NCBI RefSeq assembly: GCF_030144855.1
Contig: NC_082736.1
Span: 25,482,001 to 25,546,000 of the forward strand
DNA length: 64,000 nt
Direction of reading: 5' to 3'
Source of the DNA: Hypanus sabinus
Lineage: Eukaryota
The position numbers were made by a program, and so were the translations under genes. How positions within the stretch are numbered: position 1 is the first letter of the stretch; every line of letters starts with the position of its first letter. The notes beneath the pieces were generated by a model, which saw nothing but the letters and a program-made list of their open reading frames with translations, did not search any database and was not told where the DNA came from. Positions 1 to 64,000 of the stretch are shown here, piece after piece.

Positions 1-78
1 GTGGAGGGAGCTTCACTCTGTGTCTGACCCCGGGAGTGTGTGATGGGACGGTGTGGAGGGAGCTTCACTCTGTGTCTG
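1..78. repeat. End of a 52-bp tandem satellite in a SART1 intron (reverse complement of the array at 31850-33677)
   Basis: gtggagggagcttcactctgtgtctgaccccgggagtgtgtgatgggacggt repeats at the window start; it is the reverse complement of the unit at 31850-33677. Confidence 0.9.
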
Positions 79-161
79 TGTGCTCTGGTTGTCTGTGAAG
101 CGCAGGCGAGGTGTTGATTGATGCTCTCGAACTGGAACCGATGTCTGTTGGATTCCTGTAG

Positions 162-272
162 GATTTTGAGGTGGACAACAAGGAGTCGTCAGAGGGAGAG
201 ATGGAGCTGGACCGAGACGAGACGGTGGGCTGGAGCATGGTGAACCTGGACGAGGAGAAGAGGCAGCCCGAG
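162..272 (+). CDS. SART1: SART1 (U4/U6.U5 tri-snRNP-associated protein 1, Snu66) internal coding exon; upstream exons lie outside the window
   Basis: tag|...|gtaagg; encodes DFEVDNKESSEGEMELDRDETVGWSMVNLDEEKRQPE, matching the SART1 GWSxVNLDEEK motif. Confidence 0.92.
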
Positions 273-809
273 GTAAGGTGACTGAGGAGAGCTCAGTACT
301 GTTGGCTCACTTCCCCTTCCCATCAGCTACAAGGGACCAGGGACCGTTTGGCCCAGTCTGAAGTTTCGAGGCCAGTGGTGCATGGGTAGAGCCCCTGCCT
401 CACAGCTCAGGGACCCCGTTCAATCCCGACTCCTGTGGAATCTGCGCGCTCTGCCCACGACCTCATGCTTCCCCTTCGGTGCTTCTGTTCCTTCCTAAAT
501 CCCGTACGACGTCTGGGTTCTGTGGCTGAATCGCCCTCTGTAATTTACCCCCAGTGTGTGGTTGAGGAGTATCATCTGGGGAGGGATGGGACGGCGATGA
601 GAGCTTGGATAAATTACGGGGATAGTGTGTGAGTATGTGATTGTGCTGAGAGCTAGCATAGAATCACTGGGCTGAATAGCCTATATTGTGAGGAACAATG
701 TTGAGAAGGGTGCGCCTCGGGCACTGGGCTGTTCCTTCTGCAATGGGAAAGCGTCCAGAAATTTAATACAGGTCCCAAATCTCAAAGGGCTTCAGTGGGG
801 TGAAAGATA

Positions 810-1620
810 AAAGATTGCTTAGTTACTTCCTGTACACAATCATACAGGAAAACAAGCTGCTACTCCAGATCAGATGAAGCACAAAAAACACACAAAGGTA
901 AAGTGGTGCTAGGCACAGGAGTGTCTGTACGTAAGGTGTCTGGCGGTGTCATGGTTTCTCGTGCCCCACAAACGACCAGGAGATGCAGAAGATTCAAGAA
1001 GTATTAAACTTTAATTTGCAAATCAAAGCTGAGACAGTCATTGAGCTAGTCGCCGGTTGCCCACCAATCCTTGTACATAGCATATTTTATCATAGCAATC
1101 TCCTGGTTTAGGAGCATTAGCATATCCAATCGGTCTATAGTTGCTTATCACACGTACATCGACCTCTATTGTTTCTACCCATTGACTTAATCATGTTCTA
1201 ATCTACATCTCTTAGCTGCCTCTCATTAACCCACCATTGTCTTCTACATTCTTAAGATTTCATTCTGCTACTAAATTGGATACATGCATAGCAAATAGCA
1301 AGTTCAAAGCTGACTACATAGTTTTGGTTACACAGCAAACAATGCAAGTTTTATACTCCAATAGCAGGAAATAATAAAGTAGTGGTGGGTGAGAGGGTGG
1401 AGGTGTTGATTAACCTCACTGCCTGGAGAAAGTAACTGCTTTTGAGTCTGGTGGTCCTGGTGTGGATGCTACGTAGCCTCCACCCTGTTGGGAGTGAGGC
1501 AGGGTGGGTGGGTTCCTTCATGGCGGTACTGGCCCTTTTCCAGCACCTTTCTGTATATACATCCTTAATGGTGGGTATGCTGGTACCAGTGATGCTTCGG
1601 GCATTCTGATCACCAGGTGG
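810..1620 (-). mobile_element. Degraded Rex1/Babar-like LINE 3' fragment, interrupted by the insertion at 947-1363
   Basis: Minus strand reads ...DVYTERCWKRAS...RLRSIHTRTTRLKSSYFLQAVRLIN, typical of this RT C-terminus. Confidence 0.6.
947..1363 (-). mobile_element. Probable solo LTR
   Basis: AT-rich block starting tgtc and ending caata (degenerate TG...CA); it splits a continuous repeat and has imperfect flanking gcgg/gcagg. Confidence 0.4.
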
Positions 1621-2188
1621 AAATGGTTTCTATCGTCAGGGGGCAGGTAGTCACGGAGAAACATCAGCAAGGCTCTGAGACTGGTGTTGTGGTCTGGCTG
1701 AACAGTGCGAACGGGCCCCAGGGGTTTCTAAAGGGAATCTGCTCCATGCCTGGAAAGGAGAGTCCTGAGTACGTGGCCTGATTGGAGACTCCAACCAAAG
1801 GGGCCAGGACAGGGTGGACGGGCTGATTGTCCTGTGATGATATGACATATTATCTGCCCGCTGTCCACCCATGTGATGGGGCCGGCTGTGGGGGACGCAG
1901 TCCTGCTCCTCGTGGGCACGGAATGAATTTCCCCAGGTTGGAAGGAATTCAGGGGAACCTGCTGTCTCAGGGGAGATGTTCCCTCACTCAGTGAAGGAGA
2001 CCTCTCACGGTCCTGTCCCAAAGTAAACATTTGCATTGCTCTGTCAGTGATTGTATTCAGCACCATTCCTGCACATAAGCTGCTTCCTGAGGTTAAATTT
2101 TATGTCACGACCCCTCTCTCACTTCTCAGAATTCATTAACAGCTGTTTCCCCTCTGCCATCTGATTTTCTAAATGGCTATTGAACCCA

Positions 2189-3575
2189 TGAATCACAGTG
2201 GATTTAATTCGGCTTTTTTATTTGACACTGAACAACAGAAATAGTTTCTTTTGTGTCAACATGAAAACCGATCTCTACAAAGTGATCTAAATTAATTACA
2301 AATATAAAATGCACAGTAATTGATTGCATAAGTATTTACACCCTTCAAGTCAGTATTTATTAGACGCACCTTTGGCATCAGCTGAAGCCTTGAGTCTGTG
2401 TGGATAGGTCTCTATCACAGTAATTTTCCCCCATTCTTCTTTACAGAACTGCTCAAGCTCTGTCAAATTGCATGGGGACCGTGAGCAAACAGCCTTTTCA
2501 AGTCCAGCCACGAATTCTCAATGGGATTAAGTTCTGGACTCTGACTTGGCCAGACAAAGATATTGACTTTGTTGTTTTTAATACATTACCATGTAGCTTT
2601 GATATTACACTTGCTGGAAAACCAATCTTCTCTCAAGCTGCAGTTCTCTTGCAGACTGCATCAGGTTTTCTTCCTGGATTTCCCTGCGTTTTTCTGCATT
2701 CGTTTTACTCTCTACCTTCACAAGCCTTCCGGGGCCTGCCGCAGTGAAGCATCCCCACAGCATGATGCAACTTATGCTGAAAATAGTTTTTAGTCTGATG
2801 GCCAAAAAGCTCAATTGTGGTTTCATCAGACCATACGGTAGAACCTTCTTCCAGCTGACTTCAGACTCTCCCACATGCCTTCTGGCAAACTCTAGCTGAG
2901 ATTTCATGTGAGTTTTTTTCAACAGTGGCTTTCTCTTTGCCACTCTCTCATAAAGCTGTGACCGGTGAAGCACCCGGGCAACAGTTGTTGTATGCGCAGT
3001 CTCTCCCATCTCAGCCACTGGAGCTTCTAACTCCTCCAGAGTTGTCATAGGTCTCTTGGTGGCCTCTCTCACTAGTCTCCTCCTTGCACGGTCACTCAGT
3101 TTTTGAGGATGGCTTACTCTATGCAAATTTACACTATAACCTTCTCATGGAGTTGCTTGGAGTGTTCCTTTGTCTTCGTGGTGTAGTTTTTGCCAGGATA
3201 CTGACTCACCAGCAGTCGGACCTTCCAAATACGGGTGTATTTTTACCACAATCAATTGAAACACCTCGACTGCACACAGGTCTCCAAAAACAAATCTCCA
3301 TTTAACTAATTATGTGACTTCTAAATCCAGCTGGCTGCACCAGTGATGATTTGGTGTGTCATATTAAACGAGGTGAATACTTATGCAATCAATTAATTTG
3401 TTTTATATTTGTAATTAATTTAGATCACTTTGTAGAGATCTGTTTTCACTTTGACACAGAAGAGTCTTTTTCTGTTGGTCAGTGTCAAAAAAAAGCCAAA
3501 TTAAATCCTCTGTAATTCAATGATATGAAACATGAAAACTCCCAAGGAGGGGTGAATGCTTTTTATCGACAATGT
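2189..3575 (-). mobile_element. Tc1/mariner DNA transposon, internally deleted, with long terminal inverted repeats
   Basis: ORF 2605-3126 encodes a Tc1 HTH (KLSDRARRRLVREATKRPMTTLEEL...KRKPLLKKTH) and MLWGCF; ~145 bp at 2198-2343 is the inverted repeat of 3373-3513. Confidence 0.9.
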
Positions 3576-3708
3576 GTATGTATTTATCATGAATTACATT
3601 GTACTGCTGTCTTTAAGTTAACAAATTTCACGACATGCCAGTGATAATAAACATTATTCTGATTTCTGCTCCCTCCCTCACCCCCGGCCCCCCCCCTCCC
3701 TTTCCCAG

Positions 3709-3796
3709 TTCTTAGCCACATCCACCACCATCCTGGATGAGGAGCCCATCGTGAACTGTGGGCTGGCGGCGGCTTTGCACCTCTGCAGAAACAAAG
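3709..3796 (+). CDS. SART1: SART1 coding exon
   Basis: tttcccag|...|gtgggt; FLATSTTILDEEPIVNCGLAAALHLCRNK(G); phase fits both neighbours. Confidence 0.95.
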
Positions 3797-4655
3797 GTGG
3801 GTAGACGCCCCTGTGCGCGGAGAACGTGGGCCGCGCGCTGTAGCGGCTGGGGGCCTGGAAAAGGTTAAGGAAAGATTTTAATGCCATTCAAAGGGGGCAG
3901 CGCAGTGCACAGTGGGTAGATCTGGGTTCGATCCTGACCACCAGCACTTCTCCCTGTGACCCCCATGTGGTTCTACTAGGTTTGCTAGTTCCCCGCTACA
4001 TCACATCCTTGTGCTGGGTAAGTGGGTTAATCGGCCACTATAAATTGCCTCTAGTGTGTGGGTGAGGGGATAGAATATCTGGGGAGTAGATGGGGAAAGT
4101 GGGGAGAGTAACAGGACTGGTCAGTGGGCCCTAGAGAGTACTGAGGAACAGAGGGGGCTGGCAGCACAGATAAATTGTGAAGAAGGCATGGAGGAAAAAG
4201 GTGGGGAGGGGGCAAAGATTATGAAGAAAGCATGGAAAGAAAGTCAGCTGGGTAGGGGTGCACTGACGTGCTGTGACCACTAGGGGGCAGACCGAACAAT
4301 TGCATGTTCCAAATGGCCTGCCAATATATACCCTTCGAACTGCCAGGCTCTCGTCCAGTGTTGTGGCTTCACCCCACCCCCTTTTACCTCCACTCCACGC
4401 TGAGCCGTTTGCGGCTGGAGGATGCGTGGTCTTGAGTGCCACCTGTCTCACCTGCATCCAGTTGGCGGTGACCCTGCTGAACGGAGTGTGGGCCACTAGG
4501 TAGGGGGAGAGTGCAGTCACACTCCCCAGTGCTCCTTTTGCCAGCAGACGGCTCCACAGCTGTGAGGGGAAGTTTGAAGGAGGGGCAGAGGGCGGGTGTA
4601 AATGAATGGCTTTGCCCCTAGTGACGGGTCCTTGTCCTGGTTTCTTGTTCTTCAG

Positions 4656-4746
4656 GGCTGCTGGACACCACGATGCAGAAGGTGGCTCGTGTCCGGTCCT
4701 CAGCCAAGACCCTTCCTTCAACTGTTTATGCCATTGAAGATAAAAT
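4656..4746 (+). CDS. SART1: SART1 coding exon
   Basis: ttcttcag|...|gtaagt; (G)LLDTTMQKVARVRSSAKTLPSTVYAIEDK(M). Confidence 0.95.
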
Positions 4747-4879
4747 GTAAGTCTTTACTGCGGGTAGACGGGAGCTTAACAACTAAGTTTGTGGCAGTGG
4801 GACAGAGCTCTTGAGTCCCAGATGGACGTGGAGGAGCGGTGGGGATCAGGTCCTGGAAACGGGAGTGCGAAGAGCAAGA

Positions 4880-6500
4880 AACTGTCTGTGAATCCTTTGC
4901 AATGACCTGGTTTTCTGCATTAATTACTCATAAAATGTGGTCTGATCTTCATCTAAGTCACAGTAACAGACAATCACAATCGGCCTAAACCAACAACACA
5001 AACAATTGTACTTGTTCACAGTCCAGGCTGGGAAAAGTATGTGAACCCTTGCATTTAATAACTGGTAGAACCTCCTTTAGCAGCAATAACCTCCACCAAA
5101 CGTTTCCTGTAGCTGTAGATCAGACTTGCACAATGGGCAAGGAGGAATTTTAGAGCATTCCTCCGTTAAAAACTGTTTCAGTTCATCAATATTTCCAGGA
5201 TACCTTGTATTAACAGCTCTCTTCAGGACATGCCACAACATCTCAATTGGGTTAAGGCATGGACTCTGACCTGGCCATTCCAACTTTTCTTCTTTTTAAA
5301 CTATTCTGTTGTTGATTTACCCTTGTGTTTCGGATCATTGTCTCGTTACGTCATCCAGCTTCTATTAAGCTTCAGGTGACGGACCGCTACCCTGACACTC
5401 TCCTGTAAAATGTCTCGATACAACTTTGAATTCATTGTTCCCTGAATGGTTGCAAGCTGACCAGGCCCTGAGGTAGCAAAGCAGCCCCAAACCACGATGC
5501 CCCTTCCACCCTGCTTCACAGTTGGGATGAGGTTTTCGAGTTAGTGTGCAGTGCCCCTTTCCCTCCGAACTTACCAATGTGCAACTCTGCCCAAAAAGTT
5601 CAACTTGTGTCTCATCTGTCCACAGAACATTGACCCAGCAGCGTTGTGGAACATCAAGGTGGTCTTTTGCAAACTTGAGATGTGCAGCAATGTTTTTTTT
5701 TAAAGAGAGCAGTGGTTTCCTCTGTGGTATCCTTCCATTCTTGTTCAGTGTTTTTCTTGTAGTGAACACATTGAACAGAAACTTCAGCAAGCTCTGGGGA
5801 TTTCTGCGGTCCTTTGCTGTTACCCAGGGTTCTTTATCACCTCCTTCAACACTGCGCATCGTGCTCTTGGTGTGACCTTTGCAGGATGCCCACTCCTAGG
5901 GAGGGTAGCAACAGTACTGAATTTCCTCCAGTTGTAGACAATTTCTCTTACTGTGGACTAATGAACACTCAGGTCTTTAGAAATGCTTTTGTAGTCTTTT
6001 GCAGCTTGACACATCTCTACAATTGTGTGGCACGTGGCCAAGTGGTTAAGGCGTTGGACTAGCAATCTGAAGGTCGTGAGTTCGAGCCCCAGCCTGAGGC
6101 AGCGTGGGCGTCCTTGAGCAAGGCACTCAACCACCCAGCTGAAAATGGGTGCCAGCAAAAAAAAATGCTGGGGGTTAACCTCACGATAGACTGGCGTCCT
6201 GTCGGGGTTGGGGGGGGAGAGCTTCACGCCACAGAAACTGGCATAAGCACCGGCCTGATGAGCCTACAAGGCTCGGGGCAGACTTTAACTTTTAACATCT
6301 CTACATTTCTTCTAAGGTCCTCTGAAAATTGTTTAGATCGGGGCATGGTGCACATAAATAGATCTCTCTTGATGAGAGCAGGCTCTGTCTTCGTGTGTCT
6401 ATATTTTACATAGGGCAGGCCACCTCTATAACCCACACCTCCAATCTCATCTCATTGATTGGAACACCCAACTCCAAAGAGATTTTGCAGAAAGCATTGT
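4880..6500 (-). mobile_element. Second degraded Tc1/mariner transposon
   Basis: ORFs carry VLWTDETQVELFG and EWPGQSPCLNPIEMLW (Tc1 DDE motifs) with frameshifts. Confidence 0.88.
6025..6294 (+). mobile_element. tRNA-derived SINE inserted into the Tc1 element
   Basis: A box tggccaagtgg and B box agttcgagcc, a gtccttgagcaaggcac core, and a target-site duplication acatctctaca at 6011-6021 and 6295-6305. Confidence 0.88.
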
Positions 6501-6797
6501 GAGGTTATTCTTACCCTCAGCCATTAGGCTCTATAATGATTCGACCTGTAGCCGGGGAAGTGGTGATCCCCTCCTGTTGGACTGTTACTAAGCTCTGTTT
6601 ACCACACCCTGCTGTTGCGGACTCCCCGTGCCAACTTACCATCACTTTTCCACGGACGGTGTGAATGTGCACCCTCTGCTGTGTAATATTACGGTAATTC
6701 TTTCACCACTATCTTATCCGTGTCAACTTGTAAATCTTGTAGTCTTTGACTTGTAAACCTTGTAGACCTTTTTTTAAAAATTCTTTCTTACTTCTAA

Positions 6798-7461
6798 TGT
6801 AACCCCTTGGGTCGCCTCAGGCTCGCTCAGCTCATTCTCGTCTAGGGGGAGCAGCCTTCGGCCCCGCCAAACTGGGTAATCAGCTGGTGTGGATGCTGTG
6901 TGATGTCCCCGCCTCGCCCAAAAACAGACAGTACACCATATGCGATTAAATGAGTACAATTTATAAAGGTTACTATAACTAAGTGATTAATAATGATACA
7001 GTATATATGAAGAGAAAATTAAAGAAAAGGCGCCAAACTTATCAAAATCCAAACCACTTCGTGCACAGCCGTTGGAGCTCAATTACTGAAGTCTTCTGGC
7101 CACCATTCACTCCCCTCCGAACTCCTCGACTCGCAGCTCAGGACCCTCCGAACTCCCCGACTCTCCAAACAGCTCAGGACCCTCCGAGTGGTCAACCAAG
7201 CACATCTAGCTTCATCCCCCCCCCCTCGGAGAATCTCCCGGCCTCGGACCCCCCTTTGGGGTCCGATCCTCGCCCAGCTTAGAGCATTGCGTCCTCTCTC
7301 TCGACCCCCTCGCGTCGATCTGCCCAAAAGCCCGTCAACAAAAGCTTACAGACTCAGAAGAAAGAACATTAATCCCCATTTGGTTTACAAAGGAATACCA
7401 TTCTCGTTATCAGTAAATTAGCATTCCTGCTAGTTAACAAAAAGAAGAAACCCTCTTTACA
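6798..7461. mobile_element. Solo LTR (664 bp) nested in a Rex1-like LINE tail (~6500-7520)
   Basis: Inverted termini tgtaa...ttaca with a 4-bp TSD ctaa at 6794-6797 and 7462-7465. Confidence 0.85.
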
Positions 7462-8229
7462 CTAATATTTGTAATGCTCCTGTGATGCTGTCATTTCCTT
7501 TGGGATCAGTAAAGTCTGTCAGTAATAGGGGGGTCTGACTGGGTCTGGCTTCGAGAGCCAAGAGGTAGTGTTGCAGCTCTATAAAACACTGAGAGCATGG
7601 TGTTCAGTTCTGGTCTCCTTATGAGAGGGTGCAGAGGCAATCCACCAGGATTCTGCCTAGATGAGAGAGCATGTCTAATGAGCGAGTGAGGGTTTTCTCT
7701 TTGTAGCGAAGGAGAATGAGAGGTGACTTGCTAGAGGTGTACAGGATAATCTTAGACATAGAGTGGGCAGCCAGAGACTCTTTCCCAAAGAGGCTATTAG
7801 GTGTCTGGGGGTAAATATAGGAGATTGGCGGAGGTAGTTATTTTTCAAACGTGCCAGGGATGGTGGTGGAGTCATGTACGGAACTCTTAGATGGGCATAG
7901 GGATGAAAGAAAAATGGAGTCTTATCTATTACCCCAGAGGTTCATGTACTGTTTTGAACCGAGACTGTGATCGTTTAAATGTTGTACTCAGTATTGATGA
8001 GAAGAAGTGCAATTGTTTGTGTGCTATTAGTTTAGGCAGATTGTGTTGTTATGAGCTAGATGAAGATCAGGCCACATTTTACGAGTAATTAATGCAGAAA
8101 ACCAGGTGATTGCAAAGGGTTCCCAAGATTTTCCTTGCAAGTGTTTGTCATTAGCTCCGAGGGGAGCAAAGGGAACCCCAGCAACAAACGATTGCCTGCT
8201 ACTGAAACCGTAAGAGATTCCGCAAATGC

Positions 8230-9000
8230 CAGAAATCCGGAGCAGTACGCACACAAAATTCCGGAGGAACTCGGCAGGTCAGGCAGCATCTGTGGAGAGG
8301 AATAGGCTGTCAACATTATGGGCCAAGAGCCTCCATCAGGACTGGAAAGGAAGGGGACAGAAGCTAGGAGGCGAGGAGTACAAACTGGCAGATGATAGAT
8401 GGAGCAGGGTGGGAGGGATGGATGAAGTAAGAAGCTGGGAGGTGATAGGTGGAGCAGGGTGGGGGGGGATGGATGAAGTAAGAAGCTGGGAGGTGATAGG
8501 TGGAGCAGGGTGGGGGGGGATGGATGAAGTAAGAAGCTGGGAGGTGATAGGTGGAGCAGGGTGGGGGGGATGGATGAAGTAAGAAGCTGGGAGGTGATAG
8601 GTGGAGCAGGGTGGGGGGGATGGATGAAGTAAGAAGCTGGGAGGTGATAGGTGGAAGAGGGAAAGGGCTGAAGAAAAAGGAAGTTGACAAAAGTATAGAA
8701 AAATAGAGGACTATGAACAACCCTAGTAATTTCTATGGCAGAGACATGTTTGACACAACTTTGTGGGCCGAAGGGCCTGTATTGTGCTGTAGATTTTCTA
8801 TATTTCTGAGTGTGGACTGAGGAGGAAAAGGGAAAGAGGGGGTACTAGAGGGAAGTGATCGGTTGGTTGAGGAGAAGAGAAGGGGTAAGAGGAGAGCCGG
8901 AATGGGAAAAGAGAGGGGGGAGGATGAGAAATTGCTGAGAGAAAGCGATGTTGCTGCTGTCATGTTGGAGACTGCCCAGATGGAATATTGTCTGCCTTAG
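8230..9000 (-). mobile_element. Penelope-like element remnant containing a ~50-bp tandem repeat
   Basis: Shares the acacaaaat..ggaggaactc..caggtcaggcagcatc terminus and GA-rich tail with the GIY-YIG-bearing fragments elsewhere in the window. Confidence 0.55.
8401..8655. repeat. ~50-bp tandem repeat x5
   Basis: ggagcagggtgggggggatggatgaagtaagaagctgggaggtgataggt repeated 5 times. Confidence 0.92.
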
Positions 9001-9984
9001 CAAGCGGTGCGTCCCGTCGTGGCCTCCGTTGTTGTTAGGAATGGGGTTCCTGGGTTTCGACCCAGTTATGGTGAAGGGAAGGCGATGCAGTTCCGAGTTT
9101 GGGCATGTGTGATTGAGAGGGGGAAGAGTGGGCGGTGGTGTTCCCCTGGGGCAGTCCAGGCGGCCTGCATGCGGTGCATTTTGTGGTCGGCGGTAGAGGG
9201 AGGGAGCGTTTAGAAGGACAGACAGGGTGCCGATCAAGCAGGCTGATCGGATGGTGTTGAACTCTTTTGGGTCATTGGAGTCATACCCACCCGGGCGAGA
9301 GTGCTCCCCGATGGGGGAAGGGTGTTGGGCCTGAGGCCCAGTTTCTCTAGCTGCCGGTAAGGAGGCTCTCATCAGTGAAGGAGCCAGTGAATGTGAAGCA
9401 GGCAACAGACAAAATGCTGGAGGAACTCAGCAGGTCAGGCAGCATCTGTGGAGGGGGAGCAAACAGTCAAAGACTTGGGCTGAGACCCTTCGACAGGGTC
9501 CCGTCCCCCCACGTGCTGCCTGACCTGCCGAGTTCCTCCAGCAGTCATAAACGTAGCTTCTCGGTCCGGAGTGCCGACTGTTCATTTCCCTCCGCAGTCA
9601 CTTCCCGACTCTCCGAGTTCCTCCAGAGTTCTGTGTGCGCGCACGCGTTGCTCCATCTCTCCTATGGTCTTCGCCAGCGGGAAGGACCGCTAAGGTGTGC
9701 CTGTGCTCGCATCTCCTGCCACTGGCGCACGAAGGAATTTAAACTGCACATAGAAGGTTGTCACCCTCTACCTCGTTTGCGTGTTCAGTTTGTTTCACAA
9801 CCCTGCACAATCGCATTTCCCCTTCGGGTTTCTGATGCGGGCGGTGCCACCGATGTGGAGTTTGAGACGATCCCTCTGCAGATCTCAGAACTGGCTTATT
9901 TGTCCTGTTCTGACTGAGGAAATTATTCATTGCACGCACCCTGCTGTCACTGGACAAAAGAATGTTTTGCACACACTGATCTTT

Positions 9985-10870
9985 GCAAATTCGAGGGAAT
10001 GTTGCCGCAGAGCCGTCTAGTTCTCTTTCATCCATGTGCCTGTCCGTGAGGTCCTTGCATGCATCTAGCACCATCCCTGGCACGGTATCGTACGTATAAC
10101 TACCTCCGCCAATCTCCAGTATTTTCCTCTGGACACCTTAATACCCTCTTGTATTAGTCATTTCTGCCCTGGGGAGAAAGGCCTCTGGCTATCTACTCAA
10201 TCTGTGCCTCTTATCTTGCACACCTCTATCAGCTCACCCCTCATCCTCCTCCTCTCCAAAGAGAAGAGCCTTAGCTTGCTCAGCCTTCCCTCACAAGACG
10301 TGCTCTCCAATCCAGGCAGCATCCTGGTGAATCTCCTCCGCACCGTCTCTAAAGGTTCCACATCCTTCCTATAATGACGTGACCGGAGCTGAACACAATC
10401 CTCTCAGTGTGGTTTAACTAGAGTTTTATAGAGCTGCAACATTACTCCTCGTGCCTCTTGAAATTAGGCCCCCGATTATTGAAGACCAACACCTTAACGA
10501 TAAGAACATGGGTAATAAGAAATAGGGACCAGAGTCGGCCATCTGGCCCGTCGAGCCTGCCCCACCATACAATAAGATCATGGCTGATCTGGCCATGGAC
10601 TCATCTCCACCTACCTGCCTTTTCCCATAACCCTGTGCAAAAATCTATCCAGCCTTGTCTTAAATATATTTACTGAGGTAGCCTCCACTGCTTCACTGGG
10701 CAGAGAATTGCACAGATTGTCCACTCTCTGGGAAATGCAGTTCTTCCTCATCTCTGTCCTAAGTCTACTCCCCTGAATCTTGAGGCTATGTGCTCTAGCT
10801 CTAGTCTCACCTACCATGGAAACTACTTTCCTGCCTCTGCCTTGTCTATCCCTTTCATAATTTTCATAAA
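9985..10870 (-). mobile_element. CR1 LINE 3' fragments
   Basis: Minus ORFs resemble the CR1 ORF2 C-terminus (SQRVDNLCNSLPSEAVEATSVNIFKTRLDRF). Confidence 0.8.
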
Positions 10871-11048
10871 CCACCCAGACAACTTGCCCGATGACACAGG
10901 GATGTGAGCCCCCCACAGCGGAAGCTCGGTCGACGCCTGCAGAAGGTGGGGTTGAACAGCCCCAATCCGAGGCATGATGATCTCCAGGGCAGATGGTGGG
11001 GGTCTATCCGGCCCAGCTGTGGACTCTAACCGTGGTGCTTTGGTGCAG

Positions 11049-11184
11049 GTTAATAGACGACAAGTACAGCAGGCGGGAGGAGTATCGCGGCTTCACGCAG
11101 GAGTTCAAGGAGAAGGAAGGGTACCGGCCCGACGTGAAGATCGACTACGTCGACGAGTCGGGGAGGAGACTGACTCCTAAAGAG
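11049..11184 (+). CDS. SART1: SART1 coding exon
   Basis: tgcag|...|gtagga; [45 protein letters not shown]. Confidence 0.96.
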
Positions 11185-11874
11185 GTAGGAGAAGGTCCTG
11201 GGAGCGGCTGGGGAGCAGCGTGGTTCCGCTGTGTTCTGTCCGGGCATGTGTCCATTCTCGAGAATTCTTGGAGAGGGATCATGTGTCCAGCATAGAGGTG
11301 TTCCGGGACCGTTGGGCGCCCCGGGGGATAAATGCCATTCTTGACAGGGATGGGGATGTTTTCACTTGTGAGTACTGAAGCAAAGTATTCATTTAGGACC
11401 TGCCCAACCTCCTCTGCCTTCAGGCACATGTTGCCCTCTTTATCCTTTAGTGGCCCCACCTTCATTCTTGTCATTCTTCCTCACATACGCATAGAACGCC
11501 TTGGGGTTCTCCTTAATCCTACATGCCAAGGGCTTCTCATGCCACCTTCGAGCTGTCCTCAGTCCTTTCTTAAGCTCCTTCCTGGCTACCCTATATTTCT
11601 CATGAGCCCCTCCTGCTTCTTATATCTAACATATGGTTCCTTCTTTCTCTTGACGAGTTGCCCCACGTGAAACATGTCAGCCATGGTTCCTTTTTCCTAC
11701 CATTTTTTTCCCTTGTCTCAGTGGGACAAACCTATCCTGAACCCAGCCCAAGTGGTCCCTAAACTTCCTCCACATTCCTTCTGTGCTTTCACCCTTGAAC
11801 ATCTGTTTACAGTCCACTCTCGCTAGTTCCTGCCTCATCCCTTCAGAGTTAGCCCTTGCCCAGTTCAGTAACTC

Positions 11875-12035
11875 AAACAACCACACGTTACAACAGCGGT
11901 GTGCAGAGGAGCATCTCTGAACACACAACTCGTCGAAGCTTAAAGTGGACGGGCTACAGCAGCAGGAGACCACGAACGTACACTCAGTGGCCACTTTATT
12001 GGGTCCAAGAGGTGCCTCACAGTGGCCACTGAGTC
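11875..12035. mobile_element. Tc1-derived MITE fragment with a short inverted repeat
   Basis: actcagtggccact ... agtggccactgagt inverted pair, preceded by Tc1-like sequence. Confidence 0.6.
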
Positions 12036-12634
12036 TATTTCCAATATATTGAATTTCGGGTGTGTTGTCTGGCCATTAACTGCGATGCTCATGGTGGAGA
12101 AGGTGAATGTTCTGTGTCACTGCCTCTCCGCTCCAGCTCCGTCCGTTCTCCCTGTGACGGCTGCGGTTTCTCCCAGATGCTCCAGTTCCCTCCTGCAAAT
12201 CCCTTGCGATCGATGGACTCCGTAAATCACTGTACGTTAACGGGAGCACGGGTGTAAGTGGAGTCGATGGGCAGGTTGGAGGGTGGGGAGGGAATAAGTT
12301 GCAGAGGTGGAGGGGGATTGTACTGATTCGGGAGCTAGCAAGGAGCAGAGGGCAGAATGGACTTCTATGAAGGCGTTTGGGTTTCTGCTTTCTGCTGGAG
12401 TGGATTTGCAGGAACGGGAGGGGGAATCACTCACCAATGCTTCCCATTCTGTTCACCTGGCCCCCACAACTCGGGATGAAATAAACCCATAAGCCAAAGG
12501 ATCAGCATTAAGCCATTTGGCCCATTGAGTCTGCTCCACCATTCCATCCCGGCTGCTTTATCATCCCTCTCAACCCTTCTCCCCGTAACCTTTGACGCCC
12601 TGACTAATCTTAGTCAAGTGAAGCTACCCACGTC

Positions 12635-15600
12635 CATAGAAACATAGAAAACCTATAGCACAATACAGGCCCTTCGGCCCACAATATTGTACTGACCATG
12701 TAACCTACTCCAGAAACTACCTAGAATTTCCCTAGCACATAGCCCACTATTCTCCTAAGCTCCACGTACCTATCTAAAAGTCTCTTAAAAAAACCCTATT
12801 AAATCCGCTGCTACCATCGTCCCTGGCAGTGCATTCCACACACCCACCACTCTGTGTGTGGAAAAACTTGCCCCTGATATCACCCTTGTACCTACTCCCC
12901 AGCACCTTAAGCCTATGCCCTCTTGTGGCAAACATTTCAGCCCTGGGAAAAAGCCTCTGACTATCCACACAATCAATGCCTCTCATCATTGTATACACCT
13001 CTGTCAGGACACCTCTCATCCTCCATCGCTCCAAGGAGAAAAGGTCGTGTTCACTCAATCTATTCTCATAAGGCATGCTCCCCAATCCAGGCGACATCCT
13101 TGTAAATCTCCTCTGCACCCTTTCTATGGCTTCCACATCCTTCCTGTAGCGAGGCGACCAGAACTGAGCACAGTACTCCAAGTGGGGTCTGACCAGGGTC
13201 CGATATAGCTGTAAACGAGCTGTATAGCTCGTTTCCTAAACTCATTCCTACGGTTGATGAAGGCCAATGCACCGTATGCCTTCTTAACAACACTGTCAAT
13301 CTGCGCATCTGCTTTGAGTGTCCTATGGACTCGGACCCCAAGATCCCTCTGATCCTCCACACTGCCAGGAGTCTTACCATTAAAACTATATTCTGTCATT
13401 ATATTTAACCTACCAAAATGAACCACCTCACACTTATCTGGGTTGAACTCCATCTGCCACTTCTCAGCCCAGTTTTGCATCCTATCAAAGTCCCGCTGTA
13501 ACCTCTGACAGCCCTCCACACTATCCACAACACCCCCAACCTTTGTATCATCAGCAAACTTACTAATCCTATCCCTCCACTTCCTCATCCTGGTCATTTA
13601 TAAAAATCACAAAGAGTAAGGGTCCCAGAACAAATCCCTGAGGTAACCCACTGGTGACCAACCTCCATGCAGAATATGATCCAAGTGGTCTACAACCACT
13701 CTTTGCCTTCTGTGGGCAAACTACTTCTCGATCCACAAAGCAATATCCCCTTGGATCCTATGCCTCCTTACTTTCTCAATAAGCCTTGCATGGGGTACCT
13801 TATCAAATGCCTTGCTGAAATCCATATACACTACATCTACTGCTCTTCCTTCATCAATGTGTTTAGTCACATCCTCAAAAAATTCAATCAGGCTCTTAAG
13901 GCACGACCTGCCCTTGACAAAACCATGCTGATGACTCCTCTCCAAACGTTCATAAATCCTGCCTCTCAGGATCTTCTCCATCAACTCACCAACCACTGAG
14001 GTAAGACTCACTGGTCTATAATTTCCTGGGCTATTCTACTCCCTTTCTTGAATAAAGGAACAACATCCGCAACCCTCCAATTCTCAGGAACCTCTCCCGT
14101 CCCCAATGATGATGCAAAGATCATCGCCAGAGGCTCAGCAATCTCCTCCCTCGCCTCTCTCAGTAGCCTGGGTTACATCCCATCCGGTCCCGGTGACTTA
14201 TCCAACTTGATGCTTTCCAAAAGCTCCAGCGCATCCTCTTTCTTAATATCTACATGCTCAAGCTTTTCAGTCTGCTGCACATCATCACTACAGTCATCAA
14301 GATCCTTTTCCGCAGTGAATACTGAAGAAAAAGTACTCATTAAGTACCTCTGCTATCTCCTTCGGTTCCATAAACACTTTTCCACTGTCACAGTTGATTG
14401 GTCCTATTCTCTCACATCTTATCCCCTTGCTCTTCACATACTTTTAGAGTGCCTTGGGGTTTTCCTTAATCCTACCCGCCAAGGCCTTCTCATGGCCCCT
14501 TCTGGCTCTCCTAATTTCCTTCTTAAGCTCCTTCCTAGCAGCCTTATAATCTTCTAGATCACTATCATTACCTAGCTCTCTGAATGTTTTGTAAGCTTTT
14601 CTTCTTATTACAGCCTTTATACACCATGGTTCCTGTACCCTACCATAACTTCCCTGTCTCATTGGAAAGTACCTATACAGAGCTCTACACAAATATCTCC
14701 TGAATATTTGCCATATTTCTTCTGTATGTTTCCCTGAAAATATCTGTTTCCAATTTAAGCCTCCAATTTCCTGCCTGATAGCTTCATAGTTCCCCTCACT
14801 CCAATTAAATGCTTTTCCAACTTGTCTGTTTCTATCTCTCTCCAATGCTATTGTAAAGGAGATAGAATTATGATCACTATCTCCAAAATGTTCTCCCACT
14901 GAGAGATCTGACACCTGACCAGGTTCATTTTCCAATACCAAATCAGGTACAGCCTCTGCTCATGTAGGCTTATCTACATATTGTGTCAAGGAACCTTCTT
15001 GAACACACCTAACAAACTCCACCTCATCTAAACCCCTCGCTCTAGGGAGATGCCAATCAATATTTGTGAAATTAAAATCTCCCATCACGACAATCTGTTA
15101 TTATTACACCTTTCCAGGATCTGTTTCCCTATCTGCTTCCTTGATATCCCTGTTACTATTGGGTGGCCTACAAAAAAACACCCAGTGAAGTTATTGACCC
15201 CTTCCTGTTCCTAACCTCCACCCACAGAGTAGACTGTCCCTCCATGGCGTCAACCTTTTCTGCAGCTGGGACACTATCCCTGATCAGCTTTGCCACACCC
15301 CCAGCTCTTTTGCCTCCCTCCCTGTCTTTTCTGAAACATCTAAAACCCAGCACTTAAAGTAACCATTCCTGCCCCTGAGCCATCCAAGTCTTTGTGATGG
15401 CCACCACATCATATCTCCCAAGTACCGATCCATGCTGTAAGCTCATCCACTTTTTTTTCACAACACTCCTTGCATTAAAATAGACACATCTCAAACTGTT
15501 GGTCCGAGCGGGTCCCTTCTCTATCACCTGCCTATCCTCCCTCTCGCACTGACTCCAAACTTTCTCTGTTTGTGAGCTAACCTCCTCTTCCCCAGTCTCT

Positions 15601-16780
15601 TCAGTTTGACTCCCACCCCCAGCAATTCTAGTTTAAACTCTCCACAGCAGCCTTAGCAAACCACCCACCAGGATATTGGTTCCTCTGGGATTCGAGTGCA
15701 ACCTGTCCTTTTTGTGCAGATCAGTCTTACCCCAAAAGAGGTCCCAGTGATCCAGAAATCTGAATCCCTGCCCCCTGCTCCAATCCCTCAGCCACACATT
15801 TATCCTCCACCTCATTCTATTCCTATTCTCACTGTCATTTGGCACAGGCAGTAATCCCGAGATTACTACCTTTGCAGTCCTGCTTCTCAACTTCCTTCCT
15901 AACTCCTTGTAGTCTTTTTTCAGGACCTCTTTCCTTTTCCTACCTACGTCATTGGTACCAATATGTACCACGACCTCTGGCTGTTCTCCTTCCCACCACA
16001 GGATATCTTGGATGCGATCTGAATCATCCCGGACCCTGGCACCTGGGAGGCAAACTACCATCCGAGTTTTCTTCCTGCGTCCACAGAATCACCTGTCTGA
16101 ACCCCTGACTATAGAGTCCCCTATCGCTACTGCCTTCCTCTTCCTTTCCCTACCCTTCTGAGCCACAGGGCCGTCCTCTGTGCTGGAGAACAGGCCACTG
16201 CCACATCCCCCAGGTAGGCTGTCTCCCCCAACAGTACTTAAACAGGAGTACTTATTGTCAAGGGGTACAGCCACAGGGGTATTCTCTAGTACCTGACTCT
16301 TCCCCTTCCCCCTCCTGACTGTGATCCACTTGTTTGTCTCCTGTTGCCCCGGAGTGACCACCTGTCTGTAACTCCTCTCTATCACCTCCTCACTATCCCT
16401 GACCAGATGAAGGTCATCAAGCTGCATCTCCGGTTCCCTAACTCAGTCCCTCAGGAGCTGCAGCTCGACATACCTGGTGCAGATATGGGTGTCCGGGAGG
16501 CTGGGGAACTCCAGGATCTCCCTCATCTGACACCGAGCACAGAAAACTGGCCTCACAGACACATTTCCTACCTCACCTCGTCCTGTTACTGCCTAAGCCT
16601 GTTGAGCCAAAGCCCTACCACTCCCGACGCTGCCCGCTGGATATGGCTGCCTTCTTTTTAAACCTCTCGTGCTCTACTGGCTGACATCACACAGCTGCGC
16701 AGTCTCGCCTCTCTTTAACATGAGTAGTTAAAAACTCTCTGCTCCAAAAGATCAGCAGTTCACTCACACCCTTCTTGCTC
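12635..16780 (-). mobile_element. Near full-length degraded CR1 LINE (ORF1 SGNH-esterase type, ORF2 APE-RT), nested in an older CR1 fragment (12490-12610 / 16785-17370)
   Basis: ORF1 VVCLPGARVRD..VVVHIGTNDVG; ORF2 EHFGDSDHNSI, VDVVYMDFSKAFDKVPH, SKFADDTKVGG, EYCAQFWSPRYRKD; multiple frameshifts. Confidence 0.95.
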
Positions 16781-17389
16781 TGAATTTAAATACATTCAAT
16801 GACTTGGCATCCACAACCATCGGTGGCAATGAATTCCACAGATTCACCACCCTCTGGCTGAAGAAATTCTCCTCGTCTTCATTCCGAAGGGACCTCTGTC
16901 TATTCTGAGGCTGTTCCCTCTCATCCTAGACTCCCCCACGATCGGAAACATCCTCTCTACATCCACTCTATTTAGGCCTTTCAAATATTCAGTCGGTTTC
17001 CTGAATATTTCTCCCCAGTCCCCCAATTGTTTTAACCTCCTGCCCCAGATCCATTAAACTCCTCATACATGAATCTTTTCAACTTGGAACCTCGCCATAT
17101 CTTTTCTTAGAGTGGGGGCTCCAAATCCACGAATGCGATCTGATCTTGCTTTTATATTTCAGTCCCTCAACGAATGCTAACATAGAATTGGCCTTCGTTA
17201 CTACTGGCTTATCCTGAAAATGATCCTTCAGGGAATCCTGCACAACAACACTCAAGTCCCTTTGCAACTCTGATTTCTAAATTTGGTCCCGGTTTAGAAA
17301 ATTATCCACAGCTTTATTCTTTCTGCCAAAGAGCATGACTACACACTTCTCTACGCTGTATTGCACCTGCCTTCGAAGTCCCATGATCT

Positions 17390-18075
17390 AGGAGTCCTTG
17401 TTCATCCGTCACTGAAGGTGAATGAGCAAGTGCAGCAGGCAGTGAAGAAGGCTAATTGAATGTTGGCCTTTATTACAAATGGAATTGAGTACAAGAGCAA
17501 GGAAATCCTTTTGCATTTGTACAGAGCCCTGGTGAGACCACACCTGGAGTACTGTGTACAGTTTTGGTCTCCAGGGTTAAGGAAGGACATCCTGGCTGTA
17601 GAGGAAGTGCATCGTAGATTCACGAGGTTAATTCCTGACATGTCAGGACTGTCTTACGCAGAGAGGTTAGAGAGACTGGGCTTGTACACGCTGGAATTAA
17701 GGAGATTGAGAGGGGATCTGATTGAAACATATAAGATTATTAAGGGATTGGACAAGATAGAGGCAGGAAATATGTTCCAGATGCTGGGAGAGTCCAGTAC
17801 CAGAGGGCATGGTTGAGAATAAGGGGTAGGTCATTTAGGACAGAATTAAGGAAAAACTTCTCCCAGAGAGTTGTGGGGGTCTGGAATGCATTTCCTCGGA
17901 AGGCAGTGGAGTCCAATTCTCTGGATGCTTTCAAGAAGGAGCTAGATAGGTATCTTATGGATAGGGGAATCAAGGGATAGGGGGACAAGGCAGGAACAGG
18001 GTATTGATCTCAAAATGGCGATGCAGGCTCGAAGGGCCGAATGGTCTACTTCTGCACCTATTGTCTATTATTGTT
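17390..18075 (+). mobile_element. CR1 LINE 3' fragment
   Basis: ORF 17460-17816 LHLYRALVRPHLEYCVQFWSP; CR1 3' tail. Confidence 0.9.
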
Positions 18076-18177
18076 CTCAACACTACCTGCCCCCCACCTG
18101 TGCTTCTGTCATCTGCAAATCTATTTTGAGATGTAAACTGACGGTCTGCCATCTTGCCCCGGAAAAAAAAACTCCAG

Positions 18178-18267
18178 GCGTTCCGGCAGCTCTCCCACCG
18201 CTTCCACGGGAAGGGCTCGGGGAAAATGAAGACGGAAAAGCGGATGAAGAAGCTGGAGGAGGAACAC
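18178..18267 (+). CDS. SART1: SART1 coding exon
   Basis: ctccag|...|gtgagt; [30 protein letters not shown], a hallmark SART1/Snu66 motif. Confidence 0.96.
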
Positions 18268-18369
18268 GTGAGTGCCGCGTTGCGTTTGTCCCACCCTGCT
18301 TCCTCAGCCCCTCTCTGCCTCGAGGCCCAGCATCTTTCCCGGTCGCCACCCTTTTCAAACCGCTCTCCC

Positions 18370-18850
18370 CGTGGCCTCCTGTGCTTCCGTGATGAGGCCA
18401 AACTCCGGCTGGAGGAGCAATACCTCGTATTCCATCTCAGTAGACTCCAGCCTGATGTGTGAATATCAATTTTGGTAACATTTAGCTATTTCTCCCTCCT
18501 CTACCCTTCTTTTTCCATCCTTTCTCACCTGCCCATCTGGTGCCCCTCCTCCTTCCCTTTTTCCCCATGGTTTAACCCCCCCCCCCCCCACCCTTCAGGC
18601 TTTTACTAATTCCACCTATCACCTCCCAGCTTCTTACTTTATCCCACCTACCGCACCCACCCACCTGCCAGCTTGAACTCCTGCTCTTCCCTGCCCCCCC
18701 CCCCCCCCCCACCTTATTCTGGCTTCTTCCCTCTCCAGTCCTGAAGAGAATGCTTGGCTTGAAACATTGACTGTTTATTCCCCCCCCCCCCCCTCATTTG
18801 CCCTACTAAGTTCCTCTGGCACTTTGTGCGTGTTGCTCTGGATTTCCAGC
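18370..18850 (+). mobile_element. Penelope-like element 3' fragment (GIY-YIG C-terminus)
   Basis: [28 protein letters not shown] motif followed by a pyrimidine-rich tail. Confidence 0.7.
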
Positions 18851-19007
18851 GCCTGCAGAGATCCTTTGTGGTCTGTACCTGCCTGCTTCTCGTGTCCCGT
18901 GATCGACACGCCCGCCACGGGGAGACTGTCGGGGACCCTGTGGGTGGATGGGAGAGGCCCTGGGCAGGATGGTTGACCCACCTTGCGTTTCCCCGACCCC
19001 CATGCAG

Positions 19008-19129
19008 CTGCTGAGGAAGATGAGCTCCAGTGACACGCCCCTCGGCACGGTGGCCCTCCTGCAGGAGAAGCAGAAAGCGCAGAAGACGCCGTACATCGTC
19101 CTCAGCGGGAGCGGCAAGAGCATGAACGT
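19008..19129 (+). CDS. SART1: SART1 penultimate coding exon
   Basis: tgcag|...|gtacgt; LLRKMSSSDTPLGTVALLQEKQKAQKTPYIVLSGSGKSMN(V). Confidence 0.95.
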
Positions 19130-20087
19130 GTACGTGAGCCTGGGACAGGGCGGGTGGTCCTCGGTCGGGGCAGGGAGCGCTTTTCACCCGAGCTGGCCCC
19201 ACGACTGTCCGCGATCCCGTCAGCTCTGGTTTTGTCGGGGGGTAGTGGAGATCCAGTGGCTGTTTGGAACGGAGATAAGGAATTTCTTTAGCCCGAGGAT
19301 GGTGAATCTGTAGAAGTCATCGGCTGTGGGCGGCCAAGTCGTTGAGTGTATTTAAAGTGGAGGTTGATGGGTTCTTGATTAGGAAGGGCAGCAACGGTTA
19401 CAGGGAGAAGACGGGAATGGGGTTGAGAGGGAGAATAAGTGGGCCATGAATGACTCATTGGCCTAATTCTGCTTCTGTGCCTTATGGGGCCAGGGGTCAG
19501 TAACAAAATGGGAGGTGCCAGTTCCCCACGGCCCTCAAGAGAGCTGTTCAACACAGTCGGTCCATCTGCTCCACGCCAAACTGTTAGTCTGCCTAGTCCT
19601 GCCAATCCACACCTGGGCCACACACGTCCTGTCCATATACTGACCCAAGCATCTAACCGTTGCCGCTGGCAGCTCGTTCCACACCCACACCCGCACCACC
19701 CCCTGGGTTAAGAAGACCCCCCCCCCCCATGAGCTCCCAATGGTTTATCTGTCCGATAACTTCTCCAGGGGTGAGAATTCCGGTCATTCTCCCCCATTTT
19801 GAAGTCATATGTGTCCACACAGACGTTAACTGCGCAACACATTCGTCTTCCTTGGACTTCGAGAGACTACTACTATAGTGGGCAGGGGGGGGAGGAAGTG
19901 CATGTGTGGCCCTTTCTGGGTGGGGTGGGGGCTGCTGTGTCTGTGATCCGGACCCGTGTTGGCCACACAGCGTCTTGGCCAGCCGTTGGGTGGAGGGCGA
20001 TGCTTCGTGGCAGGTCTTCTGGGTGAGCGTTGCGTTGCGTCTGCTGTTCTCCGAGCCCCTGTTTCATGACTTTTCTTCCTTTTACAG

Positions 20088-20106
20088 AAACACAATCACC
20101 AAGTGA
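20088..20106 (+). CDS. SART1: SART1 last coding exon (NTITK*)
   Basis: ttttacag|a aac aca atc acc aag tga; phase-2 join restores the known SART1 C-terminus NTITK. Confidence 0.92.
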
Positions 20107-20201
20107 ATCTCGGGCGAGTGTCGGAACTGGGGCTGGCGAGGATTTGGATTTGTCTTTGTGTGACTTGGTCTCTCTGTCTCTATCCTTTTACTGTGTATAT
20201 T

Positions 20202-20207
20202 AATAAA
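20202..20207 (+). terminator. SART1 polyadenylation signal AATAAA
   Basis: aataaa ~95 nt after the stop, followed by T/GT-rich sequence. Confidence 0.75.
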
Positions 20208-21254
20208 AGCAGCTTTCTTTTTCCTAAACGGCTGTGTGTTTGAGGAGTGTCTCTGACCTGATGAAGTCTTGAAGGGTGTTGGCCCCAAACGTCAATTGTT
20301 ATTTCCCCTGCAGGAATGCTGCCTGGCCTGCTGAGTTCATCCAGTATTTTCTGTGTGCTCCTCCTCCGTGACCACCTCTCCCAGGGCAGATATTCCGAGC
20401 AATAATGTGGACCGTCCAGTTTTTCTCAGTCAGCTGTGTTGAAACTCGAGGCTGTTCTTTTCTCGGGCCGTTCTCTTTGCTTCCTGGTGAAACTGGTTTG
20501 GGCACAGAATCTGAGGAGCTTCTTTGGAGATTCAGCGCAGCAAAAGGCCGCTCCAGCCCAACGAATTAAACTGCTGCTCCGGAACGCCGGGGGAGACCCT
20601 CGCGGACACAGTGAGGATAGGCTGTACGAACTCCTTACCAACAGCAGCAGGAATTGAACCTGGGTCGCTGGGTGCTACATTGAGCGCGCCTCCCTCTGGA
20701 GAGCACAGGTTTCAGCCACGGTTCCGGCTCTGCGACACGGCGGGGAGGGGAGAACAGCAACAGAGCTCCGACATTGGCTGCCGGGGGGTGCGAGAAGGGT
20801 TCTTCGCTGAACCTGGAAGAGACTGTGGCCAACTGTTCTCTCTGCCAACGGCCGAAACTTGCTCATCCAGGCTGTCACGCCACAGAACTGCAGGGTCATC
20901 AAACATAACAGGCCCTTCACTCCATGATACTGTAAACTTTTTAACCTACCCTAACAGTCCCCAGACCCCTCAATTAATGGTCAGGCTCTACGGCATAAAA
21001 TAAATTGGGAACCCCTGATCTAACCTTTCCCCTCCTGCATAGTTCTCCATTTCTCAATCATTTACTTTCCTTTCTCCACCTCTGGCGGAGAATTCCATGC
21101 ACCCACTACTCCTTTTAAAATAAATAAATAAATAAACTTGCCTGTGACATCCTCCATTATATTTTCCTCCAGTCACCTTAAAATTGCGCTCCCTCAGATT
21201 AGCTATTTCTGCCCTGGAGAGAAGTCTCTGGCTGTCCACTCGATGTATGCCTCT

Positions 21255-24200
21255 AAAATTTGAGAAGCAGGACCGCAAAGGTAGTGATCTCGGGATTACT
21301 GCCTGTGCCACACGACAGTGAGTATAGGAATAGAGTGAGGCGGAGGATAAATGCGTGGCTGAGGGATTGGAGCAGGGGGGGCAGGGATTCACATTTCTGG
21401 ATCATTGGGACCTCTCCTGGGCCAGAAGTAACCTGTACAAAAAGGAATGGTTGCACTTGAATCCCGGGGGATCAATATCCTGACGGGGAGGTTTGCTAAG
21501 GCTACTGGGGAGGGTTTAAACTGGAATTATTGGGAGAGTGGGAACTGAACTGAATAGACTGGGGAAGAGGCGGTTGGCTCACAAATAGAGAGCTTGGAGA
21601 CAGTGTGTGAGGGAGGATAGGCAGATGACAGAGAAGGGACACACTCAGATGGACAGTTTGAGATGTGTCTATTTTAATGCCAGGAATATTGTGAACAAAG
21701 TGGATGAGCTTAGAATGGATCAGTACTTGGCTGAGGGATTGGAGCGGGGGGCAGGGATTCAGATTTCTGGAAAATTGGGACCTCTTTTGGGGTAGGACTG
21801 ATCTGCACAAAAAGGACAGGTTGCACTCGAATCCCAGAGGAACCAATATCCTGGTGGGTGGTTTGCTCAGGCTACTGTGGAGAGTTTAAACTAGAATTGC
21901 TGGGGGTGGGAGTCAAACTGAAGAGACTGGGGAAGAGGAGGTTAGCTCACAAACAGAAAGCTTGGAGTCAGTGCGAGAGGGAGGATAGGCAGGTGATAGA
22001 GAAGGGACCCGCTCAGACCGACAGTTTGAGATGTGTCTATTTTAATGCAAGGAGTGTTGTGAAAAAAAAGTGGATGAGCTTACAGCATGGATCGGTACTT
22101 GGGAGATATGATGTGGTGGCCATCACAAAGACTTGGATGGCTCAGGGGCAGGAATGGTTACTTCGAGTGCCAGGTTTTAGATGTTTCAGAAAGGACAGGG
22201 AGGGAGGCAAAAGAGGTGGGGGCGTGGCACTGTTGATCAGAGATAATGTCACGGCTGCTGAAAAGGTGGACATCATGGAGAGATTGTCTACGGAGTCTCT
22301 GTGGGAGGAGGTTACGAACAGGAAGGGGTCAATAACTTTACTGGATGTTTTTATATGGGCCACCCAATAGTAACAGGGACATCGAGGAGCAGATAGGGAA
22401 ACAGATCCTGGAAAGGTGTAATAATAGATTGTCGTGATGGGAGATTTTAAATTTCCCAAATATCGATTGGCATCTCCCTAGAGCGAGGGGTTTAGATGGG
22501 GGTGGGGTTTGTTAGGTGAGTTCAGGAAGGTTTCCTGACACAATATGTAGATAAGCCTACAAGAGGAGAGGCTGTACTTGATCTGATATTGGGAAATGAA
22601 CCTGTTCAGGTGTCAGATTTCTCAGTGGGAGACCATTTTGGAGATAGTGATCACAATTGTATGGTAGCTTTGGAGAGAGAGAGGAACAGATAAGTTAGAA
22701 AAGCGTTTAATTGCAGTAAGGGGAATCAAGCAGGAAATTGGAAGCTTAAATTGGGAACAGATGTTCTCAGGCAATAGTACAGAAGAAATGTGGCAAATGT
22801 TCAGGGGATATTTGTGTGGAGTTCTCCATAGGTACGTTCCAATGAGACAGGGAAGTTATGGTTGGGTACAGGTACCATGGTGTAGAAAGGCTGTAATAAA
22901 TCTAGTCAAGAAGAAAAAGAAAAGCTTACAAAAGGTTCAGAGCTAGATAATGTTGGAGATCTAGAAGATGATAAGGCTAACAGGAAGGATCTTAAAAAGG
23001 AAATTAGGTGACCCAGAAGGGGCCTTCAGAAGGCCTTGGTGGGCAGGATTAAGGAAAACCCCAAGGCATTCTACAAGTGTGTGAAGAGCAAAAGATGTGA
23101 AAGAATAGGACCTATCAAGTGTGTATGGAACTGGAGGAAATAGCAGAGCTACTTAGTGAATACTGAAGTAAAGTATTCATTATGGAAAAGGATCTTGGTG
23201 ATTATAGTGATGACTTGCAGCAGACTGAAAAGCTTGAGCATGTAGACATTAAGGAAGAGGATATGCTGGAAAGCATCAAGTTGGATAAGTTGCCGGGACC
23301 GAATGAGACGTACCCCAGGCTACTGAGGGAGGAGATTGCTGAGCCTCTGGCGATGATCTTTGCATCATCAATGGGGACGGGAGAGGTTCCGGAGGATTGG
23401 AGGGTTGTGGATGTTGTTCCTTTATTCAAGAAAGGGAGTAGAGATACCCCAGGAAGTTATAGAGAAGTGAGTCTTACTTCAGTGGTTGGTAACTTGATGG
23501 AGAAGATCCTGAGAGGCAGGATTTGTAGACATTTAGAGAGAGATAATATGATCAGGAATAGCATGGCTTTGTCAGGGGCAGGTTATGAGCCTGATTTAAT
23601 TTTTTGACGATGTGACTGAACATGTTGATGGTGGAAGAGCAGTAGATGTAGTGTATATGTATCAAGGCAGTTGAGAAGGTACTCCATGCAAGGCTTATTG
23701 AGAAAGTAGGGAGGCATAGGATCCAAGGGGACATTGCTTTGTGAATCCAGAACTGGCTTGCCCACAGAAGGCAAAGAGTGGCTGTAGACGGGTCATATTC
23801 TGCATGATCAGTGGGGTGCCTCAGGGATCTGTTCTGGGATCCCTACTTTTTCTGATTTTTCTAAATGACCTGGATGATGAAGTGGAGGGATGGGTTAGTA
23901 AATTTGTTGATGACACAAAGGTTGAGGGTGTTGTGGATAGTGTGGAGGGCTGTCAGAGGTTACAGCTGGACATTGATAGGATGCTGAACTGGGCTGAGAA
24001 GTGGCAGATGGGGTTCAACCCAGATAAGTGTGAAGTGGTTCATTTTGGTAGGTCAAATATGATGGCAGAATATAGTATTAATGGTAAGACTCCTGGCAGT
24101 GTGGAGGATCAGAAGGATCTTGAGGTCCGAGTCCATAGGACGCTCAGAGCAGCTGTGCAGGTTGACTCTGTGGTTAAGAAGGCGTACGGTGCATTGGCCT

Positions 24201-24765
24201 TCATCAACCATGGGATTGAGTTTAAGAGCCGAGAGGTAATGTTGCAGCTATATAGGACCCTGGTCAGACCCCACTTGGAGTACCGTGCTCAGTTCTGATC
24301 ACCTCACTACAGGAAGGATGTGGAAGCCATAGAAAGGCTGCAGAGGAGATTTACAAGGACGTTGTCTGGATTGGGGAGCATGCCTTATGAGAATAGGTTG
24401 AGTGAACTTGGCCTTTTCTCCTTGGAGTGCCGGAGGATGAGAGGTGACCCGATAGAGGAGTATTAAGATAATGAGGCAATGTGGATAGTCGGAGGCTGAA
24501 ACGACCAGCATGAGGGGGCATAGTTTTAAGGTGCTTGGAAGTAGGTACTGAGGAGACGTTGGGGATGTTTTTTTACGCGGAGAGTGGTGAGTGCGTGGAA
24601 TGGACTGCGGGTGATGGTGGTGGAGGTGGACACGATAGGGCCTTTTAAGAGACTCCTGGATAGGTACATGGAGCTTGGAAAAATAGAGGGCTGTGGGTAA
24701 AGCCTAGGTAGGGATATGTTCAGCACAGCTTTGTGGGCCGAAGGGCCTGTAGGTTTTCTATGTTT
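21255..24765 (+). mobile_element. Degraded CR1 LINE, same family as 12635-16780 but inverted; internal ~370-bp duplication near the 5' end
   Basis: End of ORF1 (KVVISGLLPVP), APE (LRCVYFNARS, YDVVAITKTW), RT (SGVPQGSVLG, SKFVDDTKV); the segment from 21356 recurs at 21728. Confidence 0.93.
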
Positions 24766-25455
24766 TTATCCTTCCTATAATAATGTGACCAGAACTGACC
24801 ACGATACTAAAATTCTGAGGGACACAGAGAGGGTACTTTCCACTGGGGTTGGGTGGGACTACAACTAGAGGGCATGGGTTAAGGGTAAAAGGTGAAAAGT
24901 TTAAGGGGACCATGAAGGGAAACTTCATGAAGAGCGTGGAACGAGCTGCCAGCACAAGCGGTGCATGCGAGCTCGATTTCAACGTTTCAGAGAAGTACAG
25001 ATGGGGACATGGATGGGTGTGGAGGTCCCCGTCCAGGTAGGGAGTTTAAATGGTTCAGCAGAGACCAAATGGGCCAGTTTCTGCAATGTGCTTTTCTGAG
25101 ACACCGTATCAGTAATCCTCCAAATGTGTTCGAACCAGGGTTTTGTCGAGCTGCAACGTTACCACTCCAGCCCAGAACTATCGATTCAAAGCTGCTGTGG
25201 CTGACAATTTTAAAATCGACAAGAGCTCAGTGGGTCAGGCAGCTTCTGCGGGAAGAGAAACTGTAAGCTAAAATATTAACCCTTTTTCTTCCTGCACACA
25301 GGAGGACCCCATAATGTTGAACCAAGTACGGTGAGGGTGTTATTCTAAAACCATTTTCCTGTGTAACATGTTCTGAGTGTGGCTGAGCTACTGAAGGTGT
25401 GAGGATGAGCTACCCCTCAAGGAACAACACAAGACACTACTCATCTCTGTAACTT

Positions 25456-25461
25456 TTTATT
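25456..25461 (-). terminator. Candidate EIF1AD polyadenylation signal
   Basis: tttatt on + is AATAAA on -, ~555 nt beyond the stop. Confidence 0.5.
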
Positions 25462-26015
25462 TTTTTTAATACAAAAACAAACATGATCTCTCTCCCCCCC
25501 CCTCCCCTCCACCGGTGGGGCGGCGTGATAGAGAACACAGTATATCAGCAAAATTATCTACCGGCAGGTTTTCTTTCTGGCTGGTGGGGGTTAAGGTGAA
25601 GAAAATCACCGATCTGCATTGTCAGTTGGGGTTCCAGTCCAGCCCCTTGTTCCTCACCAGCCCCTCCTGCGCAACAGTTAAGCCAGTCCGTCCAAATACT
25701 GCCTCCCCCCCCCCCCCCCCCGACTGCCTCAATTTAACAGGATTCAATGGGTGGGTTGGGCTAAGAAACAGTTTATCTGCGGCCAGGGGAGTGTATTCGA
25801 GCGTTGGACCCTGATGGTACTCCCCTGCTGAAGGGAAGGTGTGAAGGACACTCATTTGTAAAGAACCGTTCTCCCTGGGGTACCCTCCTGAACTCCGGAA
25901 CCCCCGAGACGGTGGACGAGCTCGGTTGTCTCAGCTCGACTCCATGCAAGAACACCTGCCCCTCCCCTTACACTCCCTTCCCCCCCCTCACAAACAATAA
26001 CCAGGCACCACCCAC

Positions 26016-26181
26016 TCACACCACCTCCCCCTCGCTCTCCTCGTCGCTCTCCCAGTACTCGTAGTTCCTGCGGTTTGTGTTCACGAACAGGTCCCCGTCG
26101 TCTTCAGAGTCATCGTCGTCCTCTGACTTGCCTTCCGTCTCCTCCTCCGACTCCCGAGTGCTGAGCTCTCTCTGGGTGTTA
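26016..26181 (-). CDS. EIF1AD: EIF1AD last coding exon
   Basis: Acceptor ttctccag; (S)NTQRELSTRESEEETEGKSEDDDDSEDDGDLFVNTNRRNYEYWESDEESEGEVV*; contains the DLFVNTNR hallmark. Confidence 0.95.
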
Positions 26182-26251
26182 CTGGAGAATGGGGGGGGGG
26201 GGGGGGGGGAAGAAGAGAGAGCATCAGAGATCCGCGTTAAAGACACCCCAA

Positions 26252-27457
26252 TTTTGAAGATCTTTTCATTGATAATTGCTTCGCTTCTTTTCAGCAGCTC
26301 TCTGTTAAGTTCAATCTGCCCAATGCTCATTTTTTCAGATATCTCCAAATCCGACACTTTATTGCTCCTTTAATTCCTAACTTTCCTGAAATGCCTGCGA
26401 AAAATGCTATGGATGGACCTATTTCTTTCCATGAACCCACTAGGTAAGGGCTTAATACCAATCATCCGAGATAAACTAGCAGCCTTACGACGGGCCCCCA
26501 GGGATAAAATCAAAATGGCCTGGGAGCAGGATTTAAATATCTCCTTATCTGAGGAGAGCTGGGATTCAGTTCTCAAATCGGTTAACTCAACCTCTCTTTG
26601 TGCTCGCCACTGCCTTTTACAGTTTAAGATTGTTCATAGAGCCCATTTGTCTAAATCTAAACTATCTTGATTCTACCCTAGTGTTAGTCCGCTCTGTGAT
26701 AAATGCAAGAGGGGCGTGGCCTCTCTCATCCATATGTACTGGTTCTGTCCTAGCTTGGAGAAATTCTGGAAAGATGTCTTCACTACGTTATCGTGTATTC
26801 TGAATCAGCACCTAGAACCAAACCCCTTAATTGCTCTGTTCGGTTTTTGGGGCGAGGCAGATTTATGTCTGGGTCCGACCAAATGCCGAATATTATCCTT
26901 TGCCTCTCTCCTGGCTAGACGCTTGATCCTCCTCAGATGGAGAGATGCTGCCCCGCCCACTCATGCTCAATGGCTTAACGACATCATGGCCTGTTTGGAC
27001 CTCGAAAAAATTCATTATTCAGTTCTCAATTCGGATCTAAAGTTCCATAAGGTCCGGGAACCTTTTATCGAGTACTTTCATAACCTTCCTCTTGACTAGG
27101 GTTTTTTTTTCTTTTCGGTCCCTTGCTTTCAGCTCCTTTTTTTTCTGGTAGAAGGCATTATTATCCTCTGTTGCTGAGTGTATTCACAGTCTGGGAGTTT
27201 GGCTGTCCTGACTTATACTCTCTGTATTGTGTTGTGGTTGGTCTGGAGTTGCTGTTGTTGTTTCTTGTGTTGTGGGGCTTGGGGAGGACACTAAGCTTAC
27301 TTGTCTTTAATTTAGGTGTTTTTTTGTTAAATTCTCTTCCTTTGTAGCATATTGTTATTGTCTGCTTAATTTTGCACTGTTTTAATGTTCCTCATTGGGA
27401 TTTGGGGTTTTTAATTTGTAAAATGTTTTGAAAAACTAATAAAAAAAATTAAAAAAA
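26252..27457 (+). mobile_element. 5'-truncated L1-clade LINE with poly(A) tail and 13-bp TSD
   Basis: ORF2 C-terminus (HFFRYLQIRHF, LLQFKIVHRAH, CDKC..LIHMYWFCP zinc knuckle), aataaa plus A tail, TSD aaagacaccccaa at 26239-26251 and 27458-27470, TT/AAA target. Confidence 0.93.
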
Positions 27458-27664
27458 AAAGACACCCCAAAATCACCCCGTGCATGTCCAGGTGGGGTCA
27501 GAGCGCTTGGAGAGGGACAGCTCAAAGTCTGTGGCGAAAACTCAAACACTTTTGTGTTTGTGATGGACTTCACTAGGAGCAGATCACCCTCGGGGGTAGT
27601 GTCGTGATCGGCACAATGCTTCACCGGGATTCAATTCCTACCGCTGCTTGTAAGGAGTTTGTAC

Positions 27665-28105
27665 AGTACACACAAAACGCTGGAGGAACTCGGCAGGCCA
27701 GTTGACGGTTTGGGCCGAGACCCTTCGGCAGGACTGGAGAAAAGACGCTGAGTAGATTTAAAAGGTTGGGGGGAGTGGAGAGAGATGATAGGAGGGGGAG
27801 GGATGAAGTAAAGAGCTGGGAAGTTGATTGGTGAAAGACACAGAAGCCGTGGAAGGAAGCAAAGGGGGGAGGAGCACCAGAGGGAGGCGATGGGCGGGCA
27901 AAGAGATGAGGGGATGGGGAAACGGTGAGGTGGGGATGTTACCGGAGGTTCAAGGAATCAATGTTCATGCCGTCAAGTTGGAGGCCACCCAAATGGGACA
28001 CGAGGTGGTGCTCCTCCAACCTGAGTGTGGCCTCATCACGGAAGCAGAGGAGGCCACAGATGGGAATGGGAAGTGGAATTAAAATGGGCGGCCACTGGGA
28101 GATCC
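27665..28105 (-). mobile_element. Penelope-like element fragment
   Basis: [38 protein letters not shown]. Confidence 0.75.
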
Positions 28106-28551
28106 ACGGGGAGTTTGTACGCTCTCCCCTTGACCGCGTGGGTTTCCTCCGGGTGCTCTGGTTTCCTCCCACAGTCCAAAGACGTACCAGTCAGTAGGTT
28201 AATTGGTCACTGTAAATTATCCTGTGATTAGGGTTAAATTGGGCAGCGCGGCTCGAAGTGCTGATTCCGTGCCGTAGATCAATCAATAAATAAAAAGAAA
28301 CCAATCTGTCTGAAACATCCGAGGTCTCTGGCTGGGGATAAGGGAACTCCTCTGCCAGAGGAGAGAGGGGCACAAAAAGAGAGATGGGTGTGTGTGTGTG
28401 TCTATATGTATATGCACGCGCAGTCACTCCCAAGGAGAAGGAGGAATGTTCCCATCATCCCCTGCCTACTGCTGGGGGCTGGTTCATCCTGGGACCCCTT
28501 GCAGAACGTTACTCCTGCCTCTGGACAGTGAGAAGCGGGCGGGACACTCAC

Positions 28552-28587
28552 CTTTCGTGGCTCGCTGATTCCGAGAAGCTGGTGGGC
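28552..28587 (-). CDS. EIF1AD: EIF1AD small coding exon (36 nt)
   Basis: Pyrimidine tract then aag|G CCC ACC AGC TTC TCG GAA TCA GCG AGC CAC GAA AG|gtgagt = (W)PTSFSESASHE(S); phase 2/2 bridges its neighbours. Confidence 0.85.
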
Positions 28588-29828
28588 CTTGGTGGGGGGG
28601 AAGAGAAGAGAAATGGTCAGAGGTGAGGATGGTGCGGACCGTCGGGACCCCATCGCTGAACCCAGCCCAGTTTATAGTTTATCATAATTCTTCAGGGCCC
28701 AATGTGCAGGGGACCATCGGATACAGGAGCAGGATTAGGCCATCGGGTCCATGGAGTCTGCTCTGTGGTTTTACCCTGGCTGATCCATTTGCCCCAATCT
28801 CCTGCCTCCCCTGTATCCCTTTATGCCCTGTCTAATCACACATACATCGACCTCTGCCTTAAATATACCCAACGAGTTGGCCTCCACGGCCGCCTGTGGC
28901 AACAAATTCCTCAGATTCACCACTCTCTGGCTGAAGAAATTCCTCCTCATCTCTGTTCTAAAAGGACGCCCCTCTATTGTAAGCCTGTCGTCTGTGGTTC
29001 ACGACACCCACACCCCCCCCGAGCCCCCACCATCGGAAATCCATTCTAATGAGGCCTTTCAACATTAGGTCGGTTTGAATTAGATACCCCCTCACTGGAA
29101 TTCTGTACTCACTGGAATTTCAAACAATGAGGAGTGACCTCATTGAAACCTATCAAATGGGAAAGGCCTCAACAGAGTGGACATTTCCCGTGGTGGGAGA
29201 GTCTCGGACAGAGGACGCAGCCTCAGAATAGAGGGATGTACTTTTTTAATAGCAATCTTTAGTCAGGGAGTGGTGAATCTCTGGAATTCGATATGCCACA
29301 GATGGCTGTGGAGGCCAAGTCATTAAGGCGGAGGCTGATAATTTCTTGATTGGTCAGCGCATGAAGGGATACAGGCAGAAGGCAGGAGACTGGGGGCTGA
29401 GAGGGAAATGGATCAGCCATGATGGAATGGTAGAGCAGACTCGATGGGCCAAATGGCCTATTTCTGCCCCTGTATCTTATGGTTTTAACGTCTTGAACGG
29501 CAGACGTCAGTGATAATAAACCTCTTGCCTCCCACTGTCCCGGTAGCAAAACCTGTCCACCCTCCTGAACGACCTTCCACAGTCCCGCAGCAATCCTGAT
29601 CACAAAACAACTCGCGATCCTCCGTCTCCTCCCACTCTGACCCCCAAATCTCCCACCTCCTCACTGTGAACGCTAAAGGACCCCATAATCCGCCCCCCAG
29701 GCTCCTCGGCTTGACCCCCAAACCTCGAGCCCTCCCTCCGCACAATCCCGATTCTCCCCAACCCTTGGGGACGATAACCCCCGAATCCCGTCCCGGCCCT
29801 CCGCGGAGAGAGGAGGGGATAGTCCTAC

Positions 29829-29937
29829 CATGCTCCTTGCTGCTGCAGCTCTTTGATGTGCTCCTTGTACAGGATGGAGGCGATCTCCGCTTTCACCTTC
29901 TCCCCCTCCTCGATCGGGTCGACGATCAGGAAGTCCC
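29829..29937 (-). CDS. EIF1AD: EIF1AD coding exon
   Basis: cag|...|gtagga; (G)[35 protein letters not shown](W). Confidence 0.96.
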
Positions 29938-30029
29938 CTGAGCAGAGAGTTCGGAGCGGGCGGTCAGAGACCAGGCACTCGCCGGCAAAGCGAGGGGGCA
30001 GGTACGACAACGAGACCTCTTTCCCACCC

Positions 30030-30790
30030 CGGAGTTATATAGCCATATACCAATTACAGCACGGAAACAGGCCATCTCAGCCCTTCTAGACCGTGCCGAA
30101 CGCTTACTCTCACCTAGTCCCACCAACCTGCAATCAGCCCATAACCCTCCATTCCTTTCCTGTCCATATACCGATCCAATTTTACTTTAAATGACAATAT
30201 CGAACCTGCCTCTACCACTTCTACTGGAAGCTCATTCCACACAGCTACCACTCTCCGAGTAAGGAAATTGCCCCTCATGTTACCCCTAAACTTTTGCCCC
30301 TTAGCTCTCAACTCATGTCCACTTGTATGAATCTCCCCTACTCTCAATGGAAAAAGCCTATCCACATCAACTCTATCTATCCCCCTCATCATTTTAAATA
30401 CCTCTATCAAGTCCCCCCTCAACATTCTACACTCCAAAGAATAAAGACCTAACTTGTTCAACCTTTCTCTGTAACCTAGGTGCTGAAACCCAGGTTAACG
30501 TTCTAGTAAATCTCCTCTGTACTCTCTCTATTTTGTTGACATCTTTCCTATAATTTGGTGAACCAGCACAGTACACAATACTCCAAATTTGGCCTCACCA
30601 ATAATGCCTTGTACAATTTTAACATTACATCCCAACTCCTATAACTCAGTGCTCTGATTTATAAAGGCCAACACACCAAAAACTTTCTACACCACCCTAT
30701 CCATGTGAGATTCCACATTTAAGGAACTATGCACCATTATTCCTAGATCATTCTGTTCTACTGCGTTCAATGCTCTACCATTTAGCTGTG
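30030..30790 (-). mobile_element. CR1 LINE 3' fragment
   Basis: ORF 30114-30461 LGLYSLECRMLRGDLIEVFK...WNELPVEVVEAGS. Confidence 0.9.
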
Positions 30791-30959
30791 ATCGTACAGC
30801 CCACGGCAAGGAGAGGGGCCACTTCAGTACCTCCAGGGAGTGGAGAGAGGGCTGATTCAGGTCGGTGGGCTCACCATTCCCCCCCCCCAACCCCTCCCTT
30901 GCCCCTTCACTCCACAGTTTCAGCAGCCTATGCTCCTCATGGGGCAGTGCATACCCCAC

Positions 30960-31850
30960 TGCACTGTAGGCTACGAGGGGACACTGATAGGGTGCAGAGC
31001 TGGGCTGAGAAGTGGCAGACTGAGCTTAGTGAGGGGGAAAAGCAAAGCGATTCACTCCGGAAGGTCAAACTTTAAGGCAGAGCAGCGGGTGAGTGGAAGA
31101 CTCTCAACGGTGTGGAGGATCCTAGGGTATCATATCCTGAAAGCTGCCACACGAGGTAGTTAAGAAGGCGTACGGTGTGTTGGCCTTCATTGAGTTCGAG
31201 AGCCGAGAGGTAACTTTGCAGCTCTATAAAACCCTGGCTTGACCATACTGGGATATTGTGTTCAATTCTGGTCGCCCCATTACAGGAAGGATGTGGAAAC
31301 TTTAGAGAGGATGCAGAAGAGATTTACCAGGATGCTGCCGGGATTAGAGAAGGTGCAGAGGAGATTCACCAGGATGCTGTCTGGATTAGAGAAGGTGCAG
31401 AGGAGATTCACCAGGATGCTGCCTGGATTAGAGAGGGTGCAGAGGAGATTCACCAGGATGCTGCCTGGATTAGAGAGGATGCAGAGGAGATTCACCAGGA
31501 TGCTGCCGGGATTAGAGAAGGTGCAGAGGAGATTCACCAGGATGCATTAGAGAGAATGTTTTATGAGGAGAGGTTGAACAAGCAAGGGCTACTCTCTTTG
31601 GAGTGGAGGAAGCTGGGAGGCAACTTGAGAAGGTGATAAGAGTGGACGTATTCTTCAGGGTGGCTCTGGCCAATAAGAGACGGTACCATTTTGGAGGAAA
31701 GTACCGAGGGGATGTTAGAGGTTTCTACACAGAGTGTTATGTGTGTGGAACACATTGCCAGGAGTGGGTGGCAGAGGCAGATACTTTAGGGACATTTAAA
31801 GGACTCTTTGATAGGCGCATGAATGAAAGAAAAAGTGAGGGCTGTCTGGG
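30960..31850 (+). mobile_element. CR1 LINE 3' fragment with an internal 42-bp x6 tandem amplification (31302-31545)
   Basis: YCVQFWSPHYRKDVET followed by (LEKVQRRFTRMLPG)x6. Confidence 0.88.
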
Positions 31851-33677
31851 AGTGAAACTCCCTCCACACTGTCCCGTCACGCACTCCCGGGGTCAGACAC
31901 AGAGTGAATCTCCCACCACACCGTCCCATCACACACTCCCGGGGTCAGACACAGAGTGAAACTCCCTCCACACCGTCCCATCACACACTCCCGGGGTCAG
32001 ACACAGAGTGAATCTCTCTCCGCACCGTGCCATCACACACTCCCGGGGTCAGACACAGAATGAAGCTCCCTCCACACCGTCCCATCACACACTCCCGGGG
32101 TCAGACACAGAGTGAATCTCCCTCCACACTGTCCCTTCACACACTCCCAGGGTCAGACACAGAGTGAAGCTCCCTCCACACCGTCCCATCACACACTCCC
32201 GGGGTCAGACACAGAGTGAAACTCCCTCCACACCGTCCCATCACACACTCCCGGGGTCAGACACAGAGTGAATCTCTCTCCACACCGTGCCATCACACAC
32301 TCCCGGGGTCAGACACAGAGTGAAGCTCCCTCCACACCGTCCCATCACACACTCCCGGGGTCAGACACAGAGTGAATCTCCCTCCACACCGTCCCATCAC
32401 ACACTCCCGGGGTCAGACACAGAGTGAAGCTCCCTCCACACCGTCCCATCACACACTCCCGGGGTCAGACACAGAGTGAATCTCTCTCTCCACACCGTCC
32501 CATCACACACTCCCGGGGTCAGACACAGAGTGAATCTCTCTCCACACCGTGCCATCACACACTCCCGGGGTCAGACACAGAGTGAAGCTCCCTCCACACC
32601 GTCCCATCACACACTCCCGGGGTCAGACACAGAGTGAATCTCTCTCCACACCGTGCCATCACACACTCCCGGGGTCAGACACAGAGTGAAGCTCCCTCCA
32701 CACCGTCCCATCACACACTCCCGGGGTCAGACACAGAGTGAAGCTCCCTCCACACTGTCCCGTCACGCACTCCCGGGGTCAGACACAGAGTGAAGCTCCC
32801 TCCACACCATCCCATCACACACTCCCGGGGTCAGACACAGAGTGAAGCTCCCTCCACACCGTCCCATCACACACTCCCGGGGTCAGACACAGAGTGAATC
32901 TCCCTGCACACCGTCCCATCACACACTGCCGGGGTCAGACACAGAGCAAAGCTCCCTCAACACCGTCCCATCACACACTCCCGGGGTCAGACACAGAGTG
33001 AAGCTCCCTCCACACCGTCCCATCACACACTCCCGGGGTCAGACACAGAGTGAATCTCCCTGCACACCGTCCCATCACACACTGCCGGGGTCAGACACAG
33101 AGCAAAGCTCCCTCAACACCATTCCATCACACACTCCCGGGGTCAGACACAGAGTGAAGCTCCTTCCACACCGTCCCATCACACATTCCCGGGGTCAGAC
33201 ACAGAGTGAATCTCCCTCCACACCGTCCCATCACACACTCCCGGGGTCAGACACTGAGTGAATCTCTCTCCACACCGTCCCATCACACACTCCCGGGGTC
33301 AGACACAGAGTGAAACTCCCTCCGCACCGTCCCATCACTCACTCCCGGGGTCAGACACAGAGTGAAGCTCCCTCCACACCGCCCCATCACACACTCCCTA
33401 GGGTCAGACACAGTGAAGCTCCCTCCACACTGTCCCATCACACACTCCCAGGGTCAGACACAGAGTAAAGCTCCCTCCACACCGTCCCATCACACACTCC
33501 CGGGGTCAGACACAGAGTGAATCTCCCTCCACACCGCCCCATCACACACTCCCGGGGTCAGACACAGAGTGAATCTCCCTCTACACCGTCCCATCATACA
33601 CTCCCGGGGTTAGACACAGTGAAGCTCCCTCCACACCGTCCCATAACACACTCCCGGGGTCAGACACAGAGTGAAGC
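31850..33677. repeat. 52-bp tandem satellite, ~35 units, in an EIF1AD intron
   Basis: Unit gtgaagctccctccacaccgtcccatcacacactcccggggtcagacacaga, head-to-tail with no spacers. Confidence 0.97.
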
Positions 33678-33788
33678 CAATGAATTATTTTCCTCTCTCT
33701 GCATCCCTATCAATCCATTCCTTCCAAAACCCTTAAACCAGCTTGGTATTCCTGCCTCGACGAGGAAGGGGGACTGCCCTTCCCTCAC

Positions 33789-33897
33789 CTCGCTTGATCC
33801 AGATGTTCTTGCGGAACTTGGTGGGCATGCTGGCGAGGAAGCGCTCTCCCTGTGCCGTCTCCACCTCGTGCAGGTTGTTTCCTGGCGTTCCCACCAC
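33789..33897 (-). CDS. EIF1AD: EIF1AD coding exon (S1/eIF1A-like OB fold)
   Basis: ttccag|...|gtgagg; [36 protein letters not shown](G). Confidence 0.97.
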
Positions 33898-34599
33898 CTG
33901 GAAGGAGAGGAGACAGGACAGGATTCAGCCTCAATCCGGGTTCGGTCACTGTCACATCCAACAAGCCTCTGCCCGGCTTGAGAAGGGACAGGGGTCGTGC
34001 ACACAGACGGCCACCTTTGGGGAAACTAAAGACACACTCTCACAAACACACTCACTCACTCTCACACATACACACACACACAGACACACTCACAATCACT
34101 CAGACACACACACACTCTCTCTCACACTCAGACACACACTCCAAAGGCATATGGGTCAGGGTTAGTGAGCCGTGGGCACACTATTCCCAGTCGAATCCTC
34201 GGTGATTTGATTTGATACAAGACGACTCAGTTCACTGTCTGCTTTGATGTATGCGTGATAGATAAGAGCAACATAATTCACCTAATCCACTGACTGGTTT
34301 GCAACGGTCACCATGGCAATTAGACATGCCCGTCTGTTTAACTAATACCCCAGAGAGCAAAAAGTCTTCATTCCAGTTGTGGGGCTGATAGTTAAATACC
34401 CCCGAAAGTGGCAGTCATATGGAAGGGAACAGGCCACTCGGCCCACTGAATCCGTGATGACCCATTTACACAAATCCCATTTCATTCTCCCCTCACTCAC
34501 CTCAACTCTCCTGGGTTCCACCTCCTCACTCACATGCTGGGGAGGGGACTTAGCCCACACACCTGGTAGACCTCACCAATGGACGAGAGAGCTCACCAT

Positions 34600-35185
34600 A
34601 CCAGCCGTCTCTATTTCCTGAGGAGACTGAGGTCCTTTAACATCTGCCGGACGATGCTGAGGATGTTCTACGAGTCTGTGGTGGCCAGTGCTATTGTGGC
34701 CACGTTTGCTGTTGTGTGCTGGGGCAGCAGGCTGAGGGCAGCAGACACCAACAGAATCAACAAACTCATTCGTAAGGCCAGTGATGTTGTGGGGGTGGAA
34801 CTGGACTCTCTGACAGTGGTGTCTGAAAAGAGGATGCTGTCCAAGTTGCATGCCATCTTGGACAATGACTCCCATCCACTCCATACTGTACTGGTTAGGC
34901 ACAGGAGTACATTCAGCCAGAGACTCATTCCACCGAGATGCAACACTGAGCGTCATAGGAAGTCATTCCTGCCTGTGGCCATCAAACTTTACAACTCCTC
35001 CCTCGGAGTGTCAGACACCCTGAGCCAATAGGCTGGTCCTGGACTTATTTTCACTGGGTATGATTAACTAATTATTATTTAATTACTTATGGTTTTATAT
35101 CGCTATATTTCTTCACTATTCTCGGTTGGTGCAGCTGTAACGAAACCCAGTTTCCCTCGGGATCAATAAAGTATGTCCGTCTATC
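34600..35185 (+). mobile_element. Rex1/Babar-like LINE 3' fragment
   Basis: SRLYFLRRLRSFNICRTMLRMFYESVVASAI...SFLPVAIKLYN; tail gatcaataaagtatgtc. Confidence 0.85.
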
Positions 35186-36254
35186 ATATGGAGATCCAGC
35201 ATGGAAACAAGCCATTCAGCCCATCGAGACTGTGTTGACCACCCAGTTACACCAAACTTACATCAATCCTCCGCACACCCGACACACACTGGGAGAAATT
35301 TACAGACGCCAGTTAATGCAGCAACCGGTAAGTCCCTGTTTTTTACCTTCTTTTTTACATCTGCCCTGCTTTTACCTTCTGTTCTCTGGCGATTTGTTAC
35401 GGGTTTGGTAAGTGGAACAGAAGGCACTGATTATGAATGAGCACGTTTACTATTGTTGGAAAACACATTTAAAAAAAAATTATTCAACACACACAAAACG
35501 CTAGAGGAACTCAGCAGGCCGGGCAGCATCTACGGAAAAGAGTCGACAGTCAGTGTTTCTGCCCGAGCCCCTCCGTCAGGACCCTGACTCATTTATTTTT
35601 TCCCCTGTCCTGATGAAGGGTCTCGGCATATTCCTCGGTGATATTAGACCAGGAGACATAGGAGTATTAAACCTGATTCTGAAATTCCGAGCAGCAAACC
35701 CATCCTTGGGTTGAAGATGGAACAGGACCCCTTTGTCTGATCAGATTAACCCAGATCGAGCAATGAACCAGATGTGAATCCCATGCAGTTAATGCAATAA
35801 GAAATAATCAGATTAGTTGGAGCTAAAGTAGTTCAGTTATGCACGAGTGGAAACAGGAATGGACGCGGTACCTCATGCATCACCAAAGACCGGCTCCGAA
35901 TTCAGGTAGGTTACAGATCTGAAGGCACGGGAGATCTACCTGTCTGTATCGGCGTTCCTAAGGTCAAGCTCATCTCACAGCAGGTAACACTGACCATTGT
36001 TCTAACCAGCGAGAGACCGAGCGCTGAGGGATGGCAAGGGGTGGGGGGTAGGGGNNNNNNNNNNNNNNNNNNNNNNNNNNNNNNNNNNNNNNNNNNNNNN
36101 NNNNNNNNNNNNNNNNNNNNNNNNNNNNNNNNNNNNNNNNNNNNNNNNNNNNNNNNNNNNNNNNNNNNNNNNNNNNNNNNNNNNNNNNNNNNNNNNNNNN
36201 NNNNNNNNNNNNNNNNNNAACAACAACAGCTGTACCAAGATCTGGCCTTCTTAC

Positions 36255-36341
36255 CCGCACGATCTGCTGCTTCTCCGAGGGGGGCGGGTAATAGCCCAAC
36301 ACCTCCTTCACCACATGCTTCCTCTTGGTGGCCTGCGACAT
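36255..36341 (-). CDS. EIF1AD: EIF1AD first coding exon (the exon extends to an acceptor at 36381)
   Basis: [29 protein letters not shown]|gtaaga; upstream cactaac branch site and ccacag acceptor; the five coding exons total 507 nt = 168 aa + stop. Confidence 0.97.
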
Positions 36342-37278
36342 CTCGGGCGCTGGCCGAGCTCAGCTCAGAGTGTGGACGAACCTGTGGCCGGAGGGCAGCA
36401 CAAAGTTAGTGGAGGCGGGGCGACCCAGCAGCACTGCAAGTTTTGTTTGGGTGGTCCCAAACCCCTCCCCCCCCACGTGAAGGGAAAGTCACAGGCGCCA
36501 GGGAGCACGACTCTCTGACCGCTCAGAGTTCAAACGTGGTGTCATCTATTGTACACCTTCCTACGAGTGCACGGGGGTCCTGAGGGTGCTCGAGTTTCTT
36601 CCCACATTCCAGAAAGGTTTAAATTGTCCCCTAGGTGAGTCACTGGATGGTACGGCTCATTGGAACGCAAGGGTGGGTTCTGCACTGTATCCCCAAATAA
36701 ATAAATAATGACAACTTTCTAACGACTTGGTCGAATATATCGTGCCACTCCCAACAACATCTCTCAAAATGCAGTTTTGAGCCTGGACTGTCGAAGAGGA
36801 GGCGGAACTCAGGGCCAGGTGGCTCAAAGGGAGGGAATATGCATGCAACCTTCAGGGAGGCTGCTTTTGAGCTTTTTCCTCCACCTTCCTCATTTGAGGG
36901 AATGAGGAGGATGGAGTGCTATAGTCACCGGACCCTCTCCCCCTCAGCGCCCAGAGATGCCGGGTCCAATCTCAGGAGCCGCCTGTGTGGAGTTTCCGTG
37001 CTCCCCCCCCCCCCCCACGCCCCAAGTGATTGGGAGAGACACGTCCCGCGTCTGAAAGACACACAGGTCGGTGGGTTAACTGTGTGGGTGAGGGGTTAAA
37101 TTTTGGGGGGGGGGGTTAATTTTAATTTTGTGAAGGTGGGGAGATTGAAATGAATCTTAACATAAGAGCTGCTCCACCATTCTGTCATGGCTGAAATACT
37201 GTCCCTCTCAATCCACTCACCTGTGATACACTTACTAATCGGGGACCTTTCAAACGCTTCTTTAAATACACCCAATGA

Positions 37279-37578
37279 TTATTTTGGGAGGCGCACTGAA
37301 GGAGGTGTGAGGCGCTCCTTCCCTTTGCTAACCTGCAGTTCACCCTTGGGCAAGGTGTAGCACCTACTTAGCCGCCCGATAAGGGTCATATGAAACCACG
37401 GGAGTAGGTGGTGAACCAGTGTAGACCACAAGTCCTGGATATGTGACCACTGACGCCAGGCAGACAATCTCTGAAGAGTATTGATAATGGATGGGGGTCA
37501 CCCGTCTGCCCAACAGAAGGCATGGCCACGGAAAGACCACGATCGGCCATGTCAAGCGACGGGGCACATAACGAATGA
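37279..37578 (+). mobile_element. SINE-like insertion splitting a CR1 fragment
   Basis: Discrete block ending acataacgaatgaat; the CR1 text (tttaaatacacccaatga ... cccacagattcaccaccctctg) continues on both sides. Confidence 0.55.
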
Positions 37579-37604
37579 ATCCCACAGATTCACCACCCTC
37601 TGTC

Positions 37605-38190
37605 CGGGCTGGGTCAGTCTGGCCCGGAGGGCCGAAGGGAAATCAACCCCCATCCCCTCGCTGCCGCCTCATCCCTCACCTGCCCCCTTCCGCCATGCTC
37701 CTTCAGCAGTACTTCCGGTCCATCCTCAATCGTCTTCCCACCTACTTCCGCCCCCAATACTAAACCCTTTCGGGACGGAGAGGAGGGGCTGCGGTTTTCC
37801 ACCTCAGACCCTAGTAATTATCGGGGAGGGTGAGAGAGGGAGCGGGGCAGGAGGAGTGAATGGAGGAAACGAAAAGGAAGGGGGCTGGAAGTTTCGCCGT
37901 CCGGAACGACTGATAGGCGCACACACACAGGGAGGCGGGGGAAGGGGAAGCTATAAAGCGGCGGACCGGCCGGCGATCGTGACCCAGAAGCAGTCGGTTG
38001 GCGGGATCGGAGGTGGGTGAGGAGGGAGCGTGGAGGAGCGCCCGGGGTTGCGGGATTCGAGGGAGCGTCTGCGGGGGGGTAGTTTGGTTGCAACCGGGGT
38101 GGTCGTAGATTAGGAGGGGCCGGTCGTGCCGGTGGGTGTAACGTGGACCTGGGCTGCGAGGCTTCCTTCCCCCTCCCTCCCTCCCTCTGT
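37605..38190. promoter_or_regulatory. Bidirectional CpG-rich EIF1AD/BANF1 promoter (P1) with non-coding first exons
   Basis: ETS acttccgg at 37711, YY1-like ccgccatg at 37690, GC boxes, TATAAA at 37952; minus-strand donor cag|gtgagg at 37680 (EIF1AD exon 1) and plus-strand donor ag|gtgggt at 38012 (BANF1 exon 1). Confidence 0.8.
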
Positions 38191-39058
38191 ACACCTCCCC
38201 CTCCTCTCCCCTTACACCATCCCCTCCCCCCTCCTCTCCCCTTACACCATCCCCTCCCCCTCCTCTCCCCTTACACCATCCCCCTCCCCCTCCTCTCCCC
38301 TTACACCATCCCCTCCCCCTCCTCTCCCCTTACACCATCCCCTCCCCCTCCTCTCCCCTTACACCATCCCCTCCCCCTCCTCTCCCCTTACACCATCCCC
38401 TCCCCCTCTCCCCTTACACCATCCCCTCCCCCTCCTCTCCCCTTACACCATCCCCTCCCCCTCCTCTCCCCTTACACCTTCCCCTCCCCCTCCTCTCCCC
38501 TTACACCATCCCCTCCCCCTCCTCTCCCCTTACACCATCCCCTCCCCCTCCTCTCCCCTTACACCTTCCCCTCCTCCTCCTCTCCCGTTACACCATCCCC
38601 TCCCCCTCCTCTCCCGTTACACCATCCCCTCCCCCTCCTCTCCCCTTACACCATCCCCTCCCCCTCCTCTCCCCTTACACCATCCCCCTCCCCCTCCTCT
38701 CCCCTTACACCATCCCCTCCCCCTCCTCTCCCCTTACACCATCCCCTCCCCCTCCTCTCCCCTTACACCATCCCCTCCCCCCTCCTCTCCCCTTACACCA
38801 TCCCCTCCCCCTCTCCCCTTACACCATCCCCTCCCCCTCCTCTCCCCTTACACCATCCCCTCCCCCTCCTCTCCCCTTACACCTTCCCCTCCCCCTCCTC
38901 TCCCCTTACACCATCCCCTCCCCCTCCTCTCCCCTTACACCATCCCCTCCCCCTCCTCTCCCCTTACACCTTCCCCTCCTCCTCCTCTCCCGTTACACCA
39001 TCCCCTCCCCCTCCTCTCCCCTTACACCTTCCCCTCGCCCTCCTCTCCCCGTACACCT
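38190..39058. repeat. 29-bp C-rich minisatellite (VNTR1) in BANF1 intron 1
   Basis: Unit ccccctcctctccccttacaccatcccct, ~30 copies. Confidence 0.95.
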
Positions 39059-40941
39059 CATAAAATCCTCTCTCCCTTTCCCAAATCTTGTCATCTACCA
39101 TTTGCTTTGGTGGTGTTAATGGGGCATTTTGCTGTCTGCTGTTTTATTATGCTGGTTATATTTTCAAATCTCTCTTCTGATAAATATCTTTTGTTCTCGT
39201 TTGCTTTATTGAGATACAGCGCGGAATGGGCTCTTCGAGCCATGCCGCCCAGCAACCCCTGATTTACCCCTTGCCTGATCATGGGACTATTAACAATGAC
39301 CCATTAACCTACTAACCGGTCGGTCTTTGGACTGTGAGAGGAAATCGGTGCACCCAGAGGAAACTCACAACGGTAACGGGCAGAACGTTAAAAACTCCGT
39401 AACAGGCAGCGGCTGGAATTGAACCCTTTTTGCATGCACTGTAAAGCGCCGTNNNNNNNNNNNNNNNNNNNNNNNNNNNNNNNNNNNNNNNNNNNNNNNN
39501 NNNNNNNNNNNNNNNNNNNNNNNNNNNNNNNNNNNNNNNNNNNNNNNNNNNNNNNNNNNNNNNNNNNNNNNNNNNNNNNNNNNNNNNNNNNNNNNNNNNN
39601 NNNNNNNNNNNNNNNNNNNNNNNNNNNNNNNNNNNNNNNNNNNNNNNNNNNNTCCCCTCCTCTCCCCTTACACCTTCCCCTCCTCCTCCTCTCCCGTTAC
39701 ACCATCCCCTCCCCCTCCTCTCCCCTTACACCTTCCCCTCCCCCTCCTCTCCCCTTACACCTTCCCCTCGCCCTCCTCTCCCCGTACACCTCATAAAATC
39801 CTCTCTCCCTTTCCCAAATCTTGTCATCTACCATTTGCTTTGGTGGTGTTAATGGGGCATTTTGCTGTCTGCTGTTTTATTATGCTGGTTATATTTTCAA
39901 ATCTCTCTTCTGATAAATATCTTTTGTTCTCGTTTGCTTTATTGAGATACAGCGCGGAATGGGCTCTTCGAGCCATGCCGCCCAGCAACCCCTGATTTAC
40001 CCCTTGCCTGATCATGGGACTATTAACAATGACCCATTAACCTACTAACCGGTCGGTCTTTGGACTGTGAGAGGAAATCGGTGCACCCAGAGGAAACTCA
40101 CACGGTAACGGGCAGAACGTTAAAAACTCCGTACAGGCAGCGGCTGGAATTGAACCCTTTTTGCATGCACTGTAAAGCGCCGTGTTAACCATTACACTTC
40201 CGTGTCGTTACCACCACCCCTCCATTGGTTCCTAAAGGAATTCCAATGCTCTTTCTGAAAAATGCCTTTTCATTTCAGTTCAGTGTCTTTCTTTGCCAAG
40301 TTATCCGAGTGTCTCGAGCCCACTGTGGGACAGCTTTTCTTTCTCCGCGGAGTTTTGGATGATGCCTGGTTCTTTCTACTTCGGGCCATCTGCCGTGGGT
40401 CGGGGTGGGGTTTGGACGCTACCAGTCCCATTCTGCCGCCAGTAGTCCGATGGCGGGAGAGTTTTTAAACTGGAACCGGGGACGATCTTGGGAGACGGGA
40501 TCCAGTGGAAGGAGCAGTCGTCACAAACTGGGGTCTCCATTGTTTGCCGTGGAGGGCTAGCTATCTCTTATCATACCCCCCGCTCTCCACGGAGCATTGC
40601 GGAGACGTCTTCCTGGCTATTAGATCCCGTCTGCCCGTTGGAGCTGACTGGCGTGCCTCGAACACACTGGGGTACGAGGCCATCGGTTCCCCTCGCCTGG
40701 CTTAGCCCGCCTGTTGGAGCGGTGGCGCGGGGAGCGGCCGCTGTCACATGCCAGCAGCTGCTTGGAGCCACACGTGTGGTCCGAGTGTCCGGCAGTGCCC
40801 AAACTTTTCCCTGTGGTGGAGTCGGAGGCCAGTGGGTGGGGGGTTACTATAGCTGCCTTGGAGTGGGCACCGTGGGCCTGTCTCTGTGCTGTCTGGTGAT
40901 AATCTCTCTCATTTCGCCGCAGACGCACGCCTGCGGACAGG

Positions 40942-41064
40942 ATGTCGACATCGCAGAAGCACCGCAACTTCGTGGCTGAGCCCATGGGCGAGAAGTCGGT
41001 GAAGTGCCTGGCGGGGATCGGCGAGGCCCTCGGCCAGAGGCTGGAAAATCAGGGATTTCAGAAG
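40942..41064 (+). CDS. BANF1: BANF1 copy 1, first coding exon
   Basis: Acceptor cgcag at 40922; [41 protein letters not shown]|gtgagc. Confidence 0.97.
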
Positions 41065-43299
41065 GTGAGCAGTCCCCTCCCCCCCCCCCCCCCCCCGATC
41101 CCCTACCTCCCTCACTCGTTTACCCCCCTCCGGATCCTCCTGCAGAACTGAGGGTTCACTCAGTGGAAGTGGGAGGGCTGTTGCCCGTCTTGTCCTGGGT
41201 CAAATCTCCCTAAACTCTAAAGTACACTGGGGCTAACAGCAGGTCATTGGCGATTGGCTGTTGCTGCCGGTACAGAATGATGTGGACAGAGGTGTAGGAA
41301 TCTCCCTACACTGGGGCTAACAGCAGGCCATTAGCGATCGGTTGTTGCCACCGGTACCGAATGATGTGACAGAGGTGTCGGAATTTTTGATGGTTCAGAA
41401 GGTTCATTTCATTTTCAGAGTAAGCACGATACAACTCTAAGATCTGTCTTCTCCAGATAGCCAGGAAATACAGAAAGACACGAGAAAGAAAACGAAACAA
41501 AAACTTGCAAACCCCCCCCCCCCCGCACAAAAGCTAACAGACCGCCCGCCCCTGAAAACAGCAGCTTGAACATCAATCCGTAAACTCCTCCCTCGCAAAA
41601 ACATCTTAACATATCGGCCGCAAGGGGGAGGAAAAAACAGAGGCAGTAACATCGAATCCCAAAAAATTAACATAATAAAAATCTAACATATCATAGAAAA
41701 TCTAACATCACCTGTGTGGAGAAAGAGCAACAACAAGCCCCAATCCTCCACACCCTCCCCCTCACCCCCACCCCCACATAACTACTAACATTGTCCACAA
41801 GGACATCAAACCGCAACCCCCCCCCCGAACACCAAAGTTACCTGGGTAAGCTTCGTTCGGAGAGTGGGTGAGGGTGTGGGACGAGCTGCTGGCGAACGCG
41901 GTATTCAGAGGAATGAGAAGGGGCCATAGAAAGTTATGAGTTGTTGGGCAAGGTGGTCGGGAATGTCGTTTTCTCTGGTAAGTGGCACCAGAACGAGGGG
42001 ACATGTCCTATAGAGTCTAGGGGGCGCAGAACTTTGGCGAGATATACTGCTGCCAGAAAACCACAAACTTAACGCCATACGTCAGTGATTTGGAAGATCC
42101 TTTCTTGTTCAACGATAAAATCGGAGATGAGGAGGAACGACTTTTCCCCCTGCCGTCCAGAGAGGAATTGAATCTGTGGAATTCTCAAATTGGGTCGGGT
42201 GGGACTGGAACTCGAGGTCATGGGTGAAAGGTGAAATATTTGAGGGAACTCCTTCACTCAGAGGGTGGTGGGAGTGTGGAGCGAGACGCCAGTGGAACTG
42301 GTGGAGACGGGTTCCGTTTTAGCGACGTCTGGGGTCGGTGCGTTTGGGGAGGGGAGGGGCCAGCTGCAGATCGATGGGAATGGGCGGAGTAACAGTCGGG
42401 CATGGTCCACACGTTGTGGTGTGGTGCCACCATAGCAGACCATAAGGTATAGGAGCAGAAGTATGCCATTTGGCCCAAACATTCTGCTCTGCCATTCAAT
42501 CATGGGCTGATCCAATTCTTCCAGTCATCTCCACTCCCCTGGAAAGACTGCACCCAACAGGAGAAACAGCCCAATGTGGAAAAGTCAACGAACTGCGCAA
42601 ATGTCGGGGGGGAATAATCATAATAATAAATAAACAATAAATATCGAGAACGTGAGGTGAAGAGTCCTTGAAAGTGAGTCTTTAGGTTGTGGGAACAGTT
42701 CAGTGATGGGGCAAGTGTAGTTATCCCTTTTTGTTCAGGAGCCTGATGGCTGAGGGGTGATAACTGTGAGGAAGTCAGGGTTCCATTTGCATAAGCTCCC
42801 TCGACTTACTGAAACATTAAATTATGAGCGAGGAGGTAAAATGTTTTTCCCCCACTGCTAAGTGAGGCTAGAGCTAGGTGACGTAGGTTCAAGTTCCAAG
42901 GGAATAGACTTTGTACAGAGGTGAGGAGAATCGGCTTTTCTTAGAGTAGTGAATCTGGAATTCTCTGCCTGGGGAAGAAATAGAGGTACCCCATTAAATA
43001 GATTTACAACACAGTAAGATTTTTTTGTATAGCCAGAGAATTAAGGGTTATCGGGAAGAGGCATGCCCAGGTCAGNNNNNNNNNNNNNNNNNNNNNNNNN
43101 NNNNNNNNNNNNNNNNNNNNNNNNNNNNNNNNNNNNNNNNNNNNNNNNNNNNNNNNNNNNNNNNNNNNNNNNNNNNNNNNNNNNNNNNNNNNNNNNNNNN
43201 NNNNNNNNNNNNNNNNNNNNNNNNNNNNNNNNNNNNNNNNNNNNNNNNNNNNNNNNNNNNNNNNNNNNNNNNNNNNNNNNNNNNNNNNNNTGTGCGCCG

Positions 43300-43810
43300 T
43301 AATGAACTCTTGTTCGACGTTTCGGGCTAAGACCCTTCCTCAGGACTGGGGGGCGGTGAAGAGTGATGAGACGTCAGAATAAGAAGGTGGGGGTAGGGAT
43401 GGAAGACGTGCAAGGTGGTGGGTGATAGGTGAGAGAGAGAAAGGGCTGAAGGGGGAAATCTGATAGAAGACTGGAATGGATGGGGCAGCACCAGAGGGAG
43501 GTGATGAGCGAGTAAGGAAATGAGGTGAGAGAGAGGAATGGAGGGGGGGTATTACTGGAAGTTCAAGAAATCGAAGTTCATGCCATTAGGCTGAAAGCTA
43601 CCCAGTCGGAATATGAGGTGTTGCTCTTCCAAACTGAGTGGGCCTCATCACGGCCGCAGAGGAGGCCGTGGACTGGCACGTCGGAATGGGAGGTAGAATT
43701 GAAATAGGTGGCCACTGGGAGATCCCACTTTTTCTGGCGGACGGAGCGTAGGTGCTCGACGAAGCAATCCCCAATCTGTGTCGGGTCTCGCCGATACACC
43801 GGAGGCCACC
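43300..43810 (-). mobile_element. Penelope-like GIY-YIG fragment (duplicated at ~53750-54262)
   Basis: QIGDCFVEHLRSVRQKKWDLPVATYFNSTSHSD..HGLLCGRDEA. Confidence 0.75.
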
Positions 43811-44257
43811 GCGTACAGTAAATGATCCACTGACGTGATCTTATTTAGTTATGGAGCAGGTTTGACTGATCAGGTGGCCAACACCTGCTTGTCTTTGCCT
43901 GAAAGCTATTTCTCAGATACTCAAACCACCCCATCTGGCACCAACAATCATTCCACGGTCAAAGTCAGTCAGATCATATTTCTTCCCCATTCTGAACAAC
44001 CAAACCTCTTTGACCATGTCTGCATGCTTTTATGCCTCAATGCTGTCACCTGATTGGCTGATTCGGTATTTGCACTAATGTTGTGGGGGTGTTGGGAGCA
44101 GGCATGTGGGGTTTGTAAGATATTTGTCTCCTTTACGGTTTGCCTCACCAACAAGCCTGAGCCGGCTAAGTTGTGCCGTTCCAAACTGGCTGAGAGGCTC
44201 CGGATAGTGGAGAGTTCTGCTTTGTACGCTAGCTTGTTTACGGGAGCAGTGTGCTGA

Positions 44258-44289
<32 letters not shown>

Positions 44290-44302
44290 CCTCCCTCTCT
44301 AG

Positions 44303-44449
44303 GCGTCTGCGGTGCTGGGCCAATATCTGGTCCTGAACAAGGACGAGGGGATGTTCAAGGAGTGGCTGAGTGACACCTGCCAGGCCAATTCCAAGCAAAG
44401 CAGCGACTGCCACACCTGCTTGCGGGAGTGGAGCGACGCCTTCCTGTAA
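44303..44449 (+). CDS. BANF1: BANF1 copy 1, last coding exon (89-aa product)
   Basis: (ct)n tract then tag|; [48 protein letters not shown]. Confidence 0.97.
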
Positions 44450-44955
44450 TCTCGCCCCCTGACCCCCATCCCTCCCACACCCCCTCCTTCTCAGAGTGAA
44501 ATCGGCCCACCCAGCTCATTTGGTTCGGTCCTTGTGCTCCCTTAACTACTGAAGCCACTAGGAGGGCCGGGCTGTGAACCGGAGAGCACGGGAAGGGTTG
44601 CCCTCTTCCCCTGCCACTACTCATCACACCCTCCTGAGCCAAGACGTTGGATATTCTTAGCGTGAGGTTTTTTTTTAAAACCTTCCCCCCTCCCCTCCAC
44701 TACCCACCCCTGTGCTGAAAATGAGTAATCTGCCCTGTGACGGGTCACACAGAGTGAGGCTTTCATTTCGATTGTGCCACGAACCAGTTCTCGTTTTCTC
44801 TCTCTCTCTGCTTGAAGATCCATTCCAGAGGCCACACTGAGTTCTGAACTGCGACTCTCATTATTTCAAGCCCGCCATCCTCCTTCCCGCTCCCATGACT
44901 GCGCTGGGTGTTGAGACTCAACTTCACTGTAGAAATTGTTCTTAAATTTTATATG

Positions 44956-44961
44956 AATAAA
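44956..44961 (+). terminator. BANF1 copy 1 polyadenylation signal
   Basis: aataaa followed by GT-rich sequence. Confidence 0.7.
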
Positions 44962-46869
44962 TAAGTCTGTGTTGCTCTGGAATATTCTCATTGCTCCTCT
45001 TAGCCGGCCTTTTTGGTAGTGGCATCAGTACCGGACTCTGAGGCGAGCGGTCGAATCCGGTCGGCTCCTTGCACGCTTTCCATTAATGAGTGTTGGGCAA
45101 GCAACTCGGCCTCGTAAAAAAAAAATAGACGAAAATGCTAAAGAAATGGCGAGGTTGCTGCCTGATGTGCGGAAGAGGACAGCAAATCTGTCAGGCGATG
45201 TTTTAGGAAGAATTTCAAAGAGTCAAAGTACATGCACATTTATGAAAGTACATTTATTATACAGTCTGAGACAGCCACCAAACAAAAACACCATGGAAAA
45301 ACCCTTCCATTACGCAAACCCCACCCCACCCCCCCCGCACGTGGAAACAGCATTAACAACGAAAAACAACAACACAGTATAAAATGCAAAATCAAAAGAG
45401 TCCAGGTATATTCAGTTCAGCTCAGTGTCCGTTACCTGCAGGCCACCCCAATTCAAAGTCGCCCAAAACAGCAACGTCAAAAAAAATTGGCCAGAAACGG
45501 GTCATAACATGAACCACAAATCCACAAATGGCATCAATCAAATTTGCCCAAGAACACTTCCGTCGTCTGATTTCTGAACTGACACAATAACACAATATTT
45601 TTGGTCTCTTTTTCCCCCACACACATATAATGAGTTGTGGCTAACGGAGACTTAAAGAGTAGATACGAGATAGGACACCTTCCACTCACTCGGGACAGGA
45701 GACCGTTGCTGATGTGAGAAGGTCTGTGGACGCCGGGACCCCAAGGCCGCACACACAAAACGCTGGAGGAGCTCGGCAGGTCAGGCTGCATCTATGGGGA
45801 AGAGTGAACCAAAGAGTCTCGTTGAAGGGTCTTGGCCCGAAACGGTGACTGTTTGATTTTTCCATGGGTACTGCCTGGCCTGCGGAGGAGACTCCCCTTG
45901 GAGTCTGTGCAGTAACATTTAGCATGCGCCAGATAGATTCCTCTGTCAATAACTATTAGGAACTAAAACACAATTTTAAGATACTGTAGTAGTGTTCTGA
46001 ATTTAATTTGTTACTCAGTTAAATCGTAGTTTCAAGCAACACACACAAAATGCTGGTGGAACGCAGTAGGCCAGGCAGCATCTATAGGGAGAAGTACAGT
46101 CGAAGTTTCGGGCCGAGACCCTTCGTCAGGACTAAATGACAGGAAAGATAGAGACTTGAAGGTAGTGGAGGGAGGGAAAAATGCGGTTGGTTTGTTTTAT
46201 ACCTTTTTACTACTTCCATGAAATTTCGGCTAACTGGGGCAAAATGTTCTGGTCCTGGCATGTCCCAATTAACTGGAATCTGCTGTGTTTCCTCTTGCAA
46301 TTTACAGTGTTGTGCTGTTGCTGCTTCTGCATATCAAATTTCACAGCGCGCACCAGTAATATTAAACCCGATTCAGTTCCGTAGGTGGAATGGCGTGCTT
46401 GTAGTCTCAATTAACTCTCACATGGAGTTCTCTGTCACCCTCCCCCCCCCCCAAAGCTGTAACGGTTGGAGGGTGCATTTTGTTGTCAAAGTATGCATGT
46501 GCAGTACAACTCTGATAATCGTCTTCTCCAGATGCCCATGAAATACAGAAAAACCATGGGAGTTGAAAGGAAATACATCAATTCTCCCCCCCCCCCCCGG
46601 ATGGAACAGAAAGACAAGAAAAAACCAAAACCCCCACCCCTCCTTCGCAGAAAAAGCTAAGATTCCGCCCCCTCCCCATGGAAAATGGCAGCCGGAATAT
46701 CAAAAGCCCAACCTCCCCCCCACCCCTCCCTTGCACACAGAAAACTGACAGTTAAAAATTAGTTTTCAAATAAGAACAAGATTCTCAGTGTTGGGTGGCA
46801 TCAACGGAGGAAGAAACCATTGAAAGTTTTCGTGCCTGAAGCTCTTCATCCTGACGAAGACCACTTGTG

Positions 46870-47208
46870 CATGCCATCTTGGACAATGACTCCCATCCAC
46901 TCCATACTGTACTGGTTAGGCACAGGAGTACATTCAGCCAGAGACCCATTCCACCGAGATGCAACACTGAGCGACATAGGAAGTCATTCCTAGCTGTGGC
47001 CATCAAACTTTACAACTCCTCCCTCGGAGTGTCAGACACCCTGAGCCAATAGGCTGGTCCTGGACTTATTTCCACGGCATGATTTACTTATTATTATTTA
47101 ATTATTTATGGTTTTATATTGCTATATTTCTACACTATTCTTGGTTGGTGCAACTGTAACGAAACCCAGTTTCCCTCAGGATCAATAAAGTACGTCTGTC
47201 TGTCTGTT
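46870..47208 (+). mobile_element. Rex1/Babar-like 3' fragment (duplicated at ~57324-57662)
   Basis: HAILDNDSHPLH...AIKLYNSS; (tctg)n tail; ttgtg flanking duplication. Confidence 0.85.
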
Positions 47209-47749
47209 TTGTGTCTGTGGTGGAAGTCATCTGCGAGACACTGAAGCTGGTGATAAAAGAATTCTTTATTCATCAGCAGAAGCGGGCAGATCCTCTCGGC
47301 CGAGGCTCACCGGCTGAAAAGACCATCACCCTGAAGATCAAAGTTAACGGTAGGTGGCTCAATTAAACCTCAGCAGTTACAGTGATGTGGTTCGCTCCAG
47401 CACTCTGGGTGGACTGAGTTGCGTATCTACAGTAGGAGACACCTCAGAATGTTCAAATGCCTTTGCCAGGATAAAATAATTGCAAGCTTCCCTGAACTTA
47501 TTTACAATGGTGCTAATTATTTAGTACAAGACAGGAACAGGCCATTCGGCCCACAATGTTGTGCTGGACCAGCTAAAAAACAAAGCATCCAAACACTAAT
47601 TCCTCCTACCTACACTGTGTTCATATCCCTCCATCTTCCTCACATCCACGTGCTTATCCAAACGTCTCTCAAAAAGCATCTATCACCATAACAGGCATTC
47701 ACCTCTCTGAGTAAAAAACTTACCCCTCACCCCCCCCCCCACCTTCAAT

Positions 47750-47965
47750 GGCTACCCAAACGGTATATAAGGTGTTGTTCCTCCAACCTGAGTGTGGCTT
47801 CATCTTGACAGTAGCGGAGGCCGTGGATAGACGTATCAGAATGGGAATGGGACGTGGAATTAAAATGTGTGGCCACTGGGCGATCCTGCTTTCTCTGGAG
47901 GACCGAGCGTAGGCGTTCAGCGAAACGGTCTCCCAGTCTGCGTCGGGTCTCACCGATATATAAAA
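47750..47965 (-). mobile_element. Penelope-like GIY-YIG fragment (duplicated at ~58205-58420)
   Basis: LYIGETRRRLGDRFAERLRSV...PVATHFNSTSHSHSDTSIHGLRYCQDEATLRLEEQHLIYRLGS. Confidence 0.85.
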
Positions 47966-48849
47966 GGATATATGAATCCCACAGATTCACCACCCTCTGG
48001 CTAAATGCAGGTTTAAACGGATGGTTGATGGTCAGCACAGGCTCGGCGAGCCGAGGAACCTGCTTCTATGCTGAATCTCTCTGGATAATACAAGTTTGGG
48101 GAGGGAATTCTCGAGTTACACCACACGACTCGTGCACAGCAGAGAAAATTCGGGGACTCTGCCTTTTCTCTTTTAAGCGGCAGAAGATGAGAGGTGTATA
48201 GGATGATGAGAGGCATTGATCGTGTGGATAGTCATAGAGGCTTTTTTTCCCAGGGCTGGAATGGCTAACACGAGGGGGCACAGTTTTAAGGTGCTTGGAA
48301 GTAGGTACAGAGGAGTAAATTTTTTACTCAGAGAGTGGTGAGTGCTTGGAAGTAGGTACATAGGAGTAAATTTTTTACTCAGAGTGTGGTGAGTGCTTGG
48401 AATGGGCTGCCGGCGACGGTGGTGGAAGCAGATACGATAGGGTCTTTTAAGAGACTCCTGGACAGGTACATGGAGCTTAGAACAATAGTGAGCTATGGGC
48501 AAGCCTAGGTAATTTCTAAAGTAAATACATGTTCGACACAGCTTTGTGGGCCGAAGGGTCTGTATTGCGCTGTGGGTTTTATATGTTTCTAGGTTCTAAA
48601 AGGAGGAGGCACAAGCGACCGGGACTTCAAGAGCATGGGGCGAGGAAGATGTGGGAAAACCTCCGAGGGATTTGCAGGTGGGGATGAGGAGCGCTGGCGG
48701 AGAAACGAGCCGGGAGAAGGGGACAGGCAGGTCTGAGATCGCAGGGAACCGGCACAGTCCCTTCGTCAGGGAGCGAACGTGAGGGTCCGAGATCCGGGGT
48801 TGGGGGGTGGAGGGAGCTGAGGCCGAGGATGGTCCCGTCTATCAGGCCT

Positions 48850-49432
48850 GGTTGGGTCAGTCTGGCCCGGAGGGCCGAAGGGAATTCAACCCCCATCCCC
48901 TCGCTGCCGCCTCATCCCCCACCTGCCCCCTTCCGCCATGCTCCTTCAGCAGTACTTCCGGTCCATCCTCAATCGTCTTCCCACCTACTTCCGCCCCCAA
49001 TACTAAACCCTTTCGGGACGGAGAGGAGGGGCTGCGGTTTTCCACCTCAGACCCTAGTAATTATCGGGGAGGGTGAGAGAGGGAGCGGGGCAGGAGGAGT
49101 GGATGGAGGAAACGAAAAGGAAGGGGGCTGGAAGTTTCGCCGTCCGGAACGACTGATAGGCGCACACACACAGGGAGGCGGGGGAAGGGGAAGCTATAAA
49201 GCGGCGGACCGGCCGGCGATCGTGACCCAGAAGCAGTCGGTTGGCGGGATCGGAGGTGGGTGAGGAGGGAGCGTGGAGGAGCGCCCGGGGTTGCGGGATT
49301 CGAGGGAGCGTCTGCGGGGGGGTAGTTTGGTTGCAACCGGGGTGGTCGTAGATTAGGAGGGGCCGGTCGTGCCGGTGGGTGTAACGTGGACCTGGGCTGC
49401 GAGGCTTCCTTCCCCCTCCCTCCCTCCCTCTG
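48850..49432. promoter_or_regulatory. Duplicated bidirectional promoter P2 (BANF1 copy 2)
   Basis: Near-identical to P1; TATAAA 49195-49200. Confidence 0.8.
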
Positions 49433-50292
49433 TACACCTTCCCCTCCTCTCCCCTTACACCATCCCCTCCCCCTCCTCTCCCCTTACACCATCCTCTCCC
49501 TTTACACCTTCCCCTCCTCCTCCTCTCCCTGTACACCTTCCCCTCCCCCTCCTCTCCCCTTACACCTTCCCCTCCCCCCCCTCTCTCCGTACACCTTCCC
49601 CTCCCCCTCCTCTCCCCTTACACCTTCCCCTCCCCCTCCTCTCCCCTTACACCATCCCCTTCCCCTCCTCTCCCCTTACACCATCCCCTTCCCCTCCTCT
49701 CCCCTTACACCATCCCCTTCCCCTCCTCTCCCCTTACACCATCCCCTTCCCCTCCTCTCCCCTTACACCATCCCCTCCCCCTCCTCTCCCCTAACGCCAT
49801 CCCCTCCCCCTCCTCTCCCCTAACGCCATCCCCTCCCCCTCCTCTCCCCTTACGCCATCCCCTCCCCCTCCTCTCCCCTTACGCCATCCCCTCCCCCTCC
49901 TCTCCCCTTACGCCATCCCCTCCCCCTCCTCTCCCCTTACGCCATCCCCTCCCCCTCCTCTCCCCTTACGCCATCCCCTCCCCCTCCTCTCCCCTTACGC
50001 CATCCCCTCCCCCTCCTCTCCCCTTACGCCATCCCCTCCCCCTCCTCTCCCCTTACGCCATCCCCTCCCCCTCCTCTCCCCTTACGCCATCCCCTCCCCC
50101 TCCTCTCCCCTTACGCCATCCCCTCCCCCTCCTCTCCCCTTACACCATCCCCTTCCCCTCCTCTCCCCTTACACCTTCCCCTCCTCCTCCTCTCCCGTTA
50201 CACCATCCCCTCCCCCTCCTCTCCCCTTACACCTTCCCCTCCCCCTCCTCTCCCCTTACACCTTCCCCTCGCCCTCCTCTCCCCGTACACCT
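49432..50292. repeat. 29-bp C-rich minisatellite (VNTR2)
   Basis: Same unit as VNTR1, with a block of tacgccat variants. Confidence 0.95.
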
Positions 50293-51442
50293 CATAAAAT
50301 CCTCTCTCCCTTTCCCAAATCTTGTCATCTACCATTTGCTTTGGTGGTGTTAATGGGGCATTTTGCTGTCTGCTGTTTTATTATGCTGGTTATATTTTCA
50401 AATCTCTCTTCTGATAAATATCTTTTGTTCTCGTTTGCTTTATTGAGATACAGCGCGGAATGGGCTCTTCGAGCCATGCCGCCCAGCAACCCCTGATTTA
50501 CCCCTTGCCTGATCATGGGACTATTAACAATGACCCATTAACCTACTAACCGGTCGGTCTTTGGACTGTGAGAGGAAATCGGTGCACCCAGAGGAAACTC
50601 ACACGGTAACGGGCAGAACGTTAAAAACTCCGTACAGGCAGCGGCTGGAATTGAACCCTTTTTGCATGCACTGTAAAGCGCCGTGTTAACCATTACACTT
50701 CCGTGTCGTTACCACCACCCCTCCATTGGTTCCTAAAGGAATTCCAATGCTCTTTCTGAAAAATGCCTTTTCATTTCAGTTCAGTGTCTTTCTTTGCCAA
50801 GTTATCCGAGTGTCTCGAGCCCACTGTGGGACAGCTTTTCTTTCTCCGCGGAGTTTTGGATGATGCCTGGTTCTTTCTACTTCGGGCCATCTGCCGTGGG
50901 TCGGGGTGGGGTTTGGACGCTACCAGTCCCATTCTGCCGCCAGTAGTCCGATGGCGGGAGAGTTTTTAAACTGGAACCGGGGACGATCTTGGGAGACGGG
51001 ATCCAGTGGAAGGAGCAGTCGTCACAAACTGGGGTCTCCATTGTTTGCCGTGGAGGGCTAGCTATCTCTTATCATACCCCCCGCTCTCCACGGAGCATTG
51101 CGGAGACGTCTTCCTGGCTATTAGATCCCGTCTGCCCGTTGGAGCTGACTGGCGTGCCTCGAACACACTGGGGTACGAGGCCATCGGTTCCCCTCGCCTG
51201 GCTTAGCCCGCCTGTTGGAGCGGTGGCGCGGGGAGCGGCCGCTGTCACATGCCAGCAGCTGCTTGGAGCCACACGTGTGGTCCGAGTGTCCGGCAGTGCC
51301 CAAACTTTTCCCTGTGGTGGAGTCGGAGGCCAGTGGGTGGGGGGTTACTATAGCTGCCTTGGAGTGGGCACCGTGGGCCTGTCTCTGTGCTGTCTGGTGA
51401 TAATCTCTCTCATTTCGCCGCAGACGCACGCCTGCGGACAGG

Positions 51443-51565
51443 ATGTCGACATCGCAGAAGCACCGCAACTTCGTGGCTGAGCCCATGGGCGAGAAGTCGG
51501 TGAAGTGCCTGGCGGGGATCGGCGAGGCCCTCGGCCAGAGGCTGGAAAATCAGGGATTTCAGAAG
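51443..51565 (+). CDS. BANF1: BANF1 copy 2, first coding exon
   Basis: Identical to copy 1 exon; intact splice sites. Confidence 0.95.
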
Positions 51566-54500
51566 GTGAGCAGTCCCCTCCCCCCCCCCCCCCCCCCGAT
51601 CCCCTACCTCCCTCACTCGTTTACCCCCCTCCGGATCCTCCTGCAGAACTGAGGGTTCACTCAGTGGAAGTGGGAGGGCTGTTGCCCGTCTTGTCCTGGG
51701 TCAAATCTCCCTAAACTCTAAAGTACACTGGGGCTAACAGCAGGTCATTGGCGATTGGCTGTTGCTGCCGGTACAGAATGATGTGGACAGAGGTGTAGGA
51801 ATCTCCCTACACTGGGGCTAACAGCAGGCCATTAGCGATCGGTTGTTGCCACCGGTACCGAATGATGTGACAGAGGTGTCGGAATTTTTGATGGTTCAGA
51901 AGGTTCATTTCATTTTCAGAGTAAGCACGATACAACTCTAAGATCTGTCTTCTCCTGATAGCCAGGAAATACAGAAAGACACGAGAAAGAAAACGAAATA
52001 AAAACTTGCAAACCCCCCCCCGCACAAAAGCTAACAGACCGCCCACCCCTGAAAACAGCAGCTTGAACATCAATCCGTAAACTCCTCCCTCGCAAAAACA
52101 TCTTAACATATCGGCCGCAAGGGGGAGGAAAAAACAGAGGCAGTAACATCGAATCCCAAAAAATTAACATAATAAAAATCTAACATATCATAGAAAATCT
52201 AACATCACCTGTGTGGAGAAAGAGCAACAACAAGCCCCAATCCTCCACATCCTCCCCCTCACCCCCACCCCCACATAACTACTAACATTGTCCACAAGGA
52301 CATCAAACCGCAACCCCCCCCCCCGAACACCAAAGTTACCTGGGTAAGCTTCGTTCGGAGAGTGGGTGAGGGTGTGGGACGAGCTGCTGGCGAACGCGGT
52401 ATTCAGAGGAATGAGAAGGGGCCATAGAAAGTTATGAGTTGTTGGGCAAGGTGGTCGGGAATGTCGTTTTCTCTGGTAAGTGGCACCAGAACGAGGGGAC
52501 ATGTCCTATAGAGTCTAGGGGGCGCAGAACTTTGGCGAGATATACTGCTGCCAGAAAACCACAAACTTAACGCCATACGTCAGTGATTTGGAAGATCCTT
52601 TCTTGTTCAACGATAAAATCGGAGATGAGGAGGAACGACTTTTCCCCCTGCCGTCCAGAGAGGAATTGAATCTGTGGAATTCTCAAATTGGGTCGGGTGG
52701 GACTGGAACTCGAGGTCATGGGTGAAAGGTGAAATATTTGAGGGAACTCCTTCACTCAGAGGGTGGTGGGAGTGTGGAGCGAGACGCCAGTGGAACTGGT
52801 GGAGACGGGTTCCGTTTTAGCGACGTCTGGGGTCGGTGCGTTTGGGGAGGGGAGGGGCCAGCTGCAGATCGATGGGAATGGGCGGAGTAACAGTCGGGCA
52901 TGGTCCACACGTTGTGGTGTGGTGCCACCATAGCAGACCATAAGGTATAGGAGCAGAAGTATGCCATTTGGCCCATCCATTCTGCTCTGCCATTCAATCA
53001 TGGGCTGATCCAATTCTTCCAGTCATCTCCACTCCCCTGGAAAGACTGCACCCAACAGGAGAAACAGCCCAATGTGGAAAAGTCAACGAACTGCGCAAAT
53101 GTCGGGGGGGAATAATCATAATAATAAATAAACAATAAATATCGAGAACGTGAGGTGAAGAGTCCTTGAAAGTGAGTCTTTAGGTTGTGGGAACAGTTCA
53201 GTGATGGGGCAAGTGTAGTTATCCCTTTTTGTTCAGGAGCCTGATGGCTGAGGGGTGATAACTGTGAGGAAGTCAGGGTTCCATTTGCATAAGCTCCCTC
53301 GACTTACTGAAACATTAAATTATGAGCGAGGAGGTAAAATGTTTTTCCCCCACTGCTAAGTGAGGCTAGAGCTAGGTGACGTAGGTTCAAGTTCCAAGGG
53401 AATAGACTTTGTACAGAGGTGAGGAGAATCGGCTTTTCTTAGAGTAGTGAATCTGGAATTCTCTGCCTGGGGAAGAAATAGAGGTACCCCATTAAATAGA
53501 TTTACAACACAGTAAGATTTTTTTGTATAGCCAGAGAATTAAGGGTTATCGGGAAGAGGCATGCCCAGGTCAGNNNNNNNNNNNNNNNNNNNNNNNNNNN
53601 NNNNNNNNNNNNNNNNNNNNNNNNNNNNNNNNNNNNNNNNNNNNNNNNNNNNNNNNNNNNNNNNNNNNNNNNNNNNNNNNNNNNNNNNNNNNNNNNNNNN
53701 NNNNNNNNNNNNNNNNNNNNNNNNNNNNNNNNNNNNNNNNNNTGTGCGCCGTAATGAACTCTTGTTCGACGTTTCGGGCTAAGACCCTTCCTCAGGACTG
53801 GGGGGCGGTGAAGAGTGATGAGACGTCAGAATAAGAAGGTGGGGGTAGGGATGGAAGACGTGCAAGGTGGTGGGTGATAGGTGAGAGAGAGAAAGGGCTG
53901 AAGGGGGAAATCTGATAGAAGACTGGAATGGATGGGGCAGCACCAGAGGGAGGTGATGAGCGAGTAAGGAAATGAGGTGAGAGAGAGGAATGGAGGGGGG
54001 GTATTACTGGAAGTTCAAGAAATCGAAGTTCATGCCATTAGGCTGAAAGCTACCCAGTCGGAATATGAGGTGTTGCTCTTCCAAACTGAGTGGGCCTCAT
54101 CACGGCCGCAGAGGAGGCCGTGGACTGGCACGTCGGAATGGGAGGTAGAATTGAAATAGGTGGCCACTGGGAGATCCCACTTTTTCTGGCGGACGGAGCG
54201 TAGGTGCTCGACGAAGCAATCCCCAATCTGTGTCGGGTCTCGCCGATACACCGGAGGCCACCGCGTACAGTAAATGATCCACCGACGTGATCTTATTTAG
54301 TGATGGAGCAGGTTTGACTGATCAGGTGGCCAACACCTGCTTGTCTTTGCCTGAAAGCTATTTCTCAGATACTCAAACCACCCCATCTGGCACCAACAAT
54401 CATTCCACGGTCAAAGTCAGTCAGATCATATTTCTTCCCCATTCTGAACAACCAAACCTCTTTGACCATGTCTGCATGCTTTTATGCCTCAATGCTGTCA

Positions 54501-54709
54501 CCTGATTGGCTGATTCGGTATTTGCACTAATGTTGTGGGGGTGTTGGGAGCAGGCATGTGGGGTTTGTAAGATATTTGTCTCCTTTACGGTTTGCCTCAC
54601 CAACAAGCCTGAGCCGGCTAAGTTGTGCCGTTCCAAACTGGCTGAGAGGCTCCGGATAGTGGAGAGTTCTGCTTTGTACGTTAGCTTGTTTACGGGAGCA
54701 GTGTGCTGA

Positions 54710-54741
<32 letters not shown>

Positions 54742-54754
54742 CCTCCCTCTCTAG

Positions 54755-54901
54755 GCGTCTGCGGTGCTGGGCCAATATCTGGTCCTGAACAAGGACGAGG
54801 GGACGTTCAAGGAGTGGCTGAGTGACACCTGCCAGGCCAATTCCAAGCAAAGCAGCGACTGCCACACCTGCTTGCGGGAGTGGAGCGACGCCTTCCTGTA
54901 A
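54755..54901 (+). CDS. BANF1: BANF1 copy 2, last coding exon (T58 variant)
   Basis: [48 protein letters not shown]; aataaa at 55409. Confidence 0.95.
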
Positions 54902-57900
54902 TCTCTCCCCCCTGACCCCCATCCCTCCCACACCCCCTCCTTCTCAGAGTGAAATCGGCCCACCCAGCTCATTTGGTTCGGTCCTTGTGCTCCCTTAACT
55001 ACTGAAGCCACTAGGAGGGCCGGGCTGTGAACCGGAGAGCACGGGAAGGGTTGCCCTCTTCCCCTGCCACTACTCATCACACCCTCCTGAGCCAAGACGT
55101 TGGATATTCTTAGCGTGAGGTTTTTTTTTAAAACCTTCCCCCCTCCCCTCCACTGCCCACCCCTGTGCTGAAAATGAGTAATCTGCCCTGTGACGGGTCA
55201 CACAGAGTGAGGCTTTCATTTCGATTGTGCCACGAACCAGTTCTCGTTTTCTCTCTCTCTCTGCTTGAAGATCCATTCCAGAGGCCACACTGAGTTCTGA
55301 ACTGCGACTCTCATTATTTCAAGCCCGCCATCCTCCTTCCCGCTCCCATGACTGCGCTGGGTGTTGAGACTCAACTTCACTGTAGAAATTGTTCTTAAAT
55401 TTTATATGAATAAATAAGTCTGTGTTGCTCTGGAATATTCTCATTGCTCCTCTTAGCCGGCCTTTGTGGTAGTGGCATCAGTACCGGACTCTGAGGCGAG
55501 CGGTCGAATCCGGTCGGCTCCTTGCACGCTTTCCATTAATGAGTGTTGGGCAAGCAACTCGGCCTCGTAAAAAAAAAATAGACGAAAATGCTAAAGAAAT
55601 GGCGAGGTTGCTGCCTGATGTGCGGAAGAGGACAGCAAATCTGTCAGGCGATGTTTTAGGAAGAATTTCAAAGAGTCAAAGTACATGCACATTTATGAAA
55701 GTACATTTATTATACAGTCTGAGACAGCCACCAAACAAAAACACCATGGAAAAACCCTTCCATTACGCAAACCCCACCCCACCCCCCCCCCGCACGTGGA
55801 AACAGCATTAACAACGAAAAACAACAACACAGTATAAAATGCAAAATCAAAAGAGTCCAGGTATATTCAGTTCAGCTCAGTGTCCGTTACCTGCAGGCCA
55901 CCCCAATTCAAAGTCGCCCAAAACAGCAACGTCAAAAAAAATTGGCCAGAAACGGGTCATAACATGAACCACAAATCCACAAATGGCATCAATCAAATTT
56001 GCCCAAGAACACTTCCGTCGTCTGATTTCTGAACTGACACAATAACACAATATTTTTGGTCTCTTTTTCCCCCACACACATATAATGAGTTGTGGCTAAC
56101 GGAGACTTAAAGAGTAGATACGAGATAGGACACCTTCCACTCACTCGGGACAGGAGACCGTTGCTGATGTGAGAAGGTCTGTGGACGCCGGGACCCCAAG
56201 GCCGCACACACAAAACGCTGGAGGAGCTCGGCAGGTCAGGCTGCATCTATGGGGAAGAGTGAACCAAAGAGTCTCGTTGAAGGGTCTTGGCCCGAAACGG
56301 TGACTGTTTGATTTTTCCATGGGTACTGCCTGGCCTGCGGAGGAGACTCCCCTTGGAGTCTGTGCAGTAACATTTAGCATGCGCCAGATAGATTCCTCTG
56401 TCAATAACTATTAGGAACTAAAACACAATTTTAAGATACTGTAGTAGTGTTCTGAATTTAATTTGTTACTCAGTTAAATCGTAGTTTCAAGCAACACACA
56501 CAAAATGCTGGTGGAACGCAGTAGGCCAGGCAGCATCTATAGGGAGAAGTACAGTCGAAGTTTCGGGCCGAGACCCTTCGTCAGGACTAAATGACAGGAA
56601 AGATAGAGACTTGAAGGTAGTGGAGGGAGGGAAAAATGCGGTTGGTTTGTTTTATACCTTTTTACTACTTCCATGAAATTTCGGCTAACTGGGGCAAAAT
56701 GTTCTGGTCCTGGCATGTCCCAATTAACTGGAATCTGCTGTGTTTCCTCTTGCAATTTACAGTGTTGTGCTGTTGCTGCTTCTGCATATCAAATTTCACA
56801 GCGCGCACCAGTAATATTAAACCCGATTCAGTTCCGTAGGTGGAATGGCGTGCTTGTAGTCTCAATTAACTCTCACATGGAGTTCTCTGTCACCCTCCCC
56901 CCCCCCAAAGCTGTAACGGTTGGAGGGTGCATTTTGTTGTCAGAGTATGCATGTGCAGTACAACTCTGATAATCGTCTTCTCCAGATGCCCATGAAATAC
57001 AGAAAAACCATGGGAGTTGAAAGGAAATACATCAATTCTCCCCCCCCCCCCCGGATGGAACAGAAAGACAAGAAAAAACCAAAACCCCCACCCCTCCTTC
57101 GCAGAAAAAGCTAAGATTCCGCCCCCTCCCCATGGAAAATGGCAGCCGGAATATCAAAACCCCAACCTCCCCCCCACCCCTCCCTTGCACACAGAAAACT
57201 GACAGTTAAAAATTAGTTTTCAAATAAGAACAAGATTCTCAGTGTTGGGTGGCATCAACGGAGGAAGAAACCATTGAAAGTTTTCGTGCCTGAAGCTCTT
57301 CATCCTGACGAAGACCACTTGTGCATGCCATCTTGGACAATGACTCCCATCCACTCCATACTGTACTGGTTAGGCACAGGAGTACATTCAGCCAGAGACT
57401 CATTCCACCGAGATGCAACACTGAGCGACATAGGAAGTCATTCCTGCCTGTGGCCATCAAACTTTACAACTCCTCCCTCGGAGTGTCAGACACCCTGAGC
57501 CAATAGGCTGGTCCTGGACTTATTTCCACGGCATGATTTACTTATTATTATTTAATTATTTATGGTTTTATATTGCTATACTTCTACACTATTCTTGGTT
57601 GGTGCAACTGTAACGAAACCCAGTTTCCCTCAGGATCAATAAAGTATGTCTGTCTGTCTGTTTTGTGTCTGTGGTGGAAGTCATCTGCGAGACACTGAAG
57701 CTGGTGATAAAAGAATTCTTTATTCATCAGCAGAAGCGGGCAGATCCTCTCGGCCGAGGCTCAGCGGCTGAAAAGACCATCACCCTGAAGATCAAAGTTA
57801 ACAGTAGGTGGCTCAATTAAACCTCAGCAGTTAGTGATGTGGTTCGCTCCAGCACTCTGGGTGGACTGAGTTGCGTATCTACAGTAGGGGACACCTCAGA

Positions 57901-59304
57901 ATGTTCAAATGCCTTTGCCAGGATAAAATAATTGCAAGCTTCCCTGAACTTATTTACAATGGTGCTAATTATTTAGTACAAGACAGGAACAGGCCATTCG
58001 GCCCACAATGTTGTGCTGGACCAGCTAAAAAACAAAGCATCCAAACACTAATTCCTCCTACCTACACTGTGTTCATATCCCTCCATCTTCCTCACATCCA
58101 CGTGCTTATCCAAACGTCTCTCAAAAAGCATCTATCACCATAACAGGCATTCACCTCTCTGAGTAAAAAAACTTACCCCTCACCCCCCCCCCCCCCACCT
58201 TCAATGGCTACCCAAACGGTATATAAGGTGTTGTTCCTCCAACCTGAGTGTGGCTTCATCTTGACAGTTGAGGAGGCCATGGATAGACATATCAGAATGG
58301 GAATGGGACGTGGAATTAAAATGTGTGGCCACTGGGAGATCCTGCTTTCTCTGGCGGACCGAGCGCAGGTGTTCAGCGAAACGGTCTCCCAGTCTGCGTC
58401 AGGTCTCACCAATATATAAAAGGATATATGAATCCCACAGATTCACCACCCTCTGGCTAAATGCAGGTTTAAACGGATGGTTGATGGTCAGCACAGGCTC
58501 GGCGAGCCGAGGAACCTGCTTCTATGCTGAATCTCTCTGGATAATACAAGTTTGGGGAGGGAATTCTCGAGTTACACCACACGACTCGTGCACAGCAGAG
58601 AAAATTCGGGGACTCTGCCTTTTCTCTTTTAAGCGGCAGAAGATGAGAGGTGTATAGGATGATGAGAGGCATTGATCGTGTGGATAGTCATAGAGGCTTT
58701 TTTTCCCAGGGCTGGAATGGCTAACACGAGGGGGCACAGTTTTAAGGTGCTTGGAAGTAGGTACAGAGGAGTAAATTTTTTACTCAGAGAGTGGTGAGTG
58801 CTTGGAAGTAGGTACATAGGAGTAAATTTTTTACTCAGAGTGTGGTGAGTGCTTGGAATGGGCTGCCGGCGACGGTGGTGGAAGCAGATACGATAGGGTC
58901 TTTTAAGAGACTCCTGGACAGGTACATGGAGCTTAGAACAATAGTGAGCTATGGGCAAGCCTAGGTAATTTCTAAAGTAAATACATGTTCGACACAGCTT
59001 TGTGGGCCGAAGGGTCTGTATTGCGCTGTGGGTTTTATATGTTTCTAGGTTCTAAAAGGACGAGGCACAAGCGACCGGGACTTCAAGAGCATGGGGCGAG
59101 GAAGATGTGGGAAAACCTCCGAGGGATTTGCAGGTGGGGATGAGGAGCGCTGGCGGAGAAACGAGCCGGGAGAAGGGGACAGGCAGGTCTGAGATCGCAG
59201 GGAACCGGCACAGTCCCTTCGTCAGGGAGCGAACGTGAGGGTCCGAGATCCGGGGATGGGGGGTGGAGGGAGCTGAGGCCGAGGATGGTCCCGTCTATCA
59301 GGCC

Positions 59305-59889
59305 TGGTTGGGTCAGTCTGGCCCGGAGGGCCGAAGGGAATTCAACCCCCATCCCCTCGCTGCCGCCTCATCCCCCACCTGGCCCCTTCCGCCATGCTCC
59401 TTCAGCAGTACTTCCGGTCCATCCTCAATCGTCTTCCCACCTACTTCCGCCCCCAATACTAAACCCTTTCGGGACGGAGAGGAGAGGCTGCGGTTTTCCA
59501 CCTCAGACCCTAGTAATTATCGGGGAGGGTGAGAGAGGGAGCGGGGCAGGAGGAGTGGATGGAGGAAACGAAAAGGAAGGGGGCTGGAAGTTTCGCCGTC
59601 CGGAACGACTGATAGGCGCACACACACAGGGAGGCGGGGGAAGGGGAAGCTATAAAGCGGCGGACCGGCCGGCGATCGTGACCCAGAAGCAGTCGGTTGG
59701 CGGGATCGGAGGTGGGTGAGGAGGGAGCGTGGAGGAGCGCCCGGGGTTGCGGGATTCGAGGGAGCGTCTGCGGGGGGGGTAGTTTGGTTGCAACCGGGGT
59801 GGTCGTAGATTAGGAGGGGCCGGTCGTGCCGGTGGGTGTAACGTGGACCTGGGCTGCGAGGCTTCCTTCCCTCTCCCTCCCTCCCTCTG
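59305..59889. promoter_or_regulatory. Duplicated bidirectional promoter P3 (BANF1 copy 3)
   Basis: Near-identical to P2; TATAAA 59651-59656. Confidence 0.8.
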
Positions 59890-60610
59890 TACACCTTCCC
59901 CTCCTCTCCCCTTACACCATCCCCTCCCCCTCCTCTCCCCTTACACCATCCTCTCCCTTTACACCTTCCCCTCCCCCCCTCTCTCCGTGCACCTTCCCCT
60001 CCCCCTCCTCTCCCCTTACACCTTCCCCTCCCCCTCCTCTCCCCGTACACCATCCCCTTCCCCTCCTCTCCCCTTACACCATCCCCTCCCCCTCCTCTCC
60101 CCTTACACCATCCCCTCCCCCTCCTCTCCCCTTACACCATCCCCTCCCCCTCCTCTCCCCTTACACCATCCCCTCCCCCTCCTCTCCCCTTACACCATCC
60201 CCTCCCCCTCCTCTCCCCTTACACCATCCCCTCCCCCTCCTCTCCCCTTACACCATCCCCTCCCCCTCCTCTCCCCTTACACCATCCCCTCCCCCTCCTC
60301 TCCCCTAACGCCATCCCCTCCCCCTCCTCTCCCCTTACGCCATCCCCTCCCCCTCCTCTCCCCTTACGCCATCCCCTCCCCCTCCTCTCCCCTTACGCCA
60401 TCCCCTCCCCCTCCTCTCCCCTTACGCCATCCCCTCCCCCTCCTCTCCCCTTACGCCATCCCCTCCCCCTCCTCTCCCCTTACGCCATCCCCTCCCCCTC
60501 CTCTCCCCTTACACCATCCCCTCCCCCTCCTCTCCCCTTACACCATCCCCTCCCCCTCCTCTCCCCTTACACCATCCCCTCCCCCTCCTCTCCTCGTACA
60601 CCTTCCCATC
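59889..60610. repeat. 29-bp C-rich minisatellite (VNTR3)
   Basis: Same unit; degenerates into a unique pyrimidine tract at its 3' end. Confidence 0.95.
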
Positions 60611-62247
60611 GCCCCTACACCTTCTCCTCCCTCCCTACACTCTCCCTCCTCGCTCCCTCTCTACTATTCCTCTCCCTATCCCCTACACCACTCCCTCCCC
60701 CTCCCCCACATGACACTCTCTCACATCACTCCCCTCACCCCACACAACACCTTCTCACACCCCTCCCCTTCTCTTGCCCCCCTTACCCTATCTGCCTTCC
60801 CCTCCTCATCTCTCCCTCTTCCCCCCTACTTGAGATTCTTAGCCACTGGTTCCTAGTTCCCCACCCTCCGTCTCCCATTTCTGCTTTTGTCCCACAACCC
60901 GGGGAAGGCAGAGAGTTTAGGTGGATTCCAGCCACTGCTTCCCCAATACCTGTTCCCACTTCCGTTCGGCCCCCCCTAGGGCTGCAGGCCACTGGGTCCG
61001 GGGATCTTACCATTGCTGATAATCTCGTGGTTTCTGCGTCTTCAACAAATCCTCTCTCCCTTTCCCAAATCCTGTCGTCTATGGTGTGTTAATGGGCTGT
61101 TGTATCATGCTGGTTTTATTTTCATATCTCTCTTCCTATAAATATCTTTTGTTCTCTTTCATTTTATTGAGATACGGCGCGGATTAAGCCCTTCGAGCCA
61201 CGCCACCCAGTATTCCCCTGATTTAACCTGAGCCTATTCACGGGACAATTTACAATGACCAATTAATCAGTCAGTCTTTGGACTGTGGGAGGAAACCCAT
61301 GTTGTCGAGGGAGAACGCTCCTCACAGGCAGCGTTGGGAATTGAACTCTTTTCATCTGCACTGTAAAGCGTTGTGCTAACCACTATGCTGCAGTGTTGTC
61401 ACCACCACCGCCCCCCCCCCCCACACACACACTTTTTTTTCTGCTGGTTCCTAAAGGAATTCCAATGCTCTTTCTGAAAAATGCCTTTTCATTTCAGTTC
61501 AGTGTCTTTCTTTGCCAAGTTATCCGAGTATCTCGAGCCCACTGTGGGACAGCTTTTCTTTCTCCGCGGAGTTTTGGACGATGCCTGGTTATTTCTGCTT
61601 CGGGCCATCTGCCGTGGGTCGGGGTGGGGTTTGGGCGCTACCAGTCCCATTCTGCCTCCAGTAGTCCGATGGCGGGAGAGTTTTTAAACTGGAACCGGGG
61701 ACGATCTTGGGAGACGGGATCCAGTGGGAGGAGCAGTCGTCACAAACTGGGGTCTCCATTGTTTGCCGTGGAGGGCTAGCTATCTCTTATCATACCCCCC
61801 GCTCTCCACGGAGCATTGCGGAGACGTCTTCCTGGCTATTAGATCCCGTCTGCCCGTTGGAGCTGACTGGTGTGCCTCGAACACACTGGGGTACGAGGCC
61901 ATCGGTTCCCCTCGCCTGGGTTAGCCCGCCTGTCGGAGCGGTGGACCGGGGAGCCGAGTGCCCGGCGGGGCCCCGGAGTGGACACAAGAAGCCCCTACAC
62001 CAGAGGTGCTGCCCCTCCCTGGGAAACCTGTACATCCCTCTTGCTGCAGATGGAGGACGCAATCGTTTGAGGTGAAGAGAGGGCGAAGCTTTTCCCTGTG
62101 GCGGAGTCGGATGCCAGTGGGTAATGGTTTGGGAGGATTCAGGTTGTGGGGGCGATTACTGGCTAGGAGTGGGCACCGCGCGCCTGTCTCCGTGCTGTCT
62201 GGTGATAATCTCTCTCATTTCGCTGCAGACACACGCCTGGGGACAGG

Positions 62248-62370
62248 ATGTCGACGTCGCAGAAGCACCGCGACTTCGTGGCTGAGCCCATGGGCGAGAA
62301 GTCGGTGAAGTGCCTGGCGGGGATCGGCGAGGCCCTCGGCCAGAGGCTGGAGGATCAGGGATTTGACAAG
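62248..62370 (+). CDS. BANF1: BANF1 copy 3, first coding exon (last exon beyond the window)
   Basis: Acceptor tgcag at 62228; [41 protein letters not shown]|gtgagc. Confidence 0.95.
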
Positions 62371-63054
62371 GTGAGCAGTTCCCCCCCCCCCCCCCCCCCA
62401 CCGATCCCCTACCTTCCTCACTCGTTTACCCCCTCCGGATCCTCCTGCCTCCTGCAGAACTGAGGGTTCACTCAGTGGAAGTGGGAGGGCTGTTTGCCCG
62501 TCTTGTCCTGGGTCAAATCTCCCTAAACTCTAACGTATACTGGTGCTAACAGCAGGTCATTGGCGATTGGCTGTTGCCGCCGGAACAGAATGATGTAGGA
62601 ACAGAGGTGCAGGAATTTTTGATGGTTCAGAAGGTTCATTTCATTTTCAGAGTAAGCACGATACAACTCTGATCTGTCTTCTCCGGATAGCCAGGAAATA
62701 CAGAAAGACTGCGGAAATCGTTGAAAGAAAAGACATCAACTTCACCCACCCCGCCCCGCACGAGAAAGAAAACAAAACAAAAACTCGCAAACCCCACCCC
62801 CCGCACAAAAGCTAACAGACCGCCCGCGCCTGAAAACAGCAGCTGGAACATCAATCCCTAAACAACTCCCCCGCAAAAAAATCTTAACATATCGGCTGCA
62901 AGGGGGAGGGAAAAAACAGCGGCAGTAACATCGAACCCCAATCCCCCCTCCACTGCACACCAAAAAAAACTAAAATCGCCCGCCTGGAGAAAGAGCAACA
63001 AGCCCCAAATCTCCACACCCTCCCCCTCACCCCCACCCCCACACAACAACTAAC

Positions 63055-63880
63055 ATAGAGTCATAGAAAGTCTAAAGCACAATACAGGCCCTTCGGCTCA
63101 CAGAGTTGTGCAGAACACATCCCGACCTTACTCCCGAAATTACTCAGCTTACCTATAGCCCTCTATTTCTCTAAGCTCCAGGAGTCTCTTAAAAGACCCC
63201 ATCGTATCGGCCCCCACCACCATCGCCAGCAGCCCATTCCACGCACTCACCACTCTCTGAGTAAAAAAAACACCCCTGACATCTCCTCTGTACCTACTCC
63301 CCAGCACCTTAAACCTGTGTCCTCTTGTGGCAGCCATTTCAGCCCTGGGATAAAGCCTCTGACTACCCACACGATCAATGCCTCTCATCATCTTATACAC
63401 CTCCATCAGGTCACCTCTCAACCTCCGTTGCTCCAGGGAGAAAAGGCCGAGTTCACTCAACCTATTCTCATAAGGCGTGCTCCCCATTCCAGGCAACATC
63501 CTTGTAAATCTCCTCTGCACCCTTTCTATGGCTTCCACATCCTTCCTGTAGTGAGGCAACCAGAACTGAGCACAGTACTCCAAGTGGGGTCTGACCAGGG
63601 TCCTATATAGCTGTAACATTACCTCTCAGCTCCTAAATTCAGTTCCCTGATTGATAAAGGCCAATACACAGTACGCCTTCTTAACCACAGAGTCAACCTG
63701 TGCAGCTGCTTTGAGCATCTGTGGACTCAGACCCCAAGATCCCTTTGATCCTCCACACTGGCATTAATGCTGTTTTCTGCCATCATATTTGACCTACCAA
63801 AATGAACCACTGCACACTTATCTGGATTGAACTCCATCTGCCACTTCTCAGCCCAGTTTTGCAATCAATGTCCCGCTGTA
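63055..63880 (-). mobile_element. CR1 LINE 3' fragment specific to BANF1 copy 3 intron 2
   Basis: ORF 63149-63619 LQLYRTLVRPHLEYCAQFWLPHYRKD; absent at the homologous position of copies 1/2 (~41790, ~52288). Confidence 0.9.
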
Positions 63881-64000
63881 TATCATCCACAAGGACGTCA
63901 AACCTCCCCCCCCCCCCGCCCCCCCAACCTCCCAATCAGCAACAAGAAAGCCAACCTGGGTAAATGCCAGCAGGTTTTTTCCACTGAGGTTGGGTGGGAC

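What the first reader, a model, noticed from the sequence alone, without database searches (positions are those of the whole stretch)
37575..64000. Tandem array of at least three BANF1 (BAF) genes with two diverged protein types
Seen: three BANF1 units at ~10.5-kb spacing, each with promoter, TATA and intact splice sites. Copies 1 and 2 are complete 89-aa ORFs; copy 3 has a clearly diverged intron and exon. The gap-free stretch 43291-53573 has a BANF1 last exon followed by a new promoter and first coding exon, which requires a tandem arrangement unless misassembled at the VNTR. Known: at this locus in human, BANF1 is a single, very conserved gene. BAF is an obligate dimer that bridges DNA, binds LEM proteins and lamin A/C, blocks retroviral autointegration, restricts poxvirus DNA and limits cGAS activation. 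Inference: a lineage-specific BAF paralog system in which a canonical copy (3) coexists with an amplified derived type (1/2; ~70% identical to human BAF by manual comparison from memory). Homo- and heterodimers could have different roles, such as foreign-DNA/retroelement defence or germline chromatin.
Basis: partly seen in the sequence, partly recalled or inferred. Interest (0 to 1): 0.85.

Follow-up and report, generated by a model that had tools for sequence, protein, structure and literature searches.

The report
Stingray-specific diverged, amplified BAF genes
Beside its normal BANF1 gene this stingray carries tandem, transcribed copies of a diverged version of the nuclear protein BAF, also annotated in a second stingray genus, whose changes likely weaken its grip on nuclear-membrane (LEM) proteins while it is predicted to keep DNA binding, lamin binding and dimer formation.

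Summary
At the SART1-EIF1AD-BANF1 locus two derived genes (A1, A2; 89 aa) precede a canonical BANF1 (B), whose last exon lies 4.9 kb past the window. A differs from B at 11 residues, all changed on the A branch (11:0 against Mobula). A is not an artefact. Three A-type proteins are annotated in Hemitrygon akajei, none was found in Mobula, sawfish, skate or sharks, and RNA contigs show A spliced and transcribed. Changes fall on the predicted dimer face (43, 44, 49, 53, 85) and the LEM valley (53, 58). Published DNA, lamin and phosphorylation residues are kept. Best reading: a LEM-weakened BAF that heterodimerises with B (45%); relaxed selection plus dosage is the main rival (pairwise dN/dS 0.49; no positive selection shown). 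Exact A copy number is open, because a likely contig break sits in the array. Automatic annotation lists these genes; my searches found no paper on them.

The parts
26040..36340 (-). EIF1AD coding exons (about 36249-36340, 33790-33900, 29830-29940, 26040-26182), head-to-head with the array; marks the BANF1 locus
   Evidence: 33790-33900 matches Pfam eIF-1a (E 6e-13) and human EIF1AD in PDB (E 1e-16); the other exons read from translations; SART-1 exons further upstream on +
37575..38164 (+). Promoter 1, likely bidirectional with EIF1AD; TATAAA at 37952; non-coding exon 1 ending at 38012; 5' edge of the duplicated unit (28-bp match 37575-37602 = 47972-47999)
   Evidence: exon-1 letters join the exon-2 acceptor in RNA contigs of X1 and X4 (loose ends at 40921, only 9-11 letters)
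38165..39057 (+). 29-bp VNTR1 in intron 1
39058..40183 (.). 200 N (39453-39652) flanked by a 530-bp overlap: inferred contig break inside the array; the sequence after it starts in a VNTR tail identical to VNTR2, not to VNTR1
   Evidence: 140 of 140 bases shared with the VNTR2 tail, 59 with VNTR1
40923..41064 (+). A1 exon 2 (ATG 40942, codons 1-41; N9, N36, Q40)
44303..44980 (+). A1 exon 3 (codons 42-89, stop ends 44449; S43 A44 Y49 N53 G57 M58 S64 S85), 3' UTR, AATAAA at 44956
   Evidence: one X5 contig bridges exon 2 (144 letters) to exon 3 (97 letters)
44981..48846 (.). Spacer: old 3' flank (homologous to the flank behind B) plus repeat fragments, ending at the duplication junction
48847..50291 (+). 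Promoter 2 (TATAAA 49195, exon 1 ends 49255) and VNTR2 (49408-50291), whose 5' units resemble VNTR3 and whose 3' units resemble the A-type tail: likely crossover point
51424..51565 (+). A2 exon 2 (ATG 51443), coding part identical to A1
54755..55430 (+). A2 exon 3 (stop ends 54901; T58), 3' UTR, AATAAA at 55409
59303..60660 (+). Promoter 3 (TATAAA 59651, exon 1 ends 59711) and VNTR3
62229..62370 (+). B (canonical BANF1) exon 2 (ATG 62248; D9, D36, D40)
62371..64000 (+). Start of B intron 2 (6483 bases), which runs off the window; B exon 3 lies at G000:C81:25550854-25551000 and paralog D further on at about G000:C81:25568192-25574481
   Evidence: B protein P0095, D protein P0119

Best explanation
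This is a real tandem duplication of the stingray BANF1 gene: a derived, transcribed type A, in two assembled copies, sits beside canonical B and likely acts as a BAF with weakened binding to LEM-domain membrane proteins, predicted to keep DNA bridging and lamin binding and to form mixed dimers with B. Shown: gene structures, synteny, splicing, three A-type proteins in a second genus, all 11 amino-acid changes on the A branch, and the positions of those changes. Inferred history: a block from the EIF1AD/BANF1 promoter to about 3 kb past the polyA site was duplicated, probably after the split from Mobulidae. The upstream copy diverged, while gene conversion kept the promoters and some tracts nearly identical. 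Unequal crossover in the intron-1 VNTR then multiplied A. Inferred function: K53N and L58M/T, with neighbours N36, Q40 and G57, would lower LEM affinity; Y43S, V44A and C85S would loosen or re-key the dimer face. With near-identical promoters A would be co-expressed with B and lower the share of BAF dimers tethered to the inner nuclear membrane.
For: A-type cluster: 2 Hypanus sabinus and 3 Hemitrygon akajei proteins, each set on one record, 93-99% identical. No other A-type among the 86 hits and the cluster members. A clade 100/99, sister to H. sabinus B at 95/84. Relative rate against Mobula B 11:0, binomial p 0.001. 9 of 11 changes lie in a 29-residue window (scan p 0.009). 5 of 11 lie in the 17-residue predicted dimer face (p 0.03) and 6 of 11 in dimer plus LEM residues (23 positions, p 0.03). 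D40, Y43, L58, K64 and C85 are kept in 15 of 15 canonical vertebrate BAFs that differ from B at 2-14 sites. K53 is essential for emerin binding, and 53E is selectively emerin-deficient (PMC2173821, passages). L58 contacts the LEM domain (PMC6212729, passages); L58R abolishes LEM binding but not DNA bridging (PMC5638020, passages). Lamin contacts 6 of 6, DNA residues K6/G25/G27, dimer core L46/G47 and S2/T3/S4 are unchanged. The A-B heterodimer model scores 0.92 against a best control of 0.02, runs agree in at least 97% of contacts, partner pLDDT at least 94; the mark was reached by 51 of 78 solved and 2 of 108 mismatched pairs; the BAF dimer is a solved structure, so this pass may be from memory. 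Spliced A-type RNA contigs. H. akajei P0007 is identical to A1 over exon 3, where about 4 changes are expected at 3.6% neutral divergence (P 0.018; rough yardstick).
Against: Only 2 of 10 published LEM-contact residues changed (p 0.36); F39, Q48, V51, L52, K54, E61 and W62 are kept, and L58M and K53N are milder than the tested L58R and K53E. Pairwise dN/dS is 0.49 (13 non-synonymous, 7 synonymous), about 1 on the A branch if synonymous changes are split evenly, which relaxed selection explains as well. Synonymous changes cluster in the same segment (4 of 6 purely synonymous codons; Fisher p 0.58 against the amino-acid changes), so conversion elsewhere in the gene may create the clustering. The enrichment tests are post hoc and modest. 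N9 and Y49 are common in other BAFs. No binding was measured and no tissue is known.
Confidence: 0.45

Rival explanations
1. Dosage amplification with relaxed selection: A drifted after duplication while B covered the essential role; it is now a slightly impaired but functionally equivalent BAF kept for quantity.
For: A-branch dN/dS about 1; promoters 99% identical, so no regulatory divergence upstream; 8 of 10 LEM contacts and all listed DNA and lamin residues kept; clustering may come from conversion; A2 and two H. akajei copies carry further private changes (M58T, M15H, five in P0005).
Against: The changes hit positions kept in 15 of 15 canonical controls; near-stasis of A between two genera after a burst of 11 changes; the ancient paralog D changed 8 of the same 11 positions (31 of 88 differ, p 0.008).
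Confidence: 0.3
2. A is a tissue-specialised (germline or oocyte) BAF or a foreign-DNA guard, working like mammalian BAF-L or cichlid banf2w.
For: Precedents: BAF-L heterodimerises with BAF and has reduced LEM affinity (10.1101/2024.05.16.594580, passages); copy-number-variable banf2 with a derived female-linked copy in cichlids (PMC8268354, passages).
Against: A-type contigs occur in 4 of 4 laid runs, and 4 of 4 listed runs of organism A hold 72-78% of the last-exon words (these runs were found by holding it); promoter shared with B; BAF-L cannot bind DNA whereas A keeps K6/G25/G27; C81 (39.8 Mb) is below the 45-73 Mb given for the myliobatiform X1/X2, so sex linkage is unlikely; nothing points to antiviral function.
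Confidence: 0.13
3. A1 and A2 are two alleles of one gene, joined by an assembly error at VNTR2; the true locus is one A plus B. This concerns copy number only, not the existence of A.
For: A1-A2 differ by only 0.18% (6 of 3281) and 0.51% (31 of 6115); a likely contig break lies just before the A1 body; VNTR2 is a chimera; the X5 contig shows only the T58 form.
Against: VNTR2 matches neither VNTR3 nor VNTR1 exactly and the post-gap sequence is VNTR2-type, which rather suggests a further hidden unit; three different A proteins, one differing from another at 5 residues, in a second genus; both M58 and T58 letters are present in X1 and X4 (also expected of a heterozygote).
Confidence: 0.15
4. A is a transcribed but decaying duplicate that makes no useful protein.
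For: High A-branch dN/dS; Y43S removes a conserved aromatic residue from the predicted dimer face.
Against: All 5 known copies in two genera keep an intact 89-aa frame; the 3 gene units seen here keep splice signals; exon 3 is invariant between A1 and P0007; Pfam BAF score 144 bits against 156 for B.
Confidence: 0.07

Closest known systems
BANF1 / BAF (Pfam PF02961; human 1CI4, 2ODG, 6GHD)
   Same: 89 aa, same numbering, intron after codon 41 as in B, SART1-EIF1AD synteny, DNA-, lamin- and phospho-residues kept; B 82% and A 72% identical to human (counted).
   Different: A has 11 changes from B, five at positions kept in all 15 canonical controls; several tandem copies.
BANF2 / BAF-L (mammalian testis paralogue; cichlid banf2 and banf2w)
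   Same: A second BAF that heterodimerises with BAF and binds LEM domains more weakly, as inferred for A; copy-number variation with a derived copy is known in cichlids.
   Different: A is a young tandem offshoot of BANF1 nested beside B and keeps the DNA-binding residues. The likely BANF2 of this genome is a separate gene on C30, 2.8 Mb from an RRBP1-family match (the human BANF2-RRBP1 linkage is recalled).
Engineered separation-of-function mutants BAF L58R and K53E
   Same: The same two positions are changed in A (L58M/T, K53N); positions 9, 53 and 64, in one phenotypic class in PMC2173821, are all changed.
   Different: A's substitutions are milder, natural and combined with dimer-face changes; effects untested.
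Chondrichthyan paralog D (RefSeq 'BAF A-like/B-like', 112-113 aa)
   Same: Same locus, tandem with BANF1; differs from B at 8 of the 11 positions changed in A.
   Different: Ancient (chimaera, sharks, skates, rays; 100/100 clade), N-terminally extended, also changes lamin-contact A12 to V in most members; different residues at most shared positions.

Membership tests
BAF family (PF02961) | Full-length match to the BAF profile above the curated cut-off | tested here: met
   A 144 bits, B 156, D 133; cut-off 25
BAF family (PF02961) | DNA-binding residues K6, G25, G27 and N-terminal phosphosites kept | tested here: met
   residues. D9N differs, but N9 is in 73 of 94 homologues
BAF family (PF02961) | Dimer through helix 3 (L46, G47, L50) | tested here: inconclusive
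   Core residues kept; A-B model 0.92 vs best control 0.02 (51 of 78 solved, 2 of 108 mismatched pairs reach the mark) but likely helped by the solved dimer; 5 interface residues changed
Canonical BANF1 | Position head-to-head with EIF1AD next to SART1 | tested here: met
   the human gene order is recalled
Canonical BANF1 | Intact LEM-binding valley (R37, F39, Q48, V51, L52, K53, K54, L58, E61, W62) | tested here: not met
   A has N53 and M/T58; B keeps K53 and L58 (37 is Q in both). Met for B, not for A
Canonical BANF1 | Lamin A/C Ig-fold contacts V11, A12, P14, E83, A87, F88 | tested here: met
   6 of 6 kept in A and B
Canonical BANF1 | Measured binding to DNA, LEM domains and lamin; rescue of nuclear assembly | not testable with these tools
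   needs biochemistry and cells
BANF2 / BAF-L | Orthology: separate locus and clade from BANF1 | tested here: not met
   A nests beside stingray B; a separate BAF-like gene lies on C30
BANF2 / BAF-L | Loss of DNA binding | tested here: inconclusive
   Residues are kept in A, so loss is not predicted; not measured
BANF2 / BAF-L | Testis-predominant expression | not testable with these tools
   runs are coded, without tissue labels, and contig depth cannot rank genes

The most novel reading that the evidence does not exclude
Cartilaginous fishes have twice, independently, spun off BAF paralogs at this locus that remodel the same LEM/dimer face (D before the chimaera split, A in dasyatid stingrays), and in stingrays the amplified LEM-weak type A supplies most of the cell's BAF. 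BAF dimers would then form a combinatorial code that sets how much chromatin is tethered to the nuclear membrane, a natural test of whether DNA bridging and LEM binding can be split between subunits.
Probability: 0.2. Interest if true: 0.75.

Novelty: new variant of a known kind. Interest (0 to 1): 0.5.

Why it matters
BAF is among the most conserved nuclear proteins, and what is known of its separable functions comes from engineered point mutants and one mammalian paralog. A natural, expressed, amplified variant that changes K53 and L58 and the dimer face but keeps DNA and lamin residues gives a ready pair (A against B, 11 differences) for testing how much LEM binding a vertebrate cell needs and whether mixed dimers tune membrane tethering. 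The older paralog D offers an independent replicate. If A binds like B, the case falls back to an ordinary tandem duplication under relaxed selection.

Tried and rejected
Sex linkage (prompted by cichlid banf2w): C81 is 39.8 Mb, below the 45-73 Mb reported for X1/X2 of the two myliobatiform genomes; no BANF term in that text or in PMC12318234 and its one searchable supplement; the preprint's supplements could not be seen. Rejected weakly, on size alone.

Expression ranking: summed contig depth on A exons was about 145,000 in X1 and 9,000 in X4, and B-type letters at 44745/44752 were a minority (1,998 of 42,557 in X1; 261 of 1,117 in X4; in X15 an A-like contig at 338 against a B-like one at 50). 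The tool states that contig depth cannot rank genes, so this is a lead only, not evidence. The M58:T58 shares (C at 44352: 61% in X1, 73% in X4; G at 44702: 90% and 54%) disagree with each other and were not used for copy number.

N9/D9 as a functional marker: rejected. Positive selection: not shown (dN/dS 0.49). Direct enrichment in LEM contacts: not significant (2 of 10, p 0.36); within one residue 6 of 11 (p 0.02, post hoc). Absence of changes in the lamin/DNA/dimer-core set is not itself significant (P 0.21). 3' UTR: both types share the same AU-rich stretch before AATAAA (read), so no UTR-based difference is claimed. A sixth BAF-like match on C77 (E 0.59) was dropped as chance. The exon-3 search for longer proteins saw only 3 candidates, so absence of A in other taxa rests (116 candidates, 86 hits) and is limited to annotated proteins. 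The two laid runs of organism A behaved as RNA and all 22 listed runs are kept as contigs, so genomic depth and spanning reads could not be tested. Papers without useful content: PMC10099716 (passages), PMC11811190 (passages; only S4 near linker DNA), PMC13443024 (passages); the NMR BAF-LEM paper was not held; a five-term search on L58R/K53/emerin gave 0 papers. Earlier findings of the scan: nothing by sequence, words or place.


Full report
Observation. The window holds three BANF1-type units on the + strand, with ATGs at 40942, 51443 and 62248. Each has a TATA box, a non-coding first exon, a 29-bp VNTR in intron 1, and canonical splice sites. A1 and A2 encode 89 residues and differ only at codon 58 (M/T). 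The last exon of the third unit lies 4.9 kb past the window end and completes a canonical BANF1, here called B. EIF1AD lies head-to-head upstream and SART1 beyond it, the gene order recalled for human BANF1. Searches of G000 gave five BAF genes: A1, A2, B, a fourth (D) 22-28 kb past the window end, and a fifth on C30 (a sixth match at E 0.59 was dropped).

Is type A real? The protein search returned A1 as an annotated 'barrier-to-autointegration factor A-like' of Hypanus sabinus. Its 90% cluster has 5 members: A1, A2 and three different proteins of Hemitrygon akajei on one record. They share N9, Q40, A44, Y49, N53, G57 and S64, with M or T at 58. Among the 86 hits and the cluster members, Mobula, Pristis, Leucoraja and the sharks gave canonical BAF and no A-type; this rests on annotated proteins only. 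In a protein tree of 31 rows (chosen from the named hits; the unnamed and most arthropod hits were left out) the five A proteins form a clade (100/99) whose sister is H. sabinus B (95/84), which suggests duplication within stingrays. Conversion with B could also pull A there. Four runs were laid on 40200-45600 (4 of 22 listed). Cover is concentrated on the exons. One X5 contig bridges exon 2 (144 letters, no difference) to exon 3 (97 letters, the T58 form), and loose ends in X1 and X4 carry the last letters of exon 1 at the exon-2 acceptor. So A is transcribed and spliced, although the tool guessed X1 and X4 to be DNA. An X15 contig matches A exon 3 and UTR with 3 differences in 241, and a second resembles B (20 differences, 4 gaps). 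An X15 contig over exon 2 carries S22, as the H. akajei proteins do.

How many A copies? A1 and A2 differ by 6 of 3281 and 31 of 6115 bases, a range alleles could also give. A 200-N stretch at 39453-39652 has the same 530 bases on both sides, which I read as a contig break; masked and true gaps cannot be told apart here. The sequence after it begins in a VNTR tail identical to VNTR2 over 140 of 140 bases, against 59 for VNTR1. Promoter 1 may therefore belong to a further, unassembled A unit, or the tail is allelic. VNTR2 starts like VNTR3 and ends like the A-type tail, as both unequal crossover and a misjoin predict. The gap-free stretch 43291-53573 links an A last exon to an A first coding exon. 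I put one A gene at 15% and two or three at 85%.

History (inferred). A and B are colinear from the promoter to about 3 kb past the polyA site, with 9.2% substitutions overall (521 of 5666) in patches from 0 to 22 per 100 bp. The three promoters differ at only 8 sites in about 560 bp. This fits an older block duplication followed by conversion, then recent amplification through the VNTR.

What changed in A. Eleven residues differ from B: D9N, D36N, D40Q, Y43S, V44A, F49Y, K53N, E57G, L58M/T, K64S and C85S. Mobula BANF1 agrees with B at all 11 (11:0, p 0.001). Pairwise dN/dS is 0.49, near 1 on the A branch if the 7 synonymous changes are shared evenly, so positive selection is not shown. N9 and Y49 are common elsewhere (73 and 57 of 94), but Q40, S43, N53, G57, M58 and S64 occur in 0-3% of 94 other BAFs. 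D40, Y43, L58, K64 and C85 are kept in 15 of 15 canonical vertebrate BAFs checked. After this burst A looks stable: P0007 differs from A1 at one residue and at none in exon 3, where about 4 changes are expected from a 3.6% intron yardstick (P 0.018). That yardstick uses 3 of the 8 X15 pieces shown, from an organism not shown to be the species of P0007, so it is rough.

Where the changes lie. Published LEM contacts are R37, F39, Q48, V51, L52, L58, E61 and W62, and lamin contacts are V11, A12, P14, E83, A87 and F88 (PMC6212729, passages). Residues 51, 53 and 54 are essential for emerin binding, 53E being selectively emerin-deficient, and 6, 25 and 27 are essential for DNA binding (PMC2173821, passages). 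L58R removes LEM binding but still bridges DNA and supports nuclear assembly (PMC5638020, passages). A changes K53 and L58 and keeps all lamin, DNA, dimer-core and N-terminal phosphosite residues. Two of ten LEM residues is not an enrichment (p 0.36). The A-B complex model scored 0.92 against a best control of 0.02 (runs agree in at least 97% of contacts, partner pLDDT at least 94; mark reached by 51 of 78 solved and 2 of 108 mismatched pairs). Since the BAF dimer is solved, the pass shows likeness rather than binding. Its use is the contact list: 14-16, 41, 43-44, 46-51, 53-54, 85 and 88-89, with residue 43 touching 50, 54 and 85 of the partner. Five of A's 11 changes are in these 17 positions (p 0.03), and six in the union with LEM residues (p 0.03). 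These tests are post hoc, and synonymous changes cluster in the same segment, so conversion may contribute.

The older paralog. D is a 112-residue BAF with an N-terminal extension, annotated in chimaera, sharks, skate, sawfish, electric ray and Mobula, often on a record of the same length as that of BANF1, and forming a 100/100 clade. It differs from B at 31 of 88 positions, including 8 of A's 11 (p 0.008) and 4 of A's 5 highly conserved ones (40, 43, 58, 64; p 0.004). Two independent duplicates altering the same face suggests either that this face is what specialises, or that it is what is freed when a canonical copy is present.

Mechanism. Most likely (45%) A is a DNA-bridging, lamin-binding BAF with lowered LEM affinity and an altered dimer face, co-expressed with B from near-identical promoters and able to form mixed dimers, so that fewer BAF dimers tether chromatin to the inner nuclear membrane. 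Everything in that sentence beyond sequence, position and transcription is inferred. Rivals: dosage with relaxed selection (30%), tissue-specific or defence role (13%), decay (7%); the false-duplication rival (15%) concerns copy number only.

Novelty. Automatic annotation already lists A1, A2, B and D as BAF-like genes. Four searches found no paper on them: BANF1+paralog+shark+duplication gave 2 papers on fish sex determination; barrier-to-autointegration+stingray gave 0; BAF+cartilaginous+gene duplication gave 0; and in a loose search none of the 15 listed of 865 papers held 'banf1'. Subscription journals are mostly outside the library. A second BAF that heterodimerises and binds LEM weakly is a known kind (BAF-L; 10.1101/2024.05.16.594580, passages), and copy-number-variable banf2 is known in cichlids (PMC8268354, passages). 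This is a new variant of that kind: young, derived from BANF1 itself, amplified, and keeping the DNA-binding residues. Interest 0.5.

Noticed in passing
G000:C81:25568192-25574481 (L004, L029), 22-28 kb past the window end: Ancient chondrichthyan BAF paralog D (112 aa, N-terminal extension, A12V at the lamin face, changes at 40, 43, 44, 54, 57, 58), well conserved from chimaera to rays; no paper found. Deserves its own study.
   Followed up: partly
G000:C30:87925804-87930862 (L023, L028): Fifth BAF gene, 90 aa, 2.8 Mb from an RRBP1-family match; likely the BANF2 orthologue.
   Followed up: partly
window 37676 versus 48919 and 59375: The presumed splice donor of EIF1AD's non-coding first exon (minus strand) reads GTGAG in promoter 1 but GTGGG in promoters 2 and 3, where no EIF1AD follows.
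   Followed up: no
P0005 (Hemitrygon akajei): This A copy has F43 with C85, while the other four have S43 with S85; 43 and 85 touch across the predicted dimer. One case only.
   Followed up: no
window 40971-41006, run X15: A contig of organism C differs from A1 at 6 sites in 36 bases (5 synonymous, C22S) in a tract where A and B of this genome are identical: likely a lineage-specific conversion between A and B.
   Followed up: no
P0083, P0085, P0088, P0091, P0077: BAF-like proteins of a locust, a tick (two), a sand fly and a mussel also change positions around 43-44, 53 and 57-58; tick P0085 has S43 A44 like type A.
   Followed up: no
P0014 (Mobula birostris): A BAF-like protein on a 211-Mb record with five changes at conserved sites (13, 15, 20, 24, 50), unlike type A; perhaps a retrocopy.
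   Followed up: no
window 47813-47955 and its copy near 58270-58411: 10 of the 31 substitutions between the two spacer copies cluster in 143 bases of a repeat fragment.
   Followed up: no
window 31850-33677: 52-bp VNTR, 35 copies, in an EIF1AD intron.
   Followed up: no
window 2605-3144, 5077-5895, 12636-15794, 21728-24769: Fragments that read like Tc1/mariner transposases and LINE reverse transcriptases in the ORF list (names recalled, not scanned); two LINE-like pieces are inverted to each other at 84% identity.
   Followed up: no
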